64,000 nt of DNA from contig JAXHMZ010000001.1 in the NCBI GenBank assembly GCA_034521025.1, positions 15,921 to 79,920 on the forward strand. The letters are read 5' to 3'. This stretch comes from Candidatus Campbellbacteria bacterium. GTDB lineage: Bacteria; Patescibacteriota; Minisyncoccia; Phycocordibacterales; JAXHMZ01. A program made the position numbers and the translations under genes. Of this stretch, positions 1 to 64,000 are shown one piece after another. The notes under the pieces were generated by a model. The model saw only the letters and a program-made list of their open reading frames with translations. It made no database searches and had not been told where the DNA came from. How positions within the stretch are numbered: the stretch's first letter is position 1; each line of letters starts with the position of its first letter.

Positions 1-862
1 ATACTATACTCTCACCTAGATCTTGGTGAAATTCGCGAATAATTGTCTCTTGCTCTTGATCGCGACCTTGACCAAACAGCGAGAACGATTCCAATATACC
101 ACGTGAAGTATTATCACGTATGTTTGTACGTCCGCGAACGTCGTAACCGTAATAATCTAGCACAAGTGATGCTATCGACGACCGCACACCCGAATCACAA
201 AAAAGCAATAACGGATCGCTTTTACTGATGCCTAGTTCTTCCATAGCTTCGTGTATCGCCTCCTCGTTTGTTGGATCATGCATGACATAGTGCCCGATCA
301 GACAAGATGTTTGTGAATCAGATAATGCGACCGGGTTGCAATATGTACCAAGCATAGTGTATTCGTTGTCGCGAGCTTCCTCGATAGATATATGAGGTGT
401 AAGTTTCTTCATGTTCGTTATACTCAACCGATTGTTCTTTACGAACGCATCCACTTCGAAAGCAGGATTGTTTTCTGAGTATGCTACGGCAAATTCGTCC
501 CAATTAGTACCTTCGTACACAACGCTTTCGTCAAAAGAATTGATAGATTTTAGCTCCTTGTAATTCCCGTAAGCATCAATCGAAAACCAACCGAGTACGA
601 GAATAGGCGTCACAGCTATCACTACAGTAATGGCTTTATGCTGTCTAAACCATCGCAACATTAAAAAACCATAGGCAAAGACACCGGCCGCGAACGCTAC
701 AAAAATACCTCCGGAAGACGCAAGAATCAGAGAAAGCGTCGAAGGTGAAAGATATGCAAATGTTATTTGTGGAGTAAGTGCAAACCACGCAAAAACCAAA
801 CCGACAACAGTCAGTACTTTGTTCCGCGCGTACGTTGAATTTTTATATTCACGATTATTCAT
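1..862 (-). CDS. Membrane-anchored rhodanese-domain protein, 3'-partial (runs off the window start)
   Basis: Own minus-strand translation from ATG at 862 (MNNREYKNSTYARNKVLTVVGLVFAWF...) stays open to position 1. One N-terminal TM helix. C-terminal region has the rhodanese active-site loop FCDSGVRSS. Absent from the ORF track because no stop lies inside the window. Confidence 0.5.
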   Translation of the reverse strand, partial: MNNREYKNSTYARNKVLTVVGLVFAWFALTPQITFAYLSPSTLSLILASSGGIFVAFAAGVFAYGFLMLRWFRQHKAITVVIAVTPILVLGWFSIDAYGNYKELKSINSFDESVVYEGTNWDEFAVAYSENNPAFEVDAFVKNNRLSITNMKKLTPHISIEEARDNEYTMLGTYCNPVALSDSQTSCLIGHYVMHDPTNEEAIHEAMEELGISKSDPLLLFCDSGVRSSIASLVLDYYGYDVRGRTNIRDNTSRGILESFSLFGQGRDQEQETIIREFHQDLGESIV

Positions 863-932
863 AGTATGAGAATAAATTGCTCGTTCGTACGAGTAATTTA
901 CACTATACCATACTAATTTATATTGTCAATGA

Positions 933-2129
933 TTATCGCTCTTCAAACCTTGCCTCTCCAATAAACACATCGTGTGACATATAGTCCCGATAGACGCCAA
1001 GTGCTTCTTGTGACGAGTTAACGCGTATATCGGTCCACTGGGCACACCCTTGATCTTCAGTCTCGTCATATACAACACAAAATTCTGATTGCCACCAACT
1101 AAGCGCTTTAAGTCTCGGATAACGTCCAGACACAATATCCTCAAAGAAATCTTCCATCCATTCAGGCTTACGCTCGTCTTCGGTTACTCCATATTCCATA
1201 AGTGCGATTGGTTTCTCTTCACTTATCATATTGGATTCCGTTATCTGTTGATATACATTGTCAAATGTGAGCGACATATCCCACCAAAAGTCGTTTTTGG
1301 GATTTTGTGATCCATAACAGCTTACTCCGATCCAATCAATATAGTCGTCACCCGGATAGTAGCCATCCACTGAAGCTTCCGGATTACCTATGTCAGAATC
1401 CCAAATGCAATTCACATGGTAAAACCAAGTGACATTTTGCACCCCTTCGTCTCTAAAAATATCTATGATGCGTCGATAGGCGTCTCGGAATCTTTCGTGT
1501 CCATCGTATAATTCGGGATCACCATATTCGGTTTTTTCCAATCCTCCGTTGTATCGCAAATTCCACGGAAACCAAAAACCATTAACTTCGACCCCGAAAG
1601 TCACGAGCAAAGGCGACGGAATCGACTTTGCCTCTCTCGCCCACGCACGAATCTCCTCGTCGAATTTCCCGTCAATGAAATTCTCTAGTTTATACTTTTC
1701 GTAGTCACTTGTTATGCAGCGATCGTAAGGAAACATCCTTATAGAAGGAATGTTGCCCGAACGAACCACTTTCTCTACATCATTTCTCGGAAAGTGTATT
1801 CCTCGATCAAAGAAGTTGCGTTGTCCATTCAAACATTCGTTTGCGACCCCTCTGGGGAACCAAGTATTTGTAACCGAAATCCAAGATATACCTTTCCCTA
1901 CCAAGTCCTCGTGCTCGGAAATAATAGAAGGGTCTGATATATTATTCCATCCGGAAAACGCGTCCGGGGACATGGCGTGATAGATCTTTCCCTCAACGGG
2001 AACTAACTTTGCGTTAGGATTGGCATCTTCTCCGGTTGCCTTTTCAAGCGATTCTTCAAAAGGAGAAACTGTCACGCTTAAAAACGCAATTACTCCAAAC
2101 ACAAAAAATCCAATAACAAACTTTTTCAT
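933..2129 (-). CDS. Secreted glycoside hydrolase, GH26 (mannanase)-like
   Basis: Signal/TM at N-terminus (MKKFVIGFFVFGVIAFLSV). GH26-like motifs WFPWN and YYPGDDYIDWIGVSCY. Start moved to the internal ATG at 2129 (MKKF...). Confidence 0.5.
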   Translation of the reverse strand: MKKFVIGFFVFGVIAFLSVTVSPFEESLEKATGEDANPNAKLVPVEGKIYHAMSPDAFSGWNNISDPSIISEHEDLVGKGISWISVTNTWFPRGVANECLNGQRNFFDRGIHFPRNDVEKVVRSGNIPSIRMFPYDRCITSDYEKYKLENFIDGKFDEEIRAWAREAKSIPSPLLVTFGVEVNGFWFPWNLRYNGGLEKTEYGDPELYDGHERFRDAYRRIIDIFRDEGVQNVTWFYHVNCIWDSDIGNPEASVDGYYPGDDYIDWIGVSCYGSQNPKNDFWWDMSLTFDNVYQQITESNMISEEKPIALMEYGVTEDERKPEWMEDFFEDIVSGRYPRLKALSWWQSEFCVVYDETEDQGCAQWTDIRVNSSQEALGVYRDYMSHDVFIGEARFEER

Positions 2130-2163
2130 AATATTAATTGTAGTATATATCAATTGATCGTAA

Positions 2164-2198
2164 GTATAAAAAAAGCGCCGGTTCCGAGGAACCGGCGC
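2164..2198 (-). terminator. Rho-independent terminator hairpin after the collagen-like gene
   Basis: GC-rich inverted repeat gcgccggttcc-gag-gaaccggcgc, flanked by A/T runs. Confidence 0.5.
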
Positions 2199-2222
2199 AA
2201 GGTACTACAGATCTTTGAGGGA

Positions 2223-3833
2223 TCAGTTTTGAGAAGGGCGATGAAACGCATTGAATGTAACTTGACACTCATCTCGGCCATCTGACACGGTCACGGAGAA
2301 GGTTGCATCGAGCGGCAAGCGCTCTTCATACCACCTGGTCTCCTTCTGACCTGGATTACTTGCCTCGGGGCCAGTATTCCAACCGTCCGGAAAGTCGTAG
2401 TCGACGATTCGAACCCCATCCGCATACGTGTAGACAGTCAATGACATGTCTCCCGTATAATTGCGATGGGTATTAACGGTCATCTCCTGCTGGTTGTTGT
2501 CGGTACCAGTACCGCCAGCACCACAGGTCCGTTGCCGAAGAGGACTGTCTGCGCGAACATCGTCGGGGAAGTCGTATGAGTCCACACGACCTTCTCGTAC
2601 CATTTCGCGCAATTCGTCGATTTGATCCTGCTGATCATCAAGACGACGCGTGTTGTCGGCAATGTCACGTTCGTTATTGCCGATCCGACGCTCGTGGTCG
2701 TCAAGTTGATCTTGCTGCCCATCGTGACCTGCACGCAGATCATCAAGCATTGCGTTGAACTGATCGACGTTTGCATCGTCGCCTGCGGGACCTTGAGGTC
2801 CGCGAGGACCTTCGGGGCCACGGGGACCTTCAGGGCCGGGCGGGCCTACTTGACCAACTTCGCCAGGAAAGCCTCGAGGTCCTCGGGGACCTTGTGGGCC
2901 CTCACAGTCGTCACTCTGTTCACAGTATGCAACTACATCTTGGTAGACTTCCTGCTTGATTTCATCGACTCGATGTTCAAGCTCTGCATGGGCCATCCAC
3001 AACGAGCCAATCTCGTCTCTCCACTCATCCCAATCTTCAGGAAACTCTCGAAGAGCTTCTTCAATCTGCAGTTGGAAGTCTTGACGAAGCTCGAGATCCG
3101 CGCGAAGTGCTTCCGCGGTGGCCGCGTCAATGTCACGGCCGACACTGTCTTCCAGATCAGCAATCGCACCCTCAAGCCGTACTTCTGCATTTTCGACGGC
3201 GCGATTTGCCTGCCGTTCGATGAGATCCTTAAGCATATCAGGATCTCCTGCAAATGATTCGATGGCAAGCGGACATCCGGGTCTCGTATGGGTGCCACCA
3301 AGGTGTACAATCTCAAGCATGATCCCGAGCAACCGAGCGGCAACATTTTCTACTTCACCGCGCGTCGCATACTCGCCGGTCTCAAAGCTAAGCTCATTGT
3401 CGTTTTCTTGGTCAACACGTCCCGTCGTCACCCCGCATGCGTGATTAAGCGCCACCGAAGGACGTTGTTCATAGGGAACTTCTTCCCAATCAACATAGTC
3501 CCAATCAGCGGGATGATCCGGAACTTCGACCACCTGACCGAATTCGAGCGTATCGGTGTCGCTGGTACCGTATTGAACAGTTGCGATGTTATGCCACTGA
3601 TCTAGCCACTGTTCCCACGACTCATCATCGCGGACGTTACTTGTGTCCCACATGAACTCATAGACGAGCTCACGCAGGTCAGCGTCAGTATCGAAAGACT
3701 GTTCGCTGTCCACGTGCTCCTGGCTCTGCGCGCTGTGTCCGTTGGCAAAAGCCGGCATATAGCCGATAATCGCCAGAACGACAAACACGAGAGTCAGACG
3801 AATTGTCCAACGTACCTTAGTGTCGTAAGTCAT
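2223..3833 (-). CDS. Membrane-anchored collagen-like repeat protein (Gly-X-Y triple-helix segment plus coiled-coil and a C-terminal domain)
   Basis: [42 protein letters not shown]. Start chosen at the ATG at 3833, which follows AGGAGG (tcccacaaggaggaaaaATG), rather than the longer upstream ORF. One TM ([22 protein letters not shown]). Confidence 0.6.
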
Positions 3834-4007
3834 TTTTCCTCCTTGTGGGATTGAATGGAACTTATCTGGCTTCGTCGGACGAGATTTCATTTTTCTCTCC
3901 CCTCTCTTCCCTTTCAAAGATCTGGCGATACTATATCACGTAATAGAAAAATGTCAACCTTTGTAAAGAGCTGACATTTAACTTTTTGTAATACAACTTT
4001 TCTTTTA

Positions 4008-5582
4008 TTAAGCAAGTGACGGTTGGACTACTTCTTTTACATTTACACTTGAAACATAGACCTCTTTTTCCGACTCCTCAACGGTTCGCTCGGTTTTATA
4101 CCATAACTGCGGTGTGTCCGGAGAACGATAATATTTGAAAGGCGCATAGAACCTAGGAATAGCCTGAACCACAAAGTGTACCGGAGTATATAGATACAGT
4201 ATTACTGACATTTTCAGGAGATACCCACGGCTCATCTTCTTGTCGTTATATGGTTCTATGTACTCCCTGAACATACGATACGTATAACCGTAAAAATCAA
4301 ATATAGTAATCGAGGCAAAAAGTAAATACAACATTACAAATTGAAAGCCTATGCTAAGTGCTCCATACGCTCCAACGACCATAAGAAACCAGCCTATTAC
4401 AGGCATTCCCAAGTGCCAAATTGAGCTATATGCGTTTGAGTATATTTTTAGAGTTAGATGGATCTTTCGGTACCACGGCAATTCTGATTCAACAACGTAA
4501 GGTATCAACTGAAAGTGTCCGCGTGCCCATCTTTCACGCTGTTTAAAATAAGTAGCATAGTTAGACGGCGACTGTTCGATCTCCGGACATGAGTACCATT
4601 CAGCCGTATGGCCAGTGAGAATATATGTCCGCAGACCAAGCTCGGCGTCTTCTACGAGTGAGCCGGCATCCCAACCACCAACGTGAAATAGAAGGTCTTT
4701 TTCAAAAAAGTAATTAGTACCAGCTAGGAAAAGAAGCTTCTTGTTCTTTCTCATGAGACGATGTGTCATAAAGCTCAAGTGGTGTACGACACCTTCGATA
4801 AAAGCTCCAATTCCGACTATGTTGAGATTCTTCATATTGGAAACTCCCAACACTATTCCTTGCAAGATCTTACTATTCTTCATCATTCGCAGAAAAGCGA
4901 TCTCCTTAAGAGAATCAACGTCTAGTCTTCCGTCCGCATCCAAAATTCCGATCATCTCTATATCTTCGTCATCTCCGGTGTAGCGAATATACTCGAGACA
5001 ATAGTTTAACGCGCGACCCTTTGTAGAGTGAGCATAAGTTTTTGTGAAATCTCCAAAGGTGCCAGAATACCACTCCGGAACCTCAACGCAGTTTACAAAC
5101 CCCGCCGGATAATTTTTCTGCAAGTCAAGTATAGTTTCTTTAGCGACTTCTTTTGTTGTGCGATCAACGTCATCGTACTTTTCACGTTCATCAACAATGA
5201 CGTAGATCTTATATGCGTCTTTTGGGTAATCCAATTCAGTAAGCCGTCTAATAGTGTTTTCTATAACACGGCCTTCATTACGAGCGGGAACGAAAACTGC
5301 AATTTTAGGGATATCACGACCTTTCATTGCAGAAACAGATATAATGTCTCGCATTGAGTAGACCTGCTTTTTCAACTTGGATTTATAATCATTCATAAAA
5401 TATACCCTGCGAAGGTATAGAAAACTACCAACAAAAAACACACCAATAGTTAGGTAGCTAAGTATCGTTATTATCTCTGAAGAAGAAAGTAGTATAAAAG
5501 TGAATAGCAAAATATCTACAGCAAGTATGATCTGTATCAAAAAAAGTATTCTATATAGATTTTTGTCCCAAAATTTTTTCAT
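4008..5582 (-). CDS. Processive family-2 glycosyltransferase (cellulose/chitin/PNAG-synthase-like), polytopic membrane protein
   Basis: GT2 motifs: VFVPARNEG...VIVDE, DADG, and QRERWARG (the QxxRW motif). Multiple TM helices at both ends. Confidence 0.7.
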   Translation of the reverse strand: MKKFWDKNLYRILFLIQIILAVDILLFTFILLSSSEIITILSYLTIGVFFVGSFLYLRRVYFMNDYKSKLKKQVYSMRDIISVSAMKGRDIPKIAVFVPARNEGRVIENTIRRLTELDYPKDAYKIYVIVDEREKYDDVDRTTKEVAKETILDLQKNYPAGFVNCVEVPEWYSGTFGDFTKTYAHSTKGRALNYCLEYIRYTGDDEDIEMIGILDADGRLDVDSLKEIAFLRMMKNSKILQGIVLGVSNMKNLNIVGIGAFIEGVVHHLSFMTHRLMRKNKKLLFLAGTNYFFEKDLLFHVGGWDAGSLVEDAELGLRTYILTGHTAEWYSCPEIEQSPSNYATYFKQRERWARGHFQLIPYVVESELPWYRKIHLTLKIYSNAYSSIWHLGMPVIGWFLMVVGAYGALSIGFQFVMLYLLFASITIFDFYGYTYRMFREYIEPYNDKKMSRGYLLKMSVILYLYTPVHFVVQAIPRFYAPFKYYRSPDTPQLWYKTERTVEESEKEVYVSSVNVKEVVQPSLA

Positions 5583-5629
5583 ATTTCTAGGTTTTGTAAC
5601 TATACCATTTATTTTACTTATGTCAATAG

Positions 5630-5662
5630 AAAAACCCCTGCCGTTTTACCAGCAGGGGCTCA
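5630..5662 (-). terminator. Rho-independent terminator after the acidic lipoprotein gene
   Basis: Hairpin cccctgccg-tttta-ccagcagggg followed by a T-run on the minus strand. Confidence 0.45.
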
Positions 5663-5679
5663 ATGATCAAGGAACTAGG

Positions 5680-7515
5680 TTAGCGAGGTTCTACGTCAAT
5701 CACACAACGTGTTTCTTCTCCGTCGTCGACTCTAAGGTCAACAATGGCATCGGTGGTTTTTGTGCAATTATCGCCGGTAACTGAATCGACAACAAAGTCT
5801 TGGTTGTCGTCGAGCACCGCCCGATAATTGTTTTCTTCCACAAAAACCTTTTCACCGTCTTCGATGTCGCGAGAGATCAATTCTCCGCTTGATCGTTCGT
5901 AGACAGTAAAGGAAACGGCACGATCAATCTCAAAAACGTAATTACCTAAGCTGGAGCCACTCTCTCCCCCCACCAAGTCAAACCTGATGGTCTCAACATC
6001 CCTGTCGTCATCGCGTTCAACTTCCAGACGCACAACAACTTCACCGTCATCGTAGTCTGAGAACGAGATGTACTTGGAATGAGACTCGCGGGTGGATGAG
6101 TAGATCTCGAGATCGTCAACACGGATGGTCAGTTCGGCGTCATCCGCCGAAGAGACAGCTCCCCAATTGACCGAGAAGCCCTTGCCGTCGTCGACATCGA
6201 CATCGTCGTTGTCACGAACGTGACTTCCATCAGAGTCGGTCACGTTCAAGTAATCGATGAGGTTGGGATCAGAATCGTGATCCTCAAACTCAAAGTACAA
6301 GACGCAGTCAACGGTCTCTCCTTCATCCACATTAACGCGGATACGGAAGTCATTGACCTTGGTGCAGTCTTGCCTGACCCTGTCGAGGTCGTAGCCAAGG
6401 TTGGAAGGAGCGTTAATGTAATAACGACCTTCATTTACCCTAGCTCGATCACCGTCACGGTAGGTATCAACGTACGCGCCATCTGAGGCTTCTAGCTCTA
6501 GCGGAAAATCTTCCGGTTCGAGGTCGCCTCCGGTCACGCGAACGTCAAAATCGATCCGACCGGATCCATTTGAAGGATCACTTCCCCCCACCAAGTCAAA
6601 CCTGATGGTCTCAACATCCCTGTCGTCATCGCGTTCAACTTCCAGACGCACAACAACTTCACCGTCATCGTAGTCTGAGAACGAGATGTACTTGGAATGA
6701 GACTCGCGGGTGGACGAGTAGATCCTGTGACCGTCAACACGGATGGTCAGTTCGGCGTCATCCGCCGAAGAGACAGCTCCCCAATTGACCGAGAAGCCCT
6801 TGCCGTCGTCGACATCGACATCGTCGTTGTCACGAACGTGACTTCCATCAGAGTCGGTCACGTTCAAGTAATCGATGAGGTTGGGGTCATTGTTCCCGGT
6901 ATCATTGTCCTCATCATCGTTATGGTCGTCGTTGTCGTCTCCGCCGTGGTCACTGTTTCCATCGTCGCCGTCGTCATCGCCACTGTCATCGTTACCGCCG
7001 TCGGTATCCTTATCGCTGTCGTTATCGCCATTATCGTCGTCTTGACTTCCAACGTTAACAACGATCTCAATCGGCGAGCCGGATCTGTTGTTGCCTGACT
7101 TGTCGCTCAGGTAGAGCACAAAATGGTACTCTCCCGACCTTTGCGGCGTCCAATTGAACGTTTCTACGGACTCTTGGTCTCCGAAGTTGTGCGTATGCAC
7201 AACCGGGAGATCGCTCACATCCGTATCGGTCGTATTCCACTCACCAAGCTCAACCCGATAAGTACCGCGAACGTATCCATAGACAATGGTAAGTTCTTCA
7301 CCGATGTCCACGTCAGCCCTAGAGCGAGCATCAGCCCAGCTCCAGGTACGGTCTTGGTTGTCCTGATAAGTAGAATTATCAACTGCGACTAGGAAGGCTT
7401 GGGGGGTTACAGCGTTTTCACCGCTGTTGCCGTCTTTTGGTTGCTGATTCAGTTGAGTACAAGCCCCAAGAAACAGCAATACAAACGGCACCAATAGCAA
7501 ACCGATCTTTTTCAT
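5680..7515 (-). CDS. Highly acidic secreted lipoprotein with an internal tandem duplication and a poly-D/N/G low-complexity tract
   Basis: Lipobox LLFLGAC. DDDNGDNDSDKDTDGGNDDSGDDDGDDGNSDHGGDDNDDHNDDEDNDTGNND tract. Two near-identical segments of about 110 aa (DPNLIDYLNVTDSDGSHVRDNDDVDVDDGKGFSVNWGAVSSADDAELTIRVD...RFDLVGG). Confidence 0.5.
   Translation of the reverse strand: MKKIGLLLVPFVLLFLGACTQLNQQPKDGNSGENAVTPQAFLVAVDNSTYQDNQDRTWSWADARSRADVDIGEELTIVYGYVRGTYRVELGEWNTTDTDVSDLPVVHTHNFGDQESVETFNWTPQRSGEYHFVLYLSDKSGNNRSGSPIEIVVNVGSQDDDNGDNDSDKDTDGGNDDSGDDDGDDGNSDHGGDDNDDHNDDEDNDTGNNDPNLIDYLNVTDSDGSHVRDNDDVDVDDGKGFSVNWGAVSSADDAELTIRVDGHRIYSSTRESHSKYISFSDYDDGEVVVRLEVERDDDRDVETIRFDLVGGSDPSNGSGRIDFDVRVTGGDLEPEDFPLELEASDGAYVDTYRDGDRARVNEGRYYINAPSNLGYDLDRVRQDCTKVNDFRIRVNVDEGETVDCVLYFEFEDHDSDPNLIDYLNVTDSDGSHVRDNDDVDVDDGKGFSVNWGAVSSADDAELTIRVDDLEIYSSTRESHSKYISFSDYDDGEVVVRLEVERDDDRDVETIRFDLVGGESGSSLGNYVFEIDRAVSFTVYERSSGELISRDIEDGEKVFVEENNYRAVLDDNQDFVVDSVTGDNCTKTTDAIVDLRVDDGEETRCVIDVEPR
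5966..6888. repeat. Intragenic direct repeat: two copies of about 300 bp, >95% identical, offset exactly 600 bp (about 5966-6268 and 6585-6888)
   Basis: gagactcgcgggtgga[tc]gagtagatc... occurs at 6101 and 6701, and the long flanking sequence is identical. Confidence 0.8.
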
Positions 7516-7703
7516 TTTTCCCTCCTTGGGATTTTGAAAGACTTAGGTTGAGTTCGTTTTGAGTAGCCGTCGTTACTTGCTCCTCTCTCGCTTAACCGAA
7601 GTTCCGCGGATATTTATATCATAAAATATTGATTTGTCAATATTTTTGTGGTACTGTAAAGATTCAAATTGCTATTTGAGAATAACGTCTTTAGAATGAA
7701 AAT

Positions 7704-9215
7704 ATGCCTAAAGTAAAAGAACTATTACACGAGATGCCGAACAATATGAGCAAAGAGGACGAGGAATTGGTCCGACGCGCTTTTGCTTTTTCAGAAAAAG
7801 CCCACGAGGGACAAGAACGATACTCGGGAGAGCCATATTTTATACACTCCTTTGAAACAGCAAAAATTCTCGCAAGTATCAATATGAGCGCGGTTACTGT
7901 GGCAGCAGGTATTTTGCATGATGTTATGGAAGATTCCGATGTTAGTGAGGAAGAGCTAAAGGAAGAGTTCGGGGCTGAGATCGTTTTTCTAGTAGACGGA
8001 GTAACAAAGCTGGGTAAGCTCCGGTTTCAAGGCCTCACTCGCCATGCCGAAAGTCTGCGCAAGTTTTTTATAGCTACTTCAAAAGATATTAGGGTGGTCA
8101 TAATAAAACTAGCTGACCGTCTACACAATATGCACACACTTGAACACGTACCAGAACACAAACGCAAAAGAATAGCTCAGGAAACGCTCGAGATATACGC
8201 TCCACTGGCCTACAGACTGGGAATACGTAAATTAACAAAAGAGCTTGAGGATCTGGCTTTTCCTTATGTATATCCCGAGGAAGCTGAGAAAACCCAGAAA
8301 ATACTCCAAGAACGAGAGAAAGACGCAAACGCCTACGTTCAAAAAGTGTATAAGCTTTTAAAGAAAAAATTGGCCGAAAACGGTTACCGTAACGCTAAAA
8401 CCGAATTTAGAACCAAAGGGGTCTACAGTTTGTATAAGAAACTCATCCGCAAAGATATGGACGTAGAAAGAATTCACGATCTGGCGGCTATACGAGTAAT
8501 AGTACCAACCGTAGCGGATTGTTATGCCGTACTCGGGATCATTCATGGCACTTGGAGACCCTTGCCAGGGCGCGTAAAGGATTATATTGCTTTTGAAAAG
8601 CCCAACGGATACCAATCCATACATACCGATATATTTACCGGCGATGGCGGTATTGTGGAAATGCAGATACGCACCGAAGAGATGCACCGAGAAGCAGAAT
8701 TTGGAATCGCAAGCCACCTGTCTTACAAACAGGGATTCAGAGGAAATGCCGTCAATCCGAACTTATTGTGGCTACGCCAACTGCTACCACGCAGTTATTC
8801 TCGTGAAAAAACCGAAACCGAAGAATGGACGCGCGATGTTCCTAGCTGGGTCAAAGAATTAAATGAGTATCAGGAAGAAGCTTACGGATATGAATTTTTA
8901 GACAACCTCAAGAGTGACTTTATGAAACACAGAATTTTTGTGTTTACTCCAAAAGGAGAAGTGGTCGATCTTCCTAAAGATTCAACACCCGTAGACTTTG
9001 CTTATTCCATACACTCAGATATAGGAGATCATATGAGTAGCGCCAAGGTAAACGGCAAGATGTCGTCACTTTCCACACCCCTACAAAACGGCGACATAGT
9101 AGAAATAACGACCAAAAAATCCGCGCAACCCAATCGTAAGTGGCTTGACTTCGTAAAGACCGCCCTAGCTAAGCGTCACATAAAGCTTTTCTTGCAAAAA
9201 GGAGAAAGTAAATAA
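7704..9215 (+). CDS. rel: RelA/SpoT-homolog (p)ppGpp synthetase/hydrolase (HD, synthetase and TGS domains; no ACT domain)
   Basis: HD motif ILHDVMEDS. Synthetase motif YIAFEKPNGYQSIHTDI. TGS region FVFTPKGEVVDLPKDSTPVDFAYSIHSDIG. Confidence 0.85.
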   Translation: MPKVKELLHEMPNNMSKEDEELVRRAFAFSEKAHEGQERYSGEPYFIHSFETAKILASINMSAVTVAAGILHDVMEDSDVSEEELKEEFGAEIVFLVDGVTKLGKLRFQGLTRHAESLRKFFIATSKDIRVVIIKLADRLHNMHTLEHVPEHKRKRIAQETLEIYAPLAYRLGIRKLTKELEDLAFPYVYPEEAEKTQKILQEREKDANAYVQKVYKLLKKKLAENGYRNAKTEFRTKGVYSLYKKLIRKDMDVERIHDLAAIRVIVPTVADCYAVLGIIHGTWRPLPGRVKDYIAFEKPNGYQSIHTDIFTGDGGIVEMQIRTEEMHREAEFGIASHLSYKQGFRGNAVNPNLLWLRQLLPRSYSREKTETEEWTRDVPSWVKELNEYQEEAYGYEFLDNLKSDFMKHRIFVFTPKGEVVDLPKDSTPVDFAYSIHSDIGDHMSSAKVNGKMSSLSTPLQNGDIVEITTKKSAQPNRKWLDFVKTALAKRHIKLFLQKGESK

Positions 9216-9216
9216 A

Positions 9217-10485
9217 CTATATATTAAAATTGGAGATCGAATATAGCTCGTCGTCGTTATCATCTTCCTTTTTATCTTCGGAATCACTTTCTTGTGTTAG
9301 ATCCGGTTCTTCTTCTGTACTTTCGCTTTCCTCCTCGCCATGACTAACTTCTGCTCCGTAGGTCGGGATATCCGCGGCAGGGGCTGTGTCTTCCCTTTTT
9401 TCCTCTCGTGTATTCAAGTAAGAACTCCAATCGTATTGGGGTGTTTTATTCGCTTCTTCTTCGGAACCGCTTTCCGTTTGTTTCACTTCCTCGTCAGATT
9501 CATTGCTTTTCTCAAACGACTGTGGTTCAGAGTATATGTTTTCTTCACGCGACTCTTCGGTTCCAGTTTCTTCTGGCTCTTCTTTAGTTTCGGGTTGTGA
9601 CGCTTGTTGAGAATTAATAAAGCGGCTTAGCATATCGTACTTTTCAGCGGAATTTTGCGCCGAAGAAGATAGTAAAGTGATTATATTTTTTACATCCTCG
9701 GGAGAGAAAAAGTCTATCATTATTTTGCCACCGTTTTCGCGAGATTCAATTTGCACTCGCGTACCGAGCGATTCTGAAAGTTTACCTTCTAGCTCTACAA
9801 GCTCTGGGTCTACTCTGCGATCCTTTTTGCGCACTTTATCGTGCGCTATTCTGCGAGCTATTGATTCAGTTTCGCGAACACTGAGATTTTTGTACACAAC
9901 CTCTTTAAAGACGGTGGCTAATTCATCTGGCTTGTCACTAAGCATCATTAGTGTACGGGCGTGCCCTTCCGATATTTTGCTACCGGCAACCGCCTCTCTG
10001 ATCTCTTCAGGCAAGGTCAATAATCTGAGAGTGTTTGATACGTACTCACGCGACTTTCCAACTTTCTTTCCAACCTCACTGTGCTTGAGTTTAAACTCTT
10101 CTACTAATCGGTTGAAAGCTACTGCTCGATCGATCGGGTTAAGATCTTCTCGTTGAATATTTTCTATGATCGCCAGCTCAAGCTTGAGAAGAGAATCTTC
10201 TTCGCCGCTTTTGATTATCACCGGCACTTGGCCCAGGTTCGCCATTCTAGCTGCGCGCAAACGTCTTTCACCGGCGATAAGTTCATACTCGGTAGATATG
10301 CCCCCATCAGACTTCTCTACTTCGCTTCGCGTTACCACGAGCGGCTGCAAAACACCATACTGTCGCACCGATTCAGATAGGCTCTGCAGCTTTTCCTCAT
10401 CAAATTCCTTTCTGGGTTGATGTGGATTGGTTTTTATTTTTCCGACTTCGATCCAAAAAATTGAGTTCCCTTGAAAATATGACAT
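9217..10485 (-). CDS. parB: ParB-like chromosome partition protein with a long acidic/Ser-rich C-terminal tail
   Basis: GERRLRAARMANL ParB box and an HTH region. Roughly 130-aa E/D/S-rich tail. Confidence 0.75.
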   Translation of the reverse strand: MSYFQGNSIFWIEVGKIKTNPHQPRKEFDEEKLQSLSESVRQYGVLQPLVVTRSEVEKSDGGISTEYELIAGERRLRAARMANLGQVPVIIKSGEEDSLLKLELAIIENIQREDLNPIDRAVAFNRLVEEFKLKHSEVGKKVGKSREYVSNTLRLLTLPEEIREAVAGSKISEGHARTLMMLSDKPDELATVFKEVVYKNLSVRETESIARRIAHDKVRKKDRRVDPELVELEGKLSESLGTRVQIESRENGGKIMIDFFSPEDVKNIITLLSSSAQNSAEKYDMLSRFINSQQASQPETKEEPEETGTEESREENIYSEPQSFEKSNESDEEVKQTESGSEEEANKTPQYDWSSYLNTREEKREDTAPAADIPTYGAEVSHGEEESESTEEEPDLTQESDSEDKKEDDNDDELYSISNFNI

Positions 10486-10592
10486 TGCCTGTATTGTTCG
10501 TTATTTAGCACAGTATATCACACACAAGTATTTGACTTTATAAACACTCTTTGTTTTATTTGAAATGGAGGTCAAAGGAGAGGAGTGAAAAT

Positions 10593-10790
10593 ATGAGTAT
10601 AGAAGGAGAGTTATTCACCCTATGCGGAAGAGACACTGAGGAAGTCCGAGATCTAGTAGAGGACCTAAGGAGCAAAGACCTTAACATTTGTTTTTGGAAG
10701 GAAGATCGGTCTGAGCCAATACTCTACCACCAAGGGTGGCAAGAGCCCATCATTGGACACAGCCGCATTTGCAATAAGTTCGGGGTATAG
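10593..10790 (+). CDS. Hypothetical small protein (66 aa)
   Basis: Strong RBS aaaggagaggagtgaaaatATG. A terminator follows. Confidence 0.35.
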   Translation: MSIEGELFTLCGRDTEEVRDLVEDLRSKDLNICFWKEDRSEPILYHQGWQEPIIGHSRICNKFGV

Positions 10791-10837
10791 AACGTCCGAT
10801 TCCACGATCCTAGATAGTTCCTTTCTTCGCAGAAGCC

Positions 10838-10870
10838 AGAGGCCGCACAAGCGGCCTCTTTATTATGAAA
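10838..10870 (+). terminator. Rho-independent terminator
   Basis: gaggccgcacaagcggcctc followed by TTTATT. Confidence 0.55.
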
Positions 10871-10914
10871 CATTGATTTAAGAAGACATAAATTATAGAC
10901 TTTTAGAGAAAGAT

Positions 10915-10997
10915 GCCGGAGTGGCGGAATTGGTAGACGCGCACGACTCAAAATCGTGTTCCTTCGGGAGTGGGAGTTCGATTCTCCCCTCCGGCAC
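10915..10997 (+). tRNA. tRNA-Leu(CAA), type II, no encoded CCA
   Basis: Hand fold: acceptor GCCGGAG/CTCCGGC, anticodon stem CACGA/TCGTG, loop CTCAAAA, long variable arm, T-loop TTCGATT. Confidence 0.8.
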
Positions 10998-11400
10998 TAC
11001 GAACAGAGTGAGTTGAGGCGGAGAGCGGGCAAACTGCTTTGCCCGTGTGAGAGAAGCGAAAGACGGAGTATATTGCGAGCGAAGCGGAGCAATTCGAGTC
11101 GGGGTCGCGAGGCTGCCGAAGGCAGAACTTGTGACCGATTCTCCCCTCCGGCACTACGAACAGAGTGAGTTGAGGCGGAGAGCGGGCAAACTGCTTTGCC
11201 CGTGTGAGAGAAGCGAAAGACGGAGTATATTGCGAGCGAAGCGGAGCAATTCGAGTCGGGGTCGCGAGGCTGCCGAAGGCAGAACTTGTGACCGATTCTC
11301 CCCTCCGGCACCAGAGCAAAGTGAGTTGAGGCGGAGAGCGGGCAAACTGCTTTGCCCGTGTGAGAGAAGCGAAAGACGGTGAGTTGAACCGGAATTGGGC
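10998..11400 (+). repeat. tRNA-3'-end-associated modular repeat array, about 2.7 units, period 150 bp; each unit ends in ...GACCGATTCTCCCCTCCGGCAC (tRNA-Leu 3' mimic)
   Basis: Unit cgattctcccctccggcactACGAACAGAGTGAGttgaggcggagagcgggcaaactgctttgcccgtgtgagagaagcgaaagacgg... is repeated at 10977, 11127 and 11277. Confidence 0.85.
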
Positions 11401-11442
11401 GCAAATAAATGCTTCAATCTATAGATTGAAGCATTTATTTGC
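11401..11442. repeat. Perfect 42-nt palindrome containing the core aaatgcttcaatctatagattgaagcattt (a second copy of the core is at 40381-40414)
   Basis: gcaaataaatgcttcaatcta|tagattgaagcatttatttgc. The 30-nt core is identical at both sites. Confidence 0.85.
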
Positions 11443-11474
11443 TACTATTTCTCGTATAAACATGCATTTAATTT

Positions 11475-12362
11475 ATGAAAGATAAGATTTTGGCTATCGT
11501 TGGACCTACGGCCGTAGGGAAAAGTAACTTGGCAGTGAACCTGGCTCTTGAATTTAATGGCGAAGTAATTTCCGCCGATTCTCGTCAGATCTACAAAGGA
11601 CTAGACATTGGAACCGGGAAGATAACCGAGGGAGAGAAAAAGGAAGTGACCCATTATATGATCGATATAGCCGACCCCAGAGAGCAATACACTGTAGCAG
11701 AGTGGAAAAATAACACCGAAAAGATCATATCCGAAGTTCTATCCAAGGACAGACTGCCGATCATTTGCGGAGGCACTGGTCAGTATATAGAAGCTATAGT
11801 AGATAATATTTCATATCCAAACGTCCCTCCTAACTACGAACTGCGAGATAAACTTCAAGATAAAAGTCCGGAAAAGCTTTTTGCAATACTAATGTCCAAA
11901 GACGAAGATCGCGCGAATACGATAGATAGAAATAACCCACGCCGAATTATACGCGCCATTGAAATAGCAGAATCTATTGGAAAAGTGCCGCCACTCGAAA
12001 GTGATCCTAAATACAATGCTCTTCAGATCGGTCTGTACCTGCCACGCGAGAAGCTGAAAAACCGTATAAAAAATAGATTGGAATCGCGCCTAGAGATAGG
12101 AATGGTCGAAGAAGCCAAAAAAATTCACAGCAATGGCATATCGTACAAACGAATGGATGAACTGGGATTAGAGTATCGCTACTTGGCAAAATACCTGCAA
12201 AACGAAATGACATACGAAGAAATGAAGGAGAAGCTAGAAACAGAAATATACCAATATTCAGTACGTCAACTACGTTGGTTCCGGCGCGATAATAGAATCA
12301 AGTGGTTCACTCCGGAAGAAAACGATCAAATCCAAGAGGAGGTGCGCAAATTTTTAACGTAA
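11475..12362 (+). CDS. miaA: tRNA dimethylallyltransferase
   Basis: P-loop GPTAVGKS. Overall MiaA-like (DSRQIYKGLDIGTGKIT). Confidence 0.85.
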   Translation: MKDKILAIVGPTAVGKSNLAVNLALEFNGEVISADSRQIYKGLDIGTGKITEGEKKEVTHYMIDIADPREQYTVAEWKNNTEKIISEVLSKDRLPIICGGTGQYIEAIVDNISYPNVPPNYELRDKLQDKSPEKLFAILMSKDEDRANTIDRNNPRRIIRAIEIAESIGKVPPLESDPKYNALQIGLYLPREKLKNRIKNRLESRLEIGMVEEAKKIHSNGISYKRMDELGLEYRYLAKYLQNEMTYEEMKEKLETEIYQYSVRQLRWFRRDNRIKWFTPEENDQIQEEVRKFLT

Positions 12363-12393
12363 AAAGCCCCGCGGTATATATACCGCGGGGCTA
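12363..12393. terminator. Bidirectional terminator between convergent genes
   Basis: aaaagccccgcggtatatataccgcggggct. Confidence 0.55.
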
Positions 12394-12435
12394 GAGGTTT
12401 CATCACCTCCTTATCAAAAAACTAAAGGAAGACGG

Positions 12436-14328
12436 TTAGTCACACAGTGTCCAGCCGTGTAAGTAGTCGAGTTTCCTATTGCCGTATCGCACCTCACCAT
12501 CAAAGTGATGGATAATGGTGTGTCCGACAAACAGGTCTGCCTGCCAACCGTGGTTATTGCCCTGTTGTTCAGACACATCACACGGTGGGTACCCGATGAT
12601 CGTCATCTCAGCCGGACCATTTTCGTCCGCTGGAGCAATCTCTCCGGTCCAGGAGGTTGAAGGCTCCTGATGATCGAGAGCACCAGACTGATCGTGCTTG
12701 TAGTAGATCGCCCAACCGAAGTTGTAGCAATCTTCTTCTGATGTGTTGGTGACAGTGAACTCAAGACTGCCATCGGGAAGCTCGGTGATAGTACCGGTGA
12801 GACCGGTAGCATCATCAGCACTCGTGGGATCAACGCATACTAGCGTCTCACCGTCTTTGCCATCCTGGCCATCTTCTCCGTCTTCGCCATCCTGACCGTC
12901 TTCACCGTCGGCTCCGTCGCAAACGTACCAAGTACCTGTTACTTCGGAGTTGTCGAGGATGCCGTTGCGGTTGTTGTCAAGACCAACTTCAACCCTAACA
13001 CCACCGTTTTCACAGTTCTCTCCCGAAGAAACGCTTGTAGTGTCGACGAGAGTAGTGAATCCATCTTCGCCGTCCTCGCCATCTTCTCCGTCTTCCGGGT
13101 AACCAATGAAAACTGTTTCGGTGACTTCAGACTCTTCGAGCGTATCGTTGCGATTGGAGTCGAGGCCAAAGTAGAGAGTTACACCCTCTTCTCCGAACTC
13201 AACGTCAACAAGTACGTTGTAACCGTCTTCGCCATCTTCACCGTCTTCGCCGTCCTGACCGTCTTCGCCATCGCTGGGACGGCAGAAGCGCACACTTTGC
13301 TCGACTTCGCTTTCTTCAAGCTCGCCGTTGCGGTTGGTGTCGAGACCGGTCTCGAAGAGTACGCCACCGTTGCGACAGATGTCGCCAGGATGGATCTCTA
13401 CGACGTCGACTAGACTATTGTATCCGTCTTCGCCGTCCTGACCGTCCTCACCATCTTCGCCATCTTCACCGTCTTCGCCGTCCCGACCGTCTTCACCGTC
13501 GACTCCGTCGCAAACGTAAGTAACATCAGTTACTTCGCTTTCGTCCAGAACCGTATCACGGTCAGTATCCAGGCCAACGCTTACTCGCGTACCTCCATTC
13601 GGACATTCTTGTGATTCTTCGATGGGCGTGGTGTCAATTAAAGCTGTATGCCCATCTTCACCGTCTTCGCCATCGGCACCATCTTCACCGTCTTCACCGT
13701 CTTCGGGGAACGGAATAAAGATGGTTTCTGTTACCTCCGAATCATCGAGCTCGCCGTTGCGGTTAGTGTCGAGACCAAGCTCTACTGTAACGCCATCTGA
13801 TTCAAAAATGACGTTAAACAGAACGCTGAGTCCGTCTTCGCCGTCCTCACCGTCGGCACCATCTCGACCGTCTCTGCCATCTTCACCGTCCTCGCCGTCG
13901 ACACCATCTCTGCCGTCTTCGCCATCCTCACCGTCTTCGCCATCCTCACCGTCGCGAGGGATAACCAGAACGTCTACGACACAGTGCGCTTGACTGTTAA
14001 GGTAGTTATACGTTTCGTATGTAAACGTATACGTACCATCGGGCAGACAATCGCCAGTCCAGCTGGAAACGCCGACAGCTCTTGCCTGCTCTGCTACTGT
14101 CACACGCGTCCGTGTGGTTCCGGGTGTGAGCTCGTAGGTAAGCTGTGAGCCATGGTCTTCGACCGGCTCAATTACGTTTCCGGATTCATCCAGAAGCGCA
14201 AGCTCGATCCCAGTGGCGCCGTCCGGCGCAGAATACTCTACTTCAAGAGTATTAACAGGCATCGGACGACTACAAGCCGCCAGCAGTAACGCTAGAAAGA
14301 CCGCTGAAAGTATGTAAAGCTTTTTCAC
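12436..14328 (-). CDS. Acidic surface lipoprotein with (Gly-Glu/Arg-Asp)n collagen-like triplet runs alternating with EF-hand-type Ca-binding loops
   Basis: Start set to GTG at 14328 after AGGGGAGG (MKKLYILSAVFLALLLAACS lipobox). Triplet run GEDGEDGEDGEDGRDGVDGEDGEDGRDGRDGADGEDGEDG. Five or more loops of the form DTNRNGELDDSE (D-x-N-x-N-G-x-L-D-x-x-E). Confidence 0.55.
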   Translation of the reverse strand: MKKLYILSAVFLALLLAACSRPMPVNTLEVEYSAPDGATGIELALLDESGNVIEPVEDHGSQLTYELTPGTTRTRVTVAEQARAVGVSSWTGDCLPDGTYTFTYETYNYLNSQAHCVVDVLVIPRDGEDGEDGEDGEDGRDGVDGEDGEDGRDGRDGADGEDGEDGLSVLFNVIFESDGVTVELGLDTNRNGELDDSEVTETIFIPFPEDGEDGEDGADGEDGEDGHTALIDTTPIEESQECPNGGTRVSVGLDTDRDTVLDESEVTDVTYVCDGVDGEDGRDGEDGEDGEDGEDGQDGEDGYNSLVDVVEIHPGDICRNGGVLFETGLDTNRNGELEESEVEQSVRFCRPSDGEDGQDGEDGEDGEDGYNVLVDVEFGEEGVTLYFGLDSNRNDTLEESEVTETVFIGYPEDGEDGEDGEDGFTTLVDTTSVSSGENCENGGVRVEVGLDNNRNGILDNSEVTGTWYVCDGADGEDGQDGEDGEDGQDGKDGETLVCVDPTSADDATGLTGTITELPDGSLEFTVTNTSEEDCYNFGWAIYYKHDQSGALDHQEPSTSWTGEIAPADENGPAEMTIIGYPPCDVSEQQGNNHGWQADLFVGHTIIHHFDGEVRYGNRKLDYLHGWTLCD

Positions 14329-14341
14329 TGGCCTCCCCTTT

Positions 14342-15529
14342 CTAGAAGTGGACATTTACACCAACGCCCAATTCGAGATCCGTCTCCCTGGGATCGGTGA
14401 TCGTATCGAATTGATTACTCAAACCGATCTCAGTAAAGGGACGGAAAACTTCGGTCGCTTCAAACTCCAAGCCGGCAAACATCACTCCCGCAAAACCGTT
14501 GCGAGGCTCGTCAAACGAGCCTTCCTGCGCACCGAACTGGTAGAACAATCCGCCACCTGCGTAGGGGTTGGCACTACCTGCCACATAGGGCCAGAACAGC
14601 ACATCAACTCCGACGCCAAACATCATGGCTTCTACTCCGCCGGCTCTGTTCAGAGACAAGTGACCGCGCACGCCAAGCCCTTCTTCGCTCGACGAAAGCA
14701 AGCCAGTATCTCCAACGTGAAGGTTTAGCGCAAGTGGAGAAATTCCGCCAACGGAAGCACCAACGTATGTGGTAGACGGACGATCAGGGGTGGTATACAC
14801 CACCTCCGTTACGCCATCTTCACCCGCTGGTCCACGTGGGCCTTCTGGTCCTTGTTCTCCAGTTTCGCCTTGCGGACCGGCAGGTCCTTGTGAACCTGCT
14901 TCACCGCGAGGACCGGGCTCGCCTTGCGAACCTTCCAGACCTTGTTCTCCACGGGGACCAATGTCACCTTGCTCGCCCGGCAGACCCATAGGGCCAGCCA
15001 GACCTTGTTCTCCGTCTTCGCCTTGCGGGCCCTGTGGTCCGACTTCGCCGCGAGGACCTCGGATATTACCAAGCTCTCGCATCTCACCGTCCGTGTACGT
15101 AATCGAGAGGTTGCCCTCTTCATCGAGGTAAACACTCTCTATTCCGCGTCCGGGCTCCCCTTCGGGGCCTTGCGGACCGGCGGGGCCTTGTGGGCCTGCT
15201 TCACCGCTTTCTCCCTCAGGACCCCGAGGACCTTGCGGGCCTTCGGTTTGTGGCAAGCATTCTGATTCCAGAATGCGAGCAATGACGACAAACGCCTCGT
15301 TACGCGTCAGGCTATCCCGACCGCGAATTGTAAACGTACCTTCGTCGCCGACAATGACGTTGCACTCAACCGCTCGGTTAAGCGCTTCGCGCGCCCAATC
15401 GACCACCGATTCCATATCGGTGAATACTTCGGGTGCTGGATGTGCCGCCCCGATAGGCGGCTCCGAATCTTGTGCCTGCGCAATAGGGATAACGAAGAGT
15501 AGGAAAAGCGCAAAACAAAACTTTTTCAC
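14342..15529 (-). CDS. SLH-domain protein with collagen-like Gly-X-Y repeats and a C-terminal domain ending in F
   Basis: GTG start after AGGAGAAG. Signal peptide. SLH-like segment [85 protein letters not shown] and further GLxGxxGxxG runs. C-terminus ...GVGVNVHF. Confidence 0.55.
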
Positions 15530-15656
15530 CGTCTTCTCCTTTCAAGAAATTTCTAGTTATAGGGCGAATATTTGTATGACTATTTCCTCCTTTCTGTAAA
15601 GAGCTTCAAAACAAAAAATACTAACAATTTAGGGTTTTGTCAATTTATGATCTGCT

Positions 15657-15849
15657 ATAATTGTTCGCTTTCTCGCTCCCTTCACTCACGCTGTTCGTTG
15701 CGGGTCCGAGCCGGGACTCGAATCTTACAGATTCGGTACAGATCTCGTATCGTGCTCGCAAAGCTGCGCGCGATTAACTCGATCTTTTCTCGTCCTGGCG
15801 AAAGCGAAATTGTTCGCTTTCTCGCTCCCTTCACTCACGCTGTTCGTTG
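15657..15849 (-). repeat. tRNA-3'-end-associated repeat: one 151-nt unit plus a partial second unit; the unit ends in GATTCGAGTCCCGGCTCGGACCCGCA (tRNA-Trp 3' mimic)
   Basis: aattgttcgctttctcgctcccttcactcacgctgttcgttgcgggtcc occurs at 15657 and 15808. The minus-strand left end is ACGAACAGCGTGAG. Confidence 0.8.
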
Positions 15850-15921
15850 CGGGTCCAGCAGGACTCGAACCTGCAGTCCTGGTTTTGGAGACCAGTGGTT
15901 TGCCAATTAACCGATAGACCC
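15850..15921 (-). tRNA. tRNA-Trp(CCA)
   Basis: Acceptor GGGTCTA/TGGACCC, anticodon stem CTGGT/ACCAG, loop CTCCAAA. Confidence 0.75.
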
Positions 15922-15985
15922 CTACCGACAAATAGTACACAAAAATTTTGAAAAACAAAATAAAAGCCACTCGTGGACAAGTAGC

Positions 15986-16151
15986 TTTTAGTAAACTATT
16001 TCTTAGACTCTTTGAAAAGCACGTGTTTTCGCACGTTAGGGTCGTATTTTTTTAGTTCGATCTTCCGAGTTACGAGCTTCTTATTCTTACGAGAATAGTA
16101 TACGTAGTCCGACTCGGTTGATTTTAGTTTGATTAATTGATCCTGTGACAT
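15986..16151 (-). CDS. rpmG: 50S ribosomal protein L33 (54 aa; below the ORF-track length cutoff)
   Basis: Own translation: MSQDQLIKLKSTESDYVYYSRKNKKLVTRKIELKKYDPNVRKHVLFKESKK. Confidence 0.7.
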
Positions 16152-16295
16152 AGTTTTAGATTTGAATATAACGCTAGGTACTATAATAAATCACTAAGAA
16201 TTAGTCAATGTAACGATATTGTGCTTTTTCCCAAACTTCACTCTCGTCAATATGCTAAACTGCATACATATCAAGCAGTCTTTAACTATTAAATT

Positions 16296-16967
16296 ATGGC
16301 GCTTTCAGACAAACAAATTTTAGAACAAAAAGAAAAAGGAGATATAGTGATCGAACCGTTTATAGAAGAAAATATTTCTACTTCAAGTTATGATGTAACG
16401 CTTGGAGAATATTTTTTCTTTGAAAAATCACCAGGCCGGTTCCAAAATATATATAACCCCTATGACGAAGCACACGTGGAGAAAATTTGGGGTAAAGAGC
16501 CGAGCCAAGCACAACCGGCAAAAGAAACATTCAAGCATTACAAATTCGAATTTGAGGGGATAGAGCCGGACGATAAGGTAATAGTGCTGGATCCGGGAGA
16601 AACTATATTAGCTCACACAAACGAATTTATCGGCGGTAAGAAACACATAACCACGATGATGAAGGCGCGATCCAGCTTGGGTCGTAATTTTATAGAAGTT
16701 TGTAAGTGCGCTGGCTGGGGAGACGTGGGATACGTGAATCGCTGGACCATGGAGATAACAAATAACTCCAAGTTTTACTCTATACCTCTAGTAGTCGGAA
16801 GAAGAGTCGCCCAGATCATATTTTTTGAAACCGGAGAAATACGCGGTGACGATTATACTAAAGACGGTAAGTATCAGTCTATAGGATTAGAAGGTCTAAA
16901 AGAAAACTGGGATCCTTCAATGATGATCCCCAAAATGTACAATGACAGAGAAGTAAAACAAAGATAG
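16296..16967 (+). CDS. dcd: dCTP deaminase family protein
   Basis: SSYDVTLG motif and dUTPase-like fold signatures. Confidence 0.7.
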   Translation: MALSDKQILEQKEKGDIVIEPFIEENISTSSYDVTLGEYFFFEKSPGRFQNIYNPYDEAHVEKIWGKEPSQAQPAKETFKHYKFEFEGIEPDDKVIVLDPGETILAHTNEFIGGKKHITTMMKARSSLGRNFIEVCKCAGWGDVGYVNRWTMEITNNSKFYSIPLVVGRRVAQIIFFETGEIRGDDYTKDGKYQSIGLEGLKENWDPSMMIPKMYNDREVKQR

Positions 16968-16969
16968 CT

Positions 16970-17120
16970 ATTCGAATTCTGACACGAGCAAAGCAGTTTG
17001 TTTTGGGATTCTCTCCTTACAGGAGCTGTACACCTTTCGTATCGTACTCACTTTGTTCCGTGCGATATACTCAAGGTTTTCGAATCCTGCCCGAAAGCTT
17101 CGCTTTCTCGGCCACAAAAT
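16970..17120 (-). repeat. tRNA-associated repeat module in permuted/inverted arrangement downstream of tRNA-Tyr
   Basis: Minus-strand reading contains cggGAACAAAGTGAG, CTGTACAGCTCCTGTAAGGAG, CAAACTGCTTTGC and GAGTATATCGCAC. Also an inverted copy of the tRNA-Tyr T-arm region (cgggcaggattcgaa). Confidence 0.6.
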
Positions 17121-17151
17121 AAAAACCCCAACAAATGGGGTTTTTATTTTG
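17121..17151 (-). terminator. Rho-independent terminator immediately 3' of tRNA-Tyr
   Basis: Minus-strand aaaaccccatttgttggggttttt followed by a T-run. Confidence 0.65.
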
Positions 17152-17236
17152 TGCGCCGGGCAGGATTCGAACCTGCGTAGCCCATAGGGCGACAGATTTA
17201 CAGTCTGTTGCGATTGACCACTCCGCCACCGACGCA
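17152..17236 (-). tRNA. tRNA-Tyr(GTA), type II
   Basis: Acceptor GCGTCGG/CCGGCGC (with one G-T pair), loop CTGTAAA, long variable arm CGCCCTATGGGCTAC. Confidence 0.75.
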
Positions 17237-17323
17237 TTTTCTGGACCGCGTAATCAATATAATTACGAGCTCCAGAAAAATATATCACAGAGTCACCGCT
17301 TTTCAAAGTTAGAGTTTTTGAAA

Positions 17324-20014
17324 CTACGCGGCAACTTTTTCTTTTGAATTGCTTTTAGCTCTTTGTTTACGAGAGCGCTTGCTTACTTCAAAAGTAAGCT
17401 CGTCTTTCTTCACGCCTACAGTAACTGTGGCGCCCTCACCCAGACCATCTCCGATCATTCGGTTGGCTATTGGGGTCAATATGTTCGACTGGATCAACCG
17501 TTTCAAAGGTCGAGCTCCATAAGTAGGATCGTAGCCTTTGTCTGCGAGGTATTCCAGAGCCGTCTCGGTAAGTTTCAGAGTAATTCCTCTATCCGCCAAT
17601 CTTTTCCTAACCACATCTACCTGTATTTTGACAATATTCTTGATAACCTCTTTTTCTAGAATATTGAAGATAACTACATCGTCCAGACGATTCAAGAATT
17701 CTGGCGAGAAATGATCTTTTAGCGCTTTCATAACGTTGCTCTTGGCCTCGTCGTAACGAGTGATATCGTCCATTTCCGGATGAGTAAACCCGATCTTCTC
17801 CATCTGTTGAATGTGTTTTGATCCCACGTTAGAAGTGAGAATAATGATCGTATTCTTGAAGTTTACTTTCCTTCCTTTGGCATCGGTCAAATGTCCATTG
17901 TCCAACACCTGTAGAAGTATATTAAATACTTCCGGGTGCGCCTTCTCTATCTCGTCAAATAGAATCACCGAATATGGGCGGTGGCGCACCTTTTCAGTGA
18001 GCTGTCCACCTTCGTCATATCCAACATAACCAGCCGGAGCTCCGATCATTTTTGAAACCGCGTGTTTTTCCATGTACTCGGACATATCTACTCGTATCAA
18101 CGCGTTCTCATCGTTGAACATAAACTCAGCCAAAGCTTTGGTTAGCTCAGTTTTACCTACTCCGGTTGGACCCAAGAACATAAACGATCCGATCGGCCTG
18201 TTAGGGTCAGCAATTCCTACTCGGGAACGCTTAATGGCATCCGATATTTTCTCAATTGCCTGATCCTGTCCCTTGACCCGACTTTTGAGCTCTTTTTCAA
18301 TTCGGGCCAATTTTCTGGATTCTTCTTCAAGCATCCGGTTAACCGGTACTCCAGTCCAACGAGATACCACCGAAGCCACGTCTTCTTCTTTCACTTCTTC
18401 GTTTAGAACTTTGCGAGACCTCTGAAGTTTTTTGAGCTTCTTGTTTTTAGTATCGAGCTCTTTTTCAATTGAAGGTATTTCTACGTAACGGATCTCGGCG
18501 GCCTTTGAAAGGTCAGCGCGAGCTTCAGCGTCTTCGGCCTCGAGCCGACGTTCTTCAAATTCTTTCTTCAGACGTTTAATGTCGGTAAGAACATTCTTTT
18601 CATTTTTCCACTTAAGCTCAAGCTCGGAGGTCTCTTCTCGAAGATCAGCAATGTTTTTATCTATTTCTTTAATGCGTTTCTTGAGTCCGCGTTTCTTGCT
18701 ATTGTCTTCGAGCTCATTCTTTAATGCCTCCTTCTCTACCTCGAGACGCATTATCTTCTGATGTGTCTCTTCCAACAACTCCGGCTTATTCTCGAGCGAT
18801 ATCTTCAGCTGACTGGACGCTTCATCGATCAGATCTATTGCCTTATCCGGCAAGAACCGATCCGTGATATAGCGACTTGATAGATCAACAGCCGCGACAA
18901 TAGCTCCGTCGGTAATCTTTACACCGTGGTAGAGCTCATATTTTTCTTTTAGTCCGCGCAAGATAGCCGTCGCGTCCTCCACAGAAGGTTCGTTTACGTA
19001 TATTGGTTGGAACCTACGAGTAAGAGCAGGATCTTTCTCGATGTATTTTTGATATTCCTTTAATGTAGTCGCGCCAATTGCACGTAGATCTCCACGCGCA
19101 AGAGCTGGCTTTAGCATGTTCGATGCATCCATAGATCCTTCAGCCGCTCCTGCCCCGACTATGGTGTGAATTTCGTCGACAAAGAGAATAACTTGGCCTT
19201 CCGCTTTCTCGATCTCTTTCATTATTTTCTTCAGACGATCTTCAAACTCGCCACGGTACTTTGTACCGGCTATGAGGGAGCCAATGTCAAGCGAGACGAG
19301 ATCTTTTCCCTTTAGTGACTCTGGCACGTCACCCGCTGCCACGCGATTGGCCAACCCTTCAACAATAGCCGTTTTTCCAACCCCCGCTTCTCCTATAAGG
19401 ATGGGGTTGTTTTTATTACGTCGAGACAATATCTGTATCAAGCGGTGGATTTCATTGTCGCGTCCAATGACCGGATCCAGCTTATTCTCCTTTGCTAATT
19501 GTGTTAGTGATCGAGTGTACTTTTGGATGGAGCGATTCTTCGGAGAGTTGTCTACATCCGAGATCTTGCCTTCACGTAACTGCTTCAAGATCGAAAGAAT
19601 ATCGTCCTTTGATATCTTAAAACGCTCAAGTGTTTCGCGAGCCTTGCTAGGAATTTCGAGACAAGCTATCAACAAGTGCTCGGTTGATATAAATTCATCG
19701 TCGAGGTCTTGCGCGGTCTTTCCAGACGACTCAAGGACTTGGGCAAGCTCCGGTGTTAAGTAAATCTGATATGAAGGAGAAAGCGTGGAATTGCTCTGCG
19801 TATCTTCGAGCATATCCAGAATATTGTCGGTAAGAAGTATAGTATCCACCTCCAGTTTCTCGAGTATTGAGAAAACCGAACTTTCTTCTTGAAGAATAAG
19901 AGCCGCGAGCAAGTGCAGCGGGTTCACGTGATTCTGACCCCGCTCAACCGCGAGCTCATGGGCTTTTCTTATTGCTTCACGGGCTTTGGATGTGAAGTTA
20001 TTGAATGGTGCCAT
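17324..20014 (-). CDS. clpB: ATP-dependent chaperone ClpB (two AAA+ modules plus coiled-coil M domain)
   Basis: Clp N domain, Walker A GEAGVGKT and GPTGVGKT, long coiled-coil middle domain. Confidence 0.9.
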
Positions 20015-20075
20015 GTGAATTAGTAGTTAGTTTCAAGTAATATGTTCGTCTTAAAAGACAAGATTATTTTTTAAT

Positions 20076-20104
20076 GGTGAGTCTGCAATATACAACGTTT
20101 TCTG
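20076..20104 (-). promoter_or_regulatory. Putative sigma70-type promoter for clpB (minus strand TTGACA, 16-nt spacer, TATATT)
   Basis: Reverse complement reads ttgacaaaatcagaaaacgttgtatattg, about 60 nt upstream of the clpB start. Confidence 0.35.
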
Positions 20105-20266
20105 ATTTTGTCAAAACGATCGCCGCTTTTCCGCTTCTGTTTCTTTGCCTTCAGATTAGACAGACGTTAGAGCTCGCTGTGTGCTTACACCTCTGTTCTT
20201 ATCTCTCATTATAACAAGAGACACGAAAAGTAAAAACTTGAATTGAACTCGATCTATTTTGCGTTT

Positions 20267-21505
20267 TTAAAGACCTAAGAAAGTATTTCTTTTAAAACTT
20301 CTACGGTTTTTTCCACTTCTTTCTTTCTCTGTATTGAATCCAAATGAAAACCTCACGGAGCTCTCCGCACATTCTTCCTTTATAACGCGCAATACTTCTG
20401 ACTCATTACCCTTTCTGCTTCGACAGGCACTTCCTCTGGAAACAAAAATTCCCTTAGCATCGAGAGATAAGACAAGCCATTCTGCATCAGCTCCTTTGAA
20501 GCACACATTTACAATGTGCGGAGTCATATTGTCTGTATTTCCGTTTATGCTCGCTTGGCTGATCTCTTTTGTTAATTCTTCGACAAAAAAATCGTGAGAT
20601 CTCACCCAGGCGCTCGCTCTCTTCTTCTACTTTTTCTTGCGCGATTGAAAGCGCTATCCGCAAGCTCTCGATCGCCAGTATATTCTCAGTGCCGGGACGG
20701 AGTCCTTCTTCTTGGCCTCCTCCATATAGCAACGGATGTATTTCAACGCCCTCTTTAACAAAAAGTAAGCCTGAACCCTTTAATCCTCCTACTTTTGATC
20801 CGTCCAAAACCAATAGATCAACACCCAATTTCTGCACATTAAGATCAAAACAGGTTGCCGCCTGCGTTACGTCCAAAAGAAAATATGGATACTTTTCTCC
20901 TGTTTCGTGTCGTCTGAAATGTCGCAACGATCTAACAAGTTCTTCTACCGGTAAAATATTTCCGATCTCGCTGTTGACGTATGAAAACACAGCTAGACAA
21001 GTCTCCTTTCTTAGAGAGTCTTTAAATTCTTTATTATCAATTACTCCTTTTTCATTTGGGGTGAGATAAGTAACCTCAACACCCTCTATCTCTAACGCCC
21101 TCAGAGTTTCTAGAATTGCAGGATGTTCAATACTGCTGGTTACCACATGAGGAGTTTCGAATAATTCTTTTGCTTTTTTTACGGTACCTTGAATTGCAAT
21201 ATTCAATGACTCTGTAGAACCTGAAGTAAAAGTTATTTCTTCCGGAAGTACGCCAAAACATGAGCGGTCTCTTTTCTCGCTTTGGCTATTCTTGATCTGG
21301 CTTCAACTCCCTTTTTGTGTATCGAAGATGGGTTCGCAAAATGTTCCAATGAATCATTAATTTGCGTCAATACTTCACTTCGTACCGGCGCGGATGCTGC
21401 ATAATCCAGATATATTTGATCGTTTTTAAAATCTTTCATTATTTCTATATTACCAGAACAGCTTAACAAAAACTTGTCAGAGAGCAATTTTGTCGGTATA
21501 ATCAA
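20267..21505 (-). pseudogene. Cysteine desulfurase (NifS/IscS/SufS-like, aminotransferase class V) split into three reading frames
   Basis: ORF 21233-21505 is the N-terminus (IYLDYAASAP). ORF 20487-21206 is the PLP domain (DGSKVGGLKGSG). ORF 20267-20605 is the C-terminus (SRGSACRS). Frames 1/2/1. Both junctions sit at homopolymers (T8-9 near 21172-21180, A7 at 20585-20591). Confidence 0.7.
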
Positions 21506-21606
21506 CCGATAGTTTAAGCAAAGGCGTTGCTTATTACTTCTCCAACTAAAACAACCTCGAACAAGCTAACGCTAGTGCTGATTAAAAGAGCTTAATTACA
21601 TGGCCT

Positions 21607-23133
21607 ATGACTGAGAACACTTCAACAACTAAAAAAGAAAGGAATGATCTGCCGGATCGACCTCCGGTTATAACTGTTATGGGTCATATCGACCATGGTA
21701 AGTCACAGCTGTTGGACCATATTCGACATACAAACGTAGTCGAAGGCGAAAGTGGCGGGATCACTCAGCACATCAGCGCTTACGAGGTTGTACACGAGTC
21801 CAAGGAACACGGCACTAAAAAAATAACTTTTCTTGACACACCGGGGCACGAAGCCTTTCAAGCCGTGCGAGCACACGGAGCTCAGGTGGCTGATATAGCG
21901 ATTCTTGTGGTTGCGGCGGACGAAGGTGTCAAACCGCAAACAAAGGAGGCACTAGAAACTATAAAGGCCGCTGGGATTCCGTATATCGTAGCCCTTAACA
22001 AGATAGATAGACCGGAAGCCAGCACCGAAAGAACAAAAATGTCCCTCTCAGAGCACGAAATATATATTGAGGAATATGGCGGTGACGTGCCTTGCGTTCC
22101 CATTTCTGCCAAAACCGGCGAAGGACTAGACGTCCTCTTAGATATGATCCTCTTAGTCGCTGAGCTTGAAGAGCTAAAGGGAGACCCGGAAGACGATCCG
22201 ACGGGGGTCATCATAGAAAGTAACGTAGACCAAAGAAAAGGTGTTTCTGCTACTCTTATAATAAAGAATGGAACAATAGAGACCGGCAATTTTATAGTGG
22301 CCGGGGATGCTTACGCGCCGATACGTATTATGGAGGATTTCGTCGGAAAGAAAATTCCTCAAGCTAGTTTTTCTATGCCAGTTCGCATTGTGGGATTCAA
22401 TAAACCTCCAGCGGTCGGTTCGACTTTTCAAATAGTGAAAAACAAGAAAGAAGCGGAGGCGCTAGTTAAAGAAAATGTGACTGAAAGAAAACAGGCATCG
22501 ACTGAGATGGCAACAGGAGAGAAAAAAGAGATCGTTTTTCCACTCATCATCCGTGCTGACGTTCAAGGGTGTCTCGAGGCCATAAAGCATGAGTTTAACA
22601 AAATCGAAAGCGATTTGGTGGAGATCAAGATAGTTAGCGAAGGCGTAGGTAGTATCAGTGAAAGTGACGTAAAGATGGTAGCCGGTAATGATCACTCAAC
22701 AATCCTTGGTTTTAGAACTCCGATAGACGCCGGTGTCAGTGATGTCGCCGAACGAATGAATGTCGAAATTGAAACTTTTGACGTTATTTACAAGCTCACA
22801 GAGTGGCTCGGAGAAAAAATAAAAGAGATCACGCCGCTACAAGAAATAGACGAGGAGTTGGGACAAGCCAAAATACTCAAGAACTTTAGCAGAAGTAAAA
22901 ATAAGCAAGTTTTGGGCGGCAAAGTAACCGAAGGCAAACTAACCAAAGGAGATAGGATAAAAATACTTCGCAGAGGTGAAAACGTTGGACGAGGCAGAAT
23001 CTTAGAGTTACAATCACAGAAGATAAAAACGAATGAAGTACATGAAGATTCGGAGTTCGGCACCATGCTCGAGACAAAGGAAGATGTGTCGTCCGGAGAC
23101 ACATTGGTAGCTTTCAAAACTGTAGAGAAATAG
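21607..23133 (+). CDS. infB: Translation initiation factor IF-2 (short form: G domain plus C-terminal domains only)
   Basis: GHIDHGKS, DTPGHEAF, NKID G-motifs. Ends 1 nt before rbfA. Confidence 0.9.
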   Translation: MTENTSTTKKERNDLPDRPPVITVMGHIDHGKSQLLDHIRHTNVVEGESGGITQHISAYEVVHESKEHGTKKITFLDTPGHEAFQAVRAHGAQVADIAILVVAADEGVKPQTKEALETIKAAGIPYIVALNKIDRPEASTERTKMSLSEHEIYIEEYGGDVPCVPISAKTGEGLDVLLDMILLVAELEELKGDPEDDPTGVIIESNVDQRKGVSATLIIKNGTIETGNFIVAGDAYAPIRIMEDFVGKKIPQASFSMPVRIVGFNKPPAVGSTFQIVKNKKEAEALVKENVTERKQASTEMATGEKKEIVFPLIIRADVQGCLEAIKHEFNKIESDLVEIKIVSEGVGSISESDVKMVAGNDHSTILGFRTPIDAGVSDVAERMNVEIETFDVIYKLTEWLGEKIKEITPLQEIDEELGQAKILKNFSRSKNKQVLGGKVTEGKLTKGDRIKILRRGENVGRGRILELQSQKIKTNEVHEDSEFGTMLETKEDVSSGDTLVAFKTVEK

Positions 23134-23134
23134 C

Positions 23135-23455
23135 ATGACAATACGTCAGAAAAAAGTGGCAGAGCTTATACACAAACTCGCCGCCGAATATGTCTCGCGC
23201 GAAGCAAATTCGCTCTCTATGATAACCGTAACCGGAGCCGATATTTCTCGTGACTTGGTTAATGCTAAAGTCTTCTTTACGGTTTTACCGGAAGACAAAG
23301 AAGAATCGGCGAGTGAATTCCTGGAAAGGAAAAAATATGATTTCAGAGAGTACGTACGCAAGAGTACTTCACTCAAAATACTACCAAAAATAGATTTTGC
23401 CCTTGACCTTGGCGAGAAAAACCGTCAACGTATTGAAGAACTTTCAAAAAAGTAA
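23135..23455 (+). CDS. rbfA: Ribosome-binding factor A
   Basis: RbfA-like sequence, in infB-rbfA synteny. Confidence 0.75.
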   Translation: MTIRQKKVAELIHKLAAEYVSREANSLSMITVTGADISRDLVNAKVFFTVLPEDKEESASEFLERKKYDFREYVRKSTSLKILPKIDFALDLGEKNRQRIEELSKK

Positions 23456-23457
23456 AC

Positions 23458-23529
23458 TGGCACGGTGGCGAAGTGGTAACGCAGCGGTCTGCAAAACCGC
23501 GATTCACGGGTTCGATTCCCGTTCGTGCC
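23458..23529 (+). tRNA. tRNA-Cys(GCA)
   Basis: Acceptor GGCACGG/TCGTGCC, anticodon stem GCGGT/ACCGC, loop CTGCAAA. Confidence 0.8.
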
Positions 23530-23585
23530 TCAATTTCTAATTCTTCTCTAGGAGTTCTAATGTCTAATAAAAGTAAAAAATAAGG

Positions 23586-23612
23586 GCCACTGAGTATTCA
23601 GTGGCCCTGTGT
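23586..23612 (+). terminator. Terminator hairpin after tRNA-Cys
   Basis: gggccactgagtattcagtggccc. Confidence 0.5.
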
Positions 23613-23641
23613 GGGAGAGCAGTGATATTTTCTAGTGGGTC

Positions 23642-23896
23642 TTATCGCGTCAATCTTACAAGCGCGCCGGCTCGATTGATCTCGCGAATGGCTTGCAGTG
23701 TAAGGTCGGCGTGCCTACAGGCATCTCTCTCGCTAAAGCCCTCTTTTCTCTTATGTTCGCGGGCGTTCATCCAGGTGCGCTTCTCCTCGTCTGTACGTCC
23801 ACGAACCGGCAGTTGAAGCAACTTGACCTTTTTTGCATTTCTCATAACTGCTCCACTAAGCAACATTAGAGGCTTGTTGACTGACCACTCTCCCAA
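23642..23896 (-). CDS. Hypothetical small basic protein, possibly a ribbon-helix-helix-type DNA binder
   Basis: 84-aa ORF. The VKLLQLPVRGRTDEEKRTWMNAREHKRKEGFSERDA pattern resembles a beta-strand plus two helices. Weak call. Confidence 0.25.
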   Translation of the reverse strand: MGEWSVNKPLMLLSGAVMRNAKKVKLLQLPVRGRTDEEKRTWMNAREHKRKEGFSERDACRHADLTLQAIREINRAGALVRLTR

Positions 23897-23994
23897 CCGG
23901 GAGTTTAAATTAACGAGAGAAAATTAGCAAGAAAATATTTTTGCCCTTAAGTTGATAACATAGATTACAATTTTGTTTTATACTAGAGATAAGT

Positions 23995-25305
23995 ATGAAA
24001 AAGCTTATCAAAAGGTTGCTTCCGGAAAGATCGCTGCTTTTTTATCACTATTTAGTAGCTATATTCGCCGCCATACGCTTTGGCTTTCCATCACGCGACA
24101 TGGTTGTAATAGGTGTTACCGGTACAAAGGGCAAAACCTCGGCAGCAAACTTCATTTGGTCTGTTCTGCAAATGAGCGACTATAAGACCGGCATCATCAC
24201 AACGGCCAATATTCGCATCGGGCACAAAGAGATAACCAACGATATGCATATGACAATGCCCGGCCGATTTGCTATTCAAAAACTTCTCAGTGAGATGGCA
24301 GAGGAAGGATGTACGCACGTAGTGGTAGAAACTACTTCAGAGGGCCTTAAGCAGTTCCGACACGTAGGCATAAATTACGATTACTGTATATTTACGAACC
24401 TCTATCCTGAACACCTATCTTCGCACGAAGGAAGTATGGAAAAATATAAAGAACAAAAAGGGGTTCTGTTCAAAACTCTTTCGCGTTCCCGTCGCAAGGT
24501 AGTAAATAACAGACGTATTGCCAAGGTAAACATAGTCAATCGTGACAGTGACTACGCCGAATATTTCGGATCATTCAAGGCCGATCATAAAACAGACTTT
24601 TCAATTGAAGAAAAATCAGACTTTCAAGCCAAAAATATAGAGGATACTGAGCTCGGAGTCGCCTTTAAGGTCAACGGAGACAAATACGAGATCTTGATCC
24701 CTGGCAAATTTAATGTGTATAACGCCCTCCCTGCCATAGCCGTGGCAAAAGAAGAGAAAATTCCCAAAGAAAATGTCGCCAGAGGACTAAAGCAACTAAG
24801 CATTATTCCCGGACGAATGGAAAGGATAGACGTGGGTCAAAATTTCTTTACCTTTGTCGACTACGCTCACGAACGTGAAAGTATGCGACAATCTCTAGAA
24901 ACGGCCAGCTCCATCGTGCGTCCAAGCGATCGAATAATAGTTCTCTTAGGAGCCGAGGGAGGCGGTAGAGACATCGCCAAGCGCAGTGCTATGGGAGAAG
25001 TAGCGGCTAGTATTGCTGACTGCGTTGTCGTATCTAACGTTGACCCCTATGATAGCGACCCGGAAGAAATACTGGAAGATATCGCCCGAGCCTCGGAAGA
25101 ACACGGAAAGGTTCGCGACAAAGATCTTTTTGTTATAGAAGATCGGCGCGAAGGAATACGAAAGGCGCTTTCACTAGCGCGTCCGGATGACATCGTAATG
25201 ATAACCGGCAAAGGATCTGAGCAATCCATCATAATAGGAAATAAAAAAATTCCCTGGGATGACAGAGAAGTAACCCAGGAAGAGCTTCTTAATATGAAAA
25301 AATAA
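23995..25305 (+). CDS. Mur ligase family protein (MurE/MurF-like)
   Basis: VIGVTGTKGKTS P-loop, NLYPEHLSSHEGSMEKY, DYAHERESM...LLGAEGGGRD. Confidence 0.6.
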   Translation: MKKLIKRLLPERSLLFYHYLVAIFAAIRFGFPSRDMVVIGVTGTKGKTSAANFIWSVLQMSDYKTGIITTANIRIGHKEITNDMHMTMPGRFAIQKLLSEMAEEGCTHVVVETTSEGLKQFRHVGINYDYCIFTNLYPEHLSSHEGSMEKYKEQKGVLFKTLSRSRRKVVNNRRIAKVNIVNRDSDYAEYFGSFKADHKTDFSIEEKSDFQAKNIEDTELGVAFKVNGDKYEILIPGKFNVYNALPAIAVAKEEKIPKENVARGLKQLSIIPGRMERIDVGQNFFTFVDYAHERESMRQSLETASSIVRPSDRIIVLLGAEGGGRDIAKRSAMGEVAASIADCVVVSNVDPYDSDPEEILEDIARASEEHGKVRDKDLFVIEDRREGIRKALSLARPDDIVMITGKGSEQSIIIGNKKIPWDDREVTQEELLNMKK

Positions 25306-25329
25306 AGCGTCCCGTGGGACGCTTGTGAG
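25306..25329 (+). terminator. Terminator hairpin
   Basis: aaagcgtcccgtgggacgcttgt. Confidence 0.5.
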
Positions 25330-25591
25330 AATTTGGTCTACCTCGATATTATCAAGGCAAACTGAGTAGCAAGAACTGAAACCGTGAAATAATACGGTAT
25401 TAACTTTTTAACCTTCCCTGCCGGCATGCCGCCTATTACTAGAAGTAGAACGGGTACAGAGGTCGCGATCATAGCAACCAAAACCACCCAAACGGAAAGT
25501 TGTATTCCTGTCATTTCTACCTCCTATGTTTGGCAAGAAAACCTTTGCGTTTTATATCAGCTTTAAGTAAAGTATTCAATAGTGAATATTT

Positions 25592-25674
25592 GCCCGGGTG
25601 GCGGAATAGGTAGACGCGCGAGACTTAAAATTTCGTAACCTTTGGTTGTGCGGGTTCGATTCCCGCCCCGGGCA
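25592..25674 (+). tRNA. tRNA-Leu(TAA), type II
   Basis: Acceptor GCCCGGG/CCCGGGC, loop CTTAAAA, long variable arm. Confidence 0.8.
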
Positions 25675-26100
25675 CAACGAACAAAGTGAGTTGGTAGAAA
25701 GCTCATTTCTGAGCTTTCGTGCGGGAATCGAAAAGGTTCTCCCATATCCCTCACCAGTTTTCTGGTGGGGGATGGGAAACCTGCACAGATCCTGTAAGGT
25801 TGAGCTGCGAGCGAGCGCAGCAACGAAAAACCTTTTGAGATATTTTGTGAGATACCGAAACAAAATATCCAAAAGGTGTACTGATCTCGTGAATCGATTC
25901 GCCCCGGGCACTAATAAAACCAATGGAAGTAGCAAGCAAACAGTTTGCTTCGGTGAACGAAATCGAAAAGGTTGAGTAGTCGGACGGAACGAAGTGATAC
26001 GACACGATACCGATTGTAGTTCAGATTCCCGCCCCGAGCACAAGAGAGTGAAGCGAGCGTAATGCTCGGGAGCATGCAAACTGCTTTGTGTGCGATGAAG
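25675..26100 (+). repeat. tRNA-3'-end-associated repeat array (units about 240, 127 and one partial), with mimics GATTCGCCCCGGGCAC and CAGATTCCCGCCCCGAGCAC
   Basis: Begins caACGAACAAAGTGAG. Contains the CGAAAAGG and CAAACTGCTTTG motifs. Confidence 0.75.
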
Positions 26101-26237
26101 AATCAAAAAATTGATTCTTGCAAAAAGTGTTTTTTCAACGTAGAATGTTTTTCGTCTATTTTTGGAAAAGCAATCTAGCAACCTGCGATAGGAAAATTTG
26201 ATTCAAGATCCTGAGGTTATACAATAGCTAGAGTGTA

Positions 26238-26438
26238 GATATTAGACCCGCCCATAGCTCAGTTGGATAAAACAGAAACTGCTTTCTGTTTTATCCGGTT
26301 CCGCGTAAGCGGAAACTTCCGTTGTTGAGCGTAGCGAAACAGGAAGTAGGAGGAAGAGTTTACTCTAACAACTGAGCATTTCGGGGACAGTACATAAGCA
26401 CTGGTACCATCGCGTGGTATAGTGGTACAAATAATTAA
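26238..26438 (+). repeat. Duplicated 5' fragment of tRNA-Lys (ccgcccatagctcagttgg) followed by an insert of about 180 nt, directly upstream of the intact tRNA-Lys
   Basis: The first 19 nt of tRNA-Lys are repeated at 26238. The insert begins with the hairpin ggataaaacagaaactgctttctgttttatcc. Confidence 0.7.
26416..26423 (+). promoter_or_regulatory. Extended -10-like box TGGTATAGT upstream of tRNA-Lys (the same motif lies upstream of tRNA-Arg)
   Basis: gtggtatagtggta is shared by the Lys and Arg tRNA upstream regions. TGcTATACT is found upstream of tRNA-Val at 48503-48511. Confidence 0.35.
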
Positions 26439-26511
26439 CCGCCCATAGCTCAGTTGGTAGAGCAGTTGCCTTTTAAGCAAACGGTCCTAGGTTCGAATCC
26501 TAGTGGGCGGA
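26439..26511 (+). tRNA. tRNA-Lys(TTT)
   Basis: Acceptor CCGCCCA/TGGGCGG, loop CTTTTAA, T-loop TTCGAAT. Confidence 0.8.
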
Positions 26512-26960
26512 CACGAAAGAAGTGAGGGGACGACCAAGCAAACAAATAGTTTTGTTTGCGTCTAGGATGAGAAGAGGTCGAATATATCGCGCGCAGTACA
26601 GCGAGCACGATTTGAGACCTGTACCGAATCCGTAAGATTCGAATCCTGAGTCGGGCGGACACGAAAGAAGTGAGGGGACGACCAAGCAAACAAATAGTTT
26701 TGTTTGCGTCTAGGATGAGAAAAGGCTCAAATGGTCCGGGGGACTGTTTGAGAAGGTTGCCAGATAGTTTGAGAGCTTGCGAACCAAACTATCGACAACC
26801 TGTACAGCTCCTGTAAGGAGGAATTAATCGGGCGCAGCTTGGCGAGCACGATTTGAGACCTGTACCGAATCTGTAAGATTCGAATCCTGAGTCGGGCGGA
26901 CACGAACAAAGTGAGAGGACGACCAAGCAAGCAAATAGTTTTGTTTGTTTTAGTGTGGAT
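26512..26960 (+). repeat. tRNA-3'-end-associated repeat array: unit 1 about 147 nt; unit 2 is the same plus a nested ~105-nt module; then a partial unit 3. Units end in GATTCGAATCCTGAGTCGGGCGGA
   Basis: cACGAAAGAAGTGAGGGGACGACCAAGCAAACAAATAGTTTTGTTTGC is repeated at 26512, 26659 and 26899. The nested module at 26727-26832 is about 95% identical to 48697-48802. Confidence 0.85.
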
Positions 26961-27016
26961 AACAAAAGAAGATCGTGCGTGTAGAATGCAATAGTAACAT
27001 TTAAATATAAAATTTT

Positions 27017-28321
27017 ATGAATAAGCAACTAACTGATTACGTACGCACCCAACTCGAAGCAGGAGTGTCACGCGAAGACATCACTCGGGCTTTAAAATCC
27101 GAAGGCGGATGGACAGAAGAAGAAATTGACAAGGCATTAAAGATCGTTGAAGGCGACCTTGGCAATACAAGCTCTGCTGACCAGGAACAGCCTGAGACTA
27201 GAACAGAGAACATCACTAGTAGCCAAGCAAGCTCTTCTGCTCCTCTCCTGGTTGGGGTAGTGGTACTCCTTTTTGTGGGAGGAATAGCTGGTGCTGCTTA
27301 TTTTAGAAATCATATTCCCTTCTTAAATTTTAGCGAACGCCCACCAGAAGATCTGCTCGAAAGAATAGGTCAAGCTTATAAAGAGCTTGATTCCTTTTCA
27401 TTTTCAACTCAAGCGGATATCACGACGGAAGGACCTATGTCTTACTTTGATCCTCTTGCCAAGGAAGACCCTTCGGAGTTAGTTTCAATGGATTATTCCG
27501 TGAATATTGACGGCGGTTTTGATGTCTCGGATGTTAATTCAATAACGGCTACTATGAATGCATCAATGGAAACTTCTACTTCTGAAAACTTCAAGGCCGG
27601 TAGTAATGACTTTGATTCTGAATTGGCGATCAGATTTATAGACAATACGCTGTATATAAATCTAGCTAAAGCCCCGAATATTGGATTTTTCTCCTTGTCT
27701 CCGTTTGAAAACCAGTGGATCTCTATAGACCCAGAAAGTAGTGAGGAATTTGGTTACTCTATTTCAGAAGAAGAACTCGACAAAAACGTAGAAGAAGTGA
27801 TCGCTCAAGCAATGGAAGTGGCCGGACAGCTAAAAGAAATTAACGCCGAACACGGAGGTTTTGAAGTAGCCTACGAAGGAACCGAAAGGATAGAAGGCGA
27901 CAGTTCTTATCATTTTGCTATAGGCATAAACAAGGAAAATATTTACGACACACTCGTCGCTATATCAGAAGAATTTAGCGTGGAAGGCGAAGAAGTTAAT
28001 TATCCACCGCGTTCAGAACTAGAAGAAATGCTGAAACCAGTTGAAAACGTATCTTTAGACGTTTACGTTAGCAAATCAAACTATCTCGTCACAAAAGAAT
28101 CGTTAAGCGCTGAGTACAGTGATGACGAAGAAGCTAGCGGCACTATGAACGTAACTACAACCTACTCCAACTTCAATGAACCATTAAACGTCGAAGCTCC
28201 AGAAGACGCTAGGTCATTTGAAGATGTACTCAATGAGATGTTCGGTCCTATGATGAACTCACAGATGAATACTGGAGTAAATCAAGGTGACGGCTCAGAT
28301 TCTTTTGAGATTGATAGCTGA
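27017..28321 (+). CDS. Hypothetical single-pass membrane protein with a small N-terminal cytoplasmic domain and a large extracytoplasmic domain
   Basis: TM helix LLVGVVVLLFVGGIAGAAYF about 75 aa in. No recognisable family. Confidence 0.4.
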   Translation: MNKQLTDYVRTQLEAGVSREDITRALKSEGGWTEEEIDKALKIVEGDLGNTSSADQEQPETRTENITSSQASSSAPLLVGVVVLLFVGGIAGAAYFRNHIPFLNFSERPPEDLLERIGQAYKELDSFSFSTQADITTEGPMSYFDPLAKEDPSELVSMDYSVNIDGGFDVSDVNSITATMNASMETSTSENFKAGSNDFDSELAIRFIDNTLYINLAKAPNIGFFSLSPFENQWISIDPESSEEFGYSISEEELDKNVEEVIAQAMEVAGQLKEINAEHGGFEVAYEGTERIEGDSSYHFAIGINKENIYDTLVAISEEFSVEGEEVNYPPRSELEEMLKPVENVSLDVYVSKSNYLVTKESLSAEYSDDEEASGTMNVTTTYSNFNEPLNVEAPEDARSFEDVLNEMFGPMMNSQMNTGVNQGDGSDSFEIDS

Positions 28322-28405
28322 AGCAACTTCTAGAATCTTAGAATCAAAATAGTGGGTTAATAACTTGAGTAAAGTATATAGCTTTGCTATGCTTGGTGAC
28401 ATCAC

Positions 28406-28487
28406 GCCGGGGTGGCGAAATTGGTAGACGCGCCAGTCTTAGGAACTGGTGGAGCAATCCATGGAGGTTCGAGTCCTCTCCCCGGCA
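28406..28487 (+). tRNA. tRNA-Leu(TAG), type II
   Basis: Acceptor GCCGGGG/CCCCGGC, anticodon stem CCAGT/ACTGG, loop CTTAGGA. Confidence 0.8.
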
Positions 28488-28975
28488 CACGAACAAAGTG
28501 AGTGTGACGGGGAAGCAGGCAAACTGCTTTGCCTGCGTGAGAGGACTCGAGAATGAGCATATCGCAGCGGAGCTTGTGACACATACGAGATCTGTACAGG
28601 TTCTGTAAGAACCGAGTCCTCTCCCCGGCACACGAACAAAGTGAGTGTGACGGGGAAGCAGGTAAACTGCTTTACCTGTGCGAGGACGAGAAAAGGCTGA
28701 GTTTATCGCAACGAGTCCGCAGGACGAAGTGTCAGTCTGTACCGAACCGAAGTCGACTCCCCGGCACAGGTTGAGCGCAGCGAAAGCTGGGCCGGGAGAA
28801 AGACAATTTCTTGTCTTGCGTGAGAGGGCTCGAAAAGATCGAGTATATCGAGCGCAACTCTGTGAGCACGATACGAGATCTGTACAGGTTCAGTAAGAAC
28901 CGAGTCCTCTCCCCGGCACAAGTGAGTCCGCGAACGCAGTGACGGGAGCAGGTAAACTGTTTTGCCTGCGTGATT
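28488..28975 (+). repeat. tRNA-3'-end-associated repeat array (3 units plus a partial); units end in CCGAGTCCTCTCCCCGGCAC or GTCGACTCCCCGGCAC
   Basis: cACGAACAAAGTGAGTGTGACGGGGAAGCAGG[CT]AAACTGCTTT[GA]CCTG occurs at 28488 and 28632. Mimics at about 28612-28631, 28753-28768 and 28899-28918. Confidence 0.85.
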
Positions 28976-29079
28976 TGTTGTATCTCTTTTTATATTTGAC
29001 AAAAAGTGTTTTTATAGTATAATCTCAAGCAGAACTAACTTACGTTTCTTGACATAACTCAACACGAAAGGAGTTAAAA

Positions 29080-30108
29080 ATGAAAAGCTACTTCGACATT
29101 CTCGGAGCCTACTTTGACGTTGAAGGATTCAACAGATCACAAGAGCAAAGCGAGACCTTTGTCATTCCCAAGGTAGAAAGTTACATCCTTGGGGCTATAA
29201 TTTCGACAGCATTCGCGATTGTAGCTTGGATCCTACTGCTAGTTACCTTCGGCATGCTTTCGATAGATCTCAATATCGCATTGAGTTTGTTGATGGCAAT
29301 TGGCGTATGGATGGTGGTCTTCGCAGGCGGCCTGGTAAGCATTGAAGTGGGGTTTCTGGGAGTCATCGTAATTCTGGGTGAGCGTATTAAAAATGCTCAT
29401 CTAGGTGAAGGTGTCTTCTGGCTCATCCCCTTCTTCACCAGCTCAGAGTACGTGGACGCCCGACAACAGCATAAAGATACCCACGTTAACCAAGCGCTAA
29501 CAAAAGGAACAGGCAAGGTAGGCAAAGTAGACTTGGACGTGGATGTAAACTCTGCATGGCTAGTGGACAATCCGTACAGACGACTGAACGTCAATATGGC
29601 AAACATTGAAGGTTTAGTAGATGATGCTATAAGGAGCTCAGTTGTAAGCGTAATTGGACGTCACACCAGAAAACAGGTTTTTAGAAAACACCAAAAAATA
29701 TCCAAAGAAACTAAATACGGAGAAGGCGTTAGTGAGCTTAGTGTAGAAATCGCGAAAGAGATCGAGGGAAACATCGCAACTTTTGGCGGAAAGATCGTTA
29801 GGGTCTACATCTCTACCCTCCTGCCGGACGCAAAACTGATAGAACAAGAACGCCGGGTGGCAATTGAGGAAGCACAACGAGACGCTGAGCGAATTCAATC
29901 CCAGCACGTAATCGATGAAGTAAATAAAATCGCAAAGGAAACGGGGGCGTCCAAAGAACAAGCGGGTCAGTGGTTCCTTGCACAAATTGATAAGGCCGAA
30001 ATCAAGGTTGATCAGAACAACTTCAACGTAAACACAGAAACTCTTGACGCTCTCAAGGTAATTAGCGATTCCGTGATCAACAAGATCTTGGGGAAACAAG
30101 GTGACTAA
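29080..30108 (+). CDS. SPFH/band-7 (stomatin/prohibitin/HflK-C-like) membrane protein
   Basis: N-terminal TMs, SPFH core, C-terminal coiled-coil (RRVAIEEAQRDAERIQ). RBS AAAGGAG. Confidence 0.65.
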   Translation: MKSYFDILGAYFDVEGFNRSQEQSETFVIPKVESYILGAIISTAFAIVAWILLLVTFGMLSIDLNIALSLLMAIGVWMVVFAGGLVSIEVGFLGVIVILGERIKNAHLGEGVFWLIPFFTSSEYVDARQQHKDTHVNQALTKGTGKVGKVDLDVDVNSAWLVDNPYRRLNVNMANIEGLVDDAIRSSVVSVIGRHTRKQVFRKHQKISKETKYGEGVSELSVEIAKEIEGNIATFGGKIVRVYISTLLPDAKLIEQERRVAIEEAQRDAERIQSQHVIDEVNKIAKETGASKEQAGQWFLAQIDKAEIKVDQNNFNVNTETLDALKVISDSVINKILGKQGD

Positions 30109-30539
30109 TGGCTGAAGATAACCAGGAGTCCACGGAGTTTGTCAGAGAAGCAAAGCCCGGTTCGGCAAAAATTAGCAAAGGATGGATAAATGCCGGTGCA
30201 GGGATCATCGCTGTCGTGTTGATTGTCGTCCTGTTTAGCGCCCTTTTTTCGAACGATAACGGTGGTCAATCCCAAGAAACACGCGAAGCCAGAGAAAGAC
30301 AAGAGGAAAGAGAAAGGCTAGAAGAGAGAGAAGCCGAAGAGAGAGAGGCAGCGAGGCTCGCACGACGGGAAAACAAGATCCAAACTACCAGAGATTTTAT
30401 CTCTGGACCTTGGATAAAGGACGGGGGTGAAGGAGATACCATTGTCTACACCGACGGTTTTGACATCGACCAAGATACCGGAGAGCTTGAATCATTCGCA
30501 CGCAGTGGCGCTACTCAGCTTCGTAAGGAGAGTGGATGA
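30108..30539 (+). CDS. Hypothetical single-TM protein with an R/E-rich charged helix; start overlaps the SPFH stop (TAATG)
   Basis: TM GAGIIAVVLIVVLFSALF, then REARERQEERERLEEREAEEREAARLARREN. Confidence 0.4.
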   Translation: MAEDNQESTEFVREAKPGSAKISKGWINAGAGIIAVVLIVVLFSALFSNDNGGQSQETREARERQEERERLEEREAEEREAARLARRENKIQTTRDFISGPWIKDGGEGDTIVYTDGFDIDQDTGELESFARSGATQLRKESG

Positions 30540-30745
30540 GGCTCGGACTTATGCAAACTCATTCTCCTGCGAAACATCAGAGATCGGTTTCGAGATTAAT
30601 CAGCTTACGAAGCAAATCTGATTCGGGAAGCGGTGCGCTCTACTTCGAGATGACGCCAACCTGAGAAGGACAGACGATCCTCTTGGTTTCACCGGTAGGT
30701 ACAAATACAAAAATCAGTGGAAGGAGATAACGTTTGTAGCACATT

Positions 30746-30778
30746 GAAATTTAAGGCGTGAGTATCAAACTTGATACT
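30746..30778. terminator. Bidirectional terminator hairpin
   Basis: aggcgtgagtatcaaacttgatactcacgcct. Confidence 0.55.
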
Positions 30779-30789
30779 CACGCCTTCTT

Positions 30790-31224
30790 TTATATTAGCA
30801 TTTTTGCTAGCTTAGGATCACAACCACCCCCGCCCGGATCTACTCCTCCTGGCGAAGTTGGTAAAGTTGGTGTTGGCGGCGGATCAGTAAATCCGGTTCC
30901 GCCTAAAATTGATTTTTGCAAAATGCTTACAATCCCCCATATGGATACCATCATAAAGAGAGCTATAACGCCCCAAAACATAATTCTTTTTCCTCTTTCG
31001 CTGGCATCTTCATCTCCGGCTTTAAAAATATAGATAACTAAACCGTAAAGAAAACCAACTAGACCCAATCCAACCATAAGCGGCACGAGGGCCTCTATAA
31101 TTTTTTGCATCGCTTCTATGAGGGTAAGTATTGTAGCGTTCTGAGCCTTGACCAATATCGGGAAGAAAAATAAAAAAAGAGTTGTAGATATAAAAATGTT
31201 TTTTTGTTCTATATTTTTTTTCAT
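30790..31224 (-). CDS. VirB2/TrbC-like small membrane protein (signal peptide, two TM helices, Pro/Gly-rich C-terminus); paralog 6 of 6
   Basis: ALVPLMVGLGLVGFLYGLVIYIFKAGDEDASERGKRIMFWGVIALFMMVSIWGIV, then PPPTPTLPTSPGGVDPGGGGCDP. Confidence 0.45.
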   Translation of the reverse strand: MKKNIEQKNIFISTTLFLFFFPILVKAQNATILTLIEAMQKIIEALVPLMVGLGLVGFLYGLVIYIFKAGDEDASERGKRIMFWGVIALFMMVSIWGIVSILQKSILGGTGFTDPPPTPTLPTSPGGVDPGGGGCDPKLAKMLI

Positions 31225-31263
31225 AACTTATATTTTGAAAATACTAAATATAAAAATCATATT

Positions 31264-31521
31264 TTATATTGTACTTATACCAAACGTATTAAGGACGAGG
31301 TTAATTAAACTAACCGCCGCAACCATTATAAAGATACCAAGAATACCATACAACATATGCTTTTTTCCTTTCTCGCGAGCTTCATCATTTGAGCTATTGG
31401 CGACAAACTGAAGAAGACCCCAAGCAAACACTAGAGCCGCAAGCGCGAACAAAAGCACTATCAAGGGGTTGATAATAACTGCATTTAATCTAGCCACAAA
31501 TTCAGCCATGTTGACTATCAT
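31264..31521 (-). CDS. VirB2/TrbC-like small two-TM membrane protein; paralog 5
   Basis: Same TM1-short charged loop (NDEAREKGKKHM)-TM2 architecture. Confidence 0.4.
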   Translation of the reverse strand: MIVNMAEFVARLNAVIINPLIVLLFALAALVFAWGLLQFVANSSNDEAREKGKKHMLYGILGIFIMVAAVSLINLVLNTFGISTI

Positions 31522-31608
31522 AATACCACAGAAACATAAAAACCGCCCTGTGAAGAACGGTTTTTATAACGATCTTGTAGTACACATCTTCTAAAGATGC
31601 ATATCTAC

Positions 31609-31962
31609 CTAATTACTCGGAGGCTGTGGAGGAGTAACAGAACCTCCGGTATTAATACCAAATGCACCACTTAGCACTTCGATAATACCCCAAACAGCTA
31701 CAGCAGCAAACAAACCAACGATTCCGGCTATCATGATTCTACGACCATCCGCTTGGCTTTCTTCATTCCCTGCTGCAAAGATGTATTTTACAAGACCATA
31801 AAGAAACGCAACCAAAGCAACTCCGACTAGTAGAGGTACTAGGGCGTTGACTATATCCTGAATACTACCAACAAGAGTGTCAAACCAAACGAGTTCTTGT
31901 GCGTGTGCCACAGAAGGCGCAACAAGAAGTACAGGCGCTATTAGTTTTAAAAACTTTTTCAT
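31609..31962 (-). CDS. VirB2/TrbC-like small membrane protein; paralog 4
   Basis: Signal peptide MKKFLKLIAPVLLVAPSVAHA, two TMs around AAGNEESQADGRR, C-terminus GGSVTPPQPPSN. Confidence 0.45.
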   Translation of the reverse strand: MKKFLKLIAPVLLVAPSVAHAQELVWFDTLVGSIQDIVNALVPLLVGVALVAFLYGLVKYIFAAGNEESQADGRRIMIAGIVGLFAAVAVWGIIEVLSGAFGINTGGSVTPPQPPSN

Positions 31963-32087
31963 TTTAAGATGTTTTCTATCTAAACTATTAATGTTAATTG
32001 TACAAAAACGACCTCTGTTCAGTACTGTAGAAATACTACCAAATAAAGCTCTGTTTTTCTACGCAACCTGTGGATTATTCAAACAAG

Positions 32088-32393
32088 CTAAACACTCAAA
32101 AAGGTGTTGGTAAGTATAGTCACAATGCCCCAGAAAGAGACAACCATAAATAGAGCTATGATGCCCCAGAACATTATACGCTTGCCTTCTTCCAAATTGT
32201 CGCTACTGCCTAGGGAAAATACAAATCTGGCTAGCCCATAAAGGAACATGAGAAGAATAAGGGCTATGACCAGAGTAAACAAAGGATCAATAATACTAAT
32301 AAGCAAATCGACAAGCTGAGCAAATGTTGTTGGCTGGGCAAAGACAAGGTTTGGGAATAGCAGTATTGTCGTGATGAATAGAGATCTCTTCAT
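32088..32393 (-). CDS. VirB2/TrbC-like small membrane protein; paralog 3
   Basis: Signal peptide plus two TMs around SLGSSDNLEEGKRIMFWGIIALF. Confidence 0.45.
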   Translation of the reverse strand: MKRSLFITTILLFPNLVFAQPTTFAQLVDLLISIIDPLFTLVIALILLMFLYGLARFVFSLGSSDNLEEGKRIMFWGIIALFMVVSFWGIVTILTNTFLSV

Positions 32394-32402
32394 ATAAATG
32401 TC

Positions 32403-32717
32403 TTACTTTAATGATTCAATGGTACCTTGAATAAGCTGTGATATGGCTTCGGCTCCCAAAAGTATAAGCGCACCCAAAAGGGCATAAGTGATAGCTCTTT
32501 TGGCTTTATCAAGTTTCTCTGTATTGCCTTGGGCGGTGACAAAAAGGAAACCGGCGTATATCACTGAAAGCACCACGATCGGAGTAGCAAGCAGAATGAG
32601 CGCTTCAATAATTATATTTAAAAGCGAAAGCAGGGTCTCATCGCCAAGAGGATTACCTATATTGATATCAGATTGGGCTAATAAGTATTCTTTATAATTT
32701 TGCCACCATTCCTTCAT
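32403..32717 (-). CDS. VirB2/TrbC-like small two-TM membrane protein; paralog 2 (no obvious cleavable signal)
   Basis: Two TMs around AQGNTEKLDKAKRAITYALLGA. Confidence 0.4.
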   Translation of the reverse strand: MKEWWQNYKEYLLAQSDINIGNPLGDETLLSLLNIIIEALILLATPIVVLSVIYAGFLFVTAQGNTEKLDKAKRAITYALLGALILLGAEAISQLIQGTIESLK

Positions 32718-32765
32718 ATGTTTTGTATTTGACGCTACTCTATTTGTGCTTAAATGTAAATTAAA

Positions 32766-33218
32766 TTACCCACCATAATCCTCTAAGAACTGATTGAAAT
32801 TGGTTTCCACGCCAAGTGCAGAGACAATTACCTGTACCAAAAGGTAGGCTCCAAAGACCAGCACTAAGCCGATGGCGACGTTGGTAAAGATCTTTTTGGC
32901 AGCTTCTGTTTGAGAAGTATCCCCCGCGGCTGTAGCATACCTGAATCCCGCCCAAGCAAAGAAAACCGTCGCTAGAGATAAAGAAAAGACCAAGAGAAAT
33001 CCCATTATGTTGGCAATTAATTGCAAGAAATCATCAAAACCGCATTCCGTGGCGGCATCTTCTCCCGTACAGGCTTCGGGTACAAGCGTAAAATCTTTTT
33101 TCTCTACCTCTGTACTGCCCACCGGTTCAATTGTCTCCTGCGCGAAAAGACTATCTGTAGGCAAAAACATTCCCAAAACTAAAGATAGAATTAAAAAGGA
33201 TTTTAGAAAATTAGCCAT
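32766..33218 (-). CDS. VirB2/TrbC-like small membrane protein with a Cys-containing N-terminal extension; paralog 1
   Basis: Signal peptide, CTGEDAATEC segment, two TMs around AAGDTSQTEAAKKIF. Confidence 0.4.
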   Translation of the reverse strand: MANFLKSFLILSLVLGMFLPTDSLFAQETIEPVGSTEVEKKDFTLVPEACTGEDAATECGFDDFLQLIANIMGFLLVFSLSLATVFFAWAGFRYATAAGDTSQTEAAKKIFTNVAIGLVLVFGAYLLVQVIVSALGVETNFNQFLEDYGG

Positions 33219-33220
33219 AA

Positions 33221-34510
33221 TTATCTACCAAACATATTATTTATCTCTCGAGACAAGCGATCCAAGGCTGATTTTGCGTCTCTCGCGTTAGATCGTACCG
33301 ACTCCACCATTCTCTTGAATGCCCGATACGTTTCTCTGCGATCGGGATCAAACCAAGTCTTGGTTATAAGAGTTGAGTCAACGAACACGCGCGAAGATGC
33401 CTTTGTTGGATCTTCGGCAAGGAGAGAGTTATGAACGGATGGCAGCCCGGTGCGCTCGTCTAGAAGCTCTAAACCGGACTGACTCGATAGAGCGTAAAGG
33501 GCGTTAAACGCGACATCTGTATTATCTGAGTTGCGTATCACCGCAAATCCATACAAATCACCAAAAGTTACCCTCCTTGAGCTCGACTGCACTTGCGGCA
33601 TCATAGAAACCCCAAAAGAAAGATTGGGGTTGGCATCGATTAGCTCGCTCTCCTCTGAGGCAAAGCCAAAGTACAACGCAAGATCTTCGGCTAGGAAAGA
33701 TTCGCGAGAAGAAGGTAGAGATGAGTTCCACGTATAGGCACCTCTCTCCGGATTGGCAAATTCGGTATAGAAATTAAGTGCTTCCGAAGGTGGTAAAGAA
33801 AGTTCATCTGTTACTTGTGAAAATGAAGCCCGGTGACTGCCTTCGCTTCCGGTAACTATAGGAGATCCGGACTGCATCAAAAGTAACGAAAGAATATCTT
33901 TTGCGTTCGTTATGTTGTCATACGTACCTAGAGATACGGCGCTCCGAGAAATATCGAGAAAGCCATCGGTCTGAGTAATTCGTTCGCTAAAATCACGCAT
34001 TTCATCCCAATAACTAGGCGGAGAAGAAATAAGCTCAGAAGACAATATAGAACGATTCCAGTACATAACCATTGGGTCCACTACGGCGGGCAGGGCATAG
34101 AATCCATCGGCGCCTTCAAAGATCTCCGCAGCCTGTATATAGGTGTCGTAATAATCAGAAGCGCTATAATTTTCAAACGGTATTTTATATACCCGGTTGC
34201 GGTGCTCGTATATTGAGTCGTGTTTGAGCAGGATCAGATCCGGCCCATTACCGTCGGCCAGTGCCTCAACAAGAGTCTGGTCAAAATTCTCGGGGCGAAT
34301 TTCCCTATAATTTATTTTTTCCAAATAAGGATCATCTATTTCGTTTTCGTCGAGATAGGTAAAGTACTCAGCCGGCAATGAGCCCCACATATCAATTTCA
34401 GGAATATTTCTATCGCTATTAAAGGTTTGGTAAAGAGCAAAGCTGGCCACACCAACAACAGCTCCGATACCAAAAATGAATAATAAGATTGTCTGAAAAC
34501 TGTTTTTCAT
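33221..34510 (-). CDS. Secreted/membrane-anchored solute-binding-protein-like protein
   Basis: N-terminal TM/signal. About 400-aa periplasmic-binding-like domain. Family uncertain. Confidence 0.35.
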   Translation of the reverse strand: MKNSFQTILLFIFGIGAVVGVASFALYQTFNSDRNIPEIDMWGSLPAEYFTYLDENEIDDPYLEKINYREIRPENFDQTLVEALADGNGPDLILLKHDSIYEHRNRVYKIPFENYSASDYYDTYIQAAEIFEGADGFYALPAVVDPMVMYWNRSILSSELISSPPSYWDEMRDFSERITQTDGFLDISRSAVSLGTYDNITNAKDILSLLLMQSGSPIVTGSEGSHRASFSQVTDELSLPPSEALNFYTEFANPERGAYTWNSSLPSSRESFLAEDLALYFGFASEESELIDANPNLSFGVSMMPQVQSSSRRVTFGDLYGFAVIRNSDNTDVAFNALYALSSQSGLELLDERTGLPSVHNSLLAEDPTKASSRVFVDSTLITKTWFDPDRRETYRAFKRMVESVRSNARDAKSALDRLSREINNMFGR

Positions 34511-34514
34511 CTAT

Positions 34515-35045
34515 TTATTTCTTAATGAATATAAGACCATAATGGTGCGCGCCCGCGCTAATTTCTTTTTCAAACTTAAAACCTACCTCTGTAGCAATAT
34601 TCTTTACTTCCTCAGCCGAAACAACATTTTCTGGCGGTGGTCCCATCCCCCTAAAAGATTCACTCCAGTCTATCACCAACAACCGACCTTCCGGCTTTAA
34701 TATGCGAAATGCTTCTTTTAAAAAAGCGGGTCTGTCGTCAGTCTGGAAAAGGACATTTGATGCTACTGCTGAATCGAGCGAGCTATCATCTAGCTCAATT
34801 CCCTTTTCACGCTCTATGTCAGCTACTAACGGAGCTATATTGGTATATCCTTCTTTTGTCGCGCGTGTTGATAATTCCTTAAGAATATCCTTTTGTATAT
34901 CAACAGCATAAACTGCGCCGGGCAAACCGACTGCTTCGGCTAATACAAATGTATGCGCCCCGGAACCTGCTCCCAGATCAGCTACCTCGTCACCTTCTTT
35001 CGGACCTAGTTGCTGAATATTGTACTCAGGATCTGAAAAATACAT
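34515..35045 (-). CDS. Class I SAM-dependent methyltransferase
   Basis: Motif I VADLGAGSGAHT. Acidic post-I DIQ. Confidence 0.7.
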   Translation of the reverse strand: MYFSDPEYNIQQLGPKEGDEVADLGAGSGAHTFVLAEAVGLPGAVYAVDIQKDILKELSTRATKEGYTNIAPLVADIEREKGIELDDSSLDSAVASNVLFQTDDRPAFLKEAFRILKPEGRLLVIDWSESFRGMGPPPENVVSAEEVKNIATEVGFKFEKEISAGAHHYGLIFIKK

Positions 35046-35107
35046 TATCTTCAGTATAGCGTATTTTAATTATAAATGAGTCAACAAAATGTGGAGAAAA
35101 TACCGCG

Positions 35108-37567
35108 TTAAAGCGCCACCACGGAAGCCACCGAATCTTGAGCACGCAATTTCATAAGACGCACTCCCTGAGTTTGGCGTCCGAGTCTAGGAATATCGTC
35201 AGAAGCCATCCTTATTACCTGGCTCTTCTTCGATATGGCCACTACTTCCTCAGTTTCTTCGTCGAGAATTTTAGCGGACACTAATTTACCGGTTTTGCTA
35301 TTGAGCTTTACGGTTTTAATTCCGGAACCGCCTCTTTTTTGAATTTTGTATTCATCAACCGGAGTTTGTTTCCCATATCCGTTCTCACTAACAACGAACA
35401 CATTCGCCCCTTTTGTGTTTTTGCTAATGACCCCGGACCCTACGACATGATCATCTTTGCCAAGCTTGATCCCGCGGACACCGCCGGCCGCGCGTCCCAT
35501 CTCTCGAATGTCAGACTCCTTGAACCTTATAGCCTGTCCTTCTTTAGTAGCCACCATTACGCTTTCTCCAGACTCTACAAAACCAGTCGCGATAAGTCGA
35601 TCCGTAGCTCCCAATTTTATAGCTAAGATCCCCGAGCGCCTCACATCATGAAAGCTCTCCGCGTTAACCTTTTTAATAACACCTTCTCGAGTAACCATCA
35701 TAACCGAGCAATCACTCGCCTTCACGTCTTTGTGCATAGCCAACACGCTGGTTACGTGCTCTCCGTGTTCCAAAGAAAGGAAATTCATAACTGACTTACC
35801 TTTGGTAGCGCGCTTGCCTTCGGGCAGATCATACATTTTCATTTGATAAACCTTTCCGGCGTCAGTAAAGAAGAGCAGGTCTGAGTGTAGATTGGTCGTG
35901 ATAAAGGTCTGAACAAAGTCTTCTTCTTTTGTATTCATATCAACGACACCAACTCCGCCTCGTTTCTGACGTTTGAATTCGTCCGGAGAGGATCGTTTTA
36001 TATAACCACCGGAAGTAAGCACCAAGACGTTTTCATCATCCGGCACCAAGTCTTCTACCGAGAGATCTTTTAGTTCTCCCTTGATGATCTTAGTACGACG
36101 TTCATCACCGTATTTATCGGCTATTTCTTTGGTTTCATCTTTTATAACTCCCTTGATCTTCTTCGGACTTTCAAGAAGGGCGCGTAATTCCTTGATGAGT
36201 TTTTGCACGCTCTTCAGTTCGTCTTCGATTTTTTGTCTTTCCAATCCAGCCAAGCGCTGCAGTTGCATAGCGAGGATAGCTTCAGTCTGTCTGTCGGAGA
36301 ACTTGAATTTCTTTATAAGGTTGCTTTTCGCGACATCGCGATCCTTGGATTTTTTAATTATCTGGATTATTTCATCAATATGATCCAGAGCTTTTTTCAG
36401 TCCCAAAAGTATATGCTCTCTTTCCAGAGCTCGATCCAGATCATATTGAGTACGCCGTACGATGACCTGACGACGATGCTCTATGAATTCTTCGAGAATG
36501 GTCTTCAAAGAAAGCGTCTGCGGAACCCCATCTACCAGAGCGACTATATTGAAGTGGAAGGTGTCTTCCAATTGTGTATGTTTGTAGAGATAGTTAAGAA
36601 CTTTTTGCGGATGAGCGCCGCCTTTGAGTTCAACTACGATCCTGGTGTCATCCCAATCCGTAGATTCATCACGCAGTCCCTTTATTCCCTCAAGTTTCTT
36701 ATCACGAACAAGATCGGCTATTTTTATGACCAAATTAGCTCTATTCACCCGATACGGAATCGAGGTAATAACTATTTGAAAATTCCCCTTTTTGTCTTCA
36801 ACTATTTCCGCTTCTCCTCTAGTGACAACACCACCACGACCATTCGCGTAAGCTTGTTTTATATCTTTAAAATTGAACGCTATTGCTCCGGTTGGATAAT
36901 CGGGACCCTTAACAAACTGCAATAGATCTTCAGTTGTGGCCTTAGGATTATCTACAAGATGCAAAATAGCGTCGGAAATTTCACGCAAATTGTGCGGAGG
37001 TATATTCGTTGCCATTCCCACGGCGATACCGAGAGTTCCGTTTAATAGAAGGTTTGGCACAGCGGAAGGAAGTAGAGACGGTTCACGGCGCGTACCTTCA
37101 TAGTTTGGCCTCCAATCTACAGTATCCTTTCCAATATCACGGATCAGTTCTTGGGCAATTTTTGACATTTTTGCCTCGGTATATCTGGACGCCGCCGGCG
37201 GATCTCCATCAATAGAACCAAAGTTACCTTGGCTCACTATCAAGGGATAACGCATACTAAAAGGCTGGCTTAAGTTGACCATAGCGTCATAAACAGCCAT
37301 ATCACCGTGCGGGTGATAGTTACCGGTGACGTCACCGGTGATTTTCGCGGACTTACGAGTTTTACCGCCAGGGTTAAGCCCTAGTTCATGCATTGTGTAT
37401 ACAATACGGCGATGAACCGGCTTTAGACCGTCACGCACGTCCGGCAAAGCCCTCGAGACTATCACCGACATAGCGTAGTCGAGGTATGACTCTTTCATTT
37501 CGGCAATGATCTTTCGAGAAATTATGCCTTTCTTGTTTTCTTTATTTTCTTCGTTTTTCTCGGTCAT
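35108..37567 (-). CDS. gyrA: DNA gyrase subunit A
   Basis: Active-site region [24 protein letters not shown]. GyrA-box-like QKRGGVG. C-terminal beta-pinwheel repeats. Confidence 0.9.
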
Positions 37568-37588
37568 AGGACTTCGGATTATATCATT

Positions 37589-38122
37589 TTATTCCGCGGG
37601 CGGAACTTGCTCTTCACTTTCAGTGTCTTCTTCTGATGAGTTAGTGCTATCAGAATCAGAAGAGCTTTCTTCGTTATTTTCTTCATTTTCGCTTACTTCG
37701 ACTTCCTCTTCATCGCTATCCTCACTCTCTTGATAAACTTCCCCGCTTTCCTCATCGATCTTCAGCGACCCTCCTCCTTCCAAGTTTCCTCGCGAGCCAC
37801 TTTCTTTTACTTCAGTACTTAAGTCTTCCTCTGAGTTCGCTTCTCTAAATACTTTTATAAGCTCATTTATGCTGGTATTCAGCTCGCCTACGCCTTGCTT
37901 TAGATCTTTTCTCACAACATCAAAATCTTGACCAAGCGCCTTGAACGGAGTAATAGAGTCCGCTTGGCTAGTATCTTCGCTATTTAGATCAATAGTTCTA
38001 GGAAGAACAGCTGTGGCCCAAACTAATCCCACAATACTTGTGAGGGCTAAAGAAGACAGAAAAGTTATGCGCATTCTCTCGCCACGGCTCTTTTTTCTTA
38101 TCTTTTTGATCCTCTCTAACAT
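37589..38122 (-). CDS. Hypothetical secreted/membrane protein with an acidic Ser/Glu-rich C-terminus
   Basis: N-terminal TM ITFLSSLALTSIVGLVWATAV. Low-complexity tail. Confidence 0.35.
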   Translation of the reverse strand: MLERIKKIRKKSRGERMRITFLSSLALTSIVGLVWATAVLPRTIDLNSEDTSQADSITPFKALGQDFDVVRKDLKQGVGELNTSINELIKVFREANSEEDLSTEVKESGSRGNLEGGGSLKIDEESGEVYQESEDSDEEEVEVSENEENNEESSSDSDSTNSSEEDTESEEQVPPAE

Positions 38123-38130
38123 AATCAGAC

Positions 38131-38775
38131 TTATACTTGAGATGAAAGTACAACGATATCTCCCTCTCTCTCATCTAGTTCTTTCTTTTTGATAGTGAGT
38201 TTGTCTTGCGGCTTTTCTCCTGTTTCTCCTTCCTCACTAACAAATGACTTTAGAGTGTCTTTGTCATAGAGCATAGGGATAATAATACTCGCTTCAAATT
38301 TCAAGGAAAGTTTGTACGCCTCATTTGGAGAAAGCGCTCCACTGCCTCCTACTGGAATAAAAAGAATGTCGGGGTCTCCCAAGCCCTCTCTTACTTCCGA
38401 ACTTATTTCCCCTTCGGATAATGCACCTAAGAAGACCAAGTTCATATCTTCAAGAGTTATGGAATACACGGTATTGTTTGCTTTTTTACCTCCATACTCC
38501 GTCGGAGTTAAATATCCCTTGGCGAAAATTCCCTGTACTTCATACTCGCCAGGACCGGAAATAACAAATGGATCCTTTCCTTTAAGCGAAGCATTTTCCC
38601 GGCCATCCATATCCGGATGAAAGTTTGAGATAAAGCAGATGTCTGAACCAAATTTTGATTGTTTTAGTTCTGACTTTTTAGAAATAGGATTGAGCGCGAG
38701 CGTCACATCCCCAAACTGCACCTTGAAATACGAGGCTCCATAATACGATATTACCATTACCTCATTATATCGCAT
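38131..38775 (-). CDS. MBL-fold metallo-hydrolase-like protein
   Basis: Beta-lactamase-like fold pattern (ICFISNFHPDMDG...DILFIPVGG). Confidence 0.45.
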   Translation of the reverse strand: MRYNEVMVISYYGASYFKVQFGDVTLALNPISKKSELKQSKFGSDICFISNFHPDMDGRENASLKGKDPFVISGPGEYEVQGIFAKGYLTPTEYGGKKANNTVYSITLEDMNLVFLGALSEGEISSEVREGLGDPDILFIPVGGSGALSPNEAYKLSLKFEASIIIPMLYDKDTLKSFVSEEGETGEKPQDKLTIKKKELDEREGDIVVLSSQV

Positions 38776-39039
38776 TTACCGTTCATATTCAAACAAAGAA
38801 ATAGCAAATTTTAGCTTAACTAAACGCCAAAACCCTATATATAAAGACTTATAACAAAACCAGATTGGCCGTACTTGACTGTTTACAAAACGCTTTTTTT
38901 AACTATACTGTAACGGAACTTTGAGTTTCTACTTAAAGTTAAATTATCAGTCGTAATTTCTCTGATAACACTTTTTCCCTACAGATAAAGAAAGAAAAAT
39001 ACCGCGCGAAACCGAAAAAGAACAGAGAAAAAAATATAA

Positions 39040-40317
39040 ATGACAACAACAGAAGAAACGTCAGTAGACACTGACACAAAAGAGACGACCAACGGCGTCG
39101 ATAGGTCTGATTTGGACATGAGCGCCGAGGAAAATCAAAGAATAGTTGATGAAATAGCCCAAAAAGCGACATCGGAAGGCAGTGATCTTATGGAAGCTTT
39201 GATCGCCGAAACCCCGACACCGCCGGAAGTAGGCGATCTTGTAGAAGGACCGGTGGTTGGAATCGAAAAATCAAGAGTTTATGTTGATCTGCATCCGTTT
39301 GGAACCGGCGTGATATACGGTCGTGAGTTCAACAATGCTCGCGATATGATCAGAAACATTGGAATCGGTGACTCGATCGCCGCCAAAGTACTGGAAAACG
39401 GAGCCGAGCATGGCTACATAGAGCTTTCTCTACGAGAAGCGAGACAAGCACTGATCTGGGCTGAGGTTGAGGAGCATATTCGTAACAAAACCATACTCGA
39501 GCTACCAATTAGTGACGCCAATAAAGGTGGACTTATTATTGAATGGAAAGGTATACAAGGATTTTTGCCCGCCTCACAACTTTCAAGCGACCACTATCCT
39601 CGTGTTGAAGACGGTGACAAACAAAAAATATTAGATGAACTCAAACGCCTTGTCGGTGAGAGACTGCCGGTCTCAATTCTTACGGCAAGCCCGAAAGAAG
39701 GTAAATTGATATTCACCGAGAAAAAACAAGATACGCAAGAGAAAACTGAGATACTCGAAGGATATGAAGTAGGCGAGATCGTCGAAGGAGAAGTATCCGG
39801 AATGGTTGATTTTGGCATTTTTGTAAAATTGGAAGAGGGGCTCGAAGGTCTGGTCCACATCTCTGAGATCGATTGGTCTCTGGTAGAAGATCCACGAGAG
39901 CTTTATTCGATCGGTGACAAAGTACGCGTACAAGTGATCGAGATCAAAGACGGCAAGATCTCTCTTTCTATTAAGGCACTTAAAGAGAATCCGTGGATAG
40001 AGGCCGAGAAAAAATACAGTAAAGGAGATACCGTTGAAGGCGTGGTTATCAAATACAACCGCCACGGCGCTCTGGCCTCTATTGAAGAAGGCATTGCCGG
40101 ACTTGTGCACGTCTCTGAATTCGAATCTGAAGAAGAACTGCGCAATACTCTGGAATTAGGTAAAAGCTATCCGTTTACCATTACCCTGTTCGATGCCAAA
40201 GAACAGCGAATGGCTCTTTCCCATAAGGGACCGGGAGAAACAACCGAAACAGAGGAAGCTCAAAACAAAAACATCGCAGAAACAAAAGAAGACAGCGAAG
40301 ATAGCGATAGTGAATAA
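39040..40317 (+). CDS. rpsA: 30S ribosomal protein S1 (four S1 domains plus acidic N- and C-terminal extensions)
   Basis: Repeated S1-domain pattern (GxV.G.V..I...G.FV.L, GLVHISE). Confidence 0.8.
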   Translation: MTTTEETSVDTDTKETTNGVDRSDLDMSAEENQRIVDEIAQKATSEGSDLMEALIAETPTPPEVGDLVEGPVVGIEKSRVYVDLHPFGTGVIYGREFNNARDMIRNIGIGDSIAAKVLENGAEHGYIELSLREARQALIWAEVEEHIRNKTILELPISDANKGGLIIEWKGIQGFLPASQLSSDHYPRVEDGDKQKILDELKRLVGERLPVSILTASPKEGKLIFTEKKQDTQEKTEILEGYEVGEIVEGEVSGMVDFGIFVKLEEGLEGLVHISEIDWSLVEDPRELYSIGDKVRVQVIEIKDGKISLSIKALKENPWIEAEKKYSKGDTVEGVVIKYNRHGALASIEEGIAGLVHVSEFESEEELRNTLELGKSYPFTITLFDAKEQRMALSHKGPGETTETEEAQNKNIAETKEDSEDSDSE

Positions 40318-40320
40318 AAC

Positions 40321-40350
40321 CCACAATACAAAAACCGCCACTAAGGCGGT
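40321..40350 (+). terminator. Rho-independent terminator after rpsA
   Basis: aaaaccgccactaaggcggtttctgtattt. Confidence 0.6.
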
Positions 40351-40380
40351 TTCTGTATTTAATACCTAGTTTAAGCCATT

Positions 40381-40414
40381 TTAAATGCTTCAATCTATAG
40401 ATTGAAGCATTTAA
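40381..40414. repeat. Second copy of the aaatgcttcaatctatagattgaagcattt palindrome, between convergent rpsA and pth
   Basis: ttaaatgcttcaatcta|tagattgaagcatttaa. Core identical to 11406-11437. Confidence 0.85.
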
Positions 40415-40416
40415 AT

Positions 40417-41010
40417 TTAATTAAAACGATTCATTGTCTCCGTAAGCCCATATATCTCAAGGGATCTTATGACCTTCCAGACAAGAGAAGGAAGCTTTTC
40501 TACCTTTTCTCTCTCTTCTGGTGAAAATCTCCCTAGAACATAATCTCTAACGATCTCTTTTGGCGGCTTATTCTTTTCACCGCCTTCATCTACCGGACAC
40601 ACACCCAAACGGATACGGATAAAGTCTCGAGTATGCAGATGATCTACGATCGATCTTAGCCCCTTGTGACCACCATCACCTCTGTCTTTGGAAATTCTTA
40701 CGCTTCCTACGGGGAGATCTATGTCGTCATACATAACGACAACTTCTCCCGAAGATACATCAAATCTTTTGACCAATTCTCTCACCGCTTCCCCCGAGCG
40801 GTTCATAAAAGTCTCCGGCAAAGCAAACCTTGAAACATGATCGTCATCGACTTTTGCCTCCGTTAGGTAGGCGTTCGCGTATTTATCAAATTCCCAGTTA
40901 TTAAAATTATTTTCTTCGGAAATATCAAGCAATAGATCGCGTCCGATATTATGACGCGTGCTTGCGTATTTTCTTCCCGGATTTCCAAGTCCAAATATTA
41001 ACATTTGCAA
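40417..41010 (-). CDS. pth: Peptidyl-tRNA hydrolase
   Basis: LIFGLGNPG...RHNIG and the conserved Pth core. Confidence 0.85.
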   Translation of the reverse strand: MQMLIFGLGNPGRKYASTRHNIGRDLLLDISEENNFNNWEFDKYANAYLTEAKVDDDHVSRFALPETFMNRSGEAVRELVKRFDVSSGEVVVMYDDIDLPVGSVRISKDRGDGGHKGLRSIVDHLHTRDFIRIRLGVCPVDEGGEKNKPPKEIVRDYVLGRFSPEEREKVEKLPSLVWKVIRSLEIYGLTETMNRFN

Positions 41011-41058
41011 AATAAAAATTAGCTTGTGTCAAGCGATACTCTGTAATACAATACTAGC

Positions 41059-41712
41059 ATGAATGAAGCTCCTGATGATAGGGAAAACGAGGCTGTCGAC
41101 GAGAGTTCTTTCGATACAGACGAAGAAGATCACCGCGAAGAAGTAAGAGGCGGTGGAACTTCTTTTATTGGCGATCTCCTTCGTTTCTCCTTGTTATCTA
41201 TTATTATTGTAGTTCCTATACGCCTGTTTATCGCCTCTCCTTTTGTGGTAAACGGCTCTTCCATGGACCCCACCTTTCACACGGGTGAGTATCTAATAGT
41301 TGACCAACTGTCTTATCAATTCTCTGAGCCAGAGAGAGGAGATGTTGTTATTTTTCATTTTCCTCAAAATCCTTCTCAGTTTTTCATCAAAAGAGTTATT
41401 GGACTCCCCGGTGAGACAGTAGTATTAGAAGGCAACAAGGTAAAAATAATCAACACCGAACACCCGAATGGATTTTATTTGGACCAATCTTTTTTAACTC
41501 ATAAATCACCGAAAGAAGAGGAGGAAATATTTAAACTGAGAGAAGATGAATACGTGGTCTTGGGTGACAACAGGACGGCTAGTTCTGATTCACGAGTATG
41601 GGGCACTGTAGACGAGAGATTGATAGTAGGAAGAGCTCTTCTGCGACTATTCCCTCTTTCTACGGTCGGTTATATGCCTGGAGATATAGATTTGCAAGAT
41701 CAACAACAATAA
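41059..41712 (+). CDS. lepB: Signal peptidase I
   Basis: Catalytic-Ser box GSSMDPTF, Lys box region, GDNRTASSDSRVWG. Confidence 0.8.
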   Translation: MNEAPDDRENEAVDESSFDTDEEDHREEVRGGGTSFIGDLLRFSLLSIIIVVPIRLFIASPFVVNGSSMDPTFHTGEYLIVDQLSYQFSEPERGDVVIFHFPQNPSQFFIKRVIGLPGETVVLEGNKVKIINTEHPNGFYLDQSFLTHKSPKEEEEIFKLREDEYVVLGDNRTASSDSRVWGTVDERLIVGRALLRLFPLSTVGYMPGDIDLQDQQQ

Positions 41713-41714
41713 AT

Positions 41715-42923
41715 ATGAACCCAACTCAACACAAAGAAAACAACAGTAAGCCTCAATTACCTAATTTTTCTTATAGCGGACCGTACAAAAAAGCAGTTGA
41801 GGTCTGTTCCTTTTATGGAGTTAGCTTGATCTCTCCGCCCGAGATCCAAAAAGATACTCAATCCTATACCGACAAATTTGGATCTGAAACGGAAATGAAC
41901 AACAAGGAGCCTGGTTTCTCTATAGACGAAAGGGTTGCGATGATCCGTGAATATTCCGAGAAAAACTGGGAGACCCTAACCCAGCCCGTATTAGTTATGT
42001 ACACCAAAAAACCTAATCCACGAGGTGAACGTTTTTTGTATTTACACGTCATAGGCTTATCTAAAAATATAGCTGATATGCTATCTATACATCTAGCCTG
42101 GACAATCCTAGGCGGTGCGCTTAATAAAGATCTTTTACTTCATATAAATAGTATGGGTGACAAGGAATCCGGCACTCAATTCGTAAGAGAACTTACATCT
42201 TATTTTCGCAAACATATAAATTCGCTTCCGGTTGAGTGCAGAGAGTCATTTAAGAACAATATATTGAACGTATTGAAAGAAAGACGAAGTGAATGCCTTA
42301 TGTTTCAAGAAGACGCTCCTCAATCTATTACCTTTTTAAGCGAAAGTTCTCGTAATTTTTTCAAAGAAATAATTGAATTCACAGAAACCCGTTCAATCCC
42401 ATATCTTATAGATCCAAGCCTAGTAGAAAACAAAGACGCATTTTCAGAGACAATATTTAGCATCAACGAAAAAAGCGGCTCTGGAAAAGGAAAAACATTT
42501 GCTACCGGTGCCAGATCGGACAATCTAACCCGCGGCTCCGGAATGCGTAAAACGGTCCCCGTATTCTCAACTACAATAAATATACCCGGTTCCACAGCGA
42601 GAGAGAGCATTAAAGAAGTAAAGGAAAAGAAAAGTAAGCCGTGGGTGTATCTGATTCAGCTAGGTGAAGAGGCGAGACTGCATTCGTTTGAACTTCTCGA
42701 GAAACTTAGAGAAGCAAAAATTCCTACCAAAGTCTCGTTCGGTAAAGAAAAGATGTCCGAGCAAATGGACCAAGCCGAACGGCTTAAAATCTCTATTACG
42801 CTCATAATGGGCCAAAAAGAGTCGCTTGAACATTCAGTAATAGTTCGCAATATGAAAACACACTCACAAGAGATCGTGGACATAAATGACGCCCCAAAAA
42901 CTATCAAAAAGCTCCTCAAGTAA
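41715..42923 (+). CDS. Histidyl-tRNA-synthetase-like class II paralog with degenerate catalytic motifs (HisZ-like); the C-terminal HisRS-type anticodon-binding domain is intact
   Basis: Start set to the ATG at 41715, 2 nt after the lepB stop. PNPRGERFLYLH stands where motif 2 is FRYERPQKGRYRQFHQ. GARSD stands where GGRYD is expected. C-terminal KPWVYLIQLGEE...IVRNMKTHSQEIV anticodon-binding fold. Confidence 0.5.
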   Translation: MNPTQHKENNSKPQLPNFSYSGPYKKAVEVCSFYGVSLISPPEIQKDTQSYTDKFGSETEMNNKEPGFSIDERVAMIREYSEKNWETLTQPVLVMYTKKPNPRGERFLYLHVIGLSKNIADMLSIHLAWTILGGALNKDLLLHINSMGDKESGTQFVRELTSYFRKHINSLPVECRESFKNNILNVLKERRSECLMFQEDAPQSITFLSESSRNFFKEIIEFTETRSIPYLIDPSLVENKDAFSETIFSINEKSGSGKGKTFATGARSDNLTRGSGMRKTVPVFSTTINIPGSTARESIKEVKEKKSKPWVYLIQLGEEARLHSFELLEKLREAKIPTKVSFGKEKMSEQMDQAERLKISITLIMGQKESLEHSVIVRNMKTHSQEIVDINDAPKTIKKLLK

Positions 42924-42962
42924 TACTTGAAGTCTATTCTCTCTTATGATAGAGTTCTCGCC

Positions 42963-43187
42963 ATGGCAAATGTTGAAGTAGAAGCAAATACCAACGAACC
43001 CAACTCTAGCGTGGTTCGACGCTTTACGCAGCGCGTCCGCGGGTCGGGTCTCCTTAGAATTGCGCGTGGCGGACGTTATCTAAACCGCGAAAAATCTAAA
43101 TTTATCAAAAAGAAAGAGGCTCTAAAATCGATTGAGAGAAAGAATGAAATTGAGCGCTTAAAAAAACTTGGTAAACTTCCAGAGTAA
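42963..43187 (+). CDS. rpsU: 30S ribosomal protein S21
   Basis: MANVEVEANTNEPNSSVVRRFTQRV...REKSKFIKKKEALKS matches the S21 pattern. Start moved to the internal ATG. Confidence 0.6.
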   Translation: MANVEVEANTNEPNSSVVRRFTQRVRGSGLLRIARGGRYLNREKSKFIKKKEALKSIERKNEIERLKKLGKLPE

Positions 43188-43192
43188 AAAAG

Positions 43193-43224
43193 AAAAAACC
43201 GGCAACTTGCCGGCTTTTTTATTG
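43193..43224 (+). terminator. Rho-independent terminator after rpsU
   Basis: aaaaaaccggcaacttgccggctttttta. Confidence 0.65.
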
Positions 43225-43327
43225 CTTGATCTCTGTTTACTTCTCCACAGATTTTTATTAAACCCCTTTTTTGCTATACTGAGTTCACTTTAATCGGGAG
43301 AAGGACTGCCCTGTCCCGTTTATACTT

Positions 43328-44506
43328 ATGACAAAAAATATTGCTGTTGGCATTGACATCGGAACATACAATGTAAAGGTCGCTATCGCGGAAAAGTCGG
43401 TACAAAACGGCAAGGTAGTTCCGCGCCTTATCGCTACGGGTTTTGCCGAATCCAAAGGATTGCGCCACGGCTACATAATTAACTCCAGCGAAGCGGTGAA
43501 AAGTATACGAAAAGCGGTGAAACAAGCTGAAAAAACCGCTGGAGTTGAGGTAGGCCGAGCTTACGTTTCTATGGGTGGTATATCACTTGAGGGAAACACC
43601 TCAGTCGGATCGACCGTGATCACACATCCGGATATGGAGATCTCTGAAGAAGACGCCCAAGCCGCTCTTAATGCGAGCGAGCGTACTCTTCCAAGGGCTC
43701 TCACTTTGAATAAAAAGATCCTTCATACAATTCCAATTCAATACAAAATAGACGGTCGAGACGTACTTGGTCGACCGAATGGTATGCGCGGCTCCAAACT
43801 TGAGGTTAAGTCATTGTTTATTACCTGTCTTGAGCAACACCTGAATGATCTAATTCAAGCCGTTGAAGATGTAGGGATAGAAGTGGAAGACGTTGTGGCC
43901 GCTCCCATAGCGGCAAGCTTTGTTTCGCTTACCAAAACCCAAAAGATCGCCGGTTGCGTACTTGCAAATATAGGCGCGGAGACAGTTTCTATTGTTGTAT
44001 ACGAAAATAGCATCCCCATTTCACTTGAAGTATTCCCTTCCGGTTCAAACGACATAACTAACGACATAGCGTTAGGTCTAAAGGTTCCCATAGAGGAAGC
44101 TGAGAAAATAAAGCTCGGCCACGCAACCGGAGTCGGCTATCCCAAAGATCAGATAGAAGGCATAGTAGCCGAACGTCTAAAAGAGATCTTTCTTTTGGTC
44201 GAGGCTCATCTCTCTAAAATTGGCAAAAATGAGCTTCTACCCGCCGGTATTATTATTTCCGGCGGGGGCTCAGGACTTGGCTCTGTTCAAGAAATTGCTA
44301 AAGCCACATTAGACCTGCCCAGCATGATCGCAAGATCAGAGATCATCTATACTTCTCGAAATCAAATTAAGGACGCGACGTGGTCAGTGGCATATGGTTT
44401 GTGCATCCTTGATTTCAGTACTGAAAGCGAATCCAAATCAAGAGGAAGTGGTATTTTGAAACGAATCGGTGGCATATTCCGATGGTTAAAGCAGTTTTTG
44501 CCTTAA
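43328..44506 (+). CDS. ftsA: Cell division protein FtsA
   Basis: Actin-like ATPase motifs (VGIDIGTYNVKVA, GGGSGL). Immediately upstream of ftsZ. Confidence 0.8.
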   Translation: MTKNIAVGIDIGTYNVKVAIAEKSVQNGKVVPRLIATGFAESKGLRHGYIINSSEAVKSIRKAVKQAEKTAGVEVGRAYVSMGGISLEGNTSVGSTVITHPDMEISEEDAQAALNASERTLPRALTLNKKILHTIPIQYKIDGRDVLGRPNGMRGSKLEVKSLFITCLEQHLNDLIQAVEDVGIEVEDVVAAPIAASFVSLTKTQKIAGCVLANIGAETVSIVVYENSIPISLEVFPSGSNDITNDIALGLKVPIEEAEKIKLGHATGVGYPKDQIEGIVAERLKEIFLLVEAHLSKIGKNELLPAGIIISGGGSGLGSVQEIAKATLDLPSMIARSEIIYTSRNQIKDATWSVAYGLCILDFSTESESKSRGSGILKRIGGIFRWLKQFLP

Positions 44507-44682
44507 TTTAAGTCCCTACAAGAAAGTTTTGTTTAATTCCCTTCATGCTCTTTCTTTTTTGTTTTGGTTTGCTATAGTATAGGTAATTCAGATACACGTT
44601 TTGCTCGTATAAAACGTTGAATTTGACGAATAATTTAATGGATTAGGAGCATCTTGCTCTAAACGAAAATTTAGTAGAAATT

Positions 44683-45966
44683 ATGGCTAAAAAAGTTACA
44701 CCGGAAGTTGAATCATTTGCGCGTATTCGCGTTATTGGTGTAGGTGGTTCAGGCGGAAACGCAGTCAATCACATGATCGAATCGAAAGTAAAAGGCGTGG
44801 AATTTATCGCTGTGAACACAGACGCTCAAGACTTGCACCATTCCCTTTCTAAACATCGAATTCATATCGGCAAAAATCTAACCAAAGGTCTGGGAACCGG
44901 CATGGATTCAGATATTGGTAAGCGCGCGGCAGAAGAAACTAAGGAAGAATTGCAAGAAACTATAAACGGATCCGATATGGTCTTTATTGCCGGCGGTATG
45001 GGAGGCGGCACCGGAACCGGCGCGAGTGCCGTCGTGGCAAAAACCGCCAAGGAACAAGGAGCGTTGACGGTTGCGGTTGTAACGAAGCCATTTTTCTTTG
45101 AAGGCGCTCAGCGAATGAGACTTGCCGATCAAGGCCTTGAAGCTCTACGTAAAGAAGTAGACGCGCTTATCATTATTCCAAACGATAAGTTACTACAAAC
45201 CGTAGACAAAGAAACCACGGCGAGCGAGGCCTTCGCTATGTCTGATGAAATTCTTCGCGTAGCGGTAGAAGGCATCTCTGACTTGATCATCAAACCTGGA
45301 GTTATCAACGTAGACTTTGCTGACATTAGATCGATCATGGAAAATGCCGGATCTGCTCTTATGGGTATCGGTGTAGCTTCAGGAGATAATCGCGCTGTAG
45401 AAGCCGCTAAGATCGCCATTAATTCCCCACTATTGGACATCTCGGTTGATGGAGCAAAAGGAGTACTATTTGCCATTGCCGGCGGATCTGATATGACAAT
45501 GAATGAGATTCAGGAAGCAGCTAAAGTTATCACCGAGTCAATTGATCAAAACGCGAAGGTTATCTTTGGAGCTATTAACGATGACAAATTGAGGAAAAAC
45601 GAGATCAAAGTTACCGTTATTGCCTCCGGATTTCCTCAGGACGTAGCAAACGAATCTCCTCACTTGCCACGAGAAGAGCAATCCTTTGAGAAAACCGTTG
45701 AAGATAGCGGAGTTGGAAAAATATATAATTCTTTGGGATTAGGTAAGACCAAGAGAGAAGAGGAGGAGAAAGAGAAAGGAGAAAAAGAAGAGAATGGTAA
45801 AGCACCGCAACCGACAAAAGAAGAAAAGCGAGAAAAGCCAGCCAAGAAATCCCCTCCTAAACGCAAAGAAAAAGAGGAAGAAAAGAAAAATGATGACGAC
45901 GAAGATGACGATGATGATGATTGGGGTTCGATTCCGTCATTCCTTCGCCGATCAAAGATCCGATAA
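44683..45966 (+). CDS. ftsZ: Cell division protein FtsZ, with a long K/E-rich linker, a poly-Asp tract and a C-terminal FtsA-binding peptide (SIPSFLRR)
   Basis: GGGTGTG tubulin signature. NTDAQ. T7 loop. Confidence 0.9.
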   Translation: MAKKVTPEVESFARIRVIGVGGSGGNAVNHMIESKVKGVEFIAVNTDAQDLHHSLSKHRIHIGKNLTKGLGTGMDSDIGKRAAEETKEELQETINGSDMVFIAGGMGGGTGTGASAVVAKTAKEQGALTVAVVTKPFFFEGAQRMRLADQGLEALRKEVDALIIIPNDKLLQTVDKETTASEAFAMSDEILRVAVEGISDLIIKPGVINVDFADIRSIMENAGSALMGIGVASGDNRAVEAAKIAINSPLLDISVDGAKGVLFAIAGGSDMTMNEIQEAAKVITESIDQNAKVIFGAINDDKLRKNEIKVTVIASGFPQDVANESPHLPREEQSFEKTVEDSGVGKIYNSLGLGKTKREEEEKEKGEKEENGKAPQPTKEEKREKPAKKSPPKRKEKEEEKKNDDDEDDDDDDWGSIPSFLRRSKIR

Positions 45967-45984
45967 AGCAAACGATTATTAAGA

Positions 45985-46012
45985 AAAATCCGAGCGCCAG
46001 TTCGGATTTTTT
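45985..46012 (+). terminator. Rho-independent terminator after ftsZ
   Basis: aaaatccgagcgccagttcggatttttt. Confidence 0.6.
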
Positions 46013-46027
46013 GCTACAATTTCCCTT

Positions 46028-46951
46028 ATGTATGATTTAGTAATTATAGGCGGAGGCCCTGCCGGAGTTGCAGCGGGCGTATATGCCGCAAGAAAAAAAC
46101 TTAAAACAGCTCTGATCACCGATTCTTTTGGCGGACAAAGCGTTGAATCGATGGGTATTGAGAACTGGATCGGTACCCCTTTTATTTCCGGTGACGATCT
46201 AGCGAAAAACTTCGAAAACCACTTGCGCCAATTCGAAGATGAGGATCTTGATATCTATGCCAACTCAAGAGCTGAAAAAATCGAAAAAACTAACGATAAC
46301 TTTGTCGTCATTGACTCTGACGAAAACAAATTTGAGACCAGAACTGTTTTAGTGGCTACGGGAAGCAAACGAAGAAAGTTAGATGTACCCGGAGCCGATG
46401 AGTACGAAAACCGCGGTATTACTTACTGCGCTTCTTGCGACGGCCCCCTCTTTAAAGACAAAGATGTAGTCGTCATCGGAGGAGGCAACGCCGGATTTGA
46501 AAGTGCTGCCCAACTTCTGGCTTACACAAGATCTGTAACTCTTTTACACAAAAACGACAAATTCAAAGCTGATCCGGTTACAGTTAATAAAGTTATGGAG
46601 CATCCTAAGATGACTGCTTATACAAACGCGGTTACTAAAGAAGTAAAAGGAGAAACTATGGCACAGTCTATAGTCTATAAAGACACCGCGACCAATGAAG
46701 AACACGAGATACCTGCCGAGGGCATATTCGTTGAGATCGGCAATATTCCGGCAACCGGATTTGTAGCTGACGCCGTAGAAATGAACGAACTCGATCAAAT
46801 AAAAGTAGATCCTAAGGATCAAAAAACTTCAACCCCGGGCATTTGGGCGGCTGGAGACTGCACCGACACTCTCTATCATCAAAACAATATAGCGGCTGGA
46901 GACGGAGTTCGCGCGTTAGAGGACCTATACCTTTGGCTTAGAGCTCGCTAG
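46028..46951 (+). CDS. trxB: Thioredoxin reductase
   Basis: FAD motif IIGGGPAG. Redox CASCDG. NADPH motif VIGGGNAG. Confidence 0.85.
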   Translation: MYDLVIIGGGPAGVAAGVYAARKKLKTALITDSFGGQSVESMGIENWIGTPFISGDDLAKNFENHLRQFEDEDLDIYANSRAEKIEKTNDNFVVIDSDENKFETRTVLVATGSKRRKLDVPGADEYENRGITYCASCDGPLFKDKDVVVIGGGNAGFESAAQLLAYTRSVTLLHKNDKFKADPVTVNKVMEHPKMTAYTNAVTKEVKGETMAQSIVYKDTATNEEHEIPAEGIFVEIGNIPATGFVADAVEMNELDQIKVDPKDQKTSTPGIWAAGDCTDTLYHQNNIAAGDGVRALEDLYLWLRAR

Positions 46952-47024
46952 AATTATAAAAAGATAGGATTTAAATTGGAAAGCCATCTCTTAAAGATGG
47001 CTTTGTGTGCTTTTTGGCTCTATC

Positions 47025-47372
47025 TCAAGAGCCGGCGTAACTATTGTTTTTGATCTTTGTTCCACCTTTCGACTTTCCAAGCCGATAAACGACTTGCCTT
47101 ATAGGCCTATTCCTGTGATCTCGTATTGCTGTATGATGCGGACTTTCTCTGCACTCAAGCCGCGATTCCTCGTTCAGGCGATAGAGTGCTTTTTTCACGA
47201 TATACTTAGGAGAGTTTGTCCTTTCTACCAGATCTACCAACAGTCTCCATTGCTGTGGATTCTCTTTGAAGACATCGATTATTTGATCCCTAACGGAAAG
47301 AATCCAAATGCTGATGATCAGCTGAGTAACAGCAAAGACAAACCCGGCCACAAGCAACACCGTAACGAACAT
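47025..47372 (-). CDS. Hypothetical small membrane protein
   Basis: Strong RBS GAGGAGGAGGTGG 4 nt before the ATG. N-terminal TM. Confidence 0.4.
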   Translation of the reverse strand: MFVTVLLVAGFVFAVTQLIISIWILSVRDQIIDVFKENPQQWRLLVDLVERTNSPKYIVKKALYRLNEESRLECRESPHHTAIRDHRNRPIRQVVYRLGKSKGGTKIKNNSYAGS

Positions 47373-47449
47373 TCGCCACCTCCTCCTCTATTGGTGTATT
47401 TCTACTTTGAAAGATTACTTATTCGCTAAAGTCTGTCAAATAGATATTT

Positions 47450-47624
47450 TGCTATGACCCCACGGAGAATCGAATCTTACAGATTCGGTAGAGTCTTCGT
47501 GTCGTACTCGCTACACTCCGTGCGACTAACTCAGACTTTTCGATTCACCGATCTGAGCCAAATTATTGGCTCATTTGTGGTATGAACAAAAAAGGACTGC
47601 TCAAGCAGTCTCTTTTTGTATTCA
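47450..47624 (-). repeat. tRNA-3'-end-associated repeat unit downstream of tRNA-Glu, ending in CTACCGAATCTGTAAGATTCGATTCTCCGTGGGGTCA (Glu 3' mimic)
   Basis: Minus-strand reading: hairpin gactgcttgagcagtc, CGAAAAGTCTGAGTTAGTCGCACGG, then the conserved right arm plus an exact copy of the tRNA-Glu 3' end. Confidence 0.75.
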
Positions 47625-47698
47625 TGACCCCACGGAGAATCGAACTCCGATTACCAGGATGAAAACCTGGCGTCCTAGCCGTTAGACGATGGGGCCTT
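47625..47698 (-). tRNA. tRNA-Glu(TTC)
   Basis: Acceptor GGCCCCA/TGGGGTC, anticodon stem CCAGG/CCTGG, loop TTTTCAT. Confidence 0.75.
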
Positions 47699-47788
47699 AT
47701 CGAGAAGTACTTTAGCAAATTTCTTGTTCGCGCGCAAAGGACAAAAGTTGAAAAATTGCTCTAATTCGCTACAATGTGCCCGAAGCGA

Positions 47789-47872
47789 GGTGGATTGCCC
47801 GGAATTGGTAACGGAGCGGTTTCGAAAACCGTCGGCCTAACGGCCTTACAGGTTCGAGTCCTGTATCCACCG
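47789..47872 (+). tRNA. tRNA-Ser(CGA), type II
   Basis: Acceptor GGTGGAT/ATCCACC, loop TTCGAAA, long variable arm GGCCTAACGGCCTTAC. Followed by cagtGAACAAGTGAG. Confidence 0.7.
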
Positions 47873-47994
47873 CAGTGAACAAGTTCCTTTTTATACACGC
47901 ACGAAGATTTGAACAAGTGAGTAAGATATGCTCTCCTTTTAGTAGGTAGGGTTTCGTTCCTTTAAACTCATACACTCACGAAAGGTAGGTTCTA

Positions 47995-48426
47995 ATGAAA
48001 AGCATATCCATTTTTATTGGCAGACTTCCCTTCGTGGGAAAAGTAGCGATACGCCCTCTTGTGTTCGATCTGTACTTGAGCACAAGTGTAGATAGAAGAC
48101 TGCGGAGCTATCTGATGCTCATGACCCTCCTTATCCTCTTATTACTCCTTCACGCAGTCTGGATGTGGATGGGATTGGAGGCACTGAGATTTGAGTCTCC
48201 CGTGTGGGCAAAGATAGTGAGCGCCGCTTTTGCTTTCGTAAACTTCATGGTCATTGTGTTTCATTTCTACCTAGGGTACCGAGTGACACGTTTCTTTCAA
48301 AGCAGAGTGTTGCCTCGCGTTGAACGCAGTTACACTAAACTCTCAGGGGGAGACGCGTTACTAACGGTGGTTGTAACATTGGTAGGGCTCGCTGTCTTCT
48401 TCTTCCAATACGCATGGTTTAGCTAA
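47995..48426 (+). CDS. Hypothetical polytopic small membrane protein
   Basis: Four predicted TM segments. No family recognised. Confidence 0.35.
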   Translation: MKSISIFIGRLPFVGKVAIRPLVFDLYLSTSVDRRLRSYLMLMTLLILLLLLHAVWMWMGLEALRFESPVWAKIVSAAFAFVNFMVIVFHFYLGYRVTRFFQSRVLPRVERSYTKLSGGDALLTVVVTLVGLAVFFFQYAWFS

Positions 48427-48522
48427 CCTTCACCCCTGTGTGGATATACACGCAGGGGTGCTTTTGTTGTTTTTTCAATTGAGTGGAAAAATGAATGTTT
48501 TTTGCTATACTCTTTCTAGTTC

Positions 48523-48596
48523 GGGCGATTAGCTCAGTTGGCTAGAGCGCATCATTGACGTTGATGAGGCCATAGGTTCGAGTCCTATATCGCCCA
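48523..48596 (+). tRNA. tRNA-Val(GAC)
   Basis: Acceptor GGGCGAT/ATCGCCC, anticodon stem CATCA/TGATG, loop TTGACGT. -10-like TGcTATACT lies 12 nt upstream. Confidence 0.75.
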
Positions 48597-48880
48597 CCGT
48601 ACAGTTCAAGATGGCACAACGATGTGTCTTTATACAAAAGTTCCTATAGTGCAAGAGCAAGCCAACTGCTTGGCTTGCGTGTTAGGACTCGAAAAGCTCA
48701 AACAGTCCGGGGGACTGTTTGAGAAGGTTGCCAGATAGTTTGAGAGCTTGCGAATCAAACTGTCGACAACCTGTACAGCTCCTGTAAGGAGGGAGTATAT
48801 CGCGCGAAGCAGAGCGAGCACGACGCGAAGACTGTACCGAATCTGTAAGATTCGAGTCCTATATCGCCCACCTAGACAAA
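48597..48880 (+). repeat. tRNA-3'-end-associated repeat unit carrying the nested ~105-nt module; ends in CTGTACCGAATCTGTAAGATTCGAGTCCTATATCGCCCACC (Val 3' mimic)
   Basis: The module at 48697-48802 matches 26727-26832. Terminal 24 nt are identical to the tRNA-Val 3' end. Confidence 0.8.
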
Positions 48881-48905
48881 AATCACTGCTTAGATATTTA
48901 GTTTA

Positions 48906-49436
48906 CTAAACGCCAAACCATTGGTTGATAGCGTATCCGACGTAGAAAGCGATGGCGGCAGCGATACCGCCTATAAGTAGCACCTGAAAGGCTGAACGCC
49001 ATTTGTTCTTATTGGTTATGTGTCCTTTTATAAAACCGACCGTAAGAAAAGCAACCGCGGTCAAAACAGCTGAAAATACAAAAGTATATGTATGTAGTCC
49101 CAAGAAAGGCACCAAAAGGAATGGAGCCAAAGGTATAAAACCAAGAACTACGAAAGATAGAAAAGTGGCAATGGCAGTTGATAACGGAGATTTTAGATCA
49201 GGGTGTGGGTGGTTGTGAGTTGCGGCGAGCTCGTTATTCGAACGAGTAGAAAGATAGTTTGACGCCGCCATAGAAAAGCCGTCAGCAAAAAGGTTTGCAA
49301 ACCCGAGGATCAGTATTACTGAAGCACTTAACGAGGCCCCGATCGCGCCCGCAATCACAGCAAGTGTCGTAATGGCCCCATCTATACCTCCATAAACAAA
49401 TTCAGAAAGATACTTCATATATTTTTTTATTTTCAA
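48906..49436 (-). CDS. VIT1/CCC1-family (vacuolar iron transporter-like) membrane protein
   Basis: N-terminal YGGIDGAITTLAVIAGAIGASL signature. Five TMs. Confidence 0.65.
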   Translation of the reverse strand: MKIKKYMKYLSEFVYGGIDGAITTLAVIAGAIGASLSASVILILGFANLFADGFSMAASNYLSTRSNNELAATHNHPHPDLKSPLSTAIATFLSFVVLGFIPLAPFLLVPFLGLHTYTFVFSAVLTAVAFLTVGFIKGHITNKNKWRSAFQVLLIGGIAAAIAFYVGYAINQWFGV

Positions 49437-49558
49437 CTAAAGCATAGCATCATTTCTCTTGAACCAAAATCTATCTAAATTACTTACTTTGGAGATTTAT
49501 TTCTCCACCTTTTCTCGCAACTCACATTGGGTTTATGTCATGCTATACTTTTCATTAA

Positions 49559-51379
49559 ATGGAGTTTGATTTTCTTTTAAACCCACAAATAGTTCTGTTC
49601 GGCGTTCTTGGCATAATGTTCGCTTTATTTGTGGTCAATAAGATCCGTTTTGATCTGGTCGCACTTAGCGGATTAGTAATACTCGTTTTATTGGGCGTCA
49701 TACCAACGGAGGACATCTTGGCCGGTTTCTCTAACCCGGTAATACTCACTATAATCAGTATCTTTATATTCAGCGCCGGCCTTGTTAGATCAGGCTTAAT
49801 TGACGCCATTAGCAGAAAGATCCTTGGTGCTTCAGGTAACCCTATAATAGAACTTTTCTTGCTTATGGCTCTTACGGCTGCCATTTCAGGGTTTATCAAT
49901 AACGTTGCAGCTGTATCATTGATGATCCCGATAGCGATTAAGGTAGCACATACACACAAGCAGCCGCTGGGGTTGTTTCTTATGCCTCTTGCCTTTGCCT
50001 CACTTTTGGGAGGTCTCGCCACTTCCATAGGCACAACTCCTAATATCATCATTACCTCTATGCGCGAGGAAACCTTGGGAACCCCTTTTGGTTTCTTTGA
50101 TTTTGCGCCGGTTGGATATTCTCTGGCGGCAATAGGGATAATTTTCCTAGGTGCTATTGGTTGGAGACTCATACCGCCAAGACGAGAAAAAACGCTTTCC
50201 GATGAGCTTTTTGATGTAAAAGATTATCTGACAGAAGTAAAGATCAAAGACTCTTCGAAGTGGATAGAAAAGGAACTTCACAACCTTCAGGAAGTGGCTG
50301 GATATAATCTCTCTGTAATTGGAATAATGAGAGAACAGGCTGACTCGGACAATAGCGAGGAAATATCTCTAAAGAGAATTAATCAACCATCTCGATATGA
50401 AAGATTTAAAGCCGGAGACATACTATTGATCCAAGCCGACTCCGAAACACTAGAAACAATACTGGACTCTACCGATCTGGAGTTGCTTGGAAGTAAAGCG
50501 ATAAGTAAAGAAGACTTGGGATCTGACTCGATCGAAACAATGGAGGTAGTAGTGGAAGCCGAAGCTCCCATAGTAGGACAATCAATGAAAAGCCTTGGTT
50601 TTAGAGCCTATGGTATTAACCTGCTAGCCCTAGCACGCGAAAACAAACGTATTTATGAAAGATTAGCAGACGTAGTATTCCAGCCGGGAGATGTCCTCCT
50701 TCTAAGAGGAAAGACCGAGACCCTTTTTGATACTGTCGCGCGCTTTGGCGCACTACCTCTTCGTAAGAGAGACCTACGTATTGGTACTCCGAAACGTATT
50801 GCTTTTGCAGCGACAGTATTTCTTGCCGCAATAGGCTTTTCGGTTATAGGAATTATTCCGGTTCCATTAGTGTTCCTACTGGCAGCAGGAGCCATGATAT
50901 TCACTCGCTTGTTGCCAGTCACAGAAATATATAACTCAATAAACTGGCCCGTAGTGGTCCTGTTGGGATCCATGTTAACCATTGGCAAAGCATTTGAAGA
51001 CACCGGAGCAGCGGAAACTATAGCTAGTTTTGTAGTGAGCCACGCCGATATATTAACCCCCTCCGTAGCGGTAGCTGGTATTCTCACCTTCTCTATGCTA
51101 CTTTCGAACGCAGTAGATAGTAGCGTTGTAGCTGTTATTCTAGCTCCTGTGGCAATACTATTGGCACAAAGCTTGGGTGTTTCAATAGATCCTTTCCTTA
51201 TGGCAACAGCCGTAGGATGTTCGACCGCGTTTTTAACTCCGATCGGAGGTCAATCCAGCACTCTTGTTATGAGCCCAGCGGGATATCACTTTGGAGACTA
51301 TACAAAAGTTGGTAGCTTCCTTTCTCTTTTAGTATTAATATTCGGATATATATTTATATTGACATTCTGGTCATTTTAG
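49559..51379 (+). CDS. SLC13/DASS-family anion:Na+ symporter-like permease with two central TrkA-C domains
   Basis: Two inverted transport domains with hairpin loops (SxxNN-like regions) flank two RCK_C/TrkA-C domains. Confidence 0.7.
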   Translation: MEFDFLLNPQIVLFGVLGIMFALFVVNKIRFDLVALSGLVILVLLGVIPTEDILAGFSNPVILTIISIFIFSAGLVRSGLIDAISRKILGASGNPIIELFLLMALTAAISGFINNVAAVSLMIPIAIKVAHTHKQPLGLFLMPLAFASLLGGLATSIGTTPNIIITSMREETLGTPFGFFDFAPVGYSLAAIGIIFLGAIGWRLIPPRREKTLSDELFDVKDYLTEVKIKDSSKWIEKELHNLQEVAGYNLSVIGIMREQADSDNSEEISLKRINQPSRYERFKAGDILLIQADSETLETILDSTDLELLGSKAISKEDLGSDSIETMEVVVEAEAPIVGQSMKSLGFRAYGINLLALARENKRIYERLADVVFQPGDVLLLRGKTETLFDTVARFGALPLRKRDLRIGTPKRIAFAATVFLAAIGFSVIGIIPVPLVFLLAAGAMIFTRLLPVTEIYNSINWPVVVLLGSMLTIGKAFEDTGAAETIASFVVSHADILTPSVAVAGILTFSMLLSNAVDSSVVAVILAPVAILLAQSLGVSIDPFLMATAVGCSTAFLTPIGGQSSTLVMSPAGYHFGDYTKVGSFLSLLVLIFGYIFILTFWSF

Positions 51380-51385
51380 AAAGCT

Positions 51386-52546
51386 ATGAGAATATTATCG
51401 ATAGAAACCAGCTGTGACGAAACAGGCGTTAGCATCGTTGACTGTGATCTTGAAAATGAAGAATACAAATTCGAGGCATTAGCGAACAATCTTCTTTCGC
51501 AAGTTAAATTGCACGCCGAATACGGAGGAGTATTCCCTTCCCTTGCGAAACGCGAACACACCAAAGCAATGATACCCCTTTTGATAAAAACTTTGCGTGA
51601 GGCAAAGTTGGGAGAAAATTCAGATCATTCATCGCGGCTTAAAGAAGCGCAAAAATACTTGGACCGAGAACCCGAAATAAGTGACCGCTTAAAAGAGATC
51701 TCTGCTTTCAACGCTGAAACAATAGACGCTGTCTCTGTAACCGTGGGACCAGGATTGGCACCGGCTCTTTGGGTTGGAGTAAACTCAGCAAAAGCACTTG
51801 CCACCCTGTGGGACAAACCGATCATTCCAGTAAACCATATGCACGGGCATATCTTTTCCGGTCTTTTCCCTCAGAGTGAACCGTATGAGGCACCTACCTT
51901 ATCTTTGCTAGTCTCAGGAGGACACACAGAAATATTAAAAATAGACGAGGACCTCTCAATGTACACCTTGGGAAGCACCCGTGACGATGCTATAGGTGAG
52001 GCCTTTGATAAGGCCGCTCGTCTGCTTGAGCTCGGATACCCGGGAGGTCCGGAGATCTCAAAGCTCGCCTCACTACATAGAGAAAAATTTCCTGAATACA
52101 AAAGCGAGTTGTTCCCCCGCCCCATGAAGAGCGATGAGTCATTAGATGTATCTTATTCAGGACTCAAAACCGCTCTACTTTACCAACTAGAGAATAATAA
52201 AGAAGATAGACCTTTGGATAAAGAGCAGATCTCTCGGGAATTTGAAGACGCCGCTTTAGATGTGATAGTAGCAAAGGTAGAACGCGCCCTTGAAGATGAC
52301 GCTTATCGATCTCTGGTTGCAGGCGGCGGGGTTATAGCTAACAAAGAGCTGCAGAGGCGCTTGCAGGACTTATCAGAAAAATTTTCTATTCCCTTACACA
52401 TACCAAAACCAGAATTAACGACCGACAACGCACTTATGATAGCTGTAGCGAGCTATGTTCTTTTTAAGAACAAAAAAATCTCCGCCATAGAGACAGAAAA
52501 AATCTCCGCACAGGCGAACTTGTCTGCAAATGAATTCGCATTATAA
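51386..52546 (+). CDS. tsaD: tRNA N6-adenosine threonylcarbamoyltransferase (Kae1/TsaD family)
   Basis: MRILSIETSCDETGVSIV, HMHGH metal site, GGVIAN. Confidence 0.85.
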   Translation: MRILSIETSCDETGVSIVDCDLENEEYKFEALANNLLSQVKLHAEYGGVFPSLAKREHTKAMIPLLIKTLREAKLGENSDHSSRLKEAQKYLDREPEISDRLKEISAFNAETIDAVSVTVGPGLAPALWVGVNSAKALATLWDKPIIPVNHMHGHIFSGLFPQSEPYEAPTLSLLVSGGHTEILKIDEDLSMYTLGSTRDDAIGEAFDKAARLLELGYPGGPEISKLASLHREKFPEYKSELFPRPMKSDESLDVSYSGLKTALLYQLENNKEDRPLDKEQISREFEDAALDVIVAKVERALEDDAYRSLVAGGGVIANKELQRRLQDLSEKFSIPLHIPKPELTTDNALMIAVASYVLFKNKKISAIETEKISAQANLSANEFAL

Positions 52547-52603
52547 AACAATTCTCCGGCTTAGCGAGGCAAACCGGAGAATTTTTGAGAAGGCGTGATT
52601 TTT

Positions 52604-52767
52604 CACAGCATGAGTATAATGATCACGATTATCATGACCAATAAGATTGGCTGTGAAACTAAAAATTGGAGAAGATTGACAAGAACGTTTACTATCGCCG
52701 CCAATGCTCCAATGGCCGCAAAAAACAACACAAAAGTTAAAACAGCAAAAGCTATGATGATTTCCAT
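52604..52767 (-). CDS. Small hydrophobic membrane peptide (54 aa)
   Basis: Own translation: MEIIIAFAVLTFVLFFAAIGALAAIVNVLVNLLQFLVSQPILLVMIIVIIILML. RBS GAGGAGG 6 nt upstream. Preferred over the antisense ORF 52595-52804. Confidence 0.4.
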
Positions 52768-52879
52768 CGCCTACCTCCTCATTAGTTTATACCCAACAAA
52801 TTAAGTGTTTGCAATAATAAAAAACCAGATCATATAAAACCATTTAATAAAGCCCTGTTTTTTGCTAAGATAACTCTAT

Positions 52880-55036
52880 ATGATTGAAAAATTCTCGAAA
52901 CCTTACGACCCGCAAGACACTGAAAGTAAAATATACGATAAGTGGCTAGAGAGTGGATACTTTGCTCCCGAAAACCTTCCCGGCAAGAGAGACGAGACAT
53001 TCACCATCATTATGCCACCCCCGAACGCGAACGGCTCTCTGCACGCCGGGCACGCTGTTTTTGTTACTCTCGAAGACACAATAATTCGCTACAAACGAAT
53101 GCGTGGGTATAAAGCTCTCTGGCTTCCCGGAGCAGATCACGCCGGTTTTGAAACCCAAATTGTATACGAAAAGAAACTGGAAAAAGAGAAACGTTCACGC
53201 CTAAAAATGGATCCGGAAGACCTGCGTGAAGAGATAATGGAATTTACACTTGCCAATAAAAGTCATATGGAGGGACAACTGCGGCAACTGGGTTCTTCGT
53301 GTGACTGGTCACGCGAGACATTTACTCTAGATGAGAGGATCGTAAAAACTGTTTACGATACATTTCAAAAACTATATAACGACGACCTGCTTTATCGCGG
53401 CAAACGGATAGTTAACTGGTGCACCAAACACCAAACAAGCTTGGCAGATCTTGAAACTGAATCCGTAGAGCAAAAAGATCCTCTGTATTATATGAAATAC
53501 GGACCTTTTACTTTGGCCACCGTACGTCCAGAGACCAAGTTCGGCGATACCGCGATAGCAGTTCACCCGGCCGATCCGCGGTACAAAGATTGGATAGGAA
53601 AAGAAATCGAATTTGAGGGCTTGATCGGACCGGTAAAGCTGAAAGTGATCGCGGATGAATTCGTTGATCCGGAATTTGGCACCGGGGCTGTAAAAGTGAC
53701 CCCGGCTCATGATCCGAACGATTTTGCGATGGCAGAACGTCACGGACTTGAGGTCAGAGAGGTAATTGATAAATACGGAAAACTTAACGAGAACACAGGC
53801 AAATATGCCGGCATGAAGATCGCCGAGGCTAGAGAAGCAATAGCTAAAGACCTGGAAGAAAAAGGACTTCTGGAAAAGATAGAAGATAATTACAGCCACA
53901 CGGTTAAAACATGCTACAAATGTGGACGCATCATTGAACCTAGAATAATGCCACAGTGGTTCGTGCAAATGCAGCCTCTAGCCGAAAAAGCGATTGAAAA
54001 AATTGAAGAAGGAGCGATCACTTTTTATCCCGACCGCTATAAAAGGATACTTATTGACTGGCTTGAAAACATACAAGACTGGAATATTTCCCGACAAATT
54101 GTATGGGGTATACCAATACCAGCTAAAATATGTGAAAAATGCGGAGATGGATTCCCCGACCTTGATGACTCTATTCACAAATGCCCAACCTGCGGAGGAG
54201 AAGTTGTAAAAGATGAAGATACATTTGATACTTGGTTTTCATCAGGTCAGTGGCCCTTTGCTACTCTTGGTTATCCAAACGCGGAGGATTACAAAACCTT
54301 CTACCCTACTCAACTAATGGAAACTGCCGCGGATATCTTGTTCTTCTGGGTCTCACGTATGATAATGCTCGGTCTATACAGAACTGGAGAATTGCCTTTT
54401 TTCGAGGTCTATTTACACGGCCTCGTAACAGCTCCAGACGGTAGTAAGATGAGCAAAAGCAAAGGAAATGTAATAAGTCCTTTGGAAATTTCAGACGAGT
54501 TCGGAACTGATGCTTTACGTATGGCTCTAGTGATAGGAAACACCCCAGGTACAAATACACCTTTGGATAAAAACAAGGTAAAAGCATATAAGCACTTTGC
54601 CAACAAGATATGGAATGCCACAAGATTTGTGTTGATGAATACTGAAGATTTTGATCTGCAAAAATTTGACCCCGAAACAATAGATACAGAAAAAGGCGAG
54701 ACTCACTCTTCGCACCTGAAAAGACTAGAGGAAATTACAAATGAGATCACCGATGACTTGGATAACTACCGGCTTCATTTAGCTGCAGAGAAAACATATC
54801 ACTATTTTTGGCACGAGTTCGCGGATGAAATAATAGAAGAATCCAAACCTCTCTTAGAAGACGAGAGTACTAGATCGGTAACGCAGTACACTCTGGTTAA
54901 GATATTGAATACAACCTTGAAATTACTGCATCCATTTATGCCCTTCATAACTGAAGATGTTTGGCTCAGAATTCCTGATAGAATTAAAAGCGGAAGAGAA
55001 ATGTTGATAGTCAACGAATGGCCATCTAACAAATAA
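52880..55036 (+). CDS. valS: Valine--tRNA ligase, short form (718 aa, no C-terminal coiled-coil)
   Basis: HIGH-type HAGH. KMSKS. CP1 editing motif TGAVKVTPAHDPNDF. Confidence 0.85.
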   Translation: MIEKFSKPYDPQDTESKIYDKWLESGYFAPENLPGKRDETFTIIMPPPNANGSLHAGHAVFVTLEDTIIRYKRMRGYKALWLPGADHAGFETQIVYEKKLEKEKRSRLKMDPEDLREEIMEFTLANKSHMEGQLRQLGSSCDWSRETFTLDERIVKTVYDTFQKLYNDDLLYRGKRIVNWCTKHQTSLADLETESVEQKDPLYYMKYGPFTLATVRPETKFGDTAIAVHPADPRYKDWIGKEIEFEGLIGPVKLKVIADEFVDPEFGTGAVKVTPAHDPNDFAMAERHGLEVREVIDKYGKLNENTGKYAGMKIAEAREAIAKDLEEKGLLEKIEDNYSHTVKTCYKCGRIIEPRIMPQWFVQMQPLAEKAIEKIEEGAITFYPDRYKRILIDWLENIQDWNISRQIVWGIPIPAKICEKCGDGFPDLDDSIHKCPTCGGEVVKDEDTFDTWFSSGQWPFATLGYPNAEDYKTFYPTQLMETAADILFFWVSRMIMLGLYRTGELPFFEVYLHGLVTAPDGSKMSKSKGNVISPLEISDEFGTDALRMALVIGNTPGTNTPLDKNKVKAYKHFANKIWNATRFVLMNTEDFDLQKFDPETIDTEKGETHSSHLKRLEEITNEITDDLDNYRLHLAAEKTYHYFWHEFADEIIEESKPLLEDESTRSVTQYTLVKILNTTLKLLHPFMPFITEDVWLRIPDRIKSGREMLIVNEWPSNK

Positions 55037-55045
55037 TCACGCCTA

Positions 55046-55744
55046 ATGGATACAAACACTATTTTAACTGCTCTTTTGTTTGGATTAGTACCAACTTTTA
55101 TTTGGCTTGTTTTTTGGCTTAGTGAAGACAGGGCGCATCCTGAGCCAAAAAGAATGATCTTTCTTTCTTTTATTGCCGGCATGATCGCGGTACCAATATC
55201 AATTACGATCGAAGCCTGGATCGATTCCTTGGTCAGTGACGGTTTTAGCAAAACTTTACTCTGGTCTCTAACTGAAGAAATGGCGAAATATCTATTGGCT
55301 TTTATAATAGTACTGCGCTCTATTGAATTGGATGAGGCCTTAGACGCTCTTATATATATGATCTGTGTTGCCCTGGGGTTTGCCGCACTAGAAAATACTC
55401 TGTACGCTCTTGAACCTATTCTCGATCAAGAACATATTGGCGCAGCTACGGTTTCTAATCTACGTTTTGTGGGAGCAACGTTATTACACACCGTTTCATC
55501 TGCCGCCATAGGAGTGGCTATGGCGCTTTCCTATTACCGCTCTCGCGCGAGTCGTATGGGCGCAACCGTTATCGGACTCATCGTTGCGATCGGTTTGCAT
55601 GCACTCTTTAATTTTTTTATAATTAACCTATCGGAAAATACTGTATTTATGGTTTTCGCAGGTATTTGGATCCTTACTATCGGACTCATAGTAATAGCCG
55701 AAAAAATCAAAAAGATAGATGCGGGATACTCGATTTTTAAATAA
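55046..55744 (+). CDS. PrsW-family intramembrane metalloprotease-like protein
   Basis: Polytopic. EExxK (LTEEMAKYL), FAALEN and HALFNF motifs. Confidence 0.55.
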   Translation: MDTNTILTALLFGLVPTFIWLVFWLSEDRAHPEPKRMIFLSFIAGMIAVPISITIEAWIDSLVSDGFSKTLLWSLTEEMAKYLLAFIIVLRSIELDEALDALIYMICVALGFAALENTLYALEPILDQEHIGAATVSNLRFVGATLLHTVSSAAIGVAMALSYYRSRASRMGATVIGLIVAIGLHALFNFFIINLSENTVFMVFAGIWILTIGLIVIAEKIKKIDAGYSIFK

Positions 55745-55760
55745 ACCACTAACTAAAATT

Positions 55761-56294
55761 ATGCGAAAAGAAAAAAGATCGTTTTTTGAAAGACTTACAG
55801 GCGCCATCAATATGGACGAGGAAGATGAGTACGAATTCGATGAAGAATTCGAAGATGAGGAATATTCGCGTCCCGAGAGACGCTCGTTCAGTCAAGATGA
55901 TCCAATGAACATAAGAGAGAATAGAGCTGCGGCAGCCTTTTCACCGGGTGAACTTTCGGAGGGTCAACTATCAGTGGACGTTTTGCAAACACCTGACGAC
56001 ATCATAATCAAGACCATCGTAGCCGGAGTAGCTCCAGAAGATCTGGATATTTCAATAACTCGCGACTCGGTCACAATCAAAGGTAGTCGAGAGGAAGATT
56101 TTTCGGTAAACGATAATGATTATTTTCATCGCGAAGTTTCTTGGGGTAACTTTTCAAGGACTATTTCTCTGCCAGCTGAAATAGAAGTAGAAGAAGCAGA
56201 TGCTCAAGAAAAACACGGCGTACTAATTATTCGGCTACCAAAAATAGACAAGGGGCGAGAAACCAAACTTTCTGTTCGCTCAGCGGGTAATTAA
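55761..56294 (+). CDS. Hsp20/alpha-crystallin small heat-shock protein
   Basis: ACD pattern (VDVLQTPDDIIIKTIVAGV...GVLIIRLPK). Start moved to the internal ATG. Confidence 0.75.
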   Translation: MRKEKRSFFERLTGAINMDEEDEYEFDEEFEDEEYSRPERRSFSQDDPMNIRENRAAAAFSPGELSEGQLSVDVLQTPDDIIIKTIVAGVAPEDLDISITRDSVTIKGSREEDFSVNDNDYFHREVSWGNFSRTISLPAEIEVEEADAQEKHGVLIIRLPKIDKGRETKLSVRSAGN

Positions 56295-56332
56295 TTCGTC
56301 TAAACGGAAGAAACGAAAATACCCACAAATAC

Positions 56333-56370
56333 ATTCCTCCTTTTACGTTATACTGTAAAAGGAGGTTTTA
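56333..56370 (+). terminator. Terminator after hsp20 (11-bp perfect stem)
   Basis: cctccttttac-gttatac-tgtaaaaggagg, then ttttat. Confidence 0.6.
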
Positions 56371-56632
56371 TGTACTTTAAAAGAATTTTCCATTAAAAAG
56401 AAAGAGGTCAAAAGTTAACTATAGGGACTTCTGTCCCCTTCGCAATTACAGAAAATTACCGTCGTCGTAAACCACATCGCTATCAATCACCTCGGCTTCT
56501 ATCGAACTCCTGGACAAACACAAGAGCGACTTGAGAGACAACAAATACACCTTTATACACATTAAGACAGCCACGTGGGCTGCCTTTAAATGTTTTTGCT
56601 TAATAAAAATTCCAAAACTGTTTGTATAAATT

Positions 56633-56785
56633 TTTGTGTGCCCCGTCTAGGACTCGAATTTTACAGATTCGGTACAGGTCTCAAATCGTGCTCGTTTCAC
56701 TCCGCTCGATATACTCAACCTTTTCTCGTCCTCAAGCAGGCAAAATAGTTTGCCTGCTTCCCTGTCCCCACTTACTGCGTTCGTG
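56633..56785 (-). repeat. tRNA-3'-end-associated repeat unit downstream of tRNA-Phe; its terminal mimic GATTCGAGTCCTAGACGGGGCAC does not match the adjacent Phe tRNA
   Basis: Minus-strand: ACGAACGCAGTAAGTGGGG...GCAAACTATTTTGC...GACGAGAAAAGGTTGAGTATATCGAGCGG...GAGCACGATTTGAGACCTGTACCGAATCTGTAAAATTCGAGTCC. Confidence 0.75.
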
Positions 56786-56857
56786 TGCCAGGTCGGACTC
56801 GAACCGCCGACCCTTCGCTCTTCAGACAAATGCTCTAGCCAACTGAGCTACCTGGGC
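56786..56857 (-). tRNA. tRNA-Phe(GAA)-like; possible pseudogene (3-nt insertion in the T-stem, 1-nt deficit in the acceptor 3' strand)
   Basis: Good D-arm (TAGCTCAGTTGGCTAGAGC) and anticodon arm (loop CTGAAGA). However GTCGG[CGG]TTCGAGTCCGAC, and acceptor GCCCAGG against CCTGG-C. Confidence 0.5.
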
Positions 56858-57718
56858 GTATTTTAATTTTGCAGGTTTTCTTCGTTACCACCGTCAGAAT
56901 TTACACCATCATCATTCTCCGTGCCTTCTTCTGAACCGTCAAAATTATCGAGGAAATCACCAACGGCTCCGCTTGCGCCTGAATTTACTTCTTCATTATT
57001 CTCAAACGTTTCTTGAGCACTTTCAAAGAAGGCTTGCATTCTGCAATATACGGCTGAGACAAATAATAGAGAAGTATAAATAATCCTATAACCACCAACC
57101 AGCGCACCACTCTCATGAGCGTTGCCATGCGTTGCGCGCGCTGCATCTTTTTTAGCATCCGATGGTTTTCCTCGGTCGACGCGCAGTTTTTACCAATAAT
57201 TCTTCTAGTTCATCAGGCTCCACGTTCAAAAGTATAGCTTAAAAAAAGCCAAAAGTGAAGAGTTTTCTTTCAAACTTCTTGCTTGTTTACACTAACTTTA
57301 CTTCTTACCATTAGTGACTCAAACTCTCAGCATACACACTTGACATATATAACTATCAATGTTATACTCGCAATAGTTTAGAATCGCTTTGGTTCTAAAT
57401 ACGTACACTTACAAAAGATGTTGAAAGGAAGGGATGGTATTATGGATTTCATCGCGACGCATTGGTACGTATCTGGGCCGGATTGCTCATTCTCAGCTTT
57501 GGCTACGTGGCTGTCCACAGAATTTTCGTATTTACGCCACCTATGCCAAGACTGTCGAAGGAGCAGTTGGATAGAGAGTACCTGAAGGACTTTTTAGCGA
57601 TGCTTGTTGTACTCGTGAGTATCGTTTTGATACTCATCCGATTCAACCACTTGGCCTAACTCGACATCGATTCATAAGCTCCGGCAGATAGATATATTTT
57701 CTGCATGGGGCTTTTTCT

Positions 57719-57887
57719 TTGCTTCGCTCAGCTTGTGCCCGGCAGGAAACTCTCCTTACAGGAACGGTACAGGTTTCATATCGTGCTCGCTTCGCTTCGC
57801 GCGATATATTCAACCTTTTCGATTCCCGCCCGCTAGCAAAGAAATTTGCTCACTCGCGGTCACAGCTTTTCGCTTCGCTCAGCTTGT
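57719..57887 (-). repeat. tRNA-3'-end-associated repeat unit downstream of tRNA-Arg; ends in CCTGTAAGGAGAGTTTCCTGCCGGGCAC plus a partial next unit
   Basis: Minus-strand: cACAAGCTGAGCG...GAATCGAAAAGGTTGAATATATCGCGCG...GAGCACGATATGAAACCTGTACCGTTCCTGTAAGGAG. Confidence 0.75.
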
Positions 57888-57958
57888 GCCCCCGGCAGGA
57901 ATCGAACCTGCATTTAGACGTTAGGAGTGTCTTGTTCTATCCATTGAACTACGAGGGC
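57888..57958 (-). tRNA. tRNA-Arg(CCT)
   Basis: Acceptor GCCCTCG/CGGGGGC, loop CTCCTAA, T-loop TTCGATT. Upstream gtggtatagtggtaac. Confidence 0.7.
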
Positions 57959-58030
57959 AAGACGTTACCACTATACCACAAACACCGCGAAAAGCGGTGT
58001 TTGTGAAATAATTTATATATTACTTCAAGA

Positions 58031-58261
58031 TTAGGACAAAAGCTCTTCAAGCTTTGCCTGGTTGAAGCCAACCATGACTTCATCCCCTATCATTATTACC
58101 GGAACTCCCATTTGTCCCGTCTTTTCTATCATCTCTTTTTGTTTTTCTATATTTTCTGAGACATCGTAATCTGTGTATTCAATTCCTTTGTCTTGAAAAT
58201 AATTTTTAGCTAAATTACAAAAATGACAGGTTGGAGTAGAATATATAGTTATATTTTTCAT
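58031..58261 (-). CDS. Glutaredoxin-like protein (NrdH/Grx family)
   Basis: CHFC redox motif (TPTCHFCNLAK). 76 aa. Confidence 0.7.
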   Translation of the reverse strand: MKNITIYSTPTCHFCNLAKNYFQDKGIEYTDYDVSENIEKQKEMIEKTGQMGVPVIMIGDEVMVGFNQAKLEELLS

Positions 58262-58372
58262 AATAGTTTTATGCGATTACTTATAAGCCCAAACAGTATA
58301 TCACTATACCCTTGATTAACGTAAGTATTTACAAAAAATTAATTTATTGTATATTTCACAAAGGAGGTACTT

Positions 58373-58576
58373 ATGGGCAACGAAAAAGAACTCTTGAGCA
58401 ACATCTTCGGATTGCTGGTCGTATTCGCATTTACCTTTGTGATAACCATTGGTGTTCCTTACTTCATTTACGTAACTATTCCATGGCTATTCTGGACTTT
58501 GGCAGGCATATACGGATTTTCAATCCTATCCATACCTGTCATAATCCTGGACAGCAAGTTCAATCACATAAAGTAA
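58373..58576 (+). CDS. Hypothetical small two-TM membrane protein
   Basis: Strong RBS aaaggaggtacttATG. Confidence 0.45.
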   Translation: MGNEKELLSNIFGLLVVFAFTFVITIGVPYFIYVTIPWLFWTLAGIYGFSILSIPVIILDSKFNHIK

Positions 58577-58882
58577 GCGATCCATTTAATTGGATTGCTT
58601 TTTTATTTTGTCTAATTATTTTCATCTATTTCTGTCATGCACTGATTAAACTCTTCTGTTTCGCTCCAACCACATTCTCCATCACTTTGCCGCTCACAAA
58701 CAGCTGAATCATAGCAGGCGTATTCCGGGCGCCACTCACAGGTGGTTACCATGTTCGGAACATCTGAACAGACTTGTCCGGAACATCCGCCCACATAACA
58801 TCCTTCTTTTTGCGCTGGGTAATTTTGATTCGCCTCCTCGCTTGATATTTCATCATTAGATTTAGTTGTTTCAAGGAGGAAT

Positions 58883-59435
58883 CTATCTCAATGGGAATAT
58901 ACATCCGATCATCTTTTTCGGCAACCCGGAAGCATTAGCTCGATGTAAAATCAACCTAGCCTCCCCAGAGTAATTATCTTCAACATCTATTTCAGCCGTA
59001 AATGACACAAAATCTTCGGTCATCCAGTCTCCACTAGCGGTAGCATCAAGTTTCAGCAATAACCTCTCCATCGTCACTTTCTAAAGAAACAGGAAAAGTG
59101 GCTTCAAAAAACCAATATCCACGCGCTTGACCTTCAAGGGAAAAATTATTGCCAACCTCCTCTCCGGGCCTTGGCGAAGAAATTCTAACTAGGTCATACT
59201 TCTCCATCTCATTTCCAATATCGCGCGTAAACGTCTTACCGTTAGCCGCACATTGCTCCGGATATGACTCCATAATAGGATATCCGGCTTCTGCACATTC
59301 TTCAAATGAGGTTATATCTTTTTTTGCTCCTTTGTCACTCTTTTCGCTTGTAATTACATATATACCAACAATGACTAATACAACCAAAGCAACCAAAGAA
59401 GTAACAATTGCTATTGTTTTTATTTTCATACACAC
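58883..59435 (-). pseudogene. Membrane-anchored Gmad2-like (Ig-like, GerM-associated) domain protein interrupted by a frameshift
   Basis: ORF 59046-59435 (RISSPRPGEEVGNNFSLEGQARGYWFFEATFPVSL...) continues in another frame as ORF 58883-59077 (ASGDWMTEDFVSFTAEI...). Confidence 0.45.
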
Positions 59436-59446
59436 TTATTGACGAT

Positions 59447-59920
59447 TTAATCGCCTTCATTCTTACCGCTCTCAATCACTACCACCACCCTGCGCTCTAT
59501 ATCGCCGGAATTTTCTTCCGGGGCTATTTGAGAAAGTTTAAGCCTATATCCAAATGCATTTATCACATCGCCCTCCGTCATAGTAGCTATTTTTAAACTT
59601 CCGTCGGTGTGTCTCAGAGAAATTTCCGCGCTTTGACAAGAGCGACCTCCTTCACAGTTTTGAGTTCCTATGTCTTCAAACCCAATTACAAGATCTTCAA
59701 AACTTTCTTTTGAGTTAATGCCTATATCAAAAGCTCTATCATAGAAATAAAAATCTTCGTCTTCGCTGTTTTCAATATCTACCACGTCGCCTTCTTTTCT
59801 CTCTTCTATAAGTCCTGCGGCCTCACTATCTGGTTGAATATAGAGAGAAACCATCAAGCCGGACAATAAAATAACAATAAAAAGGGCGGTTGACGCAACG
59901 ACAGGCTGTTTTATTTTCAT
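59447..59920 (-). CDS. Hypothetical secreted acidic protein
   Basis: N-terminal signal/TM. No family recognised. Confidence 0.35.
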   Translation of the reverse strand: MKIKQPVVASTALFIVILLSGLMVSLYIQPDSEAAGLIEERKEGDVVDIENSEDEDFYFYDRAFDIGINSKESFEDLVIGFEDIGTQNCEGGRSCQSAEISLRHTDGSLKIATMTEGDVINAFGYRLKLSQIAPEENSGDIERRVVVVIESGKNEGD

Positions 59921-60435
59921 TCTTCAGGGAATTTATTGTAAATCCTTTGCGCTTCCTCACTTTTTGGCTTGACGAACTTTCCTTTTCTGGTTTCTTTTAT
60001 CATTTCGATAAGCTTGAGCGCGTGTTTATGGCTATAATTGCCACGAAAATTTTCCTCTATTAACTCTCTTTGTTTTTTAGGTATTCTGCTAACCACTTCA
60101 TTGTTGACATAGGAAGGCGAGAATACATACACCTCGTTTATATCAAACTCTTTAGTTACATTTTTTAGCTTATCTTCAAGCTTACCCAGAAAATGACTTA
60201 CACCTTTCTCCTCCTCTTCCTCCGATGATCTTCCCCTAACTACCGCTCCTCCCACAGAACGATGTTGAATTCTTTCTCTGGAATCCCTGTCGAATTCCTC
60301 AGGGTCTATTTCGATGACTTCGACTTCTTTTATTTCTCCTTCGCTCGCGATATAAAATTTTGCAGTTTCTTTCTCAGTAACAACTAGCAGAGCATTTTTA
60401 TTTTCAAATTGTGGCAATGTACTTTTTATCTTCAT
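59917..60435 (-). CDS. baeRF/Hap (host-attachment-protein, eRF1-like) family protein
   Basis: N-terminal LLVVTEKETAKFYI and central VYVFSPSYVNNEVVSRIP...ELIEENF, consistent with the Hap/baeRF pattern. Confidence 0.4.
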   Translation of the reverse strand: MKIKSTLPQFENKNALLVVTEKETAKFYIASEGEIKEVEVIEIDPEEFDRDSRERIQHRSVGGAVVRGRSSEEEEEKGVSHFLGKLEDKLKNVTKEFDINEVYVFSPSYVNNEVVSRIPKKQRELIEENFRGNYSHKHALKLIEMIKETRKGKFVKPKSEEAQRIYNKFPEE

Positions 60436-60464
60436 AGTCCCATTATAACATTTACTATTAGTTT

Positions 60465-60824
60465 TTATATCTCACTAGAGTTGTCGTTTTCAGGAGCTTT
60501 TTCTTTCAAAAGGAGGGTAATTTTTTCAATATCTATCTTCGCGTGATCTTCATAATAAATAACATCTTCGTTTCGTATGACTATTACTTGTGGTGATTCG
60601 TGTACTATTCCAAATGTTTCAGCTATATAGTTAGAGATATCCCTCGCGTCTTGGACAACCAATACATACATTTGGAGTTCTATTTCTTTGTCTCTTTTCT
60701 CCAAATTTTTGAATTCTTCGTAGACTCTTCGGCTCTGCATGCAAACGTTACTTGTTTTAAGAACCAACACCGGTGAGTCGTACGAACGAGCCAAAGCAAC
60801 AAAAAGATCTTTCTTCGGTTTCAA
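60465..60824 (-). CDS. Thioredoxin-fold YtxJ/DUF2847-like (monothiol bacilliredoxin-like) protein
   Basis: Single Cys in KTSNVCMQS, similar to the YtxJ T-C-P-x-S motif. About 120 aa. Confidence 0.4.
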   Translation of the reverse strand: MKPKKDLFVALARSYDSPVLVLKTSNVCMQSRRVYEEFKNLEKRDKEIELQMYVLVVQDARDISNYIAETFGIVHESPQVIVIRNEDVIYYEDHAKIDIEKITLLLKEKAPENDNSSEI

Positions 60825-61044
60825 CTAATTGCATCGCTATTTATTATAACCTTGATACATACCGAGATATCAGAGCCCCTATAAAAACAATCATTGAGAA
60901 AAGATAAAGCCACAGTAATATAGCTACTAAGAAACTTGCGGCGCCATATAGAAGTAAAGTTTGAGAAGAAAGCGAAATATAAGCCAAGTAAATTATTGAG
61001 TAATAAAATAAGTACAAGAGGCCGCAAATCCCCCGATAAATGAA

Positions 61045-61725
61045 TCAAGCCACGACGCGCTGCGTCTCGAGAAAATCTATATGAACCCCCCAAAACAAAC
61101 TAAGCAGAACAAGTATTAATACAGCGCTAAGAGCCCTGATTGTTGCACCGGACATACTGTAATTAAAGAAATCTTCAGCTAATTCAATTCCGGTAGTTAG
61201 AAGAAGTCGCGCCACAAAAAGCGCGATTATGAAAAATAGAAAAACAAGCATATAAGCTGAAGAATAGAGATTGTTGTATAAAATATTTTTGGTTGGCGAA
61301 TTACTCTCAATTGAAACTGAGAAAACCTCAAAAAGTGATCTTTGCAAGGCTCGGAAAAATCCTGTAGCTGCAAACACAACCAAAAGAAAACCGACCGCGG
61401 CAACGACAATATCTACTGTCAAATTGTTAGCGCTTTCAATAACGCGCTCAAAAAAGACACTGGCTCCGCTTCCAAAATATCTAAGGAAGAATTCCTCAAT
61501 ACCAGACTGAGCAAATGAACCAAATACAAATATACTCGCTAATGAAGTAATTAAAATTAATATCGGCGCCAAAGCAAAAAGAGCAAAATACGCAAGTGCA
61601 GCGGATTTTTCGGCAATCCTAAATTGGATAAACACCTTGGCTACTCTTGTAATAAAGTTCTTAACTGAAAGTAACTGTGCCATACACACATAGAATACCA
61701 TGAAAACATTCGTTGATATCAACAA
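61045..61725 (-). CDS. YihY/BrkB-family membrane protein (possibly C-terminally truncated)
   Basis: AALAYFALFALAPILILITSLASIF signature. Overlapping downstream ORF 60821-61093 in another frame may be its displaced C-terminus. Confidence 0.45.
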   Translation of the reverse strand: MLISTNVFMVFYVCMAQLLSVKNFITRVAKVFIQFRIAEKSAALAYFALFALAPILILITSLASIFVFGSFAQSGIEEFFLRYFGSGASVFFERVIESANNLTVDIVVAAVGFLLVVFAATGFFRALQRSLFEVFSVSIESNSPTKNILYNNLYSSAYMLVFLFFIIALFVARLLLTTGIELAEDFFNYSMSGATIRALSAVLILVLLSLFWGVHIDFLETQRVVA

Positions 61726-61803
61726 AAAACTCCAATGGCGTAAATAAAATCCGAGATCTAACCTCGGATTTTATTTGGCTTCGATTTTAGTTGAGTTCAG
61801 CAA

Positions 61804-62064
61804 TTACTCCCTGTTCTCGATAGGTTTTGCAAAATCAACCTTAAGTACTCGTCCACCAAACTCTTGTCCATTCCACATATCTAGTGCGGCCTGCGCTTCT
61901 TCTTCAGTAGACATTTCAACAAAACCAAATCCGCGTGATCGACCAGTTACTTTATCCGTAAGGATAGTAGCTGATTCAACGGTCCCTGCCTTCTCAAAGG
62001 CCTCTTGGAGCTCTTCGTTTGTTGAAGACCAAGGAATACCGCCAACATATAGCTTTTTGTTCAT
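61804..62064 (-). CDS. RRM-type RNA-binding protein
   Basis: RNP2 LYVGGI and RNP1 RGFGFVEM. Confidence 0.8.
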   Translation of the reverse strand: MNKKLYVGGIPWSSTNEELQEAFEKAGTVESATILTDKVTGRSRGFGFVEMSTEEEAQAALDMWNGQEFGGRVLKVDFAKPIENRE

Positions 62065-62226
62065 GACCTCTAACTAATTATATTTTTTCGTAAGTCGACT
62101 CACTTCTAGAGGGGTTAAAAACCGGACACTCAAGAAACTTACTTGCCACCAGTATACGAAAAAATATACAAATAACAAGAGAATTGTCATTAAAAAGCTA
62201 ATTATTTTATTTTCTGGATATCGGTA

Positions 62227-63045
62227 TTAATTCTGATTGCTTATCAGCACAAGACCTCCATAAAGACCGCCATAGTCCTGAAGTTGAGCCTTTTTTAATT
62301 CCGGAATATCAGTAAATATTTTCATAGTATCACGCAGCTCTTTCCTTACAGCCTCTATGGGGATAGCCGGATCTCCCACAATCATCGGACCTCCGAGCAT
62401 TACCACCTCCGGCGACCAATGCAAAATAGAATTATGTAAACCCATTGCCAAATCTCGCGCAGCCTTATTCCAAACTTCCTTGTCTGTTATTTCATATGGC
62501 TCAACGTCAAATCGTCTCTTAAATGCGGCACCTGAAACCAAATCTTCAAGCGTTTCTCTAGTTTCAATATTCAATATTTGATGTCCTGGCTCAAAACCAA
62601 ATTTCCCCTCATCAGGCCTTCCGTCAATAAATCTGGATCCGCCGACACCGGTGCTAACCGTCATATATACTACTATTTTGTAGTCCTTACCCGCACCAAA
62701 GATAGACTCTCCAAGACCCACAACCGAAGAATCATTATCAACGATTAGCTGCGCACTAGAATGTTTAGAAAATTCTTTTTTTATATCTAAACCAACCCAC
62801 TCTTTTAAATTTGAAGAATTAACTATTTTTGATTTCTCTTCATCAAAAACAGCAGCGACTCCCCCAGCCACTTTATCTATAGATTCGCCACCGGCTACTT
62901 CAAGAGATAGTTTGGCAAGAAGCGCCACTCCTTCTTCCGGATTTTGAGGAGTAGCTATCGAGAGCGGCTCATCAAAAATCTCTTCACCGACAACTCTTGC
63001 AACTCTCATTTTGCTACCTCCTATATCAAAAACTATATTTACCAT
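62227..63045 (-). CDS. ROK/BadF-type sugar kinase-like ATPase
   Basis: N-terminal IVFDIGGSKMRVA and ASKHA-fold motifs. No Cys zinc motif. Confidence 0.5.
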   Translation of the reverse strand: MVNIVFDIGGSKMRVARVVGEEIFDEPLSIATPQNPEEGVALLAKLSLEVAGGESIDKVAGGVAAVFDEEKSKIVNSSNLKEWVGLDIKKEFSKHSSAQLIVDNDSSVVGLGESIFGAGKDYKIVVYMTVSTGVGGSRFIDGRPDEGKFGFEPGHQILNIETRETLEDLVSGAAFKRRFDVEPYEITDKEVWNKAARDLAMGLHNSILHWSPEVVMLGGPMIVGDPAIPIEAVRKELRDTMKIFTDIPELKKAQLQDYGGLYGGLVLISNQN

Positions 63046-63238
63046 AATATTATTCTTGTTTGTTTTCTAAGTAGTCCTTATTTAAGACACATTATCATTC
63101 TAGCAATAAAACAAAAAGTTGTGTTAATGAAAATTTAACTATTAAATTGATTTTTTCCTGTCAAGTGAATAATTATTTTATAAATTGACACCTGTATATT
63201 TAATACGTACCATTTAGTTTGCTCAAAGTTTTTGAAAG

Positions 63239-63544
63239 TTGAGGTTTATTTTTTATATGGAAAATGACGAAACACAAAAAAATATTATAGTTTTTATCGG
63301 TGCCTCACAGGCAGTAAGAAAGCGAGTCAGAGAGATCAAATCTGACAAAAAAAATCGCTACCGATTCGCTGTGCTAACTGGCACAAACAAACCACTAACA
63401 GAAAAACGCAAAAAGGCGTTGGGAATGTTTGATTTTTTCCTTCGCTGTAATTTCAAATCACGCAAATCGATTGCTCAAACTCTAAAACCATTTGGAAGAT
63501 CAAATACTGGCTATAACTTGCCACCCCGAGTCTCGTATACCTGA
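63239..63544 (+). CDS. Hypothetical protein; possibly the frameshifted N-terminal domain of the downstream ATP-grasp enzyme
   Basis: NIIVFIGASQA resembles a pre-ATP-grasp N-domain. Ends 1 nt before the ATP-grasp reading frame opens. Confidence 0.3.
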   Translation: MRFIFYMENDETQKNIIVFIGASQAVRKRVREIKSDKKNRYRFAVLTGTNKPLTEKRKKALGMFDFFLRCNFKSRKSIAQTLKPFGRSNTGYNLPPRVSYT

Positions 63545-63545
63545 T

Positions 63546-64000
63546 TTGGCAAAGGTGGTTCCTCACCTCCCATATATAAACACTCCGACCAGCGAATCTC
63601 TTTTTTGGTCAACTGACAAACTGGAGATGAGACGGCGTATTACCGCATACAACCCTGAACTTACTCCCAAGTATATGTTGGTCAAAAACACTGAAGAAGA
63701 GACAATTCAAAAGATCCAAAAACGCATCGGTTTTCCTTTGGTCGTAAAACCTTCCGGCCTCGCTTCGAGTCTTTTAGTAAACGTTGTTTACCATACAGAA
63801 GAGCTTAACAAGGTTCTAAGGCGCACCTTTAAACGCGTCAACAAGATAAATAAGGAGTACAAAGAAGCTCCGGCGCAAATTATAGTGGAGCAACTTCTTG
63901 AAGGAGAAATGTATTCTTTAGATGCTTATATAGACAACGTGGGTAATACTTATTTTTGCCCGATGGTCCATATTAAAACAGGCAAAACGATAGGATTTGA
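63546..64000 (+). CDS. ATP-grasp domain protein, 3'-partial at the window end
   Basis: Own translation open to the window end: ...DKLEMRRRITAYNPELTPKYMLVKNTEEETIQKIQKRIGFPLVVKPSGLASSLLVNVVYHTEELNKV... (the KPxxGxxSxGV ATP-grasp motif). Start uncertain (TTG at 63546, GTG at 63555 or ATG at 63627). Confidence 0.45.
   Translation, partial: MAKVVPHLPYINTPTSESLFWSTDKLEMRRRITAYNPELTPKYMLVKNTEEETIQKIQKRIGFPLVVKPSGLASSLLVNVVYHTEELNKVLRRTFKRVNKINKEYKEAPAQIIVEQLLEGEMYSLDAYIDNVGNTYFCPMVHIKTGKTIGF

Follow-up and report, generated by a model that had tools for sequence, protein, structure and literature searches.

Two independent collagen-like envelope gene sets in a Candidatus Campbellbacteria chromosome, one with a putative SLH-collagen-barrel protein

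Collagen-like genes of the window

The analysed window comprises 64,000 nucleotides of the forward strand of contig JAXHMZ010000001.1 (positions 15,921–79,920), which NCBI labels Candidatus Campbellbacteria. The CPR host suspected in the first-pass annotation of this DNA agreed with the encoded GyrA, which was 83% identical to that of a Ca. Paceibacterota MAG and 62–69% identical to those of about 80 other CPR genomes. Three genes for collagen-like proteins were located (window coordinates):

2223–3833, minus strand: gene A, 536 aa, ATG at 3833 (2226–3833 without the stop codon)
12436–14328, minus strand: gene B, 630 aa from GTG 14328 (12439–14328 without the stop codon)
14342–15529, minus strand: gene C, 395 aa, GTG at 15529 (14345–15529 without the stop codon)

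All peptides cited in the first-pass annotation were present, including GVNVHF at the end of C and GEDGEDGRDG in B. It had read three collagen-like repeat proteins here, allowing that the Gly-X-Y runs might prove too short or interrupted. Gene A carried one uninterrupted run of 14 triplets (29% Pro), gene C uninterrupted runs of 11 and 28 triplets (24% and 15% Pro, respectively), and gene B six runs of 4–14 triplets each, 48 in total, with 0% Pro and 50–57% charged residues. These runs far exceed chance: the longest in A, B, and C were 14, 14, and 28 triplets, compared with 5–7 in shuffled proteins (5000 each). The Pfam Collagen scores (PF01391) were 32.7, 66.6, and 67.6 bits for A, B, and C, all above the gathering score of 27.2, and the original reading was thus upheld. 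Since all three proteins are secreted and strongly acidic and share an architecture of anchor, stalk, and C-terminal domain, the term “surface fibres” is also a fair label.

Comparison of the gene neighbourhoods indicated two independent sets of envelope genes, the cluster of gene A and the C–B pair, separated by relA, parB, a tRNA, and miaA. The order of the gene A cluster was shared with the related contig L083, and the C–B pair recurred without A in the unrelated L001/L002; the trio was not conserved together, and its proposed role as a functional unit was therefore abandoned.

Collagen repeats are frequent in phage tail fibres, and the three genes were therefore also considered as tail-fibre genes or prophage remnants. 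Many PHROG tail-fibre families did match, with E values down to 1e-29; however, nearly all of these matches were centred on the Gly-X-Y stretches, and a comparison of the non-collagen domains with the viral contig collection gave no relatives. In addition, no phage genes were found nearby, the neighbours being relA, parB, miaA, dcd, and clpB, and the proteins bear Sec and lipoprotein signal peptides. A phage origin is thus very improbable.

Gene A and its cluster

The following features were assigned to gene A and its surroundings:

933–7515, minus strand: context of gene A, with gene order conserved in the related contig L083 (Pfam and synteny)
933–2153, minus strand: GH26-like hydrolase (Pfam)
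2775–2900, minus strand: collagen run of A (Pfam Collagen)
2904–2924, minus strand: CEQSDDC, preceding the collagen run
3324–3518, minus strand: SLH-like region of A, aa 106–170
4008–5582, minus strand: GT2 membrane glycosyltransferase (Pfam)
5680–7515, minus strand: acidic repeat lipoprotein (Pfam)

Region aa 106–170, with the pattern HPAxW...TRGE...AARLL, resembles the SLH-like domain of C, and an hhalign comparison of its profile with that of the C N-domain gave a probability of 80% (E 1.4e-5, 60 columns). The region had no direct SLH match in Pfam or the PDB, and the assignment is therefore tentative. Two helix-prone segments flank the collagen run (a crude heptad test was not significant), and the C-terminal domain is variable. 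Only two homologues of A were found, P0003 (45% identity) and P0004 (34%), in which the collagen run lies at the same place and differs in length. Gene A thus encodes a secreted fibre within a conserved GT2–A–GH26 polysaccharide-type cluster that is separate from C–B. Along its chain, a possible SLH-like domain and a helix-prone segment would be followed by the Cys pair and the 14 collagen triplets, and then by another helix-prone segment and a head that varies.

The C–B operon and gene B

The signals around the pair and the parts of B are as follows:

15615–15643, minus strand: promoter-like site 5' of gene C (TTGACA, 17-nt spacer, TATTTT)
14272–14328, minus strand: lipoprotein signal peptide of B (lipobox LLAAC, Cys19; read from sequence)
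12844–13950, minus strand: repeat array of B, six Pro-free acidic G-E/x-D runs (4–14 triplets) alternating with five DUF7151 modules
12439–12843, minus strand: C-terminal domain of B, 135 aa, Cys-containing
12365–12392, minus strand: terminator hairpin 3' of B (12-bp stem with 9 G-C pairs, followed by a T run)

The promoter-like site, called from its consensus match alone, agreed with the consensus at 10 of 12 positions. The GTG start of gene C is preceded by the Shine-Dalgarno sequence AAAGGAG. A second such sequence, GGAGG, precedes GTG 14328, which lies 13 nt past the TAG stop of C and is likely the start of gene B. These signals indicate that B is translationally coupled to C in a putative two-gene operon, closed by a strong terminator that it has in common with the convergent miaA gene.

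The LLAAC lipobox of B was identical in its homologue on L001, and the NCBIfam lipoprotein match of B was weak. Pfam detected five copies of DUF7151 (PF23657, E 2e-59) in B, and each module bears an EF-hand-like loop, e.g., DTNRNGELDDSE. More than 412 relatives were found at E<1e-10, the named ones belonging to Myxococcota, Bacteroidota, and Nitrospirae; several homologues carry precomputed EF-hand Pfam matches. The 135-aa C-terminal domain had no match in a Pfam search and is absent from the L001 homologue, where cadherin-like/Big_9 domains stand instead. As judged from its sequence, B is thus a DUF7151-family lipoprotein, and its Gly-X-Y runs are the linkers that this family places between modules. 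The description of B as collagen-like therefore stood for the Gly-X-Y runs and the Pfam Collagen match but not for the protein as a whole, the linkers being Pro-free. The net charge of B is about −138, and triple helix formation by its runs, in which each triplet carries a charge of about −2, is unlikely. Anchored by its lipid, B would probably form a stalk, presumably stiffened by Ca2+, that presents the variable C-terminal domain.

Domain structure of gene C

Gene C is divided as follows:

15473–15529, minus strand: signal peptide, aa 1–19, then QD (read from sequence, conserved in the homologue P0001)
15263–15424, minus strand: single divergent SLH-like domain, aa 36–89 (Pfam SLH sub-threshold, PDB profile match)
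15143–15241, minus strand: collagen run 1, 11 Gly-X-Y triplets, inside the Pfam Collagen match
15059–15142, minus strand: 28-aa interruption module with three short strands, conserved in P0001
14807–15058, minus strand: collagen run 2, 28 Gly-X-Y triplets (best stretch of the Pfam Collagen match, aa 185–240)
14345–14806, minus strand: C-terminal domain, aa 242–395, predicted 8-stranded up-and-down beta-barrel

The sole homologue of C among 1.84e9 representative proteins was P0001, with 53% overall identity and an identical architecture; the 28-aa module is present in two copies in P0001. In a single-sequence AF2 model of C, only this module reached a pLDDT of 66–78. The SLH domain suggested in the first-pass annotation scored 13.5–17.2 bits against Pfam SLH, and that of P0001 18.7 bits, both under the gathering score of 20.8. 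However, a profile of the mature N-domain found its best PDB match in SlpA of D. radiodurans, within the SLH domain (7zgx, residues 33–83; E 8.3e-6); weaker matches were obtained with B. anthracis Sap SLH (E about 0.01) and the OmpM1 stalk 8bz2 (E 0.28). The motif TRNE occupies the place where TRAE is expected, and T-R-x-E is kept in P0001. On these profile comparisons, we regard the SLH pattern as real, though sub-threshold.

For the C-terminal domain, a check for a C1q-like or beta-barrel fold had been proposed, and the models favoured the latter. With a two-sequence alignment as input, the best AF2 model contained eight long antiparallel strands of 8–15 residues each (pLDDT 69.1, pTM 0.62); the remaining four models scored 29–58. 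A Foldseek search of the PDB with this model returned 26 matches at E<=1e-3, all of them outer-membrane barrels (TM-score 0.35–0.68), including OprF-N, NspA, OmpA, OmpX, Ail, PagL, OmpW, and Thermus TtoA. In the viral structure library BFVD, the named top matches were phage-encoded OMP barrels, with TM-scores up to 0.76, and the others were unnamed. A C1q-like domain was rejected, as the top matches in both libraries were outer-membrane barrels. The strands show an amphipathic pattern, their polar face being rich in Gly, and the final residue is aromatic in C but not in P0001. At the sequence level, the domain matched no OMP family or solved structure, and neither Pfam OMP_b-brl nor OmpA matched C. 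This moderate-confidence model thus predicts an 8-stranded outer-membrane-type beta-barrel.

Distribution and putative transfer of the C–B pair

The only other C–B pair was found on a Thermus/Deinococcus-like contig (L001/L002), where the C-like gene and the DUF7151 lipoprotein gene overlap by 4 nt. The homology of this lipoprotein to B (E 4e-44) covers the N-domain and the repeat array, and an adjacent ORF on L001 ends in SYGWSF. The N-terminal half of the L001 GyrB scored 495 bits against T. thermophilus and about 340 against other bacteria; its TopA has four Toprim_C_rpt repeats and only 43% identity to a CPR TopA. On the similarity of these two proteins rather than phylogeny, the contig appears Thermus-like. 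The pair was thus probably exchanged horizontally with a diderm Terrabacteria lineage; we infer both the event and its direction. Codon usage was atypical, with GC3 z values of 3.6–7.5 compared with −1.8 to 3.4 in housekeeping genes. However, this shift was present not only in B and C but also in A and the acidic lipoprotein, both syntenic within CPR, and is therefore not specific evidence for transfer of C–B.

A rival reading, in which C–B is foreign DNA without a role in the CPR cell, either a decaying remnant acquired horizontally from a diderm or an assembly chimera of a diderm fragment and a CPR contig, is improbable. It would account for the Thermus-like location of the sole homologous pair, the prevalence of the B family in diderm phyla, the GC3 of B and C beyond housekeeping expectation, and perfect repeats of 49 nt and 157 nt at tRNA 3' ends near the segment. 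However, the miaA side of the pair has no bounding repeat copy, the GC3 shift extends to the CPR-syntenic genes, and neither ORF is disrupted; signal peptides, Shine-Dalgarno sequences, a promoter-like site, and a terminator are all present. CPR housekeeping genes lie on both flanks within the 93-kb NCBI contig, and the low identity of C to P0001 (53%) argues against a recent mix-up with DNA of that organism.

Proposed arrangement of the encoded proteins

With a probability of roughly 55%, we interpret C–B as a wall-to-membrane tether of OmpM/SlpA layout with a collagen stalk, and A as belonging to a separate secreted fibre cluster. Protein C would be exported through its cleaved signal peptide and would most likely trimerise via the Pro-rich collagen segments of 11 and 28 triplets. 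In the trimer, three single SLH-like domains would assemble to a common head that binds the wall, an arrangement known from OmpM and SlpA. For the stalk, a length of about 35 nm is estimated (39 triplets at roughly 0.86 nm each, plus the small beta module), and each chain would terminate in a small 8-stranded outer-membrane-type barrel. Protein C would thus follow the OmpM/SlpA design, with a collagen triple helix in place of the coiled coil and a minimal barrel in place of the porin.

We know of no BAM machinery in CPR bacteria. These bacteria have been described as monoderm, with SLH, CsaB, and OmpM lost (bioRxiv 10.1101/2021.05.31.446380), and a barrel at the far end of the stalk would therefore have no obvious membrane. 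This, together with the moderate confidence of the AF2 model, speaks for an alternative in which, much as the first-pass annotation proposed, A, B, and C are ordinary BclA/Scl-type fibres of a fibrous coat or host-attachment structure of the episymbiont; C would be anchored to the wall by its SLH domain and bear a soluble globular head, and the barrel would be a modelling artefact. The collagen matches of all three proteins, their signal peptides, acidity, and variable C-terminal domains, and the SLH-like domain of C are consistent with such a coat. However, the fold matches in the two libraries included no soluble head of any kind, neither C1q/TNF-like nor Scl V-domain, LPXTG was absent, and the Scl/Lcl NCBIfam scores were far under their cut-offs (105 vs 325). 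Moreover, the trio is not kept together, and B is a DUF7151 protein rather than a classic collagen protein. We thus consider a fibrous coat possible but rather unlikely, and the tether remains our preferred interpretation.

Comparison with known systems

Proteins A and C share with Scl1/Scl2 of Streptococcus, BclA of Bacillus, Legionella Lcl, and phage tail fibres the Pro- and charge-rich Gly-X-Y repeats above the Pfam Collagen threshold; NCBIfam aligns the A and C repeats to Scl and Lcl. The layout of anchor, stalk, and terminal domain is also common to all of these proteins. However, A and C have neither LPXTG nor a C1q-like or V domain, and their runs are short (14–39 triplets). Protein C further differs in its SLH-like anchor and in a terminal domain predicted to be a membrane-type barrel. 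Protein B resembles other DUF7151 proteins in its modules, short Gly-X-Y linkers, and conserved array followed by a variable C-terminal domain; this family has no known function, and a literature search returned no paper mentioning it. With up to 14 triplets, the linkers of B are unusually long for the family, and they are purely acidic (GED); B differs also in its location in a CPR genome and its coupling to gene C.

As predicted for C, OmpA and OprF, whose barrels are its top structural matches, combine a small 8-stranded outer-membrane barrel and a wall-binding domain in a single chain. In C, however, the domain order is reversed, the wall binder is SLH-like instead of OmpA_C, a long collagen stalk lies in between, and the protein is presumably a trimer.

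In the OmpM proteins of Veillonella/Selenomonas and SlpA of Deinococcus/Thermus, as in C, each chain has a signal peptide, a single SLH domain at the N-terminus, and a C-terminal beta-barrel, predicted in C; among solved structures, the N-domain of C matches the SLH domain of SlpA best. Both OmpM and SlpA form trimers, and their binding unit is assembled from three single SLH domains, each contributed by a different chain (PMC10628300, PMC9388160). Their stalks are elongated and obligately trimeric; that of SlpA is about 28 nm long (PMC9388160), close to the roughly 35 nm suggested for C. Whereas their stalks are alpha-helical coiled coils, that of C would be a collagen triple helix, and the word “collagen” is absent from the OmpM and SlpA structural papers (PMC10628300, PMC9388160). 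The predicted barrel of C has 8 strands (about 150 aa), compared with 16–30 in OmpM/SlpA, with no sequence similarity between the barrels. Unlike OmpM and SlpA, C is encoded by a CPR bacterium, a group reported to be without an outer membrane, OmpM, and CsaB (bioRxiv 10.1101/2021.05.31.446380). Thus, a tether of double-membraned bacteria would here occur in a cell presumed to lack the outer membrane.

Collagen-Like Genes and Their Arrangement

The window contains three minus-strand genes encoding collagen-like proteins, designated A, B, and C; C and B are adjacent, and A is distant from them.

Collagen-like genes and putative regulatory sites (positions in the window)
2223-3833, minus strand: gene A, ATG start; a longer TTG-initiated frame extends to 3917
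12436-14328, minus strand: gene B, preferred GTG start at 14328
14342-15529, minus strand: gene C
15643-15615: promoter-like site upstream of gene C
12392-12365: terminator with a 12-bp stem, after gene B

The Gly-X-Y repeats noted in the first-pass annotation proved to be real in all three proteins: the longest runs in shuffled A, B, and C sequences were 5–7 triplets vs. the observed 14–28, and the scores for the Pfam Collagen family (PF01391; 32.7, 66.6, and 67.6 bits for A, B, and C, respectively) all exceeded the gathering score of 27.2. Protein A has an uninterrupted run of 14 triplets with 29% Pro, and C has uninterrupted runs of 11 and 28 triplets with 24% and 15% Pro. The six runs of B, 4–14 triplets each and 48 in total, are devoid of Pro (0%), with 50–57% charged residues. 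Judging by composition, a triple helix is plausible for A and C (15–29% Pro, mixed charges) and implausible without counter-ions for the runs of B, most triplets of which are acidic only. An identity with Scl1/Scl2 was rejected, as the NCBIfam matches reached 37–105 bits against cut-offs of 325–400 and were confined to the repeat region. None of the three sequences contains an LPXTG motif. The proteins are also strongly acidic throughout the set, with net charges of about -70 (A), -138 (B), and -39 (C). The nearest genome comes from “Lejia,” which we take to be Laguna Lejía, a saline Atacama lake; if this is so, it would point to a salt-adapted lineage for the organism, and salt adaptation could also account for the GED-rich linkers of B.

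Protein A begins with a signal peptide (cleavage between AFA and NG). Only two relatives were found, with 45% and 34% identity, in which the position of the collagen run is kept and its length varies. Two Cys residues (CEQSDDC) precede the run, and charged segments poor in Pro and Gly lie on either side of it. These segments gave only weak Rad50/SMC-type matches, by which a coiled coil may be suspected; a heptad-periodicity test on them was not significant. In a profile–profile comparison, residues 106–170 of A matched the SLH-like domain of C (probability 80%, E = 1.4e-5), while neither Pfam nor PDB yielded a direct SLH match for A. An exact peptide-pattern scan of viral contigs with the A family alignment was negative.

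The gene order ParB, RelA, unknown protein, GT2, A-like, GH26 on a related CPR contig (L083) mirrors that of the window. The syntenic part, at 933-5582 (minus strand) in the window and 5100-9646 in L083, comprises a multi-pass GT2 (Glyco_trans_2_3), A, and a GH26-like hydrolase. Thus, A belongs to a conserved GT2/GH26 cluster, outside any unit of B and C. The C–B pair, in turn, recurs separately in a metagenome contig (loci L001 and L002). The earlier view of the three genes as a single unit was therefore abandoned, and the best-supported reading is that the window holds two separate envelope gene sets.

The GT2-A-GH26 arrangement looks like a synthase-type exopolysaccharide cluster. Next to it, at 5680-7515 (minus strand), lies a gene for an extremely acidic lipoprotein of 611 aa (lipobox LFLGAC; NCBI MDZ7725983.1, “hypothetical protein”). 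It contains a near-identical internal duplication of ~100 aa (DPNLIDYLNVTDSDGSHVRDNDD...RFDLVGG) and an Asp/Gly/Asn-rich linker, matches no family, and has the strongest GC3 excess of the region (z 7.5). An unknown ORF of 503 aa holds the same position in L083.

Protein C: An SLH-Like Domain, a Collagen-Like Stalk, and a Predicted Barrel

The N-terminus of C is a signal peptide (cleavage between AQA and QD). The SLH domain proposed for this protein received support from profile matches to solved structures and not from Pfam. Scores for SLH (PF00395) were 13.5 bits for the whole protein, 17.2 for the N-domain alone, and 18.7 for the C homologue P0001, and did not reach the gathering score of 20.8. 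A profile of the mature N-domain (aa 36–89), however, matched residues 33–83 of the solved Deinococcus radiodurans SlpA (7zgx) with E = 8.3e-6 over 53 columns, TRNE of C pairing with TRYE of SlpA. The same profile weakly matched the stalk of Veillonella OmpM1 (8bz2, E = 0.28), and SLH domains of Bacillus anthracis Sap matched the N-domain at E ~0.01. On the strength of these similarities, we regard it as one SLH domain of divergent sequence.

An SLH binding module comprises three SLH units, and its ligand is a pyruvylated SCWP (CsaB) or polyaminated peptidoglycan; each chain of C carries one SLH-like copy. Since collagen is an obligate trimer, a lone copy in each chain is structurally reasonable, and trimerization would, by analogy, bring three SLH domains into each binding unit. 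The collagen runs of 11 and 28 triplets are split by a 28-aa three-strand module, which is kept in P0001 and duplicated there. With 39 triplets of ~0.86 nm each, the stalk would be ~34–35 nm long.

For the last 154 residues of C, sequence searches of Pfam, NCBIfam, and PDB came back empty even at E ≤ 10. When 1.84 billion representative proteins were scanned in full with HMMER, one true relative, P0001, emerged along with one repeat artefact; P0001 shares the architecture of C and is 46% identical to it in the C-terminal domain and 53% overall. An exact-sequence look-up of C and a word-index homology search with its C-terminal domain returned no match. Peptide-pattern scans with the C-terminal alignment found nothing in GTDB genomes, JGI metagenomes, or viral contigs, nor did a scan of metagenomes with the N-domain alignment; these scans demand exact pattern matches, and their negative results are therefore weak evidence. 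Further copies of the three novel domains were absent from the window and the fetched loci. We also considered whether the genes encode phage tail fibres or belong to a prophage. PHROG matches do occur, but they are centred on the Gly-X-Y stretches, and the exact pattern scans of viral contigs detected no relatives of the non-collagen domains; the phage reading was thus rejected.

The C-terminal sequence of C reads as eight strands of amphipathic character, their polar faces being rich in Gly. The chain ends in a canonical beta-signal with an aromatic last residue, while the end of P0001 (IGLAVHLEVLQ) is non-canonical. AF2 with the two-sequence alignment modelled this domain as eight antiparallel strands of 8–15 residues (pLDDT 69, pTM 0.62); single-sequence AF2 of full-length C reached a pLDDT of only 40. 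In a Foldseek search of the PDB with the domain model, all 26 matches at E ≤ 1e-3 were outer-membrane barrels, including the OprF N-domain, NspA, OmpA, OmpX, Ail, PagL, OmpW, Thermus TtoA, and designed transmembrane barrels (E from 2e-6 to 1e-3, TM-score 0.35–0.68). Among predicted viral structures, every top match that bears a name was an OMP barrel encoded by a phage; the others are unnamed (TM-score ≤ 0.76). We therefore estimate a probability of about 0.7 that the C-terminal domain is an eight-stranded up-and-down barrel of outer-membrane type; the confidence of the model is moderate because the alignment consists of two sequences.

A less probable rival explanation is that the collagen repeats form ordinary surface fibres with a soluble head; a C1q-like fold was one of two that the first-pass annotation had suggested checking for. 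Neither a C1q-like nor a tail-fibre head was present among the fold matches of C. Given the lack of C1q/TNF-like structures among the Foldseek matches and the predicted topology, an eight-strand meander barrel, the C1q-like head was rejected.

Protein B and the Putative C–B Operon

Two starts were compared for gene B. The ATG at 14355 overlaps C, and the GTG at 14328 has GGAGG in front of it and follows the TAG stop of C at a distance of 13 nt. From the GTG, the protein begins MKKLYILSAVFLALLLAAC, a lipoprotein signal with lipobox. With the promoter-like site upstream of C, the coupled start of B, and the 12-bp-stem terminator after it, C and B look like one operon.

Protein B contains five copies of DUF7151 (PF23657; 197.7 bits, E = 2e-59, above the gathering score). 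More than 412 relatives were found at E < 1e-10, several of them named “DUF7151 family protein”; the sources, where named, are Myxococcota, Ekhidna (Bacteroidota), Nitrospirae, and “Deltaproteobacteria.” In the relatives, the modules are joined by short Gly-X-Y linkers of 3–8 triplets, so the “collagen” signal of B is a feature of the family. The linkers of B differ in being longer and purely acidic; with 0 Pro and a charge of ~-2 per triplet, they are unlikely to form an autonomous triple helix. Each module of B has a loop with the EF-hand pattern (e.g., DTNRNGELDDSE), and precomputed EF-hand Pfam matches exist in several relatives, which suggests that B may bind Ca2+.

In L001/L002, the C-like gene overlaps by 4 nt a gene for an 871-aa lipoprotein, which shares the LLAAC lipobox with B and is homologous to it in the N-domain and DUF7151 array; unlike B, it has cadherin-like domains at the C-terminus. 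At three other DUF7151 loci checked, no C-like neighbour was found. At one of these, in an unrelated metagenome contig (L087 4710-8582/L088), the DUF7151 gene is followed 28 nt on by a gene for a 539-aa OmpA-family protein with a barrel-like N-terminus, a Pro-rich linker, and an OmpA_C domain. This single example may represent a second pairing of DUF7151 with a wall-binding barrel protein.

Host Organism and Origin of the C–B Pair

The assignment of the window to a CPR organism was borne out by its housekeeping genes. GyrA is 83% identical to that of a “Candidatus Paceibacterota” MAG and 62–69% identical to those of ~80 other Patescibacteria genomes, the best 80 matches being Patescibacteria only; in addition, some housekeeping genes have CPR-typical short forms (e.g., IF-2 of 508 aa). 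By exact sequence, GyrA, ClpB, and the acidic lipoprotein were traced to a 93-kb NCBI contig from a “Candidatus Campbellbacteria bacterium” MAG. Neither outer-membrane biogenesis genes nor CsaB were found among the genes annotated in the 64-kb window. CPR bacteria have been described as monoderm, having lost SLH, CsaB, and OmpM (bioRxiv 10.1101/2021.05.31.446380), and SLH proteins have been reported from Absconditicoccaceae (PMC13059738).

The sole other known home of the pair, L001, probably belongs to a diderm of the Deinococcus-Thermus kind, as judged from its sequence. The N-terminal half of its GyrB scored 495 bits against Thermus thermophilus GyrB and ~340 against those of E. coli and others; its TopA (964 aa, four Toprim_C_rpt repeats) is only 43% identical to TopA of the CPR contig L083. 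The GC content of L001 is uniform (0.54–0.59), the pair included. A tether composed of SLH domain, stalk, and barrel is expected in a diderm of this type. Beside the C–B homologues (L001 7791-8780, minus strand) lies a 329-aa ORF with a signal peptide, 13% Gly, and an OMP-like end (LKLSYGWSF), without Pfam or PDB sequence match.

The distribution of the pair, together with the mostly diderm DUF7151 family, suggests its horizontal exchange. GC3 z-scores corrected for amino-acid composition were elevated in B (5.2), C (3.7), A (3.6), and the acidic lipoprotein gene (7.5), and reached 3.4 in housekeeping genes. Given the amino-acid control and the same rise in A and the acidic lipoprotein gene, which are syntenic within CPR (L083), the GC3 signal was downgraded to weak support for transfer of the pair. 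A further, improbable rival is that the pair has no function in the cell, being either a leftover of foreign DNA or a product of chimeric assembly. No island boundaries of C–B were detected, a 49-nt repeat having only its two adjacent copies in the window.

These perfect direct copies lie just upstream of gene C (15659-15707 and 15808-15856) and overlap the 3' end of tRNA-Trp (15849-15921, minus strand). Another array, within 10915-11379, begins inside the 3' end of tRNA-Leu(caa) (10915-10997) and consists of a 157-nt unit in two perfect tandem copies (10979-11135 and 11136-11292) and a partial third (11314-11379, 97% identical). The motif CGAACAG[AC]GTGAGT..GA[AG]GG is common to both repeats and points the same way with respect to the tRNA in each. 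Just upstream of miaA, a palindrome (11392-11451) has 30-nt arms without spacer that are 87% complementary, with a perfect junction.

Possible Role of C and B and Comparison With Known Tethers

The first-pass annotation had proposed a fibrous surface layer, possibly for host attachment, built by all three proteins; of this interpretation, the repeats, the SLH-like domain, and the CPR host were retained, and the single unit was not. We propose instead that C would act as a tether resembling OmpM/SlpA, its stalk made of collagen and its barrel minimal, and that it is coupled to the DUF7151 lipoprotein B. The main difficulty of the tether reading is that CPR are described as monoderm: if the stalk is anchored in the wall, the distal barrel must either reside in a membrane, whether an outer lipid layer of the cell or that of a host, or serve some purpose outside membranes. 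One rather improbable arrangement is a “grappling hook,” in which an SLH-like trimer sits in the cell's own wall and the collagen stalk of ~35 nm carries three self-inserting barrels into the outer membrane of a diderm host, stapling the cells together; B, stiffened by Ca2+, would serve as co-adhesin. The host would possibly be a Thermus/Deinococcus-like organism, the source of the C–B operon. To the alternative we give equal weight: the Campbellbacterium lineage may have an unrecognised outer lipid layer, held by an OmpM-style tether.

The weight of the finding is limited by the two-member C family and the moderate-confidence fold model. If the tether model is true, the stalk of a trimeric tether can be collagen instead of coiled coil, and outer-membrane-type barrels can persist in, or enter, a supposedly monoderm episymbiont, which raises the question of whether the barrel's membrane is an unrecognised outer layer or that of a host. 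Protein C would also give studies of host contact in Paceibacteria a concrete candidate, and the DUF7151 family, so far uncharacterised, a first genomic partner.

Tethers of the OmpM/SlpA type are thought to be the ancestral means by which Terrabacteria tied the outer membrane to the wall. Like C, they start with a signal peptide, have a single SLH domain in each chain, and end in a barrel carried by a stalk that is necessarily trimeric, the trimer and the barrel of C being predicted. In OmpM, the three SLH domains of three chains build the wall-binding unit (PMC10628300), and in SlpA a trimeric coiled coil of ~28 nm crosses the periplasm to the outer-membrane barrel (PMC9388160). Neither structural paper mentions collagen stalks, and our literature search found no paper joining collagen-like, SLH, and outer membrane. 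The differences concern the stalk, an alpha-helical coiled coil in OmpM/SlpA vs. Gly-X-Y collagen in C, and the barrel, which is porin-like with 16–30 strands in OmpM/SlpA vs. a predicted eight-stranded one in C, without sequence homology. Thus, C is analogous in design to OmpM/SlpA but is no member of the OmpM family: its design is known, its parts are new, and its host is unexpected.

Follow-up and report, generated by a model that had tools for sequence, protein, structure and literature searches.

The question raised by a 64-kb stretch of a Candidatus Campbellbacteria genome (the window, one strand of 64,000 nucleotides, from whose first letter all coordinates are counted) is what the repeated sequences behind its tRNA genes are. 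Twelve tRNA genes lie in the window, on which ARAGORN and Rfam agree, and a first-pass annotation had described repeat units at the 3' end of ten of them. This was borne out: behind each of the ten stand one to three units, oriented like the tRNA. Searching the window with a covariance model of the unit gave 13 matches, all 13 on the tRNA strand: two each at Leu-TAA, Lys and Leu-TAG, one each at Leu-CAA, Trp, Tyr, Glu, Val, Phe and Arg, and none away from tRNA loci. The left motif matched 13 times (0.5 expected), the core motif four times (0 expected) and the right arm six times (0 expected), and self-BLAST matches of the tRNA flanks were confined to tRNA-adjacent intervals. Also as first described, CCA is not encoded, tRNA-Cys is clean and tRNA-Ser (47789-47873) has only an isolated GAACAAGTGAG fragment 38 nt past its end (47911..47921, plus strand), with no unit and no covariance model match. 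Two details required correction. The tandem period, given as 150-151 bp at Leu-CAA and Trp, measures 157 bp in the TRF analysis of Leu-CAA and 149 bp at Trp, and the left motif, placed 1-3 nt after the discriminator at all ten loci, is found there directly as ACGAACAAAGTGAG at only about six. A terminator-like hairpin comes first at Tyr and Glu, Val has a spacer of about 40 nt, and Arg carries the variant AAGCTGAGCGAAGCGAAA in place of ACGAACAAAGTGAG. Recurrence of the unit in more than 40 independent assemblies means that the arrays, whose copy numbers are given here as assembled, cannot be artefacts of assembly alone.

On the plus strand, tRNA-Leu(CAA) (10915..10997) is followed by an array at 10998..11390 (TRF period 157, 2.6 copies, 98% identity) of two full units (10998-11154 and 11155-11311), both closed by CGATTCTCCCCTCCGGCAC, and a partial third (11312-11390); the covariance model match spans 11162-11319 and a terminator-like hairpin follows the array at 11401-11442. 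The array of tRNA-Leu(TAA) (25592..25675) occupies 25676..26105 and comprises divergent units at 25676-25911 and 25912-26042 (46.6 and 28.2 bits) and a partial one. That of tRNA-Lys(TTT) (26439..26512), at 26513..26955 (121 and 58 bits), consists of unit 1 (26513-26660), a composite unit 2 (26661-26901) with an additional variant core at 26726-26822, and a partial unit 3 (26902-26955). Behind tRNA-Leu(TAG) (28406..28488), the array at 28489..28972 (72.9 and 117.5 bits) holds units at 28489-28631, 28632-28767 and 28768-28919 and a partial unit at 28920-28972, after which a consensus promoter of the next gene is found at 28996-29023. tRNA-Val(GAC) (48523..48598) precedes a composite unit at about 48640..48872 (63.2 bits), with an additional variant core at 48697-48793.

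The minus-strand loci begin with tRNA-Trp(CCA) (15849..15921), whose repeat locus (15661..15848; 124 bits) contains a full unit at 15700-15848 and a partial second at 15661-15699; the T-stem part of its terminal copy is 2 nt longer than in the tRNA. At tRNA-Tyr(GTA) (17151..17235) the terminator-like hairpin (~17116-17148) separates the gene from a unit at 16968..17115 (108.8 bits) with partly reshuffled modules, and at tRNA-Glu(TTC) (47625..47696) a hairpin of this kind (47595-47610) precedes a unit at 47454..47594 (109.5 bits). The tRNA-Phe(GAA) gene (56785..56857; Rfam 39 bits) has imperfect acceptor and T stems and is followed by a unit at 56637..56784 (118.4 bits). The locus of tRNA-Arg(CCT) (57886..57958), at 57713..57885, consists of a unit at 57737-57885, which has the top covariance model score in the window (134.3 bits), and the start of a second.

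Units are about 130-160 nt long, lie in the 3' trailer on the tRNA strand and are made up of six successive parts. First comes a short spacer, purine-rich or hairpin, and then two arms complementary to the neighbouring tRNA with a variable hairpin between them; the first arm complements tRNA positions 74-66 (acceptor 3' strand and discriminator), the second positions 65-54 (3' strand of the T stem, and T-loop). The highly conserved core comes next, composed of helix P2 (AGGTT/AACCT), a tandem G-A loop, helix P3 with a GCGNAGC cap, the GTAC junction and hairpin P4, whose loop is N-GUA-R, and the unit is closed by a repeat of the tRNA segment running from T-loop through discriminator. That each unit ends in such a copy holds at eight loci; the Tyr unit has none, the end of the Phe unit is foreign, and a search for exact terminal tRNA-end copies found none at either. 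Exact identity to the neighbouring tRNA, claimed for Val, Glu and Leu, extends over 22 nt at Val, 21 nt at Glu and 19-25 nt at Leu-CAA, and over 12-13 nt at Leu-TAA. The copies at Leu-TAG are 25, 12 and 20 nt long, and those at Trp, Lys and Arg 12-14 nt. The Phe copy does come from a different tRNA and units do move between tRNA loci, the left arm of the Phe unit being a paralogue of the Leu-TAG units.

The two antisense arms, absent from the earlier description, together form the reverse complement of the last ~21 nt of the neighbouring tRNA, and could pair either with that tRNA or with the unit's own terminal copy. In the best units the cognate Watson-Crick matches are in register at 9/9 and 7/7 positions, and the anti-T arm of the Tyr unit, GGGCAGGATTCGAA, matches tRNA-Tyr at 7/7. 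Mean matches were 6.1, against 4.0 and 3.9 for non-cognate tRNAs, and cognate pairs are nearly all Watson-Crick with very few G:U. The anti-acceptor arms of the window are near chance (mean 5.1/8, 4.5 by chance). In many loci of Saccharibacteria the acceptor part of the terminal copy has degenerated to chance level, and the anti-acceptor arm still matches the tRNA at 8/8. The complementarity runs on into the genomic trailer and not into CCA, and in many loci tRNA end, terminator and anti-arm make up one long perfect inverted repeat.

Aligned units share a conserved three-way junction whose 39 pairs are 89% paired, compared with 29-42% in slid controls, with a covariation score of 0.447 (at most 0.11 in slid controls). 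The covariation reported for the right-arm hairpin was confirmed, pairs 145:157, 146:156 and 147:155 changing on both sides in 12-16 of 31 sequences. The closing helix P1 is 77% paired, with 6 of 9 pairs changed on both sides, and the unit ends re-create an acceptor/T-arm helix. Folded in isolation, units adopt the predicted structure, with z-scores of -5 to -7. For 37 of 57 units the sense strand gives the more stable fold, and G:U exceeds A:C by 53 to 23, which favours the tRNA-sense strand as the folded one. For full read-through transcripts, however, the fold of lowest predicted energy has the arms paired to the 3' strand of the tRNA itself, which would disrupt the tRNA.

A pattern search with the unit, which biases the set of loci sampled, yielded about 40 more loci, mostly 0-40 nt 3' of a tRNA. 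All genome loci that score with the covariance model are from Patescibacteria/CPR genomes or metagenomes, and three non-CPR pattern matches gave no model score. Running the model beyond the window, a check suggested earlier, placed 49 of 57 units overall downstream of a same-strand tRNA; orphan units with no tRNA nearby occur at L027, L035, L010 and L045. The core is almost invariant across CPR classes. For the same tRNA type a unit is present in some lineages and absent in others, and the window and its relatives L002 and L009 agree both in the tRNAs that carry units and in the tRNA that lacks them, the arms following changes in the tRNA. Within one genome, cores from different tRNA loci share 87-96% identity, compared with a background of 71%, so that units evolve in concert. 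About 26 of 39 tRNA-to-unit spacers are 0-38 nt long without a terminator, and 13 contain terminator-like hairpins; the 3' flanks of arrays hold terminators or the promoter of the next gene.

The first-pass annotation recognised no described family. The CPR motif set is indeed absent from Rfam, but the architecture is that of the E. coli TLRs of RtT type (PMC8144298). As defined there, after Egan & Landy 1978 and Rudd 1999, TLRs lie in tRNA or rRNA operons immediately 3' of the gene in 1-5 tandem copies, have a 3' end of 18-19 bp identical to that of the upstream gene, and form part of the operon transcript, in which the repeated end is the site of processing (PMC8144298). In the window, 13 of 13 units follow a same-strand tRNA, loci carry 1 to 3.x units, and terminal copies are exact over 19-25 nt at four loci and 12-14 nt at four, with that of Tyr absent and that of Phe foreign. 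The E. coli tyrT and lysT operons show the same succession of tRNA, sometimes a terminator, unit and tRNA-end copy (18-21 nt), with units of 130-180 nt that are often tandem (period of 178 bp in tyrT), and lysQ and lysV have the order tRNA, terminator, unit, copy, terminator. RtT (rttR, RF00391; tyrT and lysT/valU operons) likewise lies on the same strand immediately 3' of the tRNA, and its closing stem, formed by the tRNA copy and an upstream anti-T arm and followed by GAGAA, has its equivalent in CPR helix P1. Both groups contain the purine-rich motif GAGCGNAGCGA and the 16-mer GTTGAGCGNAGCGAAA, the latter occurring three times in window units (0 expected).

The two groups also differ. The three-way-junction core of CPR units is a different one and far more conserved, and a second, anti-acceptor arm is set off by a hairpin. 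CPR units also stand at most tRNA species (10 of 12 in the window, compared with 22 TLRs at 10 loci in E. coli) and are spread over several CPR classes. RF00391 scores 47-137 bits on E. coli TLRs but gave no match in the window at its gathering threshold (45 bits) and none at E<=10 on unit-rich stretches, and the CPR covariance model did not detect RtT. The covariance models thus lend no support to common descent of the two groups.

We consider it probable that the units are the CPR/Patescibacteria counterpart of E. coli TLRs of RtT type, that is, co-transcribed trailer RNAs, cut at tRNA-like ends and amplified by recombination. The small-RNA system linked to tRNAs that had been proposed as one of two options is the better supported, given strand-specific covariation, the roughly two thirds of loci that are free of terminators and the acceptor/T-arm helix at the ends. 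We infer that transcription starting at the tRNA promoter would extend into the unit, either running on or reading through a terminator, and that the arms would pair with the unit's own terminal tRNA copy, closing the three-way junction. As this re-creates an acceptor/T-arm-like helix, the enzymes that cut tRNA 3' ends would release the unit as a discrete small RNA, which may have a cellular role. The ~20-nt direct repeats at tRNA end and unit end could drive unequal recombination, yielding tandem arrays, partial units and losses, and core homology flanked by T-loop sequence could allow gene conversion, which would homogenise units within a genome and occasionally shift them between tRNA loci. 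Release of an adjacent small RNA from a shared transcript, at a tRNA or tRNA-like end that acts as processing signal, occurs in plant dicistronic tRNA-snoRNA genes and MALAT1 mascRNA, although these are eukaryotic, lack anti-tRNA arms and are not repeated at many tRNAs. The precedent for this mechanism is provided by the TLR-derived rrA/rrB/rrF sRNAs found 3' of 5S rRNA in E. coli rrnA/B/D. The rrnB TLR has the order gene, T1, unit, 18-nt copy of the gene 3' end, T2. RrB arises by read-through, with its end 3 nt past the repeated sequence (PMC8144298). These sRNAs differ in their linkage to 5S rRNA and in binding Hfq and CsrA via GGA motifs; no antisense arm was seen by eye in the rrB sequence, and an RF00391 search of rrA/rrB/rrF-type TLRs gave no match. 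Several observations count against trailer RNAs: a strong terminator-like hairpin separates tRNA and unit in one third of loci, the read-through fold pairs the arms with the tRNA, and the closing helix also includes the discriminator, which a real tRNA leaves unpaired. The 8/8 anti-acceptor arm beside a decayed copy would likewise be unexpected if the unit's own end were its sole partner.

Integrative-element derivatives, the other option first proposed, have no direct support. Such non-autonomous elements or relics would sit at the T-loop-to-3'-end segment of tRNA genes and carry a replacement tRNA end, with an integrase, HUH transposase or reverse transcriptase encoded elsewhere and a fold serving mobility, possibly as ssDNA. 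The direct repeats of 12-25 nt that flank units resemble att sites or target-site duplications, yet neither model predicts an inverted, hairpin-split complement of the target, and the arms are locus-specific rather than common terminal repeats. Mobility would account for tandem arrays, truncated copies, reshuffled modules, orphan units, the arms and end of the Phe unit taken from other tRNAs, and the greater similarity of units within than between genomes. Presence at one tRNA type also differs among lineages, but L002 and L009 keep and lack units at the same tRNAs as the window, with arms tracking tRNA changes. A check for mobility enzymes found integrase, transposase or reverse transcriptase in 0 of 40 window ORFs, in which a Pfam scan detected housekeeping genes only; units, too small for any coding, had no match among 2.9 M viral contigs, 50,697 phage records and 72,556 plasmids. 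We regard a mobile origin as unlikely. Att remnants of prophages and ICEs do share duplicated tRNA 3' segments starting in the T-loop past an intact tRNA, and fragment arrays, but this class was rejected because the ~150-nt non-coding units have a conserved folded core and tRNA-specific antisense arms and no integrase or cargo among the window ORFs. A MITE or IS-derived transposon was also rejected, since there are no shared terminal inverted repeats, the arms match the local tRNA and the repeats consist of 12-25 nt of tRNA sequence, not of a short target-site duplication. The GCGNAGC caps belong to a classic type of stable DNA mini-hairpin, which would suit a mobile element and equally units acting as structured DNA, a quasi-palindrome or cruciform that would function at the ends of tRNA genes in replication, recombination or termination. 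Template-switch correction would then keep the arms perfect, in agreement with the long perfect inverted repeats of many loci and the scarcity of G:U in cognate arm pairs. This is highly improbable: the G:U over A:C asymmetry and the covarying, branched, non-palindromic core point to a single-stranded fold of one strand, most simply a transcript, and in E. coli the analogues are transcripts that undergo processing (PMC8144298).

The arms may instead be directed at the tRNA itself. As a cis-encoded, tRNA-specific guide-like RNA, a unit would pair its split arms with an uninterrupted stretch of 21 nt in the 3' third of the pre-tRNA and the trailer, and its three-way junction would recruit a protein or act itself, with an effect on how its own tRNA folds, matures at the 3' end, passes quality control or is modified; alternatively, read-through transcripts could be cleared through the long duplex as an RNase III substrate. 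Perfect complementarity of the arms to their cognate tRNA, seen also beside decayed acceptor copies, would fit a guide, as would the co-variation of arms and tRNAs at orthologous loci, although DNA-level template switching also keeps perfect inverted repeats without RNA selection, and the window anti-acceptor arms are near chance (5.1/8 against 4.5). The complementarity extends into the genomic trailer and not CCA, which makes the primary transcript the likely partner. The tRNA-arm duplex predicted for read-through transcripts agrees with this, but such pairing would compete with tRNA folding, and the near-chance arms and the non-cognate Phe unit indicate that tRNA pairing is not maintained in the window. 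Near-invariance of the core across CPR classes would be expected of a protein-binding or catalytic scaffold; no partner protein was identified, and Rfam searches found no known guide-RNA boxes or ribozyme cores, no family other than tRNA (self-cleaving ribozymes, riboswitches, T-box and Y RNA/YrlA included) matching at the gathering threshold and only noise appearing at E<=10. We find it doubtful that one guide-like RNA per tRNA gene clamps the precursor 3' third, with a scaffold that recruits or is a maturing, proof-reading or regulating activity. If true, tRNA biogenesis in Patescibacteria would have an RNA-guided layer peculiar to these bacteria, which could explain what E. coli TLRs are vestiges of. 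In H/ACA RNAs, guide, hairpin and guide pair with one continuous target strand, leaving the target U and one further nucleotide unpaired, and an ACA/H box and a K-turn or K-loop are present. The likeness is one of analogy only and an H/ACA-type guide was rejected, as the CPR arms pair with contiguous tRNA positions (74-66/65-54) with no gap or unpaired target nucleotide and there is no conserved ACA or H box. The retroviral primer-binding site, again an analogy only, is likewise the complement of a tRNA 3' end up to the T-loop, but follows the mature CCA end, whereas CPR complementarity follows the genomic trailer.

ARAGORN and Rfam identify the same 12 tRNA genes in the window, and ten of these (Leu-CAA, Trp, Tyr, Leu-TAA, Lys, Leu-TAG, Glu, Val, Phe and Arg) are followed on the tRNA strand by repeat units, folded modules that are usually closed by a copy of a tRNA end. 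The first-pass annotation had described this distribution, with a unit fragment after tRNA-Ser and none after tRNA-Cys, and it was confirmed by reading the loci, by a BLAST search of the full window with the tRNA flanks, which placed related sequence beside tRNAs only, and by a covariance model built from 31 units, whose 13 matches in the window all lie beside a tRNA. The motifs it named are also real, with 13 matches in the window for the left motif (0.5 expected), four for the core (0 expected) and six for the right arm (0 expected). Exact copies of the tRNA end are present at Leu-CAA, Leu-TAG, Glu and Val (19–25 nt) and at Trp, Lys, Arg and Leu-TAA (12–14 nt), so the earlier statement that units end in such a copy holds at most loci, the exceptions being the Tyr unit, which has none, and the Phe unit, whose copy is foreign. 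As previously proposed, the latter belongs to a different tRNA, here placed outside the window, and this unit has a left arm paralogous to the Leu-TAG units. Units had also been thought to begin directly behind the discriminator, which does not apply at Tyr, Glu and Val, where a terminator-like hairpin or spacer precedes the unit, and the units repeat every 157 bp at Leu-CAA and every 149 bp at Trp rather than every 150–151 bp.

The tRNA-Phe gene itself (56785–56857, minus strand) is mispaired at two positions of the acceptor stem and at one of the T stem and scores only 39 bits in Rfam. The defect looks like the loss of one nucleotide from CCTGG(G)CA and reflects either an error of assembly or damage associated with the adjoining non-cognate unit. 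A 5' fragment of tRNA-Lys (ccgcccatagctcagttgga) is present at 26248–26268 (plus strand), about 190 nt upstream of the real tRNA-Lys, indicating that tRNA 5' ends too are duplicated in that region. It is followed by a hairpin and then, at 26324–26339, by GTTGAGCGTAGCGAAA, a motif of the type found in the tRNA-linked repeats (TLRs) of E. coli.

The units are widespread in bacteria of the candidate phyla radiation (CPR, Patescibacteria). Among GTDB species representatives the right-arm pattern was found in 21 stretches, 18 of them from Patescibacteria (Saccharibacteria, Parcubacteria/Paceibacterota, Kaiserbacteria and Taylorbacteria), and it was present in 24 metagenome contigs and in zero viral contigs. 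In 17 of the 18 CPR loci the match lies 100–300 nt downstream of a same-strand tRNA, the identity of which varies (Arg, Glu, Ser, Ala, Tyr, Ile, Leu, Cys, His, Gln, Gly and others); the comparison locus L010 has no tRNA close upstream. The covariance-model search beyond the window that had been proposed returned 51 matches in the comparison loci, mostly 3' of tRNAs, and no match in the three non-CPR loci, so that their hits to the right-arm pattern are attributed to chance. A same-strand tRNA is present within 700 nt upstream of 49 of the 57 units; several of the remaining eight are truncated at the end of a contig and four or five are genuine orphans, with units lacking a detectable upstream tRNA at L027:19–160, L035:12155–12303, L010:549–694 and L045:1402–1549. 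The L027 orphan directly follows a protein gene, and its arms and terminal copy still match one another. At L003 a run within a tandem array of Ser units is N-masked (3790–3920), which suggests that these repeats cause assembly or masking trouble in public metagenome-assembled genomes (MAGs).

Upstream of the core, each unit contains the reverse complement of the last ~21 nt of the neighbouring tRNA, a feature missed in the first-pass annotation. The variable hairpin splits this complement exactly between tRNA positions 66 and 65, giving an anti-acceptor arm (complementary to positions 74–66) and an anti-T arm (complementary to 65–54). Scored in the register of the covariance-model alignment, the register-free version being too noisy, the best units show 9/9 and 7/7 Watson-Crick matches with their own tRNA, and the two arms average 6.1 and 6.1 matches with cognate tRNAs compared with 4.0 and 3.9 with non-cognate tRNAs. 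The complement extends into the genomic trailer or terminator and not into CCA, indicating that the partner of the arms is the gene or primary transcript rather than the mature tRNA. Many Saccharibacteria loci have a perfect anti-acceptor arm, with the acceptor copy of the unit itself eroded to chance level; in the window the terminal copies are exact and the anti-acceptor arms are near chance (5.1/8 versus 4.5). In read-through transcripts the arms are predicted to pair with the tRNA's own 3' strand, and where a full distal copy exists the predicted fold completes the tRNA with that copy.

The fold, derived from the alignment with RNAalifold followed by explicit pair counting, comprises the variable hairpin; helix P1, in which the anti-T arm pairs with the terminal T-loop/T-stem copy; helix P2 (AGGTT/AACCT, with the covarying alternatives GATC/GATC and GGTC/GACC); a tandem G-A loop; P3, which ends in a GCGNAGC-type hairpin cap or in longer insertions; the junction sequence GTAC; and P4, a hairpin of 5–6 bp whose loop is N-GUA-R. 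Helices P1, P2 and P4 meet in a three-way junction. The covariation reported earlier for hairpin stems was upheld, with 89% paired cells overall (29–42% with slid partners), a covariation score of 0.447 (at most 0.11 in slid controls) and changes on both sides in 26 of 39 pairs, figures that are inflated by the relatedness of the sequences, which the slid controls retain. Isolated units gave the predicted fold with z-scores of -5 to -7. G:U pairs outnumber A:C pairs (53 versus 23; binomial p = 0.0008, uncorrected for relatedness) and the sense strand is the better folder in 37 of the 57 units, indicating that the folded molecule is the tRNA-sense strand, most simply as RNA.

A variant second core is nested, in nearly identical form, in Lys unit 2 (26726–26822, plus strand) and in the Val unit (48697–48793, plus strand), and consists of a CTCAAA..TTTGAG hairpin, GGTTG/CAACC, GATAGTTTG/CAAACTATC, TGTAC and AGCTC-CTGTAAG-GAGG; related subtypes are present in comparison locus L021 (2801–2960 and 3512–3645). 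GCGNAGC, an exceptionally stable DNA mini-hairpin, recurs as caps or loops (GCGAAGC, GCGTAGC, GCGCAGC) in linkers and trailer loops, including 57868–57883 and 28770–28785 of the window and loci L046 and L048, and is common to CPR units and E. coli TLRs.

TLRs have been known in E. coli since 1978. They number 22 copies at ten loci, with one to five per locus, have no known function and are identical over their last 18–19 bp to the end of the upstream tRNA or rRNA; the rrnA/B/D members are produced by terminator read-through and processed beside the repeated end (PMC8144298). Downstream of tyrT/tyrV lie 178-bp tandem repeats, each closed by the tRNA-Tyr end AAUCCUUCCCCCACCACCA, and in the Rfam model of this type (RtT, RF00391) the closing stem pairs an anti-T arm (GGGGAAGGAU) with the tRNA-Tyr copy, followed by GAGAAG; the resulting GGAU-GAGAAG junction is present in several CPR units. 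RtT also matches downstream of tRNA-Lys, in spacers of the lysT and valU operons, where tRNA, terminator, unit, 18-nt tRNA copy and terminator follow in an order shared with L009, L015 and the Saccharibacteria loci. At lysQ/lysV (L048, the lysT operon, and L051, the valU operon) the TLR is followed by a second copy of the whole segment that comprises the tRNA 3' end and the terminator, a layout matching that of CPR loci L009 and L015. The repeat regions of the window contain three copies of the E. coli 16-mer GTTGAGCGNAGCGAAA, where none is expected, and GAGCGNAGCGA recurs in both CPR units and TLRs. The architecture of the CPR units is that of the E. coli TLRs in a much more elaborate form, whether or not the two share ancestry. 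Reciprocal covariance-model tests of CPR units and RtT gave no significant match in either direction, and the CPR units are accordingly classed as the same kind as TLRs and not as members of RF00391.

The earlier view that no described family fits thus stands for Rfam, where searches at the gathering threshold and at E<=10 (with the window, a 3.5-kb unit-rich stretch and a canonical unit) returned only tRNAs and noise, but not for architecture, which matches the TLRs. No description of such units in CPR bacteria was found in the literature. Inspection by eye rejected a hammerhead (the GAAAA/GUAC junction resembles part of the core, but there is no CUGAUGA and the nucleotide at the cleavage position is G), a group I intron (the helix order does not fit), a K-turn (the tandem G-A loop lacks a 3-nt bulge), and group II intron and T-box readings. 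A retroviral-type primer-binding site does not fit a complement that follows the genomic trailer and not CCA, and the likeness of the P4 loop CUGUAAG to the tRNA-Tyr anticodon loop or a TGT substrate was discounted, as U33 is not conserved.

The units are probably co-transcribed trailer modules released by tRNA-end processing, with repeat-driven arrays and core-driven homogenisation, which favours the processed small RNA among the two readings first offered. A unit would be transcribed with its tRNA, its arms would pair with the terminal tRNA copy, closing the three-way junction and re-creating an acceptor/T-arm-like helix, and tRNA-end processing enzymes would then release it; direct repeats would expand and contract the arrays, and core homology would homogenise the units. 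Cores at different tRNAs of one genome are 87–96% identical (71% background) and have neutral variants and linker insertions in common (L036, L002/L009, L015/16/19), a likeness indicating gene conversion or recent spread, and L006 carries a deletion derivative of a unit present in L033. Between the window and related genomes (L002/L009), units are kept at Trp, Tyr and Leu-TAA, with none at Cys, and the arms track tRNA differences.

The other reading first offered, a derivative of an integrative element, or more generally a mobilised selfish element, is unlikely: a check for mobility genes found no integrase, transposase or reverse transcriptase among the 40 ORFs of the window, and viral-contig, phage and plasmid collections contain no unit match. 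A guide-like RNA acting on its own pre-tRNA would agree with arms that remain perfect where their self-partner has decayed, and is slightly less probable again. A purely DNA-level palindrome, set beside the G:U excess and better sense folding, is very improbable.

The presence of a TLR-like architecture in a distant radiation with reduced genomes shows that the phenomenon is not peculiar to enterobacteria. In the window it is present at most tRNA genes, with a core that is strongly conserved and covaries and with antisense arms specific to the tRNA, and the dozens of divergent examples make the old question of TLR function testable by comparison. The CPR units constitute an unannotated non-coding RNA family outside Rfam, possibly a CPR-wide RNA or RNP tied to tRNA biogenesis, and in CPR MAGs they are likely to cause broken assemblies and wrong copy numbers close to tRNA genes.

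Two proteins of the window were noted solely because RNA methylation and RNase Z-like activities would bear on tRNA-linked RNAs: a small SAM methyltransferase with a weak fibrillarin-family match (34515–35045, minus strand; E = 6e-7) and a metallo-beta-lactamase-fold protein (38131–38775, minus strand; Lactamase_B_3), both of generic fold. The window also encodes three collagen-triple-helix-repeat proteins (12436–14355, 14342–15529 and 2223–3917, all on the minus strand), one with four DUF7151 domains, and TRF detected in-frame short tandem repeats in the collagen-repeat region at 12848–13954.

Follow-up and report, generated by a model that had tools for sequence, protein, structure and literature searches.

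A predicted surface lipoprotein of the DUF7151 family, with calcium-type loops and Gly-X-Asp triplet runs, in a Paceibacteria genome

Relation to described calcium-loop and collagen-like proteins

The Ca2+-binding DxDxDG loop in a strand-loop-strand context has an established precedent (PMC3123361). In the integrin/FG-GAP calcium blades, which belong to extracellular adhesion proteins, a Ca2+-type loop is carried within a beta-hairpin (PMC3123361). The collagen-like proteins of bacteria and phages, such as Scl1/Scl2 of Streptococcus, BclA of Bacillus, Lcl of Legionella and the collagen-like phage fibres, have a Gly-X-Y stalk that leads from an anchor to a globular domain; in the characterised bacterial collagens, about 19-31% of the X positions are Pro and the Y position is rich in Thr (PMC8968730). 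Both types of element occur together in proteins that match Pfam DUF7151 (PF23657) and Collagen (PF01391), which are found in Ekhidna spp., Myxococcota, Persicimonas and Polyangiaceae MAGs. In our literature search for DUF7151, no mention of the family came up in any paper, and searches that combined collagen-like proteins with Patescibacteria, or bacterial collagen-like proteins with EF-hands, returned nothing relevant.

The gene at positions 12436-14328 (minus strand) of the window, i.e., the whole stretch of 64,000 nucleotides that was analysed, encodes a protein which shares features with all of these systems. Judged from its sequence, it is a fresh member of the widespread, catalogued but unstudied family DUF7151, and not a true EF-hand protein. 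Like the PF23657/PF01391 proteins, it combines a lipoprotein N-terminus with a Pro-free G-x-D/N alternation, and Cys-pair and Cys-less module subtypes are common to both; the modules are 45-60% identical in pairwise comparison. Unlike them, it has no counterpart over its full length: the best match shows 40% identity over 56% of the query, and the stalk alone aligns. The host is also different, as the named PF23657 relatives come from Bacteroidota, Myxococcota and Nitrospirae, whereas the present gene belongs to a Paceibacteria genome. Like Scl1/Scl2, BclA, Lcl and the phage fibres, the protein would connect an anchor to a globular domain by a Gly-X-Y stalk, but its triplets lack Pro and Thr, and the runs are short and split by Ca-loop modules. 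In addition, the anchor is an N-terminal lipid, in contrast to the LPXTG-anchored Scl1/Scl2, and no known trimerisation domain is present.

We propose, with a probability of roughly 0.6, that the gene codes on this chromosome of a tiny-genome Paceibacteria (CPR/Patescibacteria) bacterium for a DUF7151-family surface lipoprotein, whose stalk, stiffened by Ca2+, would display a distal binding domain.

Gene, lipoprotein N-terminus and genomic setting

The reading frame on the minus strand covers 12436-14355 if translated from an ATG (639 aa), or 12436-14328 if translated from a GTG (630 aa). The alternative ATG at 14355 creates a 14-nt overlap with the upstream gene, the TAG stop of which occupies 14342-14344. 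The GTG at 14328 is preceded by the Shine-Dalgarno-like AAAGGGGAGG at 14332-14341, with a 3-nt spacer, and translation from it yields MKKLYILSAVFLALLLAAC, lipobox included. The preliminary description had noted both the overlap and the clean signal peptide behind the GTG, and both are confirmed here. Using a signal peptide that ends in L-[AS]-[GA]-C as the criterion, the lipobox (...FLALLLAA-C) is present whichever start codon is used. A lipobox-like N-terminus also occurs in 77 of the 116 complete homologues, and Cys19 is almost invariant in the homologue alignment. With this signal peptide and lipobox, and a similar start in most homologues, the product is a predicted lipoprotein, as had been proposed. 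The extreme negative charge attributed to it earlier is likewise evident, since the mature protein contains 164 D+E versus 24 K+R residues, for a net charge of about -140.

The features of the locus are listed below in the direction of transcription.

14342..15529, minus strand: upstream gene; its product is collagen-like and secreted, and has Pro-rich GXY repeats (Pfam Collagen, E=7.8e-19)
14272..14328, minus strand: probable GTG start, signal peptide and lipobox (MKKLYILSAVFLALLLAA followed by the lipidated Cys, residue 19), from the sequence and the homologue lipoboxes
13951..14271, minus strand: N-terminal domain, membrane-proximal, 107 aa, 2 Cys, beta-rich; no homologues found
13825..13950, minus strand: Gly-X-Asp run 1, 14 triplets (GEDGEDGEDGEDGRDGVDGEDGEDGRDGRDGADGEDGEDGLS); the Pfam Collagen match is strongest here
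13699..13824, minus strand: DUF7151 module 1, short Cys-less subtype; EF-type loop DTNRNGELDDSE at 13735-13770; Pfam 33.8 bits alone
13645..13698, minus strand: Gly-X-Asp run 2, 6 triplets
13507..13644, minus strand: DUF7151 module 2, Cys pair; loop DTDRDTVLDESE at 13534-13569; Pfam 58.2 bits
13417..13506, minus strand: Gly-X-Asp run 3, 10 triplets
13270..13416, minus strand: DUF7151 module 3, Cys pair; loop DTNRNGELEESE at 13306-13341; Pfam 54.3 bits
13216..13269, minus strand: Gly-X-Asp run 4, 6 triplets
13090..13215, minus strand: DUF7151 module 4, short Cys-less subtype; loop DSNRNDTLEESE at 13126-13161; Pfam 28.0 bits
13054..13089, minus strand: Gly-X-Asp run 5, 4 triplets
12916..13053, minus strand: DUF7151 module 5, Cys pair; loop DNNRNGILDNSE at 12943-12978; module chosen for modelling; Pfam 70.4 bits
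12844..12915, minus strand: Gly-X-Asp run 6, 8 triplets
12439..12843, minus strand: distal C-terminal domain, 135 aa, 4 Cys, rare, presumed functional head; one clear relative
12365..12392, minus strand: intrinsic-terminator-like hairpin (12-bp stem with 9 G-C pairs, then TTTTT), just past the stop codon at 12436-12438

The gene and the upstream collagen-like gene probably constitute a two-gene operon, because both are framed by a promoter-like site (15615-15643, promoter scan) ahead of the upstream gene and by the strong terminator, and the intergenic gap between the upstream stop and the GTG measures 13 nt. Homologues of the C-terminal 156 aa of the upstream product were sought and none were found. 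The flanking genes are of the housekeeping type, namely miaA, a tRNA, dcd and clpB. The ClpB of the window shows 56-70% identity to its matches, all of which are in Patescibacteria/Paceibacteria MAGs. Inspection of three homologue loci showed no shared gene neighbourhood or conserved partner, and the context therefore points to no pathway.

Exact look-ups of the protein, in both start variants, gave no match, and a metagenome scan for close orthologues returned just distant triplet or module matches; at the sequence level, then, no close orthologue was found. The neighbouring MiaA was the sole query with a match in the exact look-ups, to a 1.9-kb Logan contig.

The repetitive nature of the sequence, the matches to PHROG tail-fibre families and a GC3 of 0.51, compared to 0.39-0.47 in the housekeeping genes and suggestive of foreign origin, could be taken to indicate that the gene is a low-complexity expansion devoid of meaning, an artefact of assembly or the remnant of a prophage tail fibre. 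The probability of any of these is negligible in our estimation: window positions 11413-13338 recur with 100% identity in a Logan assembly (L001) made independently, exact tandem DNA units are absent, the modules are 60-74% identical to one another in DNA while each alone exceeds the Pfam threshold, and the reading frame is intact, complete with signal peptide, Shine-Dalgarno-like sequence and terminator. The housekeeping neighbours, with no phage genes nearby, rule out a prophage origin of the locus. The level of DNA identity among the modules also implies that their duplications are old.

DUF7151 modules and their calcium-type loops

The whole protein matches Pfam DUF7151 in five stretches (197.7 bits versus a cut-off of 27.2, E=2.1e-59), and all five modules are above the cut-off when scanned singly (28.0-70.4 bits). 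An architecture of this kind has thus been catalogued before, although it is uncharacterised. A total of 1,101 homologues were identified at E<1e-5, several of which carry the name "DUF7151 family protein", as those of Ekhidna spp. do in NCBI/UniRef; their named sources include Myxococcota, Bacteroidota, Nitrospirae and a Maribacter phage. Of the 40 top homologues that we inspected, nearly all exhibit the alternation of modules and triplets. The preliminary description had raised the prospect of a repeat confined to this genome, but over 1,100 proteins of other phyla keep the alternation.

The AF2 model of module 5, based on an alignment of 141 modules, has a pLDDT of 90 and a beta-beta-loop-beta layout, in which loop positions 10-12 make a helical turn. 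The same layout appears in all five modules of the full-length AF2 model; in module 1, for example, the strands are E169-176, E179-186 and E199-206. As modelled, three strands form an antiparallel sheet in this module of ~45 residues, and the loop joins strands 2 and 3. A Foldseek comparison of the module model with the PDB produced no significant match (best E=4.2). A Cys pair is present in modules 2, 3 and 5, and its members covary in the family: both are present in 721 modules, neither in 40 and one in 24. The Cys-less subtype is also seen in homologues, e.g., P0024 and P0037.

Exactly five 12-residue loops were found, one per module, in accordance with the earlier count of at least five loops of canonical pattern. 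Their consensus is D-x-N/D-x-N/D-G-x-L-D/E-x-x-E, and four of them match the EF-hand loop pattern of the PROSITE PS00018 type, as opposed to 0.028 expected per composition-preserving shuffle; loop 2 (DTDRDTVLDESE) is the sole exception, because Thr occupies position 6. Throughout the family, the same pattern is matched by 533 of 809 modules. Conservation among 818 modules is highest for D1 (100%), followed by E12 (97%), N/D5 (95%), N/D3 (94%), L8 (93%), G6 (76%) and D9 (64%). The loop thus resembles the canonical EF-hand loop of calmodulin, EhCaBP1 and SCaMC-1 and the Dx[DN]xDG class (Rigden et al. 2011, PMC3123361), with D1, D/N3, D/N5, G6, a hydrophobic residue in position 8, an acidic or polar residue in position 9 and Glu12, and, as in the EF-hand, positions 10-12 are predicted to form a helical turn. 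When the family profile was compared with PDB sequences, the matches were mainly EF-hand and other Ca2+-binding proteins, including EhCaBP1, SCaMC-1, CDPK and lanmodulin, and were aligned solely at the loop (profile positions 31-45).

The resemblance ends at the loop itself. Unlike EF-hand proteins, the modules show neither entering and exiting helices nor pairing, and the loop joins strands in an extracellular, disulfide-containing module. The preliminary description had designated the repeats as EF-hands, a designation that we do not retain: Pfam EF-hand_1 and EF-hand_6 reach about 10 bits, where the cut-offs are about 25, the flanks are beta-strands, and the family is DUF7151. A genuine helix-loop-helix EF-hand calcium sensor, or a repeat protein of the dockerin or TSP3 type, is accordingly very improbable, even though the 12-residue loops suit the EF-hand loop pattern and weak precomputed Pfam EF-hand matches exist for some homologues. 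No paired four-helix domain is present, and a sensor of this kind would be at odds with an extracellular, lipid-anchored protein. As for the dockerins, their pattern (hydrophobic residue in position 2, Asp in position 12, then a helix motif) occurs in none of the five loops here and in none of the 809 family modules; the TSP3 pattern DxDxDGxxDxxDxC is similarly absent from all 809. Neither dockerin (PF00404) nor TSP3 (PF02412) was matched in Pfam at E<=10, and the best cellulosome-related PDB sequence for the family profile has E=1. The dockerin and TSP3 alternatives, named at the outset, therefore fit less well than the EF pattern, and the reading of the loops stands.

The integrin/FG-GAP calcium blades, with their strand-loop-strand Dx[DN]xDGxxD motif, are comparable in that the Ca2+-type loop is set in a beta context. 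The last ligand in the blades is position 9, whereas in the present modules Glu12 is 97% conserved, and no beta-propeller is formed. The calcium-blade pattern occurs in 117 of the 809 family modules and in none of the loops of this protein.

Gly-X-Asp runs and organisation of the stalk

The stalk comprises ~370 residues, in which six Gly-X-Asp runs alternate with the five DUF7151 modules. The uninterrupted Gly-X-Y runs consist of 14, 6, 10, 6, 4 and 8 triplets, which revises the range of 7-14 given previously; the accompanying statement that the runs are nearly free of proline holds strictly, as Pro is absent from all X and Y positions. Glu occupies X in 29 of the 48 triplets (60%) and Asp occupies Y in 42 (88%). 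Lys and Arg together amount to 5%, and the net charge is -1.38 per triplet. Pfam Collagen is matched in five stretches (66.6 bits versus a cut-off of 27.2, E=1.6e-18), and the only phmmer match among PDB sequences, collagen alpha-3(IX) (E=5e-4), is obtained via run 1. The NCBIfam models of Scl1/Scl2 remain far below threshold (NF038329, 73.4 bits versus 325; NF038330, 16.5 versus 400), with a weak similarity, to Scl2/SclB, that is restricted to the triplets, and the matches to PHROG tail-fibre families are also through the triplet runs. The 28 GED triplets are encoded by eight distinct 9-mers, and this diversity of codons indicates selection at the protein level. A recent expansion by DNA slippage was ruled out on the basis of the same eight 9-mers and a period-9 self-identity that never exceeds 8 nt.

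The runs are the most acidic among 113 relatives (X = Glu in 60%, compared with a family median of 14% acidic residues), and the run of 14 triplets is in the top ~2% of the family by length. In the family, the median run length is 4 triplets, the median net charge is -0.6 per triplet, and the usual residues at X are Ala, Gln, Thr or Ser. The acidity is shared with other secreted proteins of the window (pI 4.0-4.5), among them the product of 5680-7515, previously described as a poly-acidic lipoprotein and indeed Asp-rich, with a lipobox LFLGAC, a pI of 4.05 and 25% D+E. An "acidic proteome" of the halophile type was ruled out, as the cytoplasmic proteins of the window have near-neutral pI. The 164 acidic residues and the acidic company in the window could suggest a high-capacity buffer for Ca2+ or other cations, or a mineral-nucleating surface layer, akin to calsequestrin or acidic biomineralisation proteins, with the acidic runs sequestering cations at low affinity and the EF-type loops supplying a few high-affinity sites. 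We consider this decidedly improbable, since it would explain neither the strict Gly periodicity nor the distal globular domain; moreover, the composition of X and the charge in the family at large imply that extreme acidity is not a conserved feature.

The principal alternative to the stalk proposed above is a true homotrimeric collagen-like fibre, in which the runs would form triple helices like those of Scl1/2, BclA, Lcl or phage tail fibres, three DUF7151 modules would be packed about the axis at every interruption, and assembly would depend on Ca2+ through neutralisation of the acidic helix. This alternative is a serious one, if doubtful. Gly recurs at every third residue, unbroken over 4-14 triplets in six runs despite the divergence of synonymous codons; Pfam Collagen is well above its cut-off, the PHROG tail-fibre families match via the same runs, the G-x-D/N pattern is kept across phyla, and the operon partner is collagen-like too. 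On the other hand, the composition that stabilises collagen (Pro at X, Thr/Hyp at Y, opposite-charge pairs) is not found here, the runs lacking both Pro and Lys/Arg-Asp pairing at -1.38 charge per triplet, and the strong preference for Asp/Asn at Y has no rationale in classical collagen. The family median of 4 triplets is short for a stable collagen helix. No trimerisation domain is recognisable, and the modules are predicted with high confidence to be self-contained monomeric folds. In the monomer AF2 model, the pLDDT of the triplet runs is about 37-68.

The "tail fiber protein" of Maribacter phage Colly_1/Molly (QQO97262.1; A0A8E4XV94) bears on the same question. Like the present protein, it contains an alternation of DUF7151 and G-x-D triplets, Cys-less modules and a lipobox-like N-terminus, and its module superimposes on module 5 with a TM of 0.92 and an rmsd of 0.9 A at 46% identity. 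Unlike it, the protein is phage-encoded and has an annotated function and another, Cys-rich C-terminal domain, its overall identity to the stalk being ~32%. A viral-contig scan with the phage protein as query recovered the same phage group only. Tail fibres are normally trimeric, which would favour a homotrimer, but the label is an annotation only, a lipobox is present and an OmpA gene adjoins. On balance, we lean slightly toward viewing the Gly-X-Asp runs as monomeric or non-classical acidic spacers rather than as a homotrimeric collagen helix.

A broader and, in our view, unlikely proposal is that of a hitherto unrecognised, calcium-dependent class of bacterial collagen, whose Pro-free, Asp-rich triplets would adopt a triple helix only if neutralised by Ca2+. 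Trimers of the EF-loop beta-modules would serve as registration nodes locked by Ca2+, the gene would have been acquired horizontally, and the fibre and its operon partner would attach to the host. For the horizontal acquisition, the deviant GC3 and the relatives in Bacteroidota, Myxococcota and a flavobacterial phage can be cited.

In the lipoprotein stalk that we favour, each loop would take up a single Ca2+ from outside the cell in a structural role, and the Ca2+, together with the disulfide, would lock a module that is too small for much of a hydrophobic core. The Gly-Glu-Asp spacers, which are extremely acidic, would be screened by Ca2+ and other counter-ions, so that the stalk would become extended and stiff, and the C-terminal domain would be held off the membrane, free to bind a partner, which for an episymbiotic CPR cell may plausibly be a ligand on the host cell or in the matrix. 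We infer Ca2+ binding, the oligomeric state and an adhesin role, the last solely by analogy and from the CPR lifestyle.

The domains at the two ends of the stalk, like the triplet runs, are of low confidence in the full-length AF2 model (pLDDT 60 overall). Homologues of the N-terminal domain were absent in a word-indexed search of 5.8 billion proteins, and its comparison with 120 family members gave no significant match apart from a weak one to P0065 (E=4e-4). For the C-terminal domain, an exhaustive HMMER search of 1.84 billion representatives revealed one clear relative, P0121 (E=7.8e-12), which contains three tandem copies of the domain with Thr/Pro linkers between them. With no homologues for the one and a single relative for the other, neither domain informs on the ligand.

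The DUF7151 family, with more than 1,100 sequences in several phyla and one phage, is now given a concrete, testable description: a three-stranded, disulfide-stapled unit with a 12-residue EF-type loop, set on Pro-free Gly-X-Asp/Asn triplets. For annotation, the EF-hand-looking loops of such modules belong under DUF7151 and not under EF-hand. The modules place the EF loop in a strand-loop-strand setting that is new for it, and the runs invite one to ask if calcium could help a Gly-X-Y polymer of like charge and without proline to adopt the collagen helix. For the biology of the CPR, in which the machinery of host contact is largely unknown, the protein represents a candidate surface or attachment fibre.

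An acidic lipoprotein of the DUF7151 family

The lipoprotein gene and the neighbouring loci discussed here are as follows.

12436-14355, minus: lipoprotein ORF from its ATG start, 639 aa
12436-14328, minus: the same ORF from its GTG start, 630 aa (numbering used here)
14342-15529, minus: secreted collagen-like gene, 13 nt upstream of the lipoprotein gene
5680-7515, minus: acidic lipoprotein, lipobox LFLGAC, pI 4.05, 25% D+E
2223-3917, minus: third collagen-like protein, Pfam Collagen 6.5e-8
10915-10997: tRNA-Leu(CAA)

The ATG at 14355 overlaps the upstream gene (TAG stop at 14342-14344). A second in-frame start, the GTG at 14328, is separated from the preceding AAAGGGGAGG by 3 nt. A lipoprotein signal is predicted from both starts; the GTG start, favoured in the preliminary description and retained here, yields a signal peptide that is short and carries a lipobox (MKKLYILSAVFLALLLAA followed by C). 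The mature protein carries 164 D+E versus 24 K+R. The alternation of loops and triplet runs observed earlier is confirmed: there are exactly five loops, which follow D-x-N/D-x-N/D-G/D/T-x-L-D/E-x-x-E, and six uninterrupted Gly-X-Y runs, and the runs comprise 14, 6, 10, 6, 4 and 8 triplets rather than the 7-14 first claimed. In their 48 triplets, X is Glu in 29 and Y is Asp in 42, and Pro is absent.

A Pfam scan identified five matches to DUF7151 (PF23657; E=2.1e-59), and each module scanned singly passes the threshold. At E<1e-5 the homology search returned 1,101 proteins, several of which bear the name “DUF7151 family protein”, with Ekhidna, Myxococcota, Polyangiaceae, Persicimonas and Nitrospirae among the named sources. 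The best homologue shows 40% identity at 56% query coverage, the alignment being limited to the stalk, i.e., the ~370-residue middle part composed of modules and runs. Alternation of modules and G-X-Y runs is kept in the homologues as a family-wide trait, not confined to this genome, and most family members possess a lipobox. No paper mentioning DUF7151 was found in the literature. These data show the protein to be a member of a catalogued but uncharacterised family, a lipoprotein with a stalk of modules and Pro-free Gly-X-Asp runs.

Recent DNA expansion of the repeats was excluded: the 28 GED triplets are encoded by eight different 9-mers, the longest period-9 self-identity in the triplet DNA is ≤8 nt, and the modules are 60-74% identical in DNA. 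Tandem-repeat scores across the repeats give matches of only 70-87%. At 11413-13338 the window shows 100% identity to an independent Logan assembly.

Loop type and module fold

The 818 modules collected from the query and its 120 best homologues share the consensus G-x-x-S-L-V-...-C-x-N-G-G-x-R-I-x-x-G-L-D-x-N-x-N-G-x-L-D-x-x-E-V-x-x-T-x-Y-V-C-N-G-x-D-G. The two Cys residues covary (both present in 721 modules, neither in 40, one in 24), which fits a putative disulfide. Modules 1 and 4 of the present protein are of a shorter, Cys-less subtype with representatives in other family members; 55 of 804 modules have fewer than two Cys.

Conservation of loop positions in 818 modules
Position 1: D, 100%
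Position 3: N/D, 94%
Position 5: N/D, 95%
Position 6: G, 76%
Position 8: L, 93%
Position 9: D, 64%
Position 12: E, 97%

The preliminary description took these for canonical EF-hand loops, with dockerin or TSP3 as the alternatives. Four of the five loops and 533 of 809 family modules fit a PROSITE-type pattern for EF-hand loops (0.028 matches in composition-preserving shuffles of the protein), while the dockerin and TSP3 patterns match neither the five loops nor any of the 809 modules. Pfam scans of its single modules retrieved only DUF7151, with no dockerin or TSP3 even at E≤10. When a profile of 141 modules was searched against all PDB sequences, the leading hits were EF-hand proteins (EhCaBP1 with E=8e-5, followed by SCaMC-1, CDPK and lanmodulin), their matches being confined to profile positions 31-45, which correspond to the loop; a cellulosomal scaffoldin appeared at E=1 only. 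Since pattern and profile favour an EF loop and dockerin and TSP3 match none, the EF-type loop stands. Identity as an EF-hand domain was rejected: EF-hand_1 and EF-hand_6 reach ~10 bits in the Pfam scan against cut-offs of ~25, and β-strands border the loop in AF2 models.

The AF2 model of module 5 (141-row alignment, pLDDT 90) contains strands E6-14, E24-32 and E44-51; strand 2 is linked to strand 3 by the loop, whose only helical element is a single turn at positions 10-12. All five modules have the same strand/loop layout in the full-length model (pLDDT 75-92). Foldseek found no solved structure resembling the module in the PDB (best E=4.2). The canonical loop is thus shared with the EF-hand but set between strands. 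As modelled, the module places a loop of the Dx[DN]xDG class in a strand-loop-strand setting. Loops of this class bind Ca2+ near-identically in at least 12 unrelated frameworks (PMC3123361), and Ca2+ binding is predicted for the module.

Triplet runs, terminal domains and a phage relative

The protein may be a collagen-like trimer, with the Gly-X-Asp runs as collagen, or alternatively a monomer. Gly periodicity is strict, the Pfam Collagen score (PF01391, E=1.6e-18) is above threshold, PHROG tail-fibre matches run through the triplets, and the runs are conserved across phyla; yet their composition is atypical: in the bacterial collagens characterised so far, Pro occupies 19-31% of X positions and Y is rich in Thr (PMC8968730), whereas here Pro is lacking and Y is predominantly Asp. 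Family-wide, Pro is scarce in the runs (median 1.5%), Y is Asp in 55% and Asn in 20% of cases, and X varies. Further points against collagen are the strongly negative net charge (-1.38 per triplet, versus a family median of -0.6), which makes these runs the most acidic among 113 relatives, the shortness of family runs (median 4 triplets) and low AF2 confidence across the runs.

AF2 confidence is likewise low for both terminal domains. The N-terminal domain (107 aa) has no detectable homologues. For the C-terminal domain (135 aa, 4 Cys), one apparently genuine relative emerged among 1.84 billion representatives: P0121, a 789-aa protein in which Thr/Pro-rich linkers separate three nearly identical copies of the domain in tandem. 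This arrangement suggests an autonomous extracellular domain, not described before.

Maribacter phage Colly_1 supplies the sole significant structural match in BFVD, a “tail fiber protein” (E=2.2e-4, TM 0.92, rmsd 0.9 Å, 46% identity), encoded at MT732450.1 6956-8929 (3872-5845 of L108, our handle for this record). It too alternates DUF7151 modules with G-x-D runs, and its N-terminus is lipoprotein-like, with a lipobox-like MVLTLVGCS. An OmpA-family gene follows directly and a matrixin-like metalloprotease gene is close by. Among 50,697 phage records, only the Colly_1 group carries such proteins. The tail-fibre label is annotation only; rather than forming a fibre of the virion, the product may be a surface lipoprotein that the phage encodes.

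Genomic setting and proposed function

Housekeeping genes (miaA, relA/spoT, parB, dcd, clpB, infB, gyrA, ftsA and many tRNAs) flank the lipoprotein gene. ClpB shows no more than 70% identity to any GTDB species representative; its taxonomically labelled matches are Patescibacteria, mostly Paceibacteria/Parcubacteria lineages. No close orthologue of the lipoprotein was found in the metagenome contigs scanned, nor conserved neighbours of its homologues at three loci in other genomes.

Together with the 14342-15529 gene it looks like a two-gene operon, in view of the 13-nt gap, a promoter-like site before the upstream gene and a strong terminator hairpin after the lipoprotein gene. The upstream product contains Pro-rich collagen repeats of the classical type (Pfam Collagen 7.8e-19), along with a weak SLH-like stretch (E=0.074). 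Its Gly/aromatic-rich C-terminal domain (156 aa), for which a homologue search found none, ends in ...VNVHF, resembling an outer-membrane β-barrel terminus, which is odd in a Patescibacteria cell.

The neighbouring 5680-7515 lipoprotein is indeed poly-acidic, as previously described. It contains an Asp/Asn/Gly-rich low-complexity segment and has no match in Pfam or PHROG. An internal 300-nt direct repeat (5965-6264 / 6583-6882), being 98% identical, indicates recent duplication of a ~100-aa domain. The 2223-3917 product combines a membrane-spanning N-terminal segment with an acidic coiled-coil-like region, and its gene has a GH26-like gene on one side and a GT2 glycosyltransferase gene on the other. 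Adjoining tRNA-Leu(CAA), a tandem repeat (10979-11379; 157-nt unit, 2.6 copies, 98% matches), whose units each start with the final ~20 nt of the tRNA gene (CGATTCTCCCCTCCGGCAC), suggests either repeated copies of an att-like tRNA 3' end or a small tandem element. ParB (9217-10485, minus) bears an unusually long, highly acidic Ser/Glu-rich tail of ~150 aa past its dimerisation domain.

GC3 is 0.50-0.56 in the four surface-protein genes (2223-3917, 5680-7515, 12436-14328 and 14342-15529), all within the first 16 kb, versus 0.39-0.47 in housekeeping genes. Gly codons also differ, the lipoprotein gene preferring GGC/GGT over GGA. Horizontal origin or a separate codon regime may explain the high GC3; the deviation is compatible with horizontal acquisition but no proof of it. 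A halophile signature was ruled out, acidity being restricted to secreted proteins and cytoplasmic proteins not being acidic.

The family was already catalogued and is still unstudied, and the addition of another member is of moderate significance. In the function we propose, each loop would hold a single structural Ca2+, the modules would be stiffened by calcium plus the disulfide, and calcium would screen the acidic spacers, resulting in an extended stalk that presents the C-terminal domain. Such a stalk, with its displayed domain, plausibly serves attachment in a CPR episymbiont.
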